Shown: piece by piece, positions 1-33,518 of the stretch
Layout of the letters: each line of letters starts with the position of its first letter
Position numbering within the stretch: the stretch's first letter is position 1
Source: Acidobacteriota bacterium
GTDB lineage: Bacteria; Acidobacteriota; UBA4820; DSQY01
DNA length: 33,518 bases
Direction: 5' to 3'
Assembly (NCBI GenBank): GCA_040758175.1
Contig: JBFLVU010000001.1
Location: forward strand, 6,789 to 40,306
The notes under the pieces: model-generated
Told to the model about the DNA's origin: nothing
Seen by the model: only the letters and a program-made list of their open reading frames with translations
The model's database searches: none
Made by a program: the position numbers and the translations under genes

Positions 1-88
1 AGACCACGACGGGGGCCTTGGCGGGTTGCGCCGCGGCGCCCGCCGCGACCAGCAGAAATACGAGCGCAACCAGCCAGCGGAATGGCAC
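1..88 (-). CDS. 5' end of a secreted protein (signal peptide), truncated by window edge
   Basis: GTG at 88 preceded by GGAGG (96-100); translates MPFRWLVALVFLLVAAGAAAQPAKAPVVV, a Sec signal peptide with AxA-type cleavage site; not in the ORF track because it is partial. Confidence 0.55.
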   Translation of the reverse strand, partial: MPFRWLVALVFLLVAAGAAAQPAKAPVVV

Positions 89-135
89 GCGAGGGCCTCC
101 AGTTCCACGGATTCTGGACCACGGGCCCGCTCCTG

Positions 136-1383
136 TCAAGGATGGGGCTTCGATCCGGGTCCCAGGGGCTCCACGGCGGCCGCCCATCCGGGGGATGTGG
201 AAAGGGCCGAGAAGGCGGGGTCGGATCGAGGATCGGGAAGGAGGGCTTCGCCGGGCGAAAGCTCCTCCCGGTGGCGCACGGCAAGCCCGAGCGACCGCAG
301 GGCTTCCTCCGGGCGTCCCGCTTGGGCGTGGAGGCGAGCGAGGAGATAGTGGGGCCAGGGATGGGCGGGCGCGGCCGCGCTGGCGCGATTCAAGGCCAGG
401 GCGGCCTCTTCGAGACGGCCCTGCTCCCAGAGCCAAGCCCCCGAGCGGAGTCCGGCGAACCGGACGGCGGGCATGGGCAGACGAGACGTCTTCAGGTCCT
501 CTTGGAGGGAGCGGAGGAAAGCCTCCGCGGCCTCCTCGGGTGGACCGGTCTCCAGGAGCGCCCCCCCCAGGAGGTACCAGGCCCAGGGTTCGGAGGGGTC
601 GATTCCCGCCGCCGCCCTCAGCCGGGACGCGGCCTCCTCGCTGCGGCCCCGGGCCAGGAGACCGGCTCCGGCCCGCATGGCGGTGCTGGAGGGGCCGTCA
701 TTGGGTTGAGGGGGGAGGTGCATCAGGAGCGCCGCCTGGAAGCGGGGGGTCCCTTGAAGTCCTCTGAAGTCCTCGTCCAGAGACGGATCGGGGAGGGTGG
801 CTCCCCCCGGGACTCGGGCGTCGGCGTCCAAGGCGGCCACCAGGGACTGGAGGGCGTCGTGAGTGCGGCCGTCGAGGGCGAGCACGCAGGCGCGGTTGTA
901 CGAAAAGGAGGGATAGCCGGGATCTTCCGTCAGGGCCGTCGAATACACTTCCGCCGCCTCCCGGAGGAAGCCCTGGAAGGCGAGGGACAGGCCCAGTCCG
1001 TCCGTGGTTTGGCGCCTCTGTTTCAGGCCCAGGCCCGGCGAGGCTCGATCCAGCCGGAGGGATTCCTGGAGCGCCACGGCCGCTTCGGAGTATCTGCGCT
1101 GAGCCAGGAGGGCGTGGCCGAGGTAGCTGAGCGCCAGGGCGTTCCCCGGATCGAGCAGGGTGGCCTGGCGCAGGAGGGGCTCGGCGGACGGGGCATCCCC
1201 CCCGTCCAAGTAGATCGCGCCCTGTCGAAAGAGGGCCTGGGCCTTCTCCCGGGGCGGCACCTGGGACATGGCCGGAGCCACGAGCGCCGCTACCGCCAGG
1301 GCGAGGAGCCATGCCCGGCGAGGCGCGGGAGCGCCGTCGAGCCCGGGACGATGTGCTTTGGACCGGTTCAGGACGGCCTCCAC
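136..1383 (-). CDS. Secreted tetratricopeptide-repeat protein with two similar halves
   Basis: Signal-like hydrophobic stretch RRAWLLALAVAALVAPAMS; TPR motifs (DPGNALALSYLG, DPSEPWAWYLLG, YNRACVLALDG); halves end LPDPSLDEDFRGL and LPDPRSDPAFSAL; start codon uncertain. Confidence 0.8.
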   Translation of the reverse strand: MEAVLNRSKAHRPGLDGAPAPRRAWLLALAVAALVAPAMSQVPPREKAQALFRQGAIYLDGGDAPSAEPLLRQATLLDPGNALALSYLGHALLAQRRYSEAAVALQESLRLDRASPGLGLKQRRQTTDGLGLSLAFQGFLREAAEVYSTALTEDPGYPSFSYNRACVLALDGRTHDALQSLVAALDADARVPGGATLPDPSLDEDFRGLQGTPRFQAALLMHLPPQPNDGPSSTAMRAGAGLLARGRSEEAASRLRAAAGIDPSEPWAWYLLGGALLETGPPEEAAEAFLRSLQEDLKTSRLPMPAVRFAGLRSGAWLWEQGRLEEAALALNRASAAAPAHPWPHYLLARLHAQAGRPEEALRSLGLAVRHREELSPGEALLPDPRSDPAFSALSTSPGWAAAVEPLGPGSKPHP

Positions 1384-1437
1384 TTCAGCTTGGGTGGAAC
1401 CCTTTGGGCGTCCAATCCTCCCAGGACGGGCCGGCCC

Positions 1438-2295
1438 TCAGTTCAGATACCCCATCAGCTGACGGCTCTTCTTGCTGTGCTTCAACTTCTGGAGGGCCTG
1501 GGTCTCGATCTGGCGGATCCGCTCTCTGGACAAACCCAGATGGTCGCCCACCTCCTTAAGCGTGTGGGAATCCGTGCCGTCCAGGCCGTACCTCAACGTG
1601 AGGACGATGCGCTCCTTCTCGTCGAGATCCCTGAGCATCCCCCTCAGGAGCTTGCGGAAGGATTCCTCCATGAGGTTCTGGTCCACCGGGGGCATGGTGA
1701 CCTGTTCGATCTTGTCCAGGAGCTGGAAGTCCGAATCCTCCTCCGAAGCCGACTCGAGGGGGAGATCCTCGGTTTCCGCCTGCATGAGGACCTCCACGTT
1801 CTCCCGGGGAACGTCGAGCTCCTCCGCCACCTCCCCGACCGTCGGGGGACGCTCCAGGATCGGAGTCATGGCCGCGATGGTCTTGTGGATGTTGTACAGG
1901 AGGTTGGCCTGCTTCTGGGGGATGCGGAAGGGGCCGCCCTGCTCCGAGAGGGCGTGGATGATGGCCTGCCGGATCCACCAGACGGCGTAGGTGATGAACT
2001 TGACGCCCTTGCCGGGATCGAAGCGCTTGGCGGCTTCGATGAGCCCGATGTTCCCTTCGTTGATGAGGTCCTGGAAGGAAAGCCCCCACCCGCGGTACTT
2101 CTTGGAGAAGGAGACGACGAAGCGGAGATTCGATTCCACGAGCTTCTGCAAGGCCTCCCGATCTCCCGCTTGGATGAGGGCGCCGAGGCGTTTCTCCTCT
2201 TCGGGGACCAGAAGGGGAAACCGAGAAATCTCTCGGAGGTAGCGCTTGAGGAGGGCGGATTCTTCGCCGCTGGGAACGCTATTCTTGGGTGCCAT
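1438..2295 (-). CDS. Alternative sigma70-family RNA polymerase sigma factor (RpoD/RpoS-like, lacks region 1.1)
   Basis: Region 1.2 YLREISRFPLL; region 2 LVESNLRFVV...DLINEGNIGLIEAAKRFDP...KFITYAVWWIRQAI; region 4 TLKEVGDHLGLSRERIRQIETQAL; no RpoH box. Confidence 0.93.
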   Translation of the reverse strand: MAPKNSVPSGEESALLKRYLREISRFPLLVPEEEKRLGALIQAGDREALQKLVESNLRFVVSFSKKYRGWGLSFQDLINEGNIGLIEAAKRFDPGKGVKFITYAVWWIRQAIIHALSEQGGPFRIPQKQANLLYNIHKTIAAMTPILERPPTVGEVAEELDVPRENVEVLMQAETEDLPLESASEEDSDFQLLDKIEQVTMPPVDQNLMEESFRKLLRGMLRDLDEKERIVLTLRYGLDGTDSHTLKEVGDHLGLSRERIRQIETQALQKLKHSKKSRQLMGYLN

Positions 2296-2707
2296 CGCCC
2301 CTCTCCAAATGGTCCAGCAGGACCTGGAGGGAGCGCTGTGGGATTCGGACGAGGGCCTGCTTCCGCACCTCGTCCCGCGACACGCCCCTTCGCCCGAGCT
2401 GCTCCAGAAAGAACTCCAGAAAGCCGTTCATCTCATCCTGCATGCGGCCCATTTTCTCCCGCATGTTGAGAACAATTTCAACCCCCGCGAGATTCACGCC
2501 GAGGTTTCGCGTGAGGTTCAGGATGATCTCGAGGCGTTCCAAGTCCTCGTCCGAGTACAGGCGGGTATTGCCTTCCGTTCGGGAGGGCCTCAGCAGGCCG
2601 TCCCGCTCGTAGAGCCGAAGGGTCTGGGGATGCACGTCGAAACGTTGCGCCACGGCGGAGATCATGTAGAAGCGCTTCCCCTCGGTCTTGGGAGGCCTTC
2701 GAGCCAT
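2279..2707 (-). CDS. hspR: MerR-family heat-shock repressor HspR
   Basis: YMISAVAQRFDVHPQTLRLYERDGLLRPSRTEGNTRLYS...LGVNLAGVEIVL is the HspR signature; directly downstream of dnaJ. Confidence 0.9.
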   Translation of the reverse strand: MARRPPKTEGKRFYMISAVAQRFDVHPQTLRLYERDGLLRPSRTEGNTRLYSDEDLERLEIILNLTRNLGVNLAGVEIVLNMREKMGRMQDEMNGFLEFFLEQLGRRGVSRDEVRKQALVRIPQRSLQVLLDHLERGDGTQE

Positions 2708-2711
2708 GGCG

Positions 2712-3815
2712 TCACCCCTTCTCCGCCCCAGTATAGGGGCGCGGGTTCTCGGGGTTCAAACGGGCGAATTCGCGGAGGAGGTCCTTGCTCCGCTCGTCCA
2801 CCACCGGGGGGGTCCAGATGGACACCTCCACCAGGAGGTCTCCCGCCGTGCCGCCCCGAAGGGAGGGCATCCCCCGCTCTCTCAAGCGGAACACCTGGCC
2901 GGAGGAAGTGCCCGGAGGGACCTTGAGGCGCGCCCCGCCGCCGAGGGTGGGGACGTCGATCCGGGCGCCCAGGACCGCCTCGGTGACGGTAATGGGGACC
3001 TTCACGCGGAGGTTGGGGCCCTCCCGGCGGTAGGTCGGCTCTTCCAGGATGTGGGTCTCGATGTAGAGGTCCCCCGCGGGCCCTCCGAAGCGCCCTGCCT
3101 GCCCCTTTCCCTTGACGCGCACCCGGGAGCCCGTGTCCACCCCCGCGGGAATGGAGACCTCCACCGTTTCCAGCGTCTCCGTGGAGCCCGCGCCCCCGCA
3201 CGTGCGGCAGGGTTCCCCGGGGTCCTTTCCGGAACCCCCGCAGGCCGGGCAGGTCCGGGCGAAGGAGAAGGGCCCACGGGAGAGGCCGACCTTCCCCGAA
3301 CCCCCGCAGGAGGAGCAGGATCGGCTCCGCTTGTGGGGGAGGCGCCCCTCGCCCCTGCAGGCCCCGCAGGCCACCGTGTGGCGCACGGCGATGCGGGCCC
3401 GCTTGCCTGAAAAGGCCTCCTGGAGGGTCAGGGTGAGCGGAAAGACCAGGTCCTCGCCGGGCCGGGGTCCTTGGTTTTCCCGGCTCTGGGCCGTGTGCAG
3501 GAACGCATCCAGAAGGTCCTGAAAGCCTCCGGAAGAGGGTCCGGCGTCGAAGTCGAACCCCGTGAAATCCACCCTCGGCCCGCCGCCCGAACCGGGACCC
3601 ACGGTGCCGGTGGCGTCGTAGCGCTTCTTCTTCTCGGGGTCGGAGAGAATGGCGTGGGCCTCGGAAAGTTCCTTAAACCGCTCTTCTGCGGCCGCGTCCC
3701 CGGGATTGAGGTCGGGGTGGTACTTCCGGGCGAGGCGCTTGTAAGCCTTGCGGGCCTCCGCCGCCGAAGCCCCCCGTGGGATTTCCAGGACGTCGTACAG
3801 GTCGCGCACGGCCAC
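2712..3815 (-). CDS. dnaJ: Chaperone DnaJ (class A)
   Basis: J domain with HPD, G/F-rich linker, four CxxCxGxG zinc-finger repeats, C-terminal substrate domain; GTG start with RBS. Confidence 0.95.
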   Translation of the reverse strand: MAVRDLYDVLEIPRGASAAEARKAYKRLARKYHPDLNPGDAAAEERFKELSEAHAILSDPEKKKRYDATGTVGPGSGGGPRVDFTGFDFDAGPSSGGFQDLLDAFLHTAQSRENQGPRPGEDLVFPLTLTLQEAFSGKRARIAVRHTVACGACRGEGRLPHKRSRSCSSCGGSGKVGLSRGPFSFARTCPACGGSGKDPGEPCRTCGGAGSTETLETVEVSIPAGVDTGSRVRVKGKGQAGRFGGPAGDLYIETHILEEPTYRREGPNLRVKVPITVTEAVLGARIDVPTLGGGARLKVPPGTSSGQVFRLRERGMPSLRGGTAGDLLVEVSIWTPPVVDERSKDLLREFARLNPENPRPYTGAEKG

Positions 3816-3828
3816 GGGCGTCCCCTCC

Positions 3829-4260
3829 CTACTTCACGCGGATGGACTTCCGGGCGTTCTTCCGGGGGAGGACGATGGTGAGCAGGCCGTCCTTCAGGGC
3901 CGCCTCCACGGCCCCCGCGTCGATCTCGTCGGGAAACGAGAACTCCCTAAGAAAGGGCCCGAAGTACCGCTCCATCCTTTGCACGCACTCCTGGTCCTCC
4001 CCCTGGTTGGCGCGGCGCTCTCCCGCCACCCGGAGGAGGCGTCCCTCGGCCGTGACCTCGATGCCCTCAATGGGCACGCCGGGAATTTCCACCTCCACGA
4101 CGTACCGGACGGCATCCTCGTAAACGTCGGCCGGGGGAATCCAGGTGAAATCCTGGAGGGGCGTAGCGGGCTTCTCCGGCTGGATGATTTCGTCGAAGAG
4201 CCGGTTCACGCGCCTCTGCAAATTCAGGAGTTCCCGAAGGGGATCACCCTTGGACGGCAT
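3829..4260 (-). CDS. Hsp20/alpha-crystallin small heat-shock protein
   Basis: WIPPADVYE...VEIPGV...ERYFGPFLREFSFP...AALKDGLLTIVLPRK; GGAGG RBS. Confidence 0.92.
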   Translation of the reverse strand: MPSKGDPLRELLNLQRRVNRLFDEIIQPEKPATPLQDFTWIPPADVYEDAVRYVVEVEIPGVPIEGIEVTAEGRLLRVAGERRANQGEDQECVQRMERYFGPFLREFSFPDEIDAGAVEAALKDGLLTIVLPRKNARKSIRVK

Positions 4261-4305
4261 GCCAGCACCTCCCCGGCCTTCTCGTGTCAGACCACCGATT
4301 CCGGA

Positions 4306-6231
<1,926 letters not shown>

Positions 6232-6285
6232 GAACGCACTCCTCCTTCGAACGGTGCCAGGGCTCGTCAGCCTGAGCCAGGTCCT

Positions 6286-6314
6286 AAGATAATACTTGAG
6301 CGAATAATTGTCAA
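6286..6314 (-). promoter_or_regulatory. sigma70 promoter of the dnaK operon
   Basis: Minus strand TTGACA (6314-6309), 17-nt spacer, TATCTT (6291-6286); AT-rich patch ~55 nt upstream of the dnaK ATG. Confidence 0.8.
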
Positions 6315-6315
6315 G
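6295..6315. promoter_or_regulatory. HAIR-like HspR operator
   Basis: CTTGAGC-N7-TGTCAAG versus HAIR consensus CTTGAGT-N7-ACTCAAG; overlaps the -35 element and spacer of the dnaK promoter; hspR is in the operon. Confidence 0.75.
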
Positions 6316-6390
6316 TTTTCTGACTTTGGCGACGTGGGCATTTCGCCGGGAGCGCCGACCTGATACCCTCGACTCTCTGTCGGGGGAGGC

Positions 6391-7530
6391 ATGATCTCGT
6401 TTGCGCTGGTTGGGGGCAACCGGTCCGCCGGGCGCTTGGGGGAGATTCAAACGTCCCATGGCCGGGTCCGAACGCCGGCCTTCATGCCCGTCGGGACGCG
6501 GGCTTCGGTAAAGGGGATGCCTTCCTTTCTCCTGCGGGAGGCGGGGGCGGACATCGTCTTATGCAACACCTTTCACCTCGCTCTCCGGCCGGGAAGCCGC
6601 CTCATTGAGGAACTGGGGGGGATTCACCGGTTCATGGGATGGGGCGGCCCCGTCCTGACCGATTCGGGGGGCTTTCAGGCCTTTTCCTTGGCCTCCCTCC
6701 GCCAGGTCGCCGAGGAGGGGATCGCCTTTCGGTCCCCCGTGGATGGCGCCGAAGTCTTCTTAAGCCCGGAGCGGGCCGTGGCCGTTCAGGAGGAGCTGGG
6801 CGTGGATGTGGCCATGGCCTTGGATGTGCTGGTGAAAGGCACGGCCGAGGAGGACGAGACCGAGGCGGCCGTGGACCGAACCACCCGGTGGGCCCGGCGC
6901 TGTCGGGAGGCCCAGAGACGACCGGAAACCTCCCTCTTCGGCATCGTGCAGGGAGGTCCGTACCCGCATTTGAGGGAACGTTCAGCGAAGGACCTGGTGG
7001 AGCTGGATTTCCCGGGGTATGCCGCCGGCGGCTTCTCGGTGGGGGAGAAAAAGGAGACCTTTCGGCATGTGGCCGCGTACACGGCGACGCTCCTCCCGGA
7101 GGACCGTCCCCGCTACCTGATGGGGGTGGGCACACCCCTGGATTTAGTGGAAGCCGTCGCCTGGGGCTACGACCTGTTCGACTGCGTCCTCCCCACCCGG
7201 AACGCTCGAAACGGAAGCCTGTTCACCTCCGGAGGCACGGTTTCCATCAAGAACGCGGGCTTCGCGCGGTCCCCCGAACCCCTCGACCCGAGGTGTCCCT
7301 GTTGGGGGTGCCGGCACGTCTCCCGGGCCTACCTCAACCATCTGTACCGCGCCAACGATCCTACGGGACTCGTGCTCAACACCCTTCACAATCTGACGTA
7401 CTACCTCGGACTCATGGAGAACATTCGGAGCGCCATAAAAGAGGATGGGCTCGAGGATTGGGTCCGAGAGATTCGGAAGGCGTATGGGGTAGGCACCTCC
7501 TCGGGCCCAAGCCAGGAGGATGTTTCGTAA
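6391..7530 (+). CDS. tgt: tRNA-guanine transglycosylase
   Basis: [46 protein letters not shown], zinc motif CPCWGC...HN; GGAGG RBS. Confidence 0.96.
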
Positions 7531-7616
7531 TCGGAGCGTTTCCAGGGGCAAGGCACTGTTACCTTTCGGTGCCGCAGCCGATCCGTTTCGGTTTCACTTC
7601 GAGTGCGCCCAGTTTG

Positions 7617-7629
7617 TAACTATGTGATA
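7617..7629 (-). promoter_or_regulatory. Putative IHF site
   Basis: TATCACATAGTTA versus WATCAANNNNTTR (one mismatch), ~25 nt upstream of the sigma54 -24 element. Confidence 0.45.
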
Positions 7630-7655
7630 TTTCAACGACTATCTGCCTTGCTTCG

Positions 7656-7671
7656 TGGCAGGGACTTTGCA
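7656..7671 (+). promoter_or_regulatory. sigma54 (-24/-12) promoter
   Basis: TGGCAGG-GACT-TTGCA matches TGGCACG-N4-TTGCW with correct GG/GC spacing; upstream of the large surface-protein gene. Confidence 0.72.
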
Positions 7672-7799
7672 AATAGAAAAGAAGTCGGGATTCGATCCAG
7701 GGCGAAAGGTGGTCGCCCCACATCGGGCCGCTGGGGCGCCGCAGGAGAGTCCCAACCTTCTGAAAGACCACGCATGCTGATAGATCGGGGGTGCAGGGC

Positions 7800-10700
7800 A
7801 TGACTCGAACCCACGGATTCAGGTTTCGTTTCCTCGGAGGGATTGTCCTTGCTTTGGCGGGGTCCTGCGCGCTTCCTTGGTCGGCTCAGACATGCGCCTT
7901 CGGGAACGGAGGGGGGGCAGGAAGCGGGGGGGGCGGCGCCACCCTGCTGACGATAACCGTCGACGGGAACTCCAGCGACTGGGGCCCCGTCCTGGCGAAC
8001 TCGGCTCAGGTGACCTTCGACGGGGAATGGGTCAGCCCCTGCAGCGCCTCCACCGATCGGGATTGCGACGGATATGGAATTACCGGACGCGACCTGGCAG
8101 TTTTCGCCTGGACCTACGATTCCACCAACATCTACCTCTACGTCAAGCGATTCGGCAGTTCGACCAACACGCAGACGTTCTATTTCTACATGGACACGAG
8201 CAGCAACCAGCGCATCAACACCGGGGAGAAGGTGTACCAGGTCCTGCTCAGCGGATCCAACCGAAAGACCGACGGCACCCTGTACACCTACGCGGCGGTG
8301 GATGGCACCAACGGAGACGCGCTTGTGGCTCCTGCCGGGTACCCCTACCCGGACTACGCGGACGGGTACACCGTCCCCGGATCGATCCATACTCCCGTCC
8401 CAGTCTACTCGGGCCTCATCGCGGGGTTTGCCGACGGGACCGGCTTCGAGGCGCGGATCCCTTGGTCCGGCATCGGGGTTTCCTCGGGCACGGCCATTTT
8501 CTTTCACGTCTCCTCTACCAACAACTCCAACCCGGCGCAGGTACCCGCCAGCATCGACGACAACCTGGGAGGAGTGGGTGGGGGGATCGGGGCCTTCGCC
8601 TTCCGTCTCGTTTCGGTGACACCGGACCATTCTTCCGCCGTGTCTCCCGGTCACCCGACGGTCACCACCTACTCCCACACGGTCACCAACACGGGCACCC
8701 TCCCCGACCGATACGACCTCACCGCCTTTTCCTCCCTGGGCTTTCAGGCCGAGCTCTACTTCGGCGCCTCCCTGGCCGCCACGGATCTGAACGGAGACGC
8801 AATCTGGGACTCGGTCGACAGCGCCTTTGATTCCAACTCCGACGGGCGGCCGGACACGCCACAGCTCCTTCCTTCCGAGGCCTACGTCGTGGAGTTGCGC
8901 CTCACCGCACCCGACGGAGTGGCGAATGTCTTGGACGAAACACGGATTTCAGCCTTTTCGCAGGGTCAGTCCGATGTTTGCGCCAGCGCCTTGGATTCCA
9001 CGGCCCTTGGGGAGGTCACCTTGACCCCCTCGCCCCAGAGCCTGACCTTGACCGCGGGTGGGACCGCCGACTACGGATTGACTCTGGCCAACGGCGGCCT
9101 GGAAGACGTGGTGGACCTCCGGGCTGCGTCCTCCCTGGGTTGGATGGTGGAAATCTACGACGGATCCACCCTCGTGGCCCGGGATCTGACGGGCGACGGC
9201 CTTTGGGACACGGTCGATTCGGCGTACGACTCGAACGCCAACGGCCGCCCCGACTTCGGAGCCCTGTCCACCGGAACGTCCATTTCCTTCACGGCGCGCG
9301 TGACCGCTCCGTCGGGAGCGGCCTCCGGAGTGGCAGACACGGTCACGATCCTTGCACAGGGTGCGCAAGAAGGGGAGACCGCAACGGCCGTCCTTCACTC
9401 CACCGTCCGGCTCCGTCTCACTTTGGAACCCAGCTACAGGACCGTGGACGGGACACAGAAGTACAGCGGCCAGGGCAAGTCGGTCTTTTACGCACATGCC
9501 CTTACGAACAGTTGGTCCACGGCGGATTCGGTCACGCTCTCTGCCGCCTCCAGCCCGGCAGGGTGGACCCAACGCTTTTATACCGACCCTGATGGGGACG
9601 GGAGCCCCGCCGACGGGTCCCTGATCGGCGGTCCGTTGGATCTGCCGGCCAACGGAGGGAGCGTGGATCTCATCCTGGAGGTGGTCATACCCTCCGGCCT
9701 CACGCTTCCCCTCACCCACGTTTCCGCCGTTACGGCGACGGGATCGGCCAGCGCTCCCTCGGTGACGGATGAGGTGCGCGTTTCCTTCGTGGCGACATTC
9801 GAAGATCCTGGTCGGGCCGTGGCCAAGAACGTCTTTTCCCGCTGCCAGATCATCTACTTCCTAGGAAGCAGCCTGGTTCCCGCCTCCAACTACCGATTCC
9901 GGCTTCTGAATCCGGAAGGCACCCAAGTGCACAACCAGACGGCCCTTTCGGACGGGAACGGCGACGCCTGGGACGAGTACGAGGTGGCCGCCGCCGACCC
10001 GACGGGTACTTGGACCCTCGAACTCTACAATGCCTCCGGGACTCGGGTGGACTTCATGAGCGTCTACGTGGATCCGCCTCCAGCCAATCCATCCACGGTG
10101 GACCCAATCGCCACGGGGGAGGCCTCCTACGCCCTCACGGGGGAGAATCTCGCAATCACGGCGACGTTCAACAATACGTCCACGGGAGCGGACTACTCGG
10201 GCACGACTTACAGGTACTTGGTTCGGACGCCCGACTTGGGCCAGTTCCTTGGGGACGACGGAGTCTTCACCGCGTATTCGGGTTCCGATGCGACCCGGAC
10301 CACCTCCCCCCACACCGTCTATGCCCTTTCTTCCGAAACCGAAACCGTGACCGTCAACAGCGTAGAGTTCCCCGTGGCCGGCCTGTACCGGATCGACGTG
10401 ACCTGGACCGGAAGTTGCGGAAATGGCATCGCAGAGGGAACGAAGTACTTCCCGGTGGGTACCACGCTCGCCAGCTACGCCGACGCCGGGCACGCGGAAC
10501 CCTCTGACTCCTTCGGCCCCGGCTCCACGGTTCACCTTTTCGGTACGACCTACCTTCCGACGACGGATCACGTCGTTGCCTTCTACTCTCCGGGAGGCGA
10601 CCTCGTCCTCACCCAGAGCGCAGCCAGCACCGCGGACGGGACCCTCTCCACCGATGTCCCCGAGAGCCTCCTCGGTGCCGAAGGAACTTGGACCGCCGTG

Positions 10701-13007
10701 GTGTACCAGTCCTCGGTTCTGCCTCCACCCCGATATGTTCAGGACGACGCTTCTGCCACGAGTTTCGATTCGTTCTCTCTGGACCAGACTCCTCCCCTGG
10801 CACCCGAGATCCATCAGCCCGCGGACGGCTCCGCGACAACGGACACCACGCCGGCGATCTCCGGAACGGCCGAACCCAACGCCACGGTGTCCCTCTACCT
10901 CGACGGCAGCGGGACGCCTGTCCTCGTCACGGCGGACGGGGCCGGAAACTGGACGTACATCCCGCCCGCCTCCATCGGCTACGGGGACCACCAGGTTTTT
11001 GCCACCGCCACCGACGCGGCGGGCAACGTGTCGCACGCCTCCGCGACCTCCCAATTCGCCGTCGTCCACGAGGCCCCCGTGGTGGGCGGTCCCGTCGTAG
11101 CGAGCCCCTTCGGGAATGCGGTTTCGGGGACCTCCTCCTCCCCGGTGGGAACGACGATCACCGTCTCCGTGAACGGCATCTCCGCCGGGACGACGACGGT
11201 CCAGGCCGACGGAACGTGGAGCCTTACCGGCATCCTCGGCCTCGTGGGCGGAGAGAGCGTCACGGCGACGGCGGGGACCGGGTCGGCCCAGTCGGGGGTG
11301 TCGAACACCCTTCTCGTGACCCCCTACCCGCCGATCGTGGATTCCCCGGCCTACGCGGGAGCCACGAGCGTGACGGGCACGTCGGACCAGCCCGCGGGGT
11401 CCCTCGTCACGGTTTACCTCGGCGGGCTCTCCGTCGGCACGGCCACGGTGCAGGCCGACGGCTCGTGGACCCTGGCGGGCCTCTCGACTCCCCTGTCGGA
11501 CGGAGACACCCTCACGGCCACCGTCACCGTCGGGGGGCAAACGTCGGCCCCCTCGGCGGAAGTGACCGTGGCGCAAGAGGCCGGAGATGTCACGCCGTCG
11601 CCGTGGGTGACGAGCCCCATCTACGCGGGCGCCGTGCGCGTGAGCGGGACCTCCGTCAGCCCCGAGGGAACTCGGATCGACGTGTTCGTGGACGGCGCTT
11701 ACGTGGGGAGCACGACCGTCACCTCCTTGGGAACCTGGACGCTGAACCTTCCCGCCGGAGCCGCCCTTCGGGACGGCCAGGCGGTGGCGGCGACGGCCAC
11801 GGACGAAGCGAACGGCTTGGGGACCTCGGCCCCCAGCCCCGAAGTTCTCGTCTCCGCCAACGCCGCGGACCGCACGCCGAGTCCCGTCATCACGTCCCCC
11901 ATCTATGCGGGAGCCACTTCGGTGGAGGGGACCTCGTCCTCGCCCCAGGGGACCCGGGTCGACGTGTACGCCGACGGAGTCTTTCTCGGAGCCACGACGG
12001 TCCAAGCCGGAGGAAGCTGGACCCTTTCCGGAATCGGGCCGCTGGAAGAGGGTACCGTGTTGCGGGCCACCGCCACGGACGAGGCGGGCGGCCACGGGAC
12101 CTCCACTCCCTCGGCCCCCGTCACGGTTCTGGCCGTTCGAAGCACGCCTCCCATCGTCAGCGCTTCCCTTCTGGCGGGGTCTCCGGCGACGATCCACGGG
12201 AGCAGCGTGGAGGCCGCAGGGTCGGTGATCACGGTTTACGTCAACGGGGCGTCCGCGGGAACCACTACGGTGAACGCCGACGGTTCCTGGAACCTGCCCG
12301 GAATCGTTCTTGCCGCGGGAGACCTGGTCAAGGCCACGGTGCAGGCCAGCGGCAAGTCCGTGAGCGCGGACTCCAACGTGGTCCGCGTGTCGGGAGACGC
12401 CTCGGCCGTGACCCCTCCTCCGGTCATCTCAGCGCCCATCGCTTCCGGGGCAACCACCGTTTCGGGCACGGCGGAGCCGGGCGCCGCGGTGGACGTGTAC
12501 GCCGATGGGGTCTTCCTGGGGACCGTCACGACCGACGCTCTCGGGGGATGGACCCTCGCGGGCCTGCCCCCTGCCGAGGACGGGGCGGTTTACACGGCCA
12601 CGGCCACGCTGGCTCCCGACGGCACCTCGGACTGGAGCGCGCCCGTGGTCGTCGGGACGGCCATCCACCTTCTGCGCTCGGACGCCATGACCTCCCTGAC
12701 ACAGGACCGCAGGCCCCTCTTCACCCACGCCGCGGCCACGCCTCCCTATCCCTCCCTGGAGACCCTCGGGCCCAACCACGTCTTCAACGCCTCCGAGGGG
12801 AGCGACGCGCTCCAGCCCTCGGCGCCGGACACGGCGGACGACGACAAGGCGTACCTGCGAAACGTGGCAACGGGGGCGACGGACCCGGACACCGCCGTAC
12901 TGACGGACCACGGGCGTCCGCTGGTGTTCTACGAACTGCTGGACAACAACGCGCACACGCTGAAGCTGGCCAAGGTGTCGGGCGCCATCCAGTTCACCGT
13001 GGAGTGA
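7800..13007 (+). CDS. Large secreted surface protein/adhesin: DOMON/CBM9-like N-terminal domain, three Ig-like repeats with DxNxDG-type Ca-binding loops, ~7 bacterial Ig-like repeats, unrecognised C-terminal domain
   Basis: Signal peptide; ITVDGNSSDW...FEARIPWSGIG; loops DLNGDAIWD, DSNSDGRPD, DPDGDG; repeats of type P.I.SP.YAGATSV.GTS...V.VY.DG...G.WTL...ATAT; T/S/G/A-rich; start at 7791 (GTG) or 7800 (ATG). Confidence 0.85.
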   Translation: MTRTHGFRFRFLGGIVLALAGSCALPWSAQTCAFGNGGGAGSGGGGATLLTITVDGNSSDWGPVLANSAQVTFDGEWVSPCSASTDRDCDGYGITGRDLAVFAWTYDSTNIYLYVKRFGSSTNTQTFYFYMDTSSNQRINTGEKVYQVLLSGSNRKTDGTLYTYAAVDGTNGDALVAPAGYPYPDYADGYTVPGSIHTPVPVYSGLIAGFADGTGFEARIPWSGIGVSSGTAIFFHVSSTNNSNPAQVPASIDDNLGGVGGGIGAFAFRLVSVTPDHSSAVSPGHPTVTTYSHTVTNTGTLPDRYDLTAFSSLGFQAELYFGASLAATDLNGDAIWDSVDSAFDSNSDGRPDTPQLLPSEAYVVELRLTAPDGVANVLDETRISAFSQGQSDVCASALDSTALGEVTLTPSPQSLTLTAGGTADYGLTLANGGLEDVVDLRAASSLGWMVEIYDGSTLVARDLTGDGLWDTVDSAYDSNANGRPDFGALSTGTSISFTARVTAPSGAASGVADTVTILAQGAQEGETATAVLHSTVRLRLTLEPSYRTVDGTQKYSGQGKSVFYAHALTNSWSTADSVTLSAASSPAGWTQRFYTDPDGDGSPADGSLIGGPLDLPANGGSVDLILEVVIPSGLTLPLTHVSAVTATGSASAPSVTDEVRVSFVATFEDPGRAVAKNVFSRCQIIYFLGSSLVPASNYRFRLLNPEGTQVHNQTALSDGNGDAWDEYEVAAADPTGTWTLELYNASGTRVDFMSVYVDPPPANPSTVDPIATGEASYALTGENLAITATFNNTSTGADYSGTTYRYLVRTPDLGQFLGDDGVFTAYSGSDATRTTSPHTVYALSSETETVTVNSVEFPVAGLYRIDVTWTGSCGNGIAEGTKYFPVGTTLASYADAGHAEPSDSFGPGSTVHLFGTTYLPTTDHVVAFYSPGGDLVLTQSAASTADGTLSTDVPESLLGAEGTWTAVVYQSSVLPPPRYVQDDASATSFDSFSLDQTPPLAPEIHQPADGSATTDTTPAISGTAEPNATVSLYLDGSGTPVLVTADGAGNWTYIPPASIGYGDHQVFATATDAAGNVSHASATSQFAVVHEAPVVGGPVVASPFGNAVSGTSSSPVGTTITVSVNGISAGTTTVQADGTWSLTGILGLVGGESVTATAGTGSAQSGVSNTLLVTPYPPIVDSPAYAGATSVTGTSDQPAGSLVTVYLGGLSVGTATVQADGSWTLAGLSTPLSDGDTLTATVTVGGQTSAPSAEVTVAQEAGDVTPSPWVTSPIYAGAVRVSGTSVSPEGTRIDVFVDGAYVGSTTVTSLGTWTLNLPAGAALRDGQAVAATATDEANGLGTSAPSPEVLVSANAADRTPSPVITSPIYAGATSVEGTSSSPQGTRVDVYADGVFLGATTVQAGGSWTLSGIGPLEEGTVLRATATDEAGGHGTSTPSAPVTVLAVRSTPPIVSASLLAGSPATIHGSSVEAAGSVITVYVNGASAGTTTVNADGSWNLPGIVLAAGDLVKATVQASGKSVSADSNVVRVSGDASAVTPPPVISAPIASGATTVSGTAEPGAAVDVYADGVFLGTVTTDALGGWTLAGLPPAEDGAVYTATATLAPDGTSDWSAPVVVGTAIHLLRSDAMTSLTQDRRPLFTHAAATPPYPSLETLGPNHVFNASEGSDALQPSAPDTADDDKAYLRNVATGATDPDTAVLTDHGRPLVFYELLDNNAHTLKLAKVSGAIQFTVE
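10782..12656 (+). repeat. Seven diverged tandem ~85-95-aa bacterial Ig-like repeats within the surface protein
   Basis: Recurrent P-x-V/I-x-S-P, GTS/GTA, G-x-W-T/S-L and ATAT motifs in the translation. Confidence 0.8.
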
Positions 13008-13034
13008 GCCCAGCGCAAACGTGAACCACCCATG

Positions 13035-13064
13035 GGGCGGGCTTCGGCCCGCCCGTTTCCTTTT
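13035..13064 (+). terminator. Rho-independent terminator of the surface-protein gene
   Basis: GGGCGGGC-TTCG-GCCCGCCC followed by GTTTCCTTTT. Confidence 0.85.
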
Positions 13065-13066
13065 CA

Positions 13067-13222
13067 GAGCGCTGAACGAGGGGCCGGTTGAACCGGGGGG
13101 ACGGGAGGAAGGATCGAAAGGGAAGACCCATCATTGGGCCCGCCTCTCGTCCTTCCCCACCTCCCCATGAAAAAGTCTCCTTATTGAATCCGGCGCCCTC
13201 GACCCCTGGGGATGTGGCGCTC
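13067..13222 (-). ncRNA. Candidate structured RNA (long interrupted hairpin, 6S-like shape)
   Basis: Nested complementary segments on the minus strand: GAGCGC/GCGCTC, GAGGGCGCCGG/CCGGCCCCTC, GGAAGGA/TCCTTCC, CGAGAGG/CCTTTCG, CCCA-ATGA-TGGG, with an AU-rich asymmetric internal bubble; strand and family uncertain. Confidence 0.3.
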
Positions 13223-13234
13223 GCTTTGGGGAAT

Positions 13235-15220
<1,986 letters not shown>

Positions 15221-15290
15221 GGGTCCTCCTCAGGCCCGGGGCGGCGGGCCGAGGCCGCCCCGCGGGAGGGCCATTGTACGCCCGGAGCCG

Positions 15291-15590
15291 TCAGGCGTCG
15301 TGGAGGGCGGCCTCCACGGGGAGGACCCACGCGTGGGTGGACTCGCAGAGCTTGCGGTCCTCCTTGCACTGCCGGATGCAGTTCATCAGGCCGGAGACCG
15401 CCTCGTCGGGGACAACCGAGACGACCACCACCGAGGCTCCCGGATGAACTCGGTCCCCCCGCTTCATGCCGGACGCCCCCGCCCCCCACACCTGGGGAAT
15501 CACCGTGTATCCGGTCACGCCCTTCTCCCTCAGGGTGTTCATGCAATGCGGCTCGTACTCGCTGTCCGTCACCAAGAACAACATCTTCAT
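15291..15590 (-). CDS. P-II-like, transporter-associated small protein
   Basis: MKMLFLVT...GVTGYTVIPQVWGAGASG...HPG...AWVLPVE has the PII-superfamily pattern; GAGGT RBS; last gene of the RND operon. Confidence 0.75.
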   Translation of the reverse strand: MKMLFLVTDSEYEPHCMNTLREKGVTGYTVIPQVWGAGASGMKRGDRVHPGASVVVVSVVPDEAVSGLMNCIRQCKEDRKLCESTHAWVLPVEAALHDA

Positions 15591-15612
15591 CTCTATACCT
15601 CGAGTCTTCTTG

Positions 15613-15684
15613 ACCACAGAGGACACTGAGCGCACAGAGGACCTATCGAATCGACAACTCTGTGCTCTCTGTGACTTTTGTGGT
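15613..15684. repeat. Palindromic element of 3x9-nt arms
   Basis: Left arm ACCACAGAG-GACACTGAG-CGCACAGAG (15613-15639), 18-nt spacer, right arm CTCTGTGCT-CTCTGTGAC-TTTTGTGGT (15658-15684). Confidence 0.85.
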
Positions 15685-15695
15685 GAATCCCATGG

Positions 15696-18600
15696 CTATT
15701 CCTCTTCCTCCAGGGCCTCGTCCTCCACGGGCGGCTTGTCGCCGTAAAAGAGGACGTACAGGATGGGGATGGCGCCCCAGGACAACAGGGTGGACGCCAC
15801 CTCGCCGGCCATGAGGGCAACGGCCATGCCCTGGAAGATGGGGTCCGCCAGCATGACCGAGGAGCCCACGACGACGGCGAGGGCCGTCAGAAGCATGGGC
15901 CGGAAACGCACGGCCCCTCCCTCCACCACGGCATCCTTGAGGGGCATCCCCTGGCGCATCTTCATTTCGGCGAAGTCGATGACGAGGATGGAATTGCGCA
16001 CGACGATGCCCGCCAGGGCGATGAAGCCGATCATGGAGGTGGCGGTGAAGAAGACGCCCGCGGCGGCGTGGGCGGGGAGGATCCCCACCAGGGAGAGGGG
16101 GATGGGGGCCATGATGGCCAGAGGCGTCAGGTAGCTCCTGAACCATCCCACCACCAGGATGTACATGAACACGAGAACCAGGGCGAAGGCGATGCCCAGG
16201 TCCCGGAAGACCTCGTAGGTGATCTGCCACTCCCCGTCCCATTTCACGGCGTAGCGATCCGACAGGAGCGGGACCTCCGTGTAGAAACGCTTCAGGCCCG
16301 TGGTCCCGTCGGGCAGGCGGAGGCGGTCGAGGGCGCGGTTGAGCTTGAACATGGCGTACACGGGGCTCTCCTCCACCCCCGCCACATCCCCCACGACGTA
16401 CACCACGCGCCGGAGGTTCTTGTGGTAAATCTCCTGAGGGATCTCGGACCTTTGGACGTCCACCACCTGCGAGAGGGGAATGAGGGTCCCCTGGCGATTT
16501 TGGATCTGCAGGGAGGCGAGGGCCGCCAGGTCGAAGCGGGACTCGCGGGGCATGCGAACGGTGATCGGGACCGTTTCGCGCTCTCGCGGCATGTGGGCCA
16601 TCGTCACGGTGGCGCCCCGGACGGCCATGGAGACCGCCAGGCTCACCTCCGCGACGGAGAGTCCGGCGGCGGAAGCCTTCCTGGGATCCACCACCAGATC
16701 GACCTGCTCCTGGGGGTCCACGGCGTAGATATCGGTGTCCACGACACCCGCCGTTTCCCGGAAAACCCTCAACACGTCGCGCCCCGCCTGGAATTGTCCG
16801 CCAAGGTCGGGCCCGTAGATCTCCGCCACGAGGGTCGAAAGCACCGGGGGCCCCGGCGGGATCTCCACGACCTTCAAGGCCACACCGAGTTCCTTCGCGA
16901 GGGGTTCCAGGAGGGAGCGGGCCTCCTTCGCCAGGTCGTGGCTCTGGCGGCCCCGGGCGTGCTTCGGAAGGAGGTTGACCTGGATGTCCGCGGCGTGGGG
17001 AATCTGGCGGAGGTAGTAGTGGCGGACCAAGCCGTTGAAGGTGATGGGCCCCGAGGTCCCGGCGTAAATCTGGTAGTCCGTCACCTCGGGCATTTCCATG
17101 AGCTTCTGAGCCATGGCTTGCGCCGCCTGCAGGCTCTTCTCCAGGGAGGCCCCTTCGGGCAGGTCCAGGACGACCTGGAACTCGCTCTTGTTGTCGAAGG
17201 GGAGCATCTTGACCTTGGTGACCTTGAAGGCCACCAGGGCTACGGAGAGGGCCAGGAGGAGGACGTTCCCGGCCAGGAAGAGGAGCCCCATCCTCCGGTC
17301 GTGCGTCAATCGGGTCATCACCCGGCGGTACAGGCCCAGGAGGCGGCCCATGATCCTGCCCTCGTGTTCCTCCCCCGCGTGGACCTTGTCCTTCAGGAGC
17401 TTGAAGGCGGCCCACGGGGAGACCATGAAAGCCACCACGAGGGAGATGATCATGGCCGCCGAGGCGCCCACGGGGATGGGGCGCATGTAGGGTCCCATCA
17501 TTCCCCTCACGAAGGCCATGGGGAGAATGGCGGCGATGACGGTGAAGGTGGCCAGGATCGTGGGGTTGCCCACCTCGTCCACGGCCTCGATGGCTTTGCG
17601 CGTGAGGCTCCGGCCGTCCTTCATGGTGAAGTGCCGGTAGATGTTCTCCACAACGACGATGGCGTCGTCCACCAGGATGCCGATGGAGAAGATGAGGGCG
17701 AATAGCGTCACGCGGTTGAGGGTGTATCCGCCCAGGTAGTAGATCAGGAGGGTGAAGGCCAGGGTGACGGGCACCGCGATGCCGACGACGAGCGATTCTC
17801 GGAATCCCAGCATGAAAGCGATAAGCAGGACGACGGAGACGGTGGCCAGGAGCAGGTGCTTGATGAGTTCGTCGGACTTCTCCCCCGCGCTTTCCCCGTA
17901 GTCCCGGGTCACGGTCACCGAAACATCTCTCGGAATAAGCCTTCCTTGGAGAGACTCCACCTTGTGGAGGAGGACCTCGTTGAGGGCCGTGGCGTTCACG
18001 CCGGGCCTCTTCGCCACCGTCAGCGTGACGGCCGGATACTGGCCGCGCGCTTCGGGCGGGATTCCCCGGGCCGAGGCCCCGGGGCCCACGCCGAAGAGGA
18101 CGTACTGGCCGGGGAGGGGTGGACCGTCCTCGAGGGCGGCCACGTCCCCCAAGTAGACCGGACGACCCTGGTGGAAACCTACCAGGACGGCGGCGGCGTC
18201 CCGGGAGTCCCGGATCCAGGAGCCCACTTCCAGCCGGACCTCGCGATTGTCCTTCACGAGGGAGCCTGCGGGCAGGCGAGAGTTGAAGGCCTGCAGGCTC
18301 TGGGCGACGGCCAGGGGGTTCACGCCGTGGGCCGCCATGCGGACCGGGTCGAGGACGACTCGAAGTTCCCGCTTTTGGGCCCCGAGGATCTCCACCGCGG
18401 CGACGTCGGGAACGGCGCGGAGCTCGATCTCGAGCTCCTGGGCCACACGGGTGAGGGCGTAGGCGTCGTACCCCTTTCCCCAGAGGGTGAGTCCGAGAAC
18501 CGGCACGTCGTCGATGGACTTGAGCTTGATGAGGGGGAACAGGGCGCCGGGCGGCATCTGGTTCAGGTTCCCGGCGACCTTGTCGTAAATCCGAAGGAGG

Positions 18601-18929
18601 GCCGTTTCCTCCGCCGTGTTGACCTCGAAGCGGACGATGATCATGCCCATGTTGGCGCTGGAAGTGGAGTACACGTACTCCACGTTGGGGATCTCCCACA
18701 GGAGCTTCTCCAGGGGGGTGACGACGCGCTGCTCCACCTCCTCGGGGGAGGCCCCAGGCAGGGGCACGAAAATGTCCACCATGGGGACTTTGATTTGGGG
18801 CTCCTCCTCCCTCGGCGTCATGAGGACCGCGAAGGTGCCGAGGAGGAGGGATGTGACCACGAAGAGAAGGGTCAGCTTGTTCCTGAGAAAGTAGTGGGCG
18901 ATGGACCCCGACGGACCCACTCGGATCAT
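15696..18929 (-). CDS. RND efflux transporter permease (AcrB/CusA superfamily)
   Basis: TPREEEPQI...PGASPEEVE, TM4 IGILVDDAIVVVENI, TM10 GIVVRNSILVIDF, RFRPMLLT; 1077 aa. Confidence 0.95.
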   Translation of the reverse strand: MIRVGPSGSIAHYFLRNKLTLLFVVTSLLLGTFAVLMTPREEEPQIKVPMVDIFVPLPGASPEEVEQRVVTPLEKLLWEIPNVEYVYSTSSANMGMIIVRFEVNTAEETALLRIYDKVAGNLNQMPPGALFPLIKLKSIDDVPVLGLTLWGKGYDAYALTRVAQELEIELRAVPDVAAVEILGAQKRELRVVLDPVRMAAHGVNPLAVAQSLQAFNSRLPAGSLVKDNREVRLEVGSWIRDSRDAAAVLVGFHQGRPVYLGDVAALEDGPPLPGQYVLFGVGPGASARGIPPEARGQYPAVTLTVAKRPGVNATALNEVLLHKVESLQGRLIPRDVSVTVTRDYGESAGEKSDELIKHLLLATVSVVLLIAFMLGFRESLVVGIAVPVTLAFTLLIYYLGGYTLNRVTLFALIFSIGILVDDAIVVVENIYRHFTMKDGRSLTRKAIEAVDEVGNPTILATFTVIAAILPMAFVRGMMGPYMRPIPVGASAAMIISLVVAFMVSPWAAFKLLKDKVHAGEEHEGRIMGRLLGLYRRVMTRLTHDRRMGLLFLAGNVLLLALSVALVAFKVTKVKMLPFDNKSEFQVVLDLPEGASLEKSLQAAQAMAQKLMEMPEVTDYQIYAGTSGPITFNGLVRHYYLRQIPHAADIQVNLLPKHARGRQSHDLAKEARSLLEPLAKELGVALKVVEIPPGPPVLSTLVAEIYGPDLGGQFQAGRDVLRVFRETAGVVDTDIYAVDPQEQVDLVVDPRKASAAGLSVAEVSLAVSMAVRGATVTMAHMPRERETVPITVRMPRESRFDLAALASLQIQNRQGTLIPLSQVVDVQRSEIPQEIYHKNLRRVVYVVGDVAGVEESPVYAMFKLNRALDRLRLPDGTTGLKRFYTEVPLLSDRYAVKWDGEWQITYEVFRDLGIAFALVLVFMYILVVGWFRSYLTPLAIMAPIPLSLVGILPAHAAAGVFFTATSMIGFIALAGIVVRNSILVIDFAEMKMRQGMPLKDAVVEGGAVRFRPMLLTALAVVVGSSVMLADPIFQGMAVALMAGEVASTLLSWGAIPILYVLFYGDKPPVEDEALEEEE

Positions 18930-19987
18930 GGCGCCACCTCAATCGGCGTGCCATCCTGCAGTCCGGCGGGGACGGGCGCGATCACCCGCTCCCCGGCGGA
19001 GAGGCCGCTCAGGACCTGGGCGATCCCTCCCTCCCTCCGGCCCACCTGGATCCAGCGGAGGCGCGCGAGGCCTTGGTCGACCACGAAGACGCCGTCCATC
19101 TGCCCCTGGGTCAAGACCGCCTCTTCGGGGACGGCGAGCGCCTTCTCGGCGAGGGCATCGAAGCGAATGCGGGCGAACTGTCCGGGCCGCAAGTTCGTGC
19201 CCGGGGGAACGGCCACCTTGACGGAAGAGGTCCGGCTCAGGGGGTCGGCGGCCGGGACGACGGAAGCGAGGGTCCCGCGGAGGGGCTCAGGGATTCCGTC
19301 CACGCGAACGTCGGCGGCCTGGCCCGGGGCGAGGAGCCGGGAGCGCTCCTCGGGGACGGCCACGCCGATTTCCAGGTCCGAGGGATCTTCGAGGGTGAGG
19401 AGCGGCGCGCCAGGGTAGGCGAGGTTCCCGGGGTCCAGCCACCTCCGGGTGACAATCCCGTCGGACGGCGCCGTGATTCGGCCGTAGGAGAGGAGGGTTT
19501 CCGCCATCTTCACGTTGGCCTCGGCCTGGGCCTTCTGCGCGCGGACCGCCGCCGCCCCCGCCTGCGCCTGTTCCAACTGGTGCCGGGTCACGGCCTTTTG
19601 GTCGAACAGGTTCTGAAATCGCTCGAGGTCCCTGTCGGCGTTGTTCGAGGCGATTTCAGCAGCCTGAAGGCCGGCCCGGGCCTGATCGTAGGCGCTCTGG
19701 GCCTCGGCGGCATCCACGTCCACGAGGGGCTGCCCCCTCCGGACGGATTGGCCCTCCTCCACGTACAAGCGGAGTACGCGGCCCATCATCTTTGTGGAGA
19801 TTGTGACGGCACGGCGGCTCTTCACGCTTCCCGTATAGGCCTCCCCGGCGGGCATGAGCTTCGGCGCGGCCTCGGCCACCTTCACGGTCACGGCCGGCCC
19901 GGGGTCCCGTTTCTCCACCTTATGCCCGCACGCCATCAGGCCTGCAGCGGCCGCCACCGAAATCCAGATCCTCGCGTTCTTCATCAT
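18926..19987 (-). CDS. RND periplasmic adaptor (MFP), lipoprotein
   Basis: Lipobox GLMAC; lipoyl halves GRVLRLYVEEGQSVRRGQPL and ITAPSDGIV; overlaps RND start by ATGA; an in-frame ATG at 20041 is an alternative start. Confidence 0.9.
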   Translation of the reverse strand: MMKNARIWISVAAAAGLMACGHKVEKRDPGPAVTVKVAEAAPKLMPAGEAYTGSVKSRRAVTISTKMMGRVLRLYVEEGQSVRRGQPLVDVDAAEAQSAYDQARAGLQAAEIASNNADRDLERFQNLFDQKAVTRHQLEQAQAGAAAVRAQKAQAEANVKMAETLLSYGRITAPSDGIVTRRWLDPGNLAYPGAPLLTLEDPSDLEIGVAVPEERSRLLAPGQAADVRVDGIPEPLRGTLASVVPAADPLSRTSSVKVAVPPGTNLRPGQFARIRFDALAEKALAVPEEAVLTQGQMDGVFVVDQGLARLRWIQVGRREGGIAQVLSGLSAGERVIAPVPAGLQDGTPIEVAP

Positions 19988-20040
19988 CGAGACACCCCTG
20001 TCTTTCCCGTCTTTTCCGCCACGCCTGTTCCCGGGTTCCA

Positions 20041-21402
20041 TCACTTGCCCATGGCCCACTGCAGGCGGGCGCGGGCGACGCGCTGGTCGTGGACGGCCTG
20101 GGCCCTCTGGAGGGCCGATGCCGTGAGGGCCGTGTCCGCGTCCAGAAGGTCCGTGATGGACGCCATGCCCTCCTTGTAACGCAGTTCCACGATGCGCAGG
20201 TTCTCTCGGGCTTGGGCTTCCGACTCGGAGGAAACGGCCACCCTCTCGGAGGCCGCCTCCAACCGGAGCCAGGCCTCCTGCACGTCCACCCGGACCTTTC
20301 TCTTCAGGTCCAGGAGGGCCTGCTGGGCCTGAAACTCCCTGGCGCGGGCCGTGAGAAGGCGCCCGGAGCGGGCCCCTCCGTCAAAGAGGGGCAGGCGCAG
20401 CTGGACCCCCACCATCCAGTTGTCCCCGCGTCCGGACCAGCCTTCCGTGTCCTGCTCGTAGGCCGCCATGGCGCCCACCTGCGGAAGGTAGTCGGCCCGG
20501 GCCATCTTTACTCCCTCGGACGCTTGTCGGGATTGGATTTCGGCGGCTCGAAGGTCCTTCCGGCCGGCGATGGCCTCCTGGATGGCCTCCTCCAGGAGGG
20601 GACCCGCCTCTCCCGGCCCCGACAGCTCACCAGCGGGCTCGACCTCCCCGTCGTATCCCAGGGCGTACGCGAGGTAAGCCCGCGCCACCCGCGCGTCCGC
20701 CTCTCGGGCGGCCTTTTGCTGGCGCATGTCCGAAACGAACACCCTCATCCTGAGGAGGTCCGAGTCCAGGATCAGCCCCTGCCCGTGCATGGCCTCCACC
20801 TGCCGGAGGTGGGCCTCCGCCGTCCCGACGGTCTCGGCCATGACCTCCGCCGCCCGCGCCGCCAAGAGGCTCCCGAGGAAGGCCTCGGTGACCGCCTTCG
20901 TCAGGCTGGACTCGGCGAAAGCGCTCTCGCTGGAGGCCGCCTCCACGCCCAGGAGGGTGGCCCGGTAGGCCGCCTTGAGCTTGCCCCCCGCGAAAAGCGG
21001 AACGGTGAGTTCGGCCCGGCTTTGGTAGTTGTTCAGAGGGGCCGGGCGGTTCAGGTTCGGGAGAGCGAAATCCATCATCCCGAACCTTTCCTGGGTGAGC
21101 TTGCCCATGAACACGTAAACCGGGTTCGTCGTCCGGCTGAAGTTCTCGGTGAAGGTCAGGTCCGGCCAGAAAAGGGAGGTCGCTTCCCTGTGCTGGCCGC
21201 GTCGAGCCTCCACCTCCTGCCTCGCGGCGCGGACCATGGGATTGTTCTCCCGGGCGCGGGCAACCGCCTCCTCCAGAGTCAGGCGGAGGGCGTCGGGAGA
21301 GGCCGTCTGCTGGGTCCACGCGGAGGCGGGCGCGAGGAGCCAGAGCAGGGCTCCGGAGAGGGCCCAGGCGGCCCGGGATCTCGTGCGTTTTCTTCCGTTC
21401 AT
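20041..21402 (-). CDS. TolC-family outer-membrane efflux protein
   Basis: Signal peptide; LTLEEAVARARENNP, LTVPLFAGG, ADYLPQV, LPLFDGG, RYKEGMASITDLLDA; ATG at 21402 with GGGGG RBS. Confidence 0.92.
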   Translation of the reverse strand: MNGRKRTRSRAAWALSGALLWLLAPASAWTQQTASPDALRLTLEEAVARARENNPMVRAARQEVEARRGQHREATSLFWPDLTFTENFSRTTNPVYVFMGKLTQERFGMMDFALPNLNRPAPLNNYQSRAELTVPLFAGGKLKAAYRATLLGVEAASSESAFAESSLTKAVTEAFLGSLLAARAAEVMAETVGTAEAHLRQVEAMHGQGLILDSDLLRMRVFVSDMRQQKAAREADARVARAYLAYALGYDGEVEPAGELSGPGEAGPLLEEAIQEAIAGRKDLRAAEIQSRQASEGVKMARADYLPQVGAMAAYEQDTEGWSGRGDNWMVGVQLRLPLFDGGARSGRLLTARAREFQAQQALLDLKRKVRVDVQEAWLRLEAASERVAVSSESEAQARENLRIVELRYKEGMASITDLLDADTALTASALQRAQAVHDQRVARARLQWAMGK

Positions 21403-21447
21403 GATTCCCCCTGAAAAAACGAGGACCCGACCCATTGCGTTTGGCTC

Positions 21448-21456
21448 ATTCTAGCA
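21448..21456 (-). promoter_or_regulatory. Putative extended -10 promoter for the tolC-MFP-RND operon
   Basis: TG-C-TAGAAT on the minus strand ~45 nt upstream of tolC. Confidence 0.45.
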
Positions 21457-21563
21457 CCGAACCGTCGGGCTCCCGCGGGTCCGGAACCTAGAGATGCACG
21501 CCCCGGCGGGCGGTAACGGAATGATCCGCCTTTAGACTGGACGCGGGGAAGCGGGCCGTGCCC

Positions 21564-21592
21564 TTGACAGGCGGGGCTTCGTTTCGTAAAAT
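21564..21592 (+). promoter_or_regulatory. Strong sigma70 promoter for the tRNA pair
   Basis: TTGACA, 17-nt spacer, TAAAAT. Confidence 0.88.
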
Positions 21593-21607
21593 TTACTGCT
21601 GTTCCGC

Positions 21608-21683
21608 TGGGGAGTAGTTCAACTGGTGGAACGCCTGGCTCTGGACCAGGATGTTGGGGGTTCGAGTCCTCCCTCCCCAGCCA
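21608..21683 (+). tRNA. tRNA-Gln(CTG)
   Basis: Acceptor TGGGGAG/CTCCCCA, anticodon arm CCTGG-CTCTGGA-CCAGG, T-loop TTCGAGT, encoded CCA. Confidence 0.96.
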
Positions 21684-21688
21684 GACAT

Positions 21689-21763
21689 GGCCCGTTCGTT
21701 CAGCGGTTAGGACACCGGCCTCTCACGTCGGTAACACGGGTTCGATTCCCGTACGGGCTACCA
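21689..21763 (+). tRNA. tRNA-Glu(CTC)
   Basis: Acceptor GGCCCGT/ACGGGCT, anticodon arm CCGGC-CTCTCAC-GTCGG, T-loop TTCGATT, encoded CCA. Confidence 0.96.
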
Positions 21764-21771
21764 GCAAATCG

Positions 21772-21800
21772 AAGGCGGAGGCCGAGCCTCCGCCTTTTTT
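21772..21800 (+). terminator. Rho-independent terminator after the tRNAs
   Basis: AAGGCGGAGGC-CGA-GCCTCCGCCTT followed by TTTT. Confidence 0.9.
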
Positions 21801-21937
21801 GCTGGGGGCCTCGGAGGAAGCGCGCCCAGCCGGGTCCCTTGTCAGGCGCCCCCTGCGGGGGCATCATCAAAGGCTGTGCGGCCGCTTCTCCGGGCCGTGC
21901 CTGCGCCGGGGAACCGTTCGAAGGAAAGGGAATCGGG

Positions 21938-23776
21938 ATGGCCTATCCAGACGACTCTCGCGACGTGAAGTTCAACCTCTTCGAGTGGCTCCCCCTCGAT
22001 GACCTCCTCGTCCGGGAGCGGTTCGCCGGGCAGGAGAGGGCGGACCTGGAGATGGTCCTGGAGGAGGCGCTCAAGGTATGCCAGGGGGCCGCGGCGCCCG
22101 CGGACCTGGAGGGCGACCGGGTGGGCGCGCGCTGGGAGAAGGGGAGCGTTCATCTACCCCCCGGCATGAAGAGGGCCTACGCGGCCCTCGCCGAAGGAGG
22201 GTGGATCGGGGCCACGGCCGGTACGGAGTTTGGTGGGATGGGACTTCCCGAGGCGGTCGGCGCGGGGATCATGGAGTACCTCGTGGGCTCGAACCCCTCC
22301 CTGAGCCTCACCGCCATGCTCACGCGAGGGGCCGCCCAGCTCATCGAGAGCTTCGGGACGGAGACGTTGAAGGGCCTCTACTGCCAGAAGATGTACCAGG
22401 GTGCCTGGACCGGCACCATGTGCCTGACGGAGCCCTCGGCCGGCAGCGACCTCGGCGACATCAAGACCAAGGCAGTCCGCCGGGAGGATGGAACCTACGC
22501 GATCTCCGGGCAGAAAATCTTCATTACCTCCGGCGACCACGACTACACGCCGAACATCATCCACGCGGTGCTCGCCCGGGTGGAGGGGGCCCCACGCGGT
22601 CCCAAGGGCCTGAGCCTCTTCGCGGTTCCCAAGGTGCGCGTGAACCCCGATGGGAGCCTGGGGGAGGCCAACGACGTCCAGTGCGCCGGAATCGAGGAGA
22701 AGCTGGGCATCCACGGGTCGCCCACCTGCACGCTGGTCTTCGGCGAGCGGGACCTCTGCGTGGGGCACCTCATCGGGCGGGAGCGCCTCGGTCTCCTCCA
22801 CATGTTCCAGATGATGAATTCCGCCCGCTACGAGGTGGGGGTCCAAGGCATGGCCATGGGATCGGCCGCCCACAAGGCCGCCCTCTCCTTCGCGCGGGAG
22901 CGGCTCCAGGGCCGCCGCCACGACGACAAGGACCCGGCCGGCCCGCAGGCGACCATCCTCGACCACCCGGACGTCCGGAGGAACCTCCTGCTCCAGAGCG
23001 CCTACGTCCAGGCCATGCGCGCCCTTCTCTCCTACACGGCCTACTGTATGGACATGGCCCACGCCGGGGAGGGCGAGGAAGGGGACCGCCACGCGGGCCT
23101 CGTGGAGATCCTCACGCCCATCTGCAAGGCCTGGTGTTCGGACTGGGGCTTCCGCGTAACGGAATGGGCCATGCAGACCTTCGGCGGGTACGGGTATACG
23201 CGGGAGTTCCCCGCCGAAAAGTACTTGCGGGACGCCAAGATCGCCTCGATTTACGAGGGTACGAACGGGATCCAGGCCCTGGACCTTGTGGGCCGGAAGT
23301 TCCGAATGCAGAACGGCCGCTACCTGGGCTTTTTCCTGGATCGGGCCAGACGGGCCCTCGACGCAGTGCCCGCCCAGGGGCCCCTCGCCGCCGGAGGCCC
23401 GCCCCTTCGGGAGGCCCTCTCCAGCCTCGAGGCCTGTCTGGAGGCCATGAGGAACGCGCGCGACCCCGGCCTGTTCGGCCTCCTCAACGCCGTGCCCCTG
23501 CTGGATATCTGCGGGCACGTCCTGGCGGGGGGCCTCCTCCTGGAGCAGGCGGTCTTGGCCCGGGACCGCCTGACCTCTCTGGCCCGAGCGCGCGGAGCGG
23601 ACGCCGGGGATCCGTCGGCCCTCGACGCACTTCTCGAGGACAGCGAGGAGTCCCGCTTCTACCACAACAAGGTGGAGGCGGCCCTGCACTTCGCCCATCG
23701 CGCCCTCCCCATGGCGAGGGCCCAGGCCGCCGGCCTGCTGGGCGGAGACGAGAGCCCCCTCCGGGCCCGGCTCTGA
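21938..23776 (+). CDS. Acyl-CoA dehydrogenase (long ~610-aa type)
   Basis: WTGTMCLTEPSAGSDLG, ISGQKIFITSGDHD, EKLGIHGSPTC, QTFGGYGY, IYEGTNGIQALDL; ATG at 21938 after a purine-rich RBS. Confidence 0.93.
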   Translation: MAYPDDSRDVKFNLFEWLPLDDLLVRERFAGQERADLEMVLEEALKVCQGAAAPADLEGDRVGARWEKGSVHLPPGMKRAYAALAEGGWIGATAGTEFGGMGLPEAVGAGIMEYLVGSNPSLSLTAMLTRGAAQLIESFGTETLKGLYCQKMYQGAWTGTMCLTEPSAGSDLGDIKTKAVRREDGTYAISGQKIFITSGDHDYTPNIIHAVLARVEGAPRGPKGLSLFAVPKVRVNPDGSLGEANDVQCAGIEEKLGIHGSPTCTLVFGERDLCVGHLIGRERLGLLHMFQMMNSARYEVGVQGMAMGSAAHKAALSFARERLQGRRHDDKDPAGPQATILDHPDVRRNLLLQSAYVQAMRALLSYTAYCMDMAHAGEGEEGDRHAGLVEILTPICKAWCSDWGFRVTEWAMQTFGGYGYTREFPAEKYLRDAKIASIYEGTNGIQALDLVGRKFRMQNGRYLGFFLDRARRALDAVPAQGPLAAGGPPLREALSSLEACLEAMRNARDPGLFGLLNAVPLLDICGHVLAGGLLLEQAVLARDRLTSLARARGADAGDPSALDALLEDSEESRFYHNKVEAALHFAHRALPMARAQAAGLLGGDESPLRARL

Positions 23777-23810
23777 GCCGGGGTCCGGAAGGTCGGGAAG
23801 GGGCCTCCAT

Positions 23811-25991
23811 TTGGACGACCGGACACTGGACGCGCTCAACCCCGAGCAGCGGCTCGCCGTAACCGAGCCCGGCGGAGCCGCCCTGGTTCTCGCCGGGGCG
23901 GGGTCCGGGAAAACGAGGGTCATCGCCCACCGCATCGCGCACCTTCTCTCCGCCCGACACGTATCGGCCCACTCGGTGCTGGCGGTCACCTTCACGAACA
24001 AGGCCGCGGAGGAAATGCGGGCCCGGGTCCTCCAGCTCCTCCAGAAACCCGCGCTGCCGTTCCTGTGGATCGGGACCTTCCACGCCATGTGCGCCCGGCT
24101 CCTGAGGGCCGACGTGGAAGCCCTCGGCGGACCCTACGCCCGGAACTTCACGATTCTCGACGCCGACGACTCGGCGGGGCTGGTGAGGCGTTTGCTGCGG
24201 GACCGGGGGGTTTCGGAGAGGAACATCCAGCCCCGATCGGTTCTTTCGGCCATCAGCCGGGCCAAGACCGAGGGGATGAACGCCGACGCTTTCGCGGAGA
24301 AAGCGCGGGGCCACTTCTCCCTGACGGTGGCCCCCGTTTTCCGCTCCTACGAGCGCCAACTCGCCGATTCCAACTCCATGGATTTCGACGACCTCCTCGG
24401 CGTGGCCCTTCGACTGCTGGACGAGCGCTCCGAGATCCGGGCCAAGTACCAGCATCAGTTCCAGCACATCCTCGTGGACGAGTACCAGGACACCAACCGG
24501 ATCCAGTACCGCCTCCTCCGCGTTCTCTCGGAGAAGTGGGGAAACCTATTCGCCGTGGGCGACGAGGATCAGTCCATCTACCGCTGGAGGGGGGCCGACA
24601 TCCAGAACATCCTCGATTTCCAGCGGGATTTCCGGGGGGCCAAGGTCATCAAGCTGGAAAGGAACTACCGCTCGACCCGGGCCATTCTCGAGGCGGCCAA
24701 CCACCTCGTGGCCCACAACACCCGGCGGATCGGAAAGAACCTCTGGACGGAGCGCGGCGACGGCGGGGCAGTCCGGGTCTTCGCCGCTCCCTCGGACCGG
24801 GAGGAGGCCGCCTTCGTGGCCGACTCCATGCTTTCCCTCAAGGCCCAGTACGCTTGGCGCCAGATGGCCGTCCTCTACCGCACCAACGCCCAGTCGAGGA
24901 CCTTCGAAGAAGCGTGCCTGAACCGCCGGATCCCGTACCAAGTGGTCGGCGGCCTCAAGTTCTACGAGAGAAAGGAAATCAAGGACGTCCTCGCCTACCT
25001 TCGGGCGGGTGTGAATCCGCAGGACCGCCTGGCCGTGGCGCGCGTCCTCAACGTGCCCCCGCGCGGGCTGGGCCCCACCACCGCCGAAAAGCTGGCGGCC
25101 CTGGCGGAGGAGCGTCGAACCAGCCTCGTGGAGGCCGCCCGGGCGGCCTCCGAGGAGGGCCTCTTTCCATCCCGGACGTGCACGGCTTTGCGGGGATTCC
25201 TGGACATCCTGCAGGGAGTGGGCAAGCGTGCGGCGGCCGGCGGGCCCGCGGCCGTCGCCCAATGGGTTCTCGAGGCCACGGGGTACGTTGCGTACCTGGC
25301 GGAGCAAGGCGAGTCTGGGCCGGACCCAGAGGCCAGGATGGAAAACGTCCGGGAACTCGTGTCCGCGATGCGGGAATTCGAGAGCCGGGAGGGGGGCGAC
25401 CTGCGGCTCTTTCTCGAGCGCCAGGCCCTCGCGAGCGACCAGGACGAGTTGAGGGACGGGACCTTCGACGCGGTCCGCCTCATGACGCTTCACGCGGCCA
25501 AGGGCCTGGAGTTTCCGGTGGTGTTTCTCTCGGGCCTGGAACAGGACCTGTGTCCCCACGCCCTCTCCTCCCAGACCGAGGACGGCCTCGAGGAGGAGCG
25601 CCGGTTGTGCTACGTGGGCATGACGAGGGCGATGGACCGGTTGACCCTCACCTGGGCCCGCCAGCGCTATGTCTTCGGCGTGGTCCAAGACAGGCTCCCC
25701 TCCCCCTTCCTCGGCGAGGTCCCCGGGGGGCGCGTGGAGGAGGTCCGCGGCGTGGAGCGCGCGCCCATGAACCTCCTCGAAGCCGCCGCCCTTCTAGACG
25801 CCGCCGAGGCTCCAAGGCCCGCCCCCCAAAAGGTCCTGCGGGTGGGGGCGCGCATCCACCACAAGAAATACGGTTTCGGAATCGTTCTGGCCCTCGAGGG
25901 AAGCGGCGAAGCGCAAAAGGTGACCGTCTCCTTCAACCGGTTCGGGAGAAAGAAACTCCTCGCCTCCCTGGCAGGCCTCGACCTGGTCTAA
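23811..25991 (+). CDS. pcrA: SF1 DNA helicase PcrA/UvrD
   Basis: LAGAGSGKT, VDEYQDTN, VGDEDQSIY, NYRST, MTLHAAKGLEF, EEERRLCYVGMTRA, C-terminal Tudor-like domain; TTG start. Confidence 0.93.
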   Translation: MDDRTLDALNPEQRLAVTEPGGAALVLAGAGSGKTRVIAHRIAHLLSARHVSAHSVLAVTFTNKAAEEMRARVLQLLQKPALPFLWIGTFHAMCARLLRADVEALGGPYARNFTILDADDSAGLVRRLLRDRGVSERNIQPRSVLSAISRAKTEGMNADAFAEKARGHFSLTVAPVFRSYERQLADSNSMDFDDLLGVALRLLDERSEIRAKYQHQFQHILVDEYQDTNRIQYRLLRVLSEKWGNLFAVGDEDQSIYRWRGADIQNILDFQRDFRGAKVIKLERNYRSTRAILEAANHLVAHNTRRIGKNLWTERGDGGAVRVFAAPSDREEAAFVADSMLSLKAQYAWRQMAVLYRTNAQSRTFEEACLNRRIPYQVVGGLKFYERKEIKDVLAYLRAGVNPQDRLAVARVLNVPPRGLGPTTAEKLAALAEERRTSLVEAARAASEEGLFPSRTCTALRGFLDILQGVGKRAAAGGPAAVAQWVLEATGYVAYLAEQGESGPDPEARMENVRELVSAMREFESREGGDLRLFLERQALASDQDELRDGTFDAVRLMTLHAAKGLEFPVVFLSGLEQDLCPHALSSQTEDGLEEERRLCYVGMTRAMDRLTLTWARQRYVFGVVQDRLPSPFLGEVPGGRVEEVRGVERAPMNLLEAAALLDAAEAPRPAPQKVLRVGARIHHKKYGFGIVLALEGSGEAQKVTVSFNRFGRKKLLASLAGLDLV

Positions 25992-26143
25992 CGAGGTGGC
26001 GAAGGGGCCATGGGGGAAATGCCCCAAGCGCGTCCATCCCCTTCCGTATCCCCCAAGGCAGTGCAACTGCCGCCGCGTGGGGACCGGCGTCCGGGGGCGG
26101 GCCGGGGGCCCTCGAAGGCATTCCCGGTCCGCCCCCTGGAACC

Positions 26144-26172
26144 TTGACACCACGGCCCCTCTCGACTATATT
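26144..26172 (+). promoter_or_regulatory. sigma70 promoter of the nuo operon
   Basis: TTGACA, 17-nt spacer, TATATT, ~46 nt upstream of nuoA. Confidence 0.82.
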
Positions 26173-26218
26173 CAGCCCCTTTAGGCCCGCGCCCGCCCCG
26201 CCCAAGGGAGGATCGTAC

Positions 26219-26571
26219 ATGTCGGCTTACCTTCCCGTAGGGATCTTCCTGGCCCTCGCCCTTGCCATTGTGCCGCTCACCATGGTTCTGGGCCGGTTCA
26301 TCCGCCCCCGGCGCTACGATCCCGTCAAGGTGGAGCCCTACGAATGCGGCATCGAGGTGAAGGAGGCCCCGGCGGGCAAGATCTCCGTCCACTTCTACCT
26401 GGTGGCGGTGGTTTTCCTTGTCTTCGACGTGGAAACCATCTTCCTCCTGCCCTGGGCCGTGGCCTTTGACAAGCTGGGCCTTTTCGGGGTGATCGAGGTG
26501 TTCGTCTTTCTCGCCCTGCTCATCGCGGCGTACGTCTACGCGTGGCTGAAGGGGGCGTTGAGGTGGGAAGA

Positions 26572-26575
<4 letters not shown>
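26219..26575 (+). CDS. nuoA: NADH-quinone oxidoreductase subunit A
   Basis: [10 protein letters not shown]...PYECG...[14 protein letters not shown]...KGALRWEE; GGAGG RBS; C-terminal part of track ORF 24065..26575. Confidence 0.95.
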
Positions 26576-27189
<614 letters not shown>

Positions 27190-27198
27190 GGGAGCCAT

Positions 27199-27915
27199 AT
27201 GACTGACGAGATCAAGGCGCCCGGACCGCCGGTTCCCCCGCCTCAGGCGGCGGGTGGAGAGGCCGCGCCGGCGGAGAAGCCCGCGGCGGCCAAGCCCGCG
27301 ACACCGCCGGCCCCCAAGCCTCCCGCCGGTCCCAAGAAGTGGGAGCCCACGGGAGACGCGGTCCCAAATGCTCCGGCGGAGGCCCTCGCCGAGAGGTTCG
27401 GAGAATCCGTCCGGGGCGCCAAGAGCCCCTGCGGTGAATCCGCGGTCCTCGTGGACAAGGCGGCCCTCGTCCCGGTCCTTGCCTTTCTTAGGGACGATCC
27501 CCGTTGCGGCATGAACTACCTGAGCGACCTGACGGGCGCCCACTACCCCATCAACGACAAGAAGTTCGAGGTGGTCTACCACCTGTACTCCATGGAAAAG
27601 GGACACTCCCTCCGGGTGAAGGTCCAGCTCGACGACGGCGAGCCCTGCCCCAGCGCCACCGGGGTCTGGCCCGGAGCGGACTGGATGGAGCGGGAAGCCC
27701 ACGACATGCTCGGGATCGTCTTCGAGGGTCACCCCGGCCTCAAGGTCATCCTCCTGCCCGACGACTTCGAGGGCCATCCCCTGAGGAAGGAGTTCCCACT
27801 CGGTGGCGCCCAGGAGGAGATGATCCGTGCCAACCGGTACGGGAAGCCCGTCTACCTCCCGGACGACGTGGAGGAGGCGCGAAAGATCGTCGAGGAGCAG
27901 CGCCATGGACGGTGA
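27199..27915 (+). CDS. nuoC: NADH-quinone oxidoreductase subunit C with Pro/Ala-rich N-terminal extension
   Basis: FEVVYHLYS, ADWMEREAHDMLGIVFEGHP, GHPLRKEFPL. Confidence 0.94.
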   Translation: MTDEIKAPGPPVPPPQAAGGEAAPAEKPAAAKPATPPAPKPPAGPKKWEPTGDAVPNAPAEALAERFGESVRGAKSPCGESAVLVDKAALVPVLAFLRDDPRCGMNYLSDLTGAHYPINDKKFEVVYHLYSMEKGHSLRVKVQLDDGEPCPSATGVWPGADWMEREAHDMLGIVFEGHPGLKVILLPDDFEGHPLRKEFPLGGAQEEMIRANRYGKPVYLPDDVEEARKIVEEQRHGR

Positions 27916-29047
27916 ACACATGCACCCCGAGGGCACCGGGCTCCGCGGCGCTTTGGAAACCCACGAGGTGGAGCTGAACCTCGGGCCGCAGCACCCGGCC
28001 ACCCACGGCGTCTACCGGGCCCTGGTACGCCTGGACGGCGAGCGGGTGGTGGGAATGGAATCCATCATCGGATACCTCCACCGCGGAATCGAGAAGTGGT
28101 GCGAGTCCCGGACCTGGACGCAGGCCACACCCGTTTTCGATCGGCTGGACTACGTGGGGGCGGTCCTCAACTGCCACGGGTACGTGGGGGCCGTGGAGAA
28201 GCTGCTCAACCTGGAGGTCCCCAAGAAGGCGCAGTACATCCGCGTGGTTTTGGACGAACTCCAGCGCATCGCGAACCACCTGCTCTGGCTGGGAACCCAC
28301 GCCCTCGACGTGGGCGCCCAGTCCATGCTCTTTTACGGCATCCGGGAGCGGGAGGCCATCCTGGACCTATTCGAGGCGATGCTGGGCCAACGCCTCTTGC
28401 CCAACGCCTACCCGATCGGCGGCGTCCGGTTCGATTTTCCGAAGGGCTGGGAGGCGGTGTGCCGCCGGTTCCTCGAAGAGATGCCCAAGAAGGTCGATGA
28501 CTACGAGACCCTTCTCACCGGAAACCGCATCTGGGTTCAGCGCACCAAGGGGGTGGGCGTGATCGCGGCGGACCAGGCCATCGCCCTGTCCTTGTCGGGC
28601 CCCACCCTCCGGGGCTCCGGAGTGAACTTCGACGTGCGCAAGGCCTTGCCCTATTCGAGCTACCCGGACTTCGACTTCGAGGTGCCTCTGGGTCAGAACG
28701 GGGACGTCTTCGACCGGTACCTCTGCCGCGTTCGGGAGATGCGCCAGAGCCTGCGCATCATCCGCCAGGCGCTGGACGGCATGCCCGAGGGCGACCTGAA
28801 GGGCAAGGTGGGCCGCATCATTCGCCCGCCCATGGGTGAGGCCTACTTCACGGTGGAGGCGGCCAAGGGCCAGCTGGGCTACTACATCGTAAGCGAGGGG
28901 GCCGAGAAGCCCTGGCGGGTCCACGTGCGGGCCCCCTCCTTCATCAACCTTCAGGGCATCGAGACCATGTGCCGCGGCGCGCTCATCGCCGACGTGGTGG
29001 CCATCATCGGCTCCCTCGACATCGTCCTCGGTGAGGTGGACAGGTGA
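27905..29047 (+). CDS. nuoD: NADH-quinone oxidoreductase subunit D
   Basis: LNLGPQHPATHGV, GYLHRGIEK, RLDY, IIGSLDIVLGEVDR; no NiFe CxxC motifs. Confidence 0.96.
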   Translation: MDGEHMHPEGTGLRGALETHEVELNLGPQHPATHGVYRALVRLDGERVVGMESIIGYLHRGIEKWCESRTWTQATPVFDRLDYVGAVLNCHGYVGAVEKLLNLEVPKKAQYIRVVLDELQRIANHLLWLGTHALDVGAQSMLFYGIREREAILDLFEAMLGQRLLPNAYPIGGVRFDFPKGWEAVCRRFLEEMPKKVDDYETLLTGNRIWVQRTKGVGVIAADQAIALSLSGPTLRGSGVNFDVRKALPYSSYPDFDFEVPLGQNGDVFDRYLCRVREMRQSLRIIRQALDGMPEGDLKGKVGRIIRPPMGEAYFTVEAAKGQLGYYIVSEGAEKPWRVHVRAPSFINLQGIETMCRGALIADVVAIIGSLDIVLGEVDR

Positions 29048-29084
29048 AGACCATGGGACAACGCGAGACGGGGAAGGCGAATCC

Positions 29085-30137
29085 ATGAACCTCGATTGGC
29101 TGACGGCCCACGTGGGAATGCCCCTGGTCAAGATCCTCATCCTCCTTGTGCCCGTCTTCACGGTGGTGGCCTACATCGTCTGGTTCGAGCGCCGGGTCCT
29201 GGCCTTCTTCCAGTCCCGCCTCGGTCCGAACCGGGTGGGCCCGCTCGGCCTCCTGCAGCCCGTGGCGGACGGTCTGAAACTCCTCCTGAAGGAAGACATC
29301 GTCCCCGCCAACGCGAGGCCCTTTCTGTTCAAGATGGCCCCCGTCTTTTCCTTCTTCCCGGCCCTGGTGGGCTTCGCGGTGGTTTCCTGGGCCCTTCCCT
29401 GGGTCACGCCCTCCGGAAAGACCCACGGATTCGTCATCGGCGACGTGAACCTGGGGATCCTCCTCATCCTTTCTCTCTCCTCCCTCGGGATCTTCGGGAT
29501 CATCCTGGGAGGCTGGTCCTCGGGGTCCAAGTACCCCCTCTTCGGGAGCCTGAGGTCCGCCAGCCAGATGCTGGCCTACGAAGTTCCCCTGACCCTCTCG
29601 GTCATATCCGTCATTCTGCTGGCGGGCTCCTTCCGCCTAAGCGACATCGTGGCGGCCCAGCAGTCCCTGGGATGGTACTTCCTCTTCCCGGGGCTCGTGG
29701 CTTTCGGGGTCTACATCGTGGCGGCCGTGGCCGAGACCAACCGGACGCCCTTTGATCTGCCCGAGGGCGAGAGCGAGATCATCGGCTTCCACACCGAGTA
29801 TTCGGGCATGCGATTCGCGTTCTATTTCGTGGCGGAATACGCCAACGTGGTCCTCACGAGCGTGGTGGCCACGGCGCTTTTCCTGGGCGGGTACGACATC
29901 CCCTTCGTCAAGGACGCCGCGCTCTACGCGACGCACCCCCGGCTCGTGAGCGCGCTGGGGGTCTGTTCCTTCGCCGCAAAGGGGGCGCTCTTCGCCTACT
30001 TCTTCGTGTGGATCCGCGCCACGTGGCCACGGTACCGGTACGACCAGCTCCTGAGAATCGGCTGGCTGGTCCTCTTCCCCATCGCCATGGCCAACTTGGT
30101 CCTCGTGGCTTTGTTCAAGCTCTGGCTCCTGAGGTGA
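29085..30137 (+). CDS. nuoH: NADH-quinone oxidoreductase subunit H
   Basis: RLGPNRVGPLGLLQPVADGLKLLLKE, AETNRTPFDLPEGESE, PRYRYDQL. Confidence 0.96.
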   Translation: MNLDWLTAHVGMPLVKILILLVPVFTVVAYIVWFERRVLAFFQSRLGPNRVGPLGLLQPVADGLKLLLKEDIVPANARPFLFKMAPVFSFFPALVGFAVVSWALPWVTPSGKTHGFVIGDVNLGILLILSLSSLGIFGIILGGWSSGSKYPLFGSLRSASQMLAYEVPLTLSVISVILLAGSFRLSDIVAAQQSLGWYFLFPGLVAFGVYIVAAVAETNRTPFDLPEGESEIIGFHTEYSGMRFAFYFVAEYANVVLTSVVATALFLGGYDIPFVKDAALYATHPRLVSALGVCSFAAKGALFAYFFVWIRATWPRYRYDQLLRIGWLVLFPIAMANLVLVALFKLWLLR

Positions 30138-30141
30138 CCGC

Positions 30142-30618
30142 ATGAGCGCCGCCCTCCGGTTCTTGAAGATGGTGACCTTCTGGGAACTCCTGAAGGGCAT
30201 GGGGGTCACCCACAAGTACATGGTGAAGCCGAAGGTCACCGAGCTCTACCCCGATGTCCGGCCGGTGCTCCCCTACCGGACCAAGGGCCGGCTCCACGTG
30301 GAGATCGAGACGTGCATCTCCTGCCGCATGTGCGAGAAGGCCTGCCCCGAGGGGTGCATCAAGGTCTACCCTCCGCCCAAGGAGGTCTTCAAGACCGACA
30401 AGCGCCCGGCGGAGTTCTACCTGAACCAGGAGCACTGCCTGCACTGCGGGCTCTGCGTGGACCCCTGCCCCACGGGATCCATCCACCATTCTCACGAGTT
30501 CGAACTGGTGGTTTTTGACCACAGGGAACTGCTCTTCGATCGTGAAACGCTGCCCTACGATTTGGATCAGACCCGGTATCGGTGGAACTGGATCGAGAAC
30601 GTTCCGGTGAAGAAGTGA
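30142..30618 (+). CDS. nuoI: NADH-quinone oxidoreductase subunit I (2x[4Fe-4S])
   Basis: CISCRMCEKACP and CLHCGLCVDPCP. Confidence 0.95.
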   Translation: MSAALRFLKMVTFWELLKGMGVTHKYMVKPKVTELYPDVRPVLPYRTKGRLHVEIETCISCRMCEKACPEGCIKVYPPPKEVFKTDKRPAEFYLNQEHCLHCGLCVDPCPTGSIHHSHEFELVVFDHRELLFDRETLPYDLDQTRYRWNWIENVPVKK

Positions 30619-30624
30619 TGGATC

Positions 30625-30713
30625 CTCGCGGGGGAGCGAGGGGCGCTGAAGAAGAAAGAGGTACTGGACTTTCTTGAGGTGATTTCTCCGCGGTCTCCGC
30701 GTCTCCGCGGTGA
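30625..30713. repeat. Degenerate 9-nt-period palindromic element between nuoI and nuoJ
   Basis: Right arm CTCCGCGGT-CTCCGCGT-CTCCGCGGT-GA (30686-30713), same geometry as 15658-15686; decayed left arm at ~30625-30653. Confidence 0.65.
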
Positions 30714-30737
30714 GAAGGGCATTTGGGAGGAGAGGGG

Positions 30738-31274
30738 ATGACGGTCTTTTCGATCCTGCTCGCGGCGGTCATCGTGGCGTGTGCGCTCGGAGTGGTCTTC
30801 GCGCGCAGTCCCATCACGGCCGCCGTCTCGCTCCTGGTGGGCTTCCTCGGCCTCGCGGTCCTCTACCTGGCCCTCCATGCCGAATTCGTGGCGGCGGTCC
30901 AGGTGCTGGTGTACGCTGGCGGCATCATGGTCCTGTACCTTTTCGGTATCATGCTGGTGGACAACCAGGTGCTCCGGCTGACGCGCCAGGTTCACTTCCA
31001 GGCCTGGCCGGCCTTCGTCCTCGTCCTGGCGCTCTTCCTCTGGATGGGCCACCGTCTCTACCACAGCGAATACGCCGCGCTCCCGGGGGGGCGTCCCGCG
31101 GCCACGGCGACCGCCGATGCGGAGTCGTCCGAATCACCCTCCCCGGCGGCGGACAACACGCGTAGGATCGCCAAGGTGCTTTACGGCGATTTCCTCTACC
31201 CCTTCGAAGCGGCCTCCATCCTTCTCCTCGTGGCGGTGGTCGGCGGCGTCTTCCTGGCGAAGAAGGAGGTCTGA
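30738..31274 (+). CDS. nuoJ: NADH-quinone oxidoreductase subunit J
   Basis: AEFVAAVQVLVYAGGIMVLYLFGIML, YPFEAASILLLVAVVG; GGAGG RBS. Confidence 0.94.
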   Translation: MTVFSILLAAVIVACALGVVFARSPITAAVSLLVGFLGLAVLYLALHAEFVAAVQVLVYAGGIMVLYLFGIMLVDNQVLRLTRQVHFQAWPAFVLVLALFLWMGHRLYHSEYAALPGGRPAATATADAESSESPSPAADNTRRIAKVLYGDFLYPFEAASILLLVAVVGGVFLAKKEV

Positions 31275-31275
31275 C

Positions 31276-31575
31276 GTGTCCACCCCGGCGCTGGTCCTGG
31301 TGGGTTTTCTCCTCTTCTGTCTCGGGATCTTCGGGGTCCTCGCGAGACGGAACTTCATCGTCGTCCTCCTGTCCATCGAGTTGATCTTCGCCGGGGCAGG
31401 CCTGAATTTCGTGGCTTTCTCCGACCTCTGGCAGAACCTGACGGGACAGGTCTTCACGGTCTTCCTCATCGCCGTGGCCGCCGGGGAAGCGGCCGTAGGC
31501 CTCGGACTCCTCATCGCCCTCTACCGGGTGAAACACACCGCCAACGTGGACGAAGCCAGGGAGTTGAAGGGATGA
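31276..31575 (+). CDS. nuoK: NADH-quinone oxidoreductase subunit K
   Basis: RRNFIVVLLSIEL, GQVFTVFLIAVAAGEAAVGL; GTG start with AAGGAGG RBS. Confidence 0.94.
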   Translation: MSTPALVLVGFLLFCLGIFGVLARRNFIVVLLSIELIFAGAGLNFVAFSDLWQNLTGQVFTVFLIAVAAGEAAVGLGLLIALYRVKHTANVDEARELKG

Positions 31576-31608
31576 ATTCCGGATTTGGAGCTTCGTATTT
31601 GGAATGTG
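31574..31608. repeat. Degenerate AT-rich heptamer tandem repeat at the nuoK/nuoL junction
   Basis: GAATTCC-GGATTTG-GAGCTTC-GTATTTG-GAATGTG. Confidence 0.55.
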
Positions 31609-31663
31609 CCGGTCCCCACGCCCTCGCCGGCTCCCTGAGAGGATTCCGGGCGGGAGGTGACGC

Positions 31664-33518
31664 ATGACCGCCGTGCAACTTCTCTGGCTGATACCCGTGC
31701 TGCCGGCGCTTGGGGCGCTGGTGAACGGCGCCTTCGGGTGGAAGTGGGAGCACGGGAACCGGAAGGTGATTTCGGCGGTGGCGCTGTGCGCGACGGGGCT
31801 GGCGCTGGCGCTGGCGCTGTGGAACATCGCGGTGCTGTACGGGATGGACTTTGGGGCGCTGCCGGCGCTTCCGTCGAACGTGACGGCGGACGCGGCGCAC
31901 CGAAGCCTGAGCCTGCACCTGTGCGATTGGATCCCGGCGGGGACGTTCGTGACGGGCCTGGGGGCGCTGGGGTCGTTCCGGGTGGAGTGGCTGTTCGTGC
32001 TGGACCCGCTGTCGGCGGTGATGCTGTTCGTGGTGTGCTTCGTGGGGTTTCTGATCCACGTGTACAGCGTGGGCTACATGGCGCACGACGAGGGGTACTT
32101 CCGGTTTTTCGCCTACCTGAACCTGTTCATGGCGATGATGCTGACGCTGGTTCTGGGGGGGAACTACCTGGTGATGTTCATCGGGTGGGAGGGGGTGGGT
32201 CTGTGCTCCTACCTGCTGATCGGGTTCTACTACAAGAAGGACTGGTGCGCGGACGCGGGGAAGAAGGCGTTTCTGACGAACCGGATCGGAGACATGGGCT
32301 TCGCGGCGGGGCTGATGCTGATCCTGTACTGGTTCGGGACGCTGGACATGGACCGGGTGAACGCGCTGGCGGTGACGGGGTCGGTGCCGGGGTGGGTGCT
32401 GACGGCGGCGGGGATCCTGCTGTTCGTGGGGGCGACGGGGAAGAGCGCGCAGCTACCTCTGTACGTGTGGCTTCCGGACGCGATGGCGGGTCCGACGCCG
32501 GTGTCGGCGCTGATCCACGCGGCGACGATGGTGACGTCGGGTGTGTACCTGGTGGCGCGAAGCAACGGGATCTACAGCATGAGCCCGACGGCGCTGATGG
32601 TGGTGGCGGGGGTTGGGGCGGCGACGGCGCTGTTCGCGGCGACGATCGGGCTGGTGCAGAACGACATCAAGAAGGTGCTGGCGTACTCGACGGTGAGCCA
32701 GCTGGGGTACATGTTTCTGGGGGTGGGCGTGGGGGCGTCGGGGGCGGGGATCTTCCACCTGTACACGCACGCGTTTTTCAAGGCGCTGCTGTTCCTGGGG
32801 TCGGGGTCGGTGATCCACGCCATGAGCGGGGAGCAGGACATCCGGAAGATGGGGCAGTTGTGGGGCCGGATTCCGACGACGTACAAGACGTTCCTGGTGG
32901 GGTGCCTGGCCATCGCGGGGATCCCGGGGCTGTCGGGGTTTTTCAGCAAGGACGAGATCCTGTGGCAGGCCTTTTCGAGCGCGCACGGTCCGGGGCACTT
33001 CCCGGCCTCCTTCGCGAAGGCGCTGTGGATCGTGGGGGTGTGCGCGGCGGCGATGACGGCCTTCTACATGTTCCGGCTGCTGTACCTGACGTTCCACAAC
33101 AGCGACCGGGTGAGCCACGAGGCCGGCCACCACGTGCACGAGAGCCCGAGGACGATGACGGGGGTTCTGGCGGTGCTGGCGGTGGGCTCGGTGGTCGTCG
33201 GGTGGGTGGGCCTGCCGAAGATCTGGCTCTCCGGCCACGAGAACTTCTGGGAGCGGTGGCTCCACCCCATCCTGTACACGCCGCACGCGGCGGCGCACGG
33301 GGAAGCGGCGGTCCACAGCGCGGCGGCCGAGTGGGGGGCCATGGGCCTGAGCGTCCTGGTGGCCCTCCTAGGGATCACGGCCGCGACCCTGTGGTACCGG
33401 CGGGAGACGGGGACGCCCTCGAAGCTCGCCCTGGCCCTCAAGGCCCCCTACCGCCTCCTCCTCAACAAGTACTTCGTGGACGAGGTCTACTCCGCCGCCT
33501 TCATCCGTCCCCTGGTCA
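31664..33518 (+). CDS. nuoL: NADH-quinone oxidoreductase subunit L (3'-truncated by the window)
   Basis: Manual translation: MTAVQLLWLIP...IHVYSVGYM...FIGWEGVGLCSYLLIGF...KKAFLTNRIGD...GKSAQLPLYVWLPDAMAGPTPVSALIHAATMV...NDIKKVLAYSTVSQLGYM; GGAGG RBS. Confidence 0.96.
   Translation, partial: MTAVQLLWLIPVLPALGALVNGAFGWKWEHGNRKVISAVALCATGLALALALWNIAVLYGMDFGALPALPSNVTADAAHRSLSLHLCDWIPAGTFVTGLGALGSFRVEWLFVLDPLSAVMLFVVCFVGFLIHVYSVGYMAHDEGYFRFFAYLNLFMAMMLTLVLGGNYLVMFIGWEGVGLCSYLLIGFYYKKDWCADAGKKAFLTNRIGDMGFAAGLMLILYWFGTLDMDRVNALAVTGSVPGWVLTAAGILLFVGATGKSAQLPLYVWLPDAMAGPTPVSALIHAATMVTSGVYLVARSNGIYSMSPTALMVVAGVGAATALFAATIGLVQNDIKKVLAYSTVSQLGYMFLGVGVGASGAGIFHLYTHAFFKALLFLGSGSVIHAMSGEQDIRKMGQLWGRIPTTYKTFLVGCLAIAGIPGLSGFFSKDEILWQAFSSAHGPGHFPASFAKALWIVGVCAAAMTAFYMFRLLYLTFHNSDRVSHEAGHHVHESPRTMTGVLAVLAVGSVVVGWVGLPKIWLSGHENFWERWLHPILYTPHAAAHGEAAVHSAAAEWGAMGLSVLVALLGITAATLWYRRETGTPSKLALALKAPYRLLLNKYFVDEVYSAAFIRPLV

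Follow-up and report, generated by a model that had tools for sequence, protein, structure and literature searches.

Paired inverted arrays in operon spacers of an Acidobacteriota bacterium and their probable kinship with small gene cassettes

The window, the whole stretch of 33,518 nucleotides that was analysed, contains two operons, whose gene map was confirmed by Pfam matches. On the minus strand, the operon at 15291..21435 encodes TolC (20041-21435), MFP (18926-19987), an RND pump (15696-18929), and a PG0541-family PII-like transporter-associated protein (15291-15590). On the plus strand, the nuoB-C-D-H-I-J-K-L operon (26572..33517) passes from nuoD, which ends at 29047, directly to nuoH (29085-30137), with nuoE, F, and G absent between them, and continues through nuoI (30142-30618), nuoJ (30738-31274), and nuoK (ending at 31575) to nuoL (starting at 31664). 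The initial annotation had singled out five spacers in these operons, each said to contain short-period repeats and an ATG at the upstream stop codon.

Repeats and mini-ORFs in five operon spacers

The longest exact direct repeat at a lag of 6-20 was compared in each spacer with 2000 shuffles. Repeats exceeded chance in two of the five spacers, RND/PII and nuoI/J; of the others, nuoK/L is marginal, and tolC/MFP and nuoD/H were not significant. TRF at a score of >=30 returned 30 rows over the window, mostly in coding DNA, and only two in the five spacers, at 20000-20018 in tolC/MFP (score 31) and at 30685-30711 in nuoI/J (score 47). RNA folds of the four spacers other than RND/PII were not better than those of shuffles (z +0.27 to +1.0).

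The RND/PII spacer (15591..15695, minus strand) contains an ORF-less hairpin element, which is an imperfect inverted repeat with 30-nt arms (15610-15639 and 15658-15687) that are 80% complementary. Two copies of CACAGAGGAC (15615-15624 and 15633-15642), matched by 2 of 2000 shuffles, are followed by two CTCTGTG units (15658-15664 and 15667-15673), and the element ends in TTGACCAC (15610-15617) and GTGGTGAA (15680-15687). Its RNA fold has a z of -3.39, a value reached by 2 of 200 shuffles. At the same junction, relative G003 has a near-identical element and G012 one of the same type, and G004, G002, and G001 have none. Because they have common ends and spacing, the elements at this junction probably descend from one old insertion.

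The nuoI/J spacer (30619..30737, plus strand) contains a degenerate purine-rich arm (about 30624-30646), a pyrimidine-rich arm of three copies of TCTCCGCG(G) (30685-30711) that is followed by GGTGAG, and the lead motif GGGCATTTGGGAGG (30717-30730). The triplicated unit was matched by 8 of 2000 shuffles, and the fold was no better than that of shuffles (z +0.39). This spacer is also present in G003 and G004; other relatives have different array elements or short spacers. The nuoK/L spacer (31576..31663, plus strand) opens with a decayed 7-nt periodic stretch (ATTCCGG ATTTGGA GCTTCGT ATTTGGA ...; 31576-31610), in which the two copies of ATTTGGA were matched by 136 of 2000 shuffles, a marginal result that is weak taken alone. 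Immediately 3' of the nuoK stop codon, G018 and G014 (loci L014 and L015) have four copies of GGAATTC. The 37-nt nuoD/H spacer (29048..29084, plus strand) showed no repeat beyond chance (1656 of 2000 shuffles), and same-genus G003 and G004 have an inverted-array element of 139-154 nt there instead. The sole repeat of the 53-nt tolC/MFP spacer (19988..20040, minus strand) is a two-copy purine-rich 9-mer that is not significant (421 of 2000 shuffles); this junction carries inverted arrays in relatives G024, G019, G011, and G022.

An ATG at the upstream stop was found in all five spacers, as had been described (nominal probability 6e-5 at a background of 14.2%, for a criterion set post hoc). Some of the mini-ORFs bridge their spacers. 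The nuoD/H mini-ORF (29053-29088, plus strand; 11 codons) starts 5 nt past the nuoD stop and ends in an ATGA on nuoH; the nuoK/L mini-ORF (31572..31667, plus strand; 31 codons) has ATGA overlaps on both the nuoK stop and the nuoL start; and the tolC/MFP ATG (20041-20039, minus strand), in a TGATG overlap with the tolC stop, is in frame with MFP and may provide it with an N-terminal extension. By contrast, the RND/PII mini-ORF (15643..15693, minus strand; 16 codons), whose ATG lies 2 nt past the RND stop TAG, ends 52 nt short of the PII-like start, so that the spacer is not bridged, and the nuoI/J mini-ORF (30618..30677, plus strand; 19 codons), whose ATG overlaps the nuoI stop (TGATG), falls 60 nt short of nuoJ and has lost its ATG in G003 (TGACGG). 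A 3-nt indel and changes that are mostly non-synonymous leave the nuoK/L frame intact in G003 and G004, and a metagenome strain has GGG inserted at 31636. The encoded peptide lacks conservation; by hand count, 5 of the 6 changes that separate G000 from G003 are non-synonymous.

Genome-wide, an ATG stands at the upstream stop in 14.2% of same-strand spacers 30-150 nt long (81 of 570), compared to 14.5% of shuffled spacers, a chance level that lends no support to enrichment. Likewise, frame openness before NTGA starts in the genome (45, 44, and 39 of 63) gave no coupling signal. In the expanded nuo spacers of relatives, 10 of 21 groups have a start-to-ATGA bridging ORF, whereas the two control frames gave 1 and 2 of 21 (Fisher p 4e-4, the groups being kin and incompletely independent). 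Same-order outgroups show direct overlaps or 0-7-nt gaps at the nuoD/H and nuoK/L junctions. The bridging frequency is only suggestive of translational coupling by mini-ORFs at the expanded nuo spacers. Replication at RND/PII was weak (3 of 12 groups, compared to 1 and 0 in control frames). The GAGTAGG and GGGGACTAG units include TAG, so that arms built of them cannot be read through.

A genome-wide class of arrays and its cargo genes

The genome contains 126 arrays of 7-9-nt units belonging to six core types, compared to 2 in a shuffled genome. Non-coding DNA, which makes up 10.5% of the genome, holds 122 of the 126, and TRF repeats of period 7 number 57 in non-coding and 11 in coding DNA. 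In all 17 adjacent pairs the purine-rich array precedes the pyrimidine-rich array, with no case of the reverse order, and 13 of these pairs combine different core types; another 54 spacers hold a single array (pattern '+' in 29 and '-' in 25). The RND/PII and nuoI/J repeats have counterparts in multi-copy families at other places in the genome, and the two window elements are members of this class. Array clusters fall in 32 tandem, 7 convergent, and 7 divergent spacers, where spacer length predicts 28.0, 5.6, and 12.5 (p 0.19). Elements thus occupy any kind of intergenic spacer without preference for operons, and the operon targeting that had been proposed is not supported.

The initial annotation had stated, as unverified, that similar repeats flank four-helix-bundle and GxxExxY genes, and this link was confirmed. 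Both PF05635 (IVS-like, four-helix-bundle) genes of this genome, one of them broken, lie between inverted arrays. Flank complementarity exceeded the 99th percentile of a control set of 512 genes at 21 of 27 IVS (PF05635) loci in the family of this bacterium, at 42 of 76 IVS (PF05635) loci from many phyla, and, in relatives, at 7 of 16 GxxExxY (PF13366) genes. The longest exact complementary stretch reached >=12 nt at 14 of the 27 and 31 of the 76 IVS loci, compared to 3 of the 512 controls. Arms of the GAGACG, GGGGACT, and GAGTAGG types carry IVS-like four-helix-bundle (PF05635 / TIGR02436) genes. In relatives, GxxExxY arms are built of CACAGAG / CACCAAGG-type units and end in ACCAC...GTGGT, which are also the unit and ends in the RND/PII and nuoI/J spacers of the window. 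The assembly itself yielded no GxxExxY gene, and the cargo genes that docking sites would have had at the five junctions in relatives were absent (21-29 loci each; largest spacer 279 nt). Therefore, only architecture and unit type tie the window elements to the cassettes.

That such elements decay, as had been supposed, is supported by a single orthologous junction (C229) at which cassettes range from intact through truncated and interrupted to internally deleted. Of its 15 loci, 7 have an intact cassette, 4 a degraded one, and 3 no IVS gene, and 1 runs off the end of its contig; compared with G022, G019 is missing about 280 nt of the ORF but has kept the arms. In the predicted fold of the C229 cassette, the arms pair with each other (z -5.31; 0 of 20 shuffles). 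Duplex energies of IVS arms did not differ between sense and antisense (sense better in 16 of 27, p 0.83), and thus give no sign of selection at the RNA rather than the DNA level. Spacer lengths in relatives range over -4..160 nt at nuoD/H, -4..240 at nuoI/J, -4..153 at nuoJ/K, and 2..175 at nuoK/L, and the nuoH/I spacer is constant at 3-7 nt within the order.

Origin of the window elements

From this architecture, cargo link, decay series, and distribution, we consider it reasonably probable that the RND/PII and nuoI/J elements, and probably that of nuoK/L, are ORF-less hairpin elements whose full-length forms are gene cassettes. In an element, about three tandem 7-9-nt units make up a purine-rich array, which a loop separates from the complementary pyrimidine-rich array; in the window subtype, the ends are (T)TCACC..GGTGAA-like. 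Full-length forms are small cassettes, among them those of relatives in which CACAGAG / CACCAAGG arms enclose a GxxExxY gene (PF13366, PD-(D/E)XK-like), and deletion of the gene leaves the arms. In the operon transcript, the arms may pair into a stem of ~20-30 bp, which by analogy with the Coxiella 23S rRNA IVS would probably be a site of RNase III processing or of transcript stabilization; an RNase III gene was found in the genome. In tightly coupled operons such as nuo, persisting versions would tend to keep a stop-to-ATGA small ORF, by which ribosomes could cross the insert and re-initiate at the next gene.

Local growth of simple repeats by replication slippage, neither mobile nor cassette-derived and with the small genes coincidental, is an unlikely alternative. 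It is consistent with the 54 single-array spacers and with published heptamers that have the intergenic bias and strand rule of the arrays and for which the available text of PMC4692102 gives no mobile-element link. Unit sequences also vary between lineages at a single junction with unchanged flanks, as in-place turnover would produce. Yet complementary arms surround two gene families far more often than in controls, the ACCAC..GTGGT ends are conserved around the variable units, and same-genus genomes differ in whether an entire spacer element is present. Arm type also tracks IVS protein subtype across junctions, albeit weakly (Spearman 0.19, pairs not independent).

We find it improbable that the spacers are empty docking sites of operon-targeting cassettes built to preserve translational coupling, the full model of the initial annotation. 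Different cassette types do occupy one junction in different genera, GxxExxY cassettes lie repeatedly in front of a single host gene (judged by eye, in at least 8 of 18 loci), and nuo junctions are enriched in bridging ORFs. Against this stand the lack of enrichment of same-strand spacers over baseline and the TAG-containing arms; no recombinase linked to arrays was found in the genome, and 0 of 4 Y1_Tnp genes adjoin arrays. The outcomes that had been named as refuting the model, junctions without cargo and a genome-wide coupling frequency equal to shuffles, are largely what was obtained.

Binding of the units by a multimeric protein that regulates neighboring genes, such as the pentameric four-helix-bundle protein, is highly doubtful. 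Arrays adjoin the IVS gene start at 0-30 nt in many loci, the family is homopentameric in the crystal, as cited in PMC4990558, and it weakly resembles Avd, a DGR protein (26 bits, where the cut-off is 80); against binding, at least 6 unit types face two IVS genes in this genome, units vary among close orthologous cassettes, and GxxExxY cargo has the same architecture. That the spacers are ordinary and their repeats and ATGs picked-out coincidences fits the results for tolC/MFP, nuoD/H, and nuoK/L, the commonness of low-scoring tandem repeats in the window, and the ATG-at-stop rate, but is very improbable overall, being refuted for RND/PII and nuoI/J by their significance and multi-copy matches and disfavored by the ATGs at all five junctions, with the post hoc reservation given above. 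The preferred reading, ORF-less hairpins left by cassettes, connects short repeats that have long been puzzling in bacteria with a gene-cassette architecture that is widespread.

Relation to known systems

Overlapping stop and start codons (ATGA, TGATG) effect translational coupling, and the nuoD/H and nuoK/L mini-ORFs similarly finish in ATGA on the next start. Unlike in textbook coupling, a relay ORF of 11-57 codons, without a conserved peptide, would here carry the ribosome over an inserted element. Integron cassettes are small promoterless genes with imperfect inverted repeats (attC) whose structure is conserved above sequence. Like them, the elements described here include small genes bounded by inverted repeats, with different cassettes sharing one place; in contrast, no integrase or other recombinase was found with the arrays, their arms flank the gene on both sides, and they are single and scattered through housekeeping operons rather than arrayed. 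Miniature hairpin elements co-transcribed inside operons include Correia/NEMIS (Neisseria), REP/BIME, and ERIC, and the Correia hairpin is processed by RNase III. These share short spacer inverted repeats, transcription with the operon, and strain presence/absence with the present elements, which differ in that their arms are tandem arrays with unit sequence changing from copy to copy, target duplication was not seen, and Y1 transposase genes are unlinked.

Intergenic heptamers include GGGAATC in Xanthomonas and GGGGA(C/T)T in Nostoc (PMC4692102) and TAACTGA in Beggiatoaceae, cyanobacteria, and Bacteroidetes (PMC4679880). As described in the available parts of these papers, they resemble the arrays in their ~7-nt tandem units, nearly all non-coding and variable in copy number, and in the placement of the G-rich strand, which past a stop is the coding strand and ahead of a start is the non-coding one, in both cases close by; the unit GGGGACT is identical (PMC4692102). 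The same parts report no link to small genes or mobile elements and leave function open, whereas arrays here form complementary pairs around PF05635 and PF13366 genes. The window units (CACAGAG, CTCCGCG) are without G-tracts, and thus quadruplexes are not expected.

The elements also resemble the 23S rRNA IVS of Coxiella and Leptospira, as far as described in the accessible text of PMC4990558. There too, a PF05635/S23p ORF lies inside stem-forming terminal inverted repeats, with tandem heptamers directly 5' of the ORF and ORF decay between strains; in Coxiella, a 28-bp stem is cut by RNase III, which for the present elements is a prediction. The present elements differ in lying between protein-coding genes of mRNA operons, not in rRNA, in having whole arms made of tandem units, with most copies ORF-less, and in including a second cargo family, GxxExxY, of the same build.

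Repeats at the five operon junctions

Pfam searches confirmed the gene map on which the initial annotation was built. On the minus strand of the window, which lies on contig C1 of an assembly of 2.85 Mb (355 contigs, 67.9% G+C), they identified TolC (20041-21435), the membrane-fusion protein (MFP; 18926-19987), and the RND pump (15696-18929), and on the plus strand nuoB, C, D, H, I, J, K, and L. The PII-like gene after the RND pump (15291-15590, minus strand) was assigned to the NCBIfam PG0541 transporter-associated family at 47.4 bits (cut-off 45), and its product scored merely 34 bits on Pfam P-II. An 871-aa ORF at 3748-6363 on the plus strand, which matched Pfam NAD-GH (PF10712) at 535 bits, is not a gene; because it is antisense to dnaK (4306-6231, minus strand; HSP70, 886 bits), it was rejected as the shadow ORF of a G+C-rich gene.

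Short-period repeats had been proposed for all five longer spacers of these operons. When every spacer was compared separately with 2000 shuffles, the proposal stood for RND/PII, where two copies of CACAGAGGAC were matched in 2/2000 shuffles, and for nuoI/J, where three copies of TCTCCGCG(G) were matched in 8/2000. The nuoK/L spacer was marginal (two copies of ATTTGGA, 136/2000 shuffles), and the repeats in tolC/MFP (421/2000) and nuoD/H (1656/2000) were at chance level. Low-scoring tandem repeats are frequent in the G+C-rich window, in which 30 TRF rows scored at least 30, mainly in coding sequence and just two inside the five spacers. The RND/PII spacer also forms an imperfect inverted repeat (30-nt arms, 80% complementary, able to pair into a stem of at least 20 bp), and its RNA fold beat those of shuffles (z -3.39); RNA folds of the remaining four spacers were no better than shuffles (nuoI/J, z +0.39). 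Judged by eye, RND/PII (15610-15687) and the right arm of nuoI/J fit the unit C(A/G)C-N-(A/G)AG with an 8-9-nt period and ACCAC..GTGGT(GA) ends, and resemble both the elements at RND/PII junctions of relatives and the arms of GxxExxY genes (PF13366, PD-(D/E)XK-like) at four loci (L227, L229, L231, and L240). The window units CACAGAG and CTCCGCG/CGCGGAG lack a GGG tract, and the four G-tracts of a quadruplex were not found in them. Right before the nuoJ ribosome-binding site, at 30717-30730, stands GGGCATTTGGGAGG, the usual lead-in of TTTGGGA arrays (contigs C131, C308, C295, and C150).

The lengths of these spacers vary widely among relatives. At 29 nuo loci from 40 related genomes, the spacer ranged from -4 to 160 nt at D/H (28 loci), from -4 to 240 nt at I/J (27 loci), from -4 to 153 nt at J/K (26 loci), and from 2 to 175 nt at K/L (15 loci), and was constant at 3-7 nt at H/I within the order. 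Same-order outgroups have chiefly overlaps or 0-7-nt gaps, with a 41-nt D/H spacer in one of three, which implies that the tight nuo junction is probably the older state. The expanded spacers of relatives contain inverted arrays of many differing units, and these elements explain why close relatives can differ by as much as 240 nt in the spacers of conserved operons, such as those for nuo and RND pumps. At D/H, for example, an element of 139-154 nt is present in two genomes of the same genus (G003 and G004, whose NuoI proteins are 100% and 97% identical), and a 37-nt spacer is common to the window and two others (G001 and G002). In contigs of four metagenomes, some strains had different spacers at D/H and I/J, and a 3-nt insertion was present in K/L; no RNA run was listed for the locus.

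The RND/PII junction was compared at 24 loci and the tolC/MFP junction at 21. A 105-nt CACAGAG element at RND/PII is common to the window and G003, and is absent from G004, G002, and G001 of the same genus, where the spacer is 36, 37, and 26 nt. G012, from another genus, carries a 115-nt CACAGAG element, and other relatives carry the units CACGGAG, CACCAAGG, CGCCAAGG, or GGCGGTGAG. The common ends of these elements and their distance of ~18 nt to the start suggest, from comparison of the sequences, one old insertion with turnover of its units. Inverted arrays were found at tolC/MFP in four relatives. The cargo genes that had been expected at the five junctions were present at none of the loci (nuo 29, RND/PII 24, tolC/MFP 21; largest spacer 279 nt), and the window's own spacers (37-119 nt) contained no PF05635 ORF.

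Distribution of arrays in the genome

BLAST searches of the genome under study (G000) with the spacers recovered further CACAGAG/CTCCGCG copies, in which three tandem units precede a downstream set of three complementary ones, as at C140:3905-3977 and C100:52-208. When G000 was scanned for exact 7-mers repeated with a period of 7-11 nt, 54 arrays were found. Relative to a crude gene call of our own (2535 genes, 89.6% of the genome, with some genes missed), TRF arrays of period 7 numbered 57 non-coding versus 11 coding and those of period 8 39 versus 22; the period 9 class showed no non-coding enrichment (16 non-coding versus 228 coding). Scanning for six core types (GAGACG, TTTGGGA, GAGTAGG, GGGGACT, CGCGGAG, and CACAGAG) gave 126 arrays, 122 of them non-coding, compared to 2 in a block-shuffled genome. 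G-tract families occur elsewhere in G000 (GGGAGAC, GGGATTT, and GGGGACT). The arrays form 79 clusters, and the location of 33/79 at contig ends implies that arrays break the assembly, which accounts for the assembly breaks at array-bearing spacers. Within a spacer the purine-rich array always came first (17 adjacent pairs versus 0 in the reverse order), the two arrays were of differing core types in 13/17 adjacent pairs, and sense purine-rich arrays were nearer the upstream stop in 20/26 cases.

Operon targeting, as inferred in the initial annotation, was not supported by the positions of the clusters. The observed 32 same-strand, 7 convergent, and 7 divergent clusters matched the baseline, whether the expectation was taken from spacer length (28.0, 5.6, and 12.5, respectively; p 0.19) or from the number of spacers of at least 40 nt (30.2, 6.0, and 9.9; p 0.57). 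Of the traits by which a MITE would be recognised, the ends, the copies (12 arrays of the window's two core types), and presence or absence between strains were observed, and a target-site duplication was not; spacers with an element differ over their entire length. PF01797 (Y1 transposase) had four matches in G000 and, unlike in a REP/REPIN-RAYT arrangement, none adjoins an array. One Y1 transposase-like gene (G000:C218:1554-2414, minus strand; PF01797, 45.9 bits) has flanking repeats of its own that are unlike the arrays, two copies of AAAACCCTCATGGGGTC on one side plus an inverted pair of CAATACAAGAC, and may belong to a separate REP-like system.

Of the 92 ORFs of at least 55 aa listed from stretches of G000 between arrays or from its large gaps with arrays, 62 were scanned, and none was a new type of cargo. 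These 62 were ordinary genes missed by the crude caller (PALP, HD, DnaN, GT2, hexapeptide transferase, and fumarase) plus one MazF/PemK. This MazF/PemK-family gene (G000:C207:250-891, minus strand) lies between two GAGACG arrays of like orientation, not an inverted pair.

Small genes bracketed by complementary arrays

Complementary tandem arrays bracket small IVS genes (PF05635/TIGR02436 four-helix-bundle family) and GxxExxY genes in many phyla, and the link of the repeats to these genes, put forward in the initial annotation, holds. G000 has two PF05635 matches, on contigs C229 and C168, and no PF13366 match. On C229 the upstream stop is followed by eight GAGACGN units, an intact gene of 132 aa (TIGR02436, 117 bits), eight NCGTCTC units, and, 16 nt on, the next start; in the fold of this region the arms pair with each other (z -5.31, 0/20 shuffles). 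The C168 copy is broken by an internal TAG and truncation and is flanked by decayed GGGACT-type units on one side and four AGTCCCCT units on the other.

In the bacterial family of G000, PF05635 is present in 23/25 genomes (80 matches), and 30 IVS loci were inspected, 27 of which were usable. From other phyla, 76 loci were usable among the best 80 of 591 relatives in a collection of species-representative genomes; this locus search used a 6-protein alignment, an 18-protein alignment being too diverse. By record title, the 76 loci include Acidobacteriota, Bacteroidota, Planctomycetota, Proteobacteria, Chloroflexota, Nitrospirota, Bacillota, candidate-phyla bacteria, and one archaeon. The number of complementary 7-mers shared between flanks was dropped as a statistic, because 52% of G000 genes of 80-200 aa reached three or more. 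The longest exact complementary stretch between two 140-nt flanks was at least 12 nt at 14/27 family and 31/76 other-phyla loci, compared to 3/512 control genes, and the local alignment score of the flanks exceeded the control 99th percentile at 21/27 and 42/76 loci, respectively. Across the 76 loci the period was mostly 7, and periodicity exceeded the 95th percentile of shuffles upstream at 54, downstream at 51, and on both sides at 36.

GxxExxY genes are present in 16/29 genomes of the order, and their flank complementarity exceeded the 99th percentile at 7/16 usable loci and the 95th at 9/16. Their arms consist of CACAGAG, CACCAAGG, or CGCAGAG units and have the ends ACCAC..GTGGT, which by eye is the type found at RND/PII and nuoI/J. 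At least 8/18 of the loci stand in front of one common host gene. The cassette directly precedes this host gene, whose start reads ATGAACGTCTTCAAGTACGG.., at L224, L226, L228, L229, L233, L237, L240, and L243; an ortholog of this gene was not found in G000 (no match in a pattern search; best protein match 49% identity).

The decayed forms proposed in the initial annotation were supported at the junction of the C229 cassette, where 15 loci make up a series from intact to degraded. The gene and its arms are intact at 7/15 (G000, G003, G006, G015, G022, G007, and G024), and one locus (G014) is cut by a contig end. Four are degraded: G002 is without the 5' part of the IVS gene and the left arm, G001 and G019 have an internal deletion, and G010 has an insertion. 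The IVS gene is absent from the other three (G021, G018, and G013), of which G013 has a tight junction. When G019 was aligned with G022, arms and ends were common to both and ~280 nt of the ORF were missing from G019. ORF-less arms derive from cassettes, and the window elements are ORF-less members of this cassette architecture. At the G010 locus (L210; G010:C62, upstream of 53920), an insert of ~145 nt splits the IVS gene (PF05635 model positions 3-62 and 59-106) and resembles another small element inserted into the cassette.

The arms themselves turn over. At one junction the arm unit varies between genera (GAGACG, GCGAGAC, GTGATGAGG, GTGAGTAG, and TAAGCTAG) while the outer flanks are kept. 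Across junctions, arm similarity rose weakly with IVS protein identity (Spearman 0.19), in pairs that are non-independent and were sorted by an imperfect junction classifier.

Possible relay ORFs, possible stem processing, and published heptamer repeats

The ATG at the upstream stop was present in all five spacers, as the initial annotation had described. As a genome-wide signal it failed: among 570 same-strand spacers of 30-150 nt, an ATG stood at or within 5 nt of the upstream stop in 81 (14.2%), compared to 14.5% in shuffled spacers, and the frequency at convergent gene ends was 9.9%. "Coupled" endings numbered 35/570 (6.1%) versus 4.8% in shuffles. Likewise, there was no genome-wide frame bias before NTGA starts (open frames 45, 44, and 39 of 63 at 60-100 nt; 39, 35, and 41 of 76 at 101-200 nt). 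In 32 expanded nuo spacers of relatives, of at least 60 nt and with an ATGA start, the ATGA frame was stop-free in 21 and the other frames in 6 and 11, with total stops of 16 versus 36 and 38. A bridging ORF, defined as an open frame that begins with a start codon at -8 to +15 nt from the upstream stop and ends in the ATGA, was present in 10/21 groups of nuo spacers versus 1/21 and 2/21 in control frames (Fisher p 4e-4), the groups being elements sorted by eye and not independent. By junction, the counts were K/L 4/5, J/K 2/3, D/H 2/5, and I/J 2/8. At RND/PII the ATGA frame was open in 9/12 groups versus 5 and 1, and these groups are not independent because their common ends contain a TGA at a fixed distance; bridging ORFs were found there in just 3/12 groups versus 1 and 0. 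Within the window, bridging ORFs occur at nuoK/L and nuoD/H and are lacking at nuoI/J and RND/PII. The nuoK/L peptide is not conserved (of 6 differences counted by hand between G000 and G003, 5 are non-synonymous), and its frame is preserved despite a 3-nt indel in G004 and in a metagenome strain. These results are suggestive of relay coupling by mini-ORFs across inserts, which we rate somewhat below an even chance. If the relay-ORF signal is confirmed, it would reveal how an insert between coupled genes can be tolerated in an operon.

Among studied cases, the nearest is the IVS of Coxiella 23S rRNA, which carries an S23p ORF of the PF05635 family preceded by two or three tandem copies of the heptamer GACAGAT, and whose terminal repeats are described as a 28-bp stem cut by RNase III (PMC4990558). 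G000 encodes RNase III on contig C256 (98.5 bits). Three units of 7-9 nt span 21-27 bp, about two turns of double-stranded RNA, which is the usual minimal RNase III substrate. By analogy with Coxiella, the stem that the arms are predicted to form in a transcript would be processed by RNase III. A palindrome acting at the DNA level fits as well as this RNA stem, since the duplex energy of IVS arms did not differ between sense and antisense transcripts (sense better at 16/27, p 0.83) and the array order is symmetric irrespective of the direction of neighbouring genes. Duplex energy compared across loci was a weak discriminator (-89 versus -72 kcal).

Overall, the observations of the initial annotation were confirmed in part and its interpretation was supported in part. 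A broader reading is that of a widespread, structure-defined gene-cassette system, with hairpin-dependent exchange at favoured operon junctions, ORF-less footprints that include the published heptamers, and relay ORFs; taken whole, we consider it unlikely. Under it, PF05635 and PF13366 genes may travel between inverted arrays of tandem 7-9-nt units, with favoured junctions inside housekeeping operons and the PD-(D/E)XK-like cargo as candidate nuclease. The heptamer repeats of cyanobacteria, xanthomonads, and Beggiatoaceae may be the same footprints, and inserts in coupled operons may survive by means of a relay ORF that takes ribosomes past them. The families of the IVS protein and of GxxExxY are very common and, to our knowledge, have no known function. 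Together with the intergenic heptamer repeats, which are abundant in many bacteria, they form two old puzzles that could share one testable explanation.

In the portions of the literature that we consulted, we found no paper on a general link between IVS protein or GxxExxY genes and flanking repeats, although curators' comments on TIGR02436 or GxxExxY may mention one; heptamers beside an IVS ORF were noted just in the Coxiella rRNA IVS paper. Within those portions, the cassette architecture is known piecemeal, and a description of the whole was not found. GGGGACT(A) arms of IVS genes (L036-L038, L050, L051, and G000:C168:1196-1226) equal the Nostoc GGGGA(C/T)T heptamer, and a Stenotrophomonas IVS locus (L139) carries, on its downstream side, (GATTCCC)n, which is complementary to the GGGAATC repeat of Xanthomonas. 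Such matching units at IVS loci hint that the published Nostoc and Xanthomonas repeats are cassette arms. TAACTGA arrays were described by MacGregor (PMC4679880). For GGGAATC and GGGGA(C/T)T arrays, Rehm et al. report the same bias to intergenic DNA and the same strand rule, without settling on a function, and find no link to mobile elements (PMC4692102). G-tracts of this type are absent from the window units, unlike other G000 families, and the G000 arrays are like the Rehm-type arrays in the length class of their units, their non-coding bias (122/126), and their strand rule (17 versus 0).
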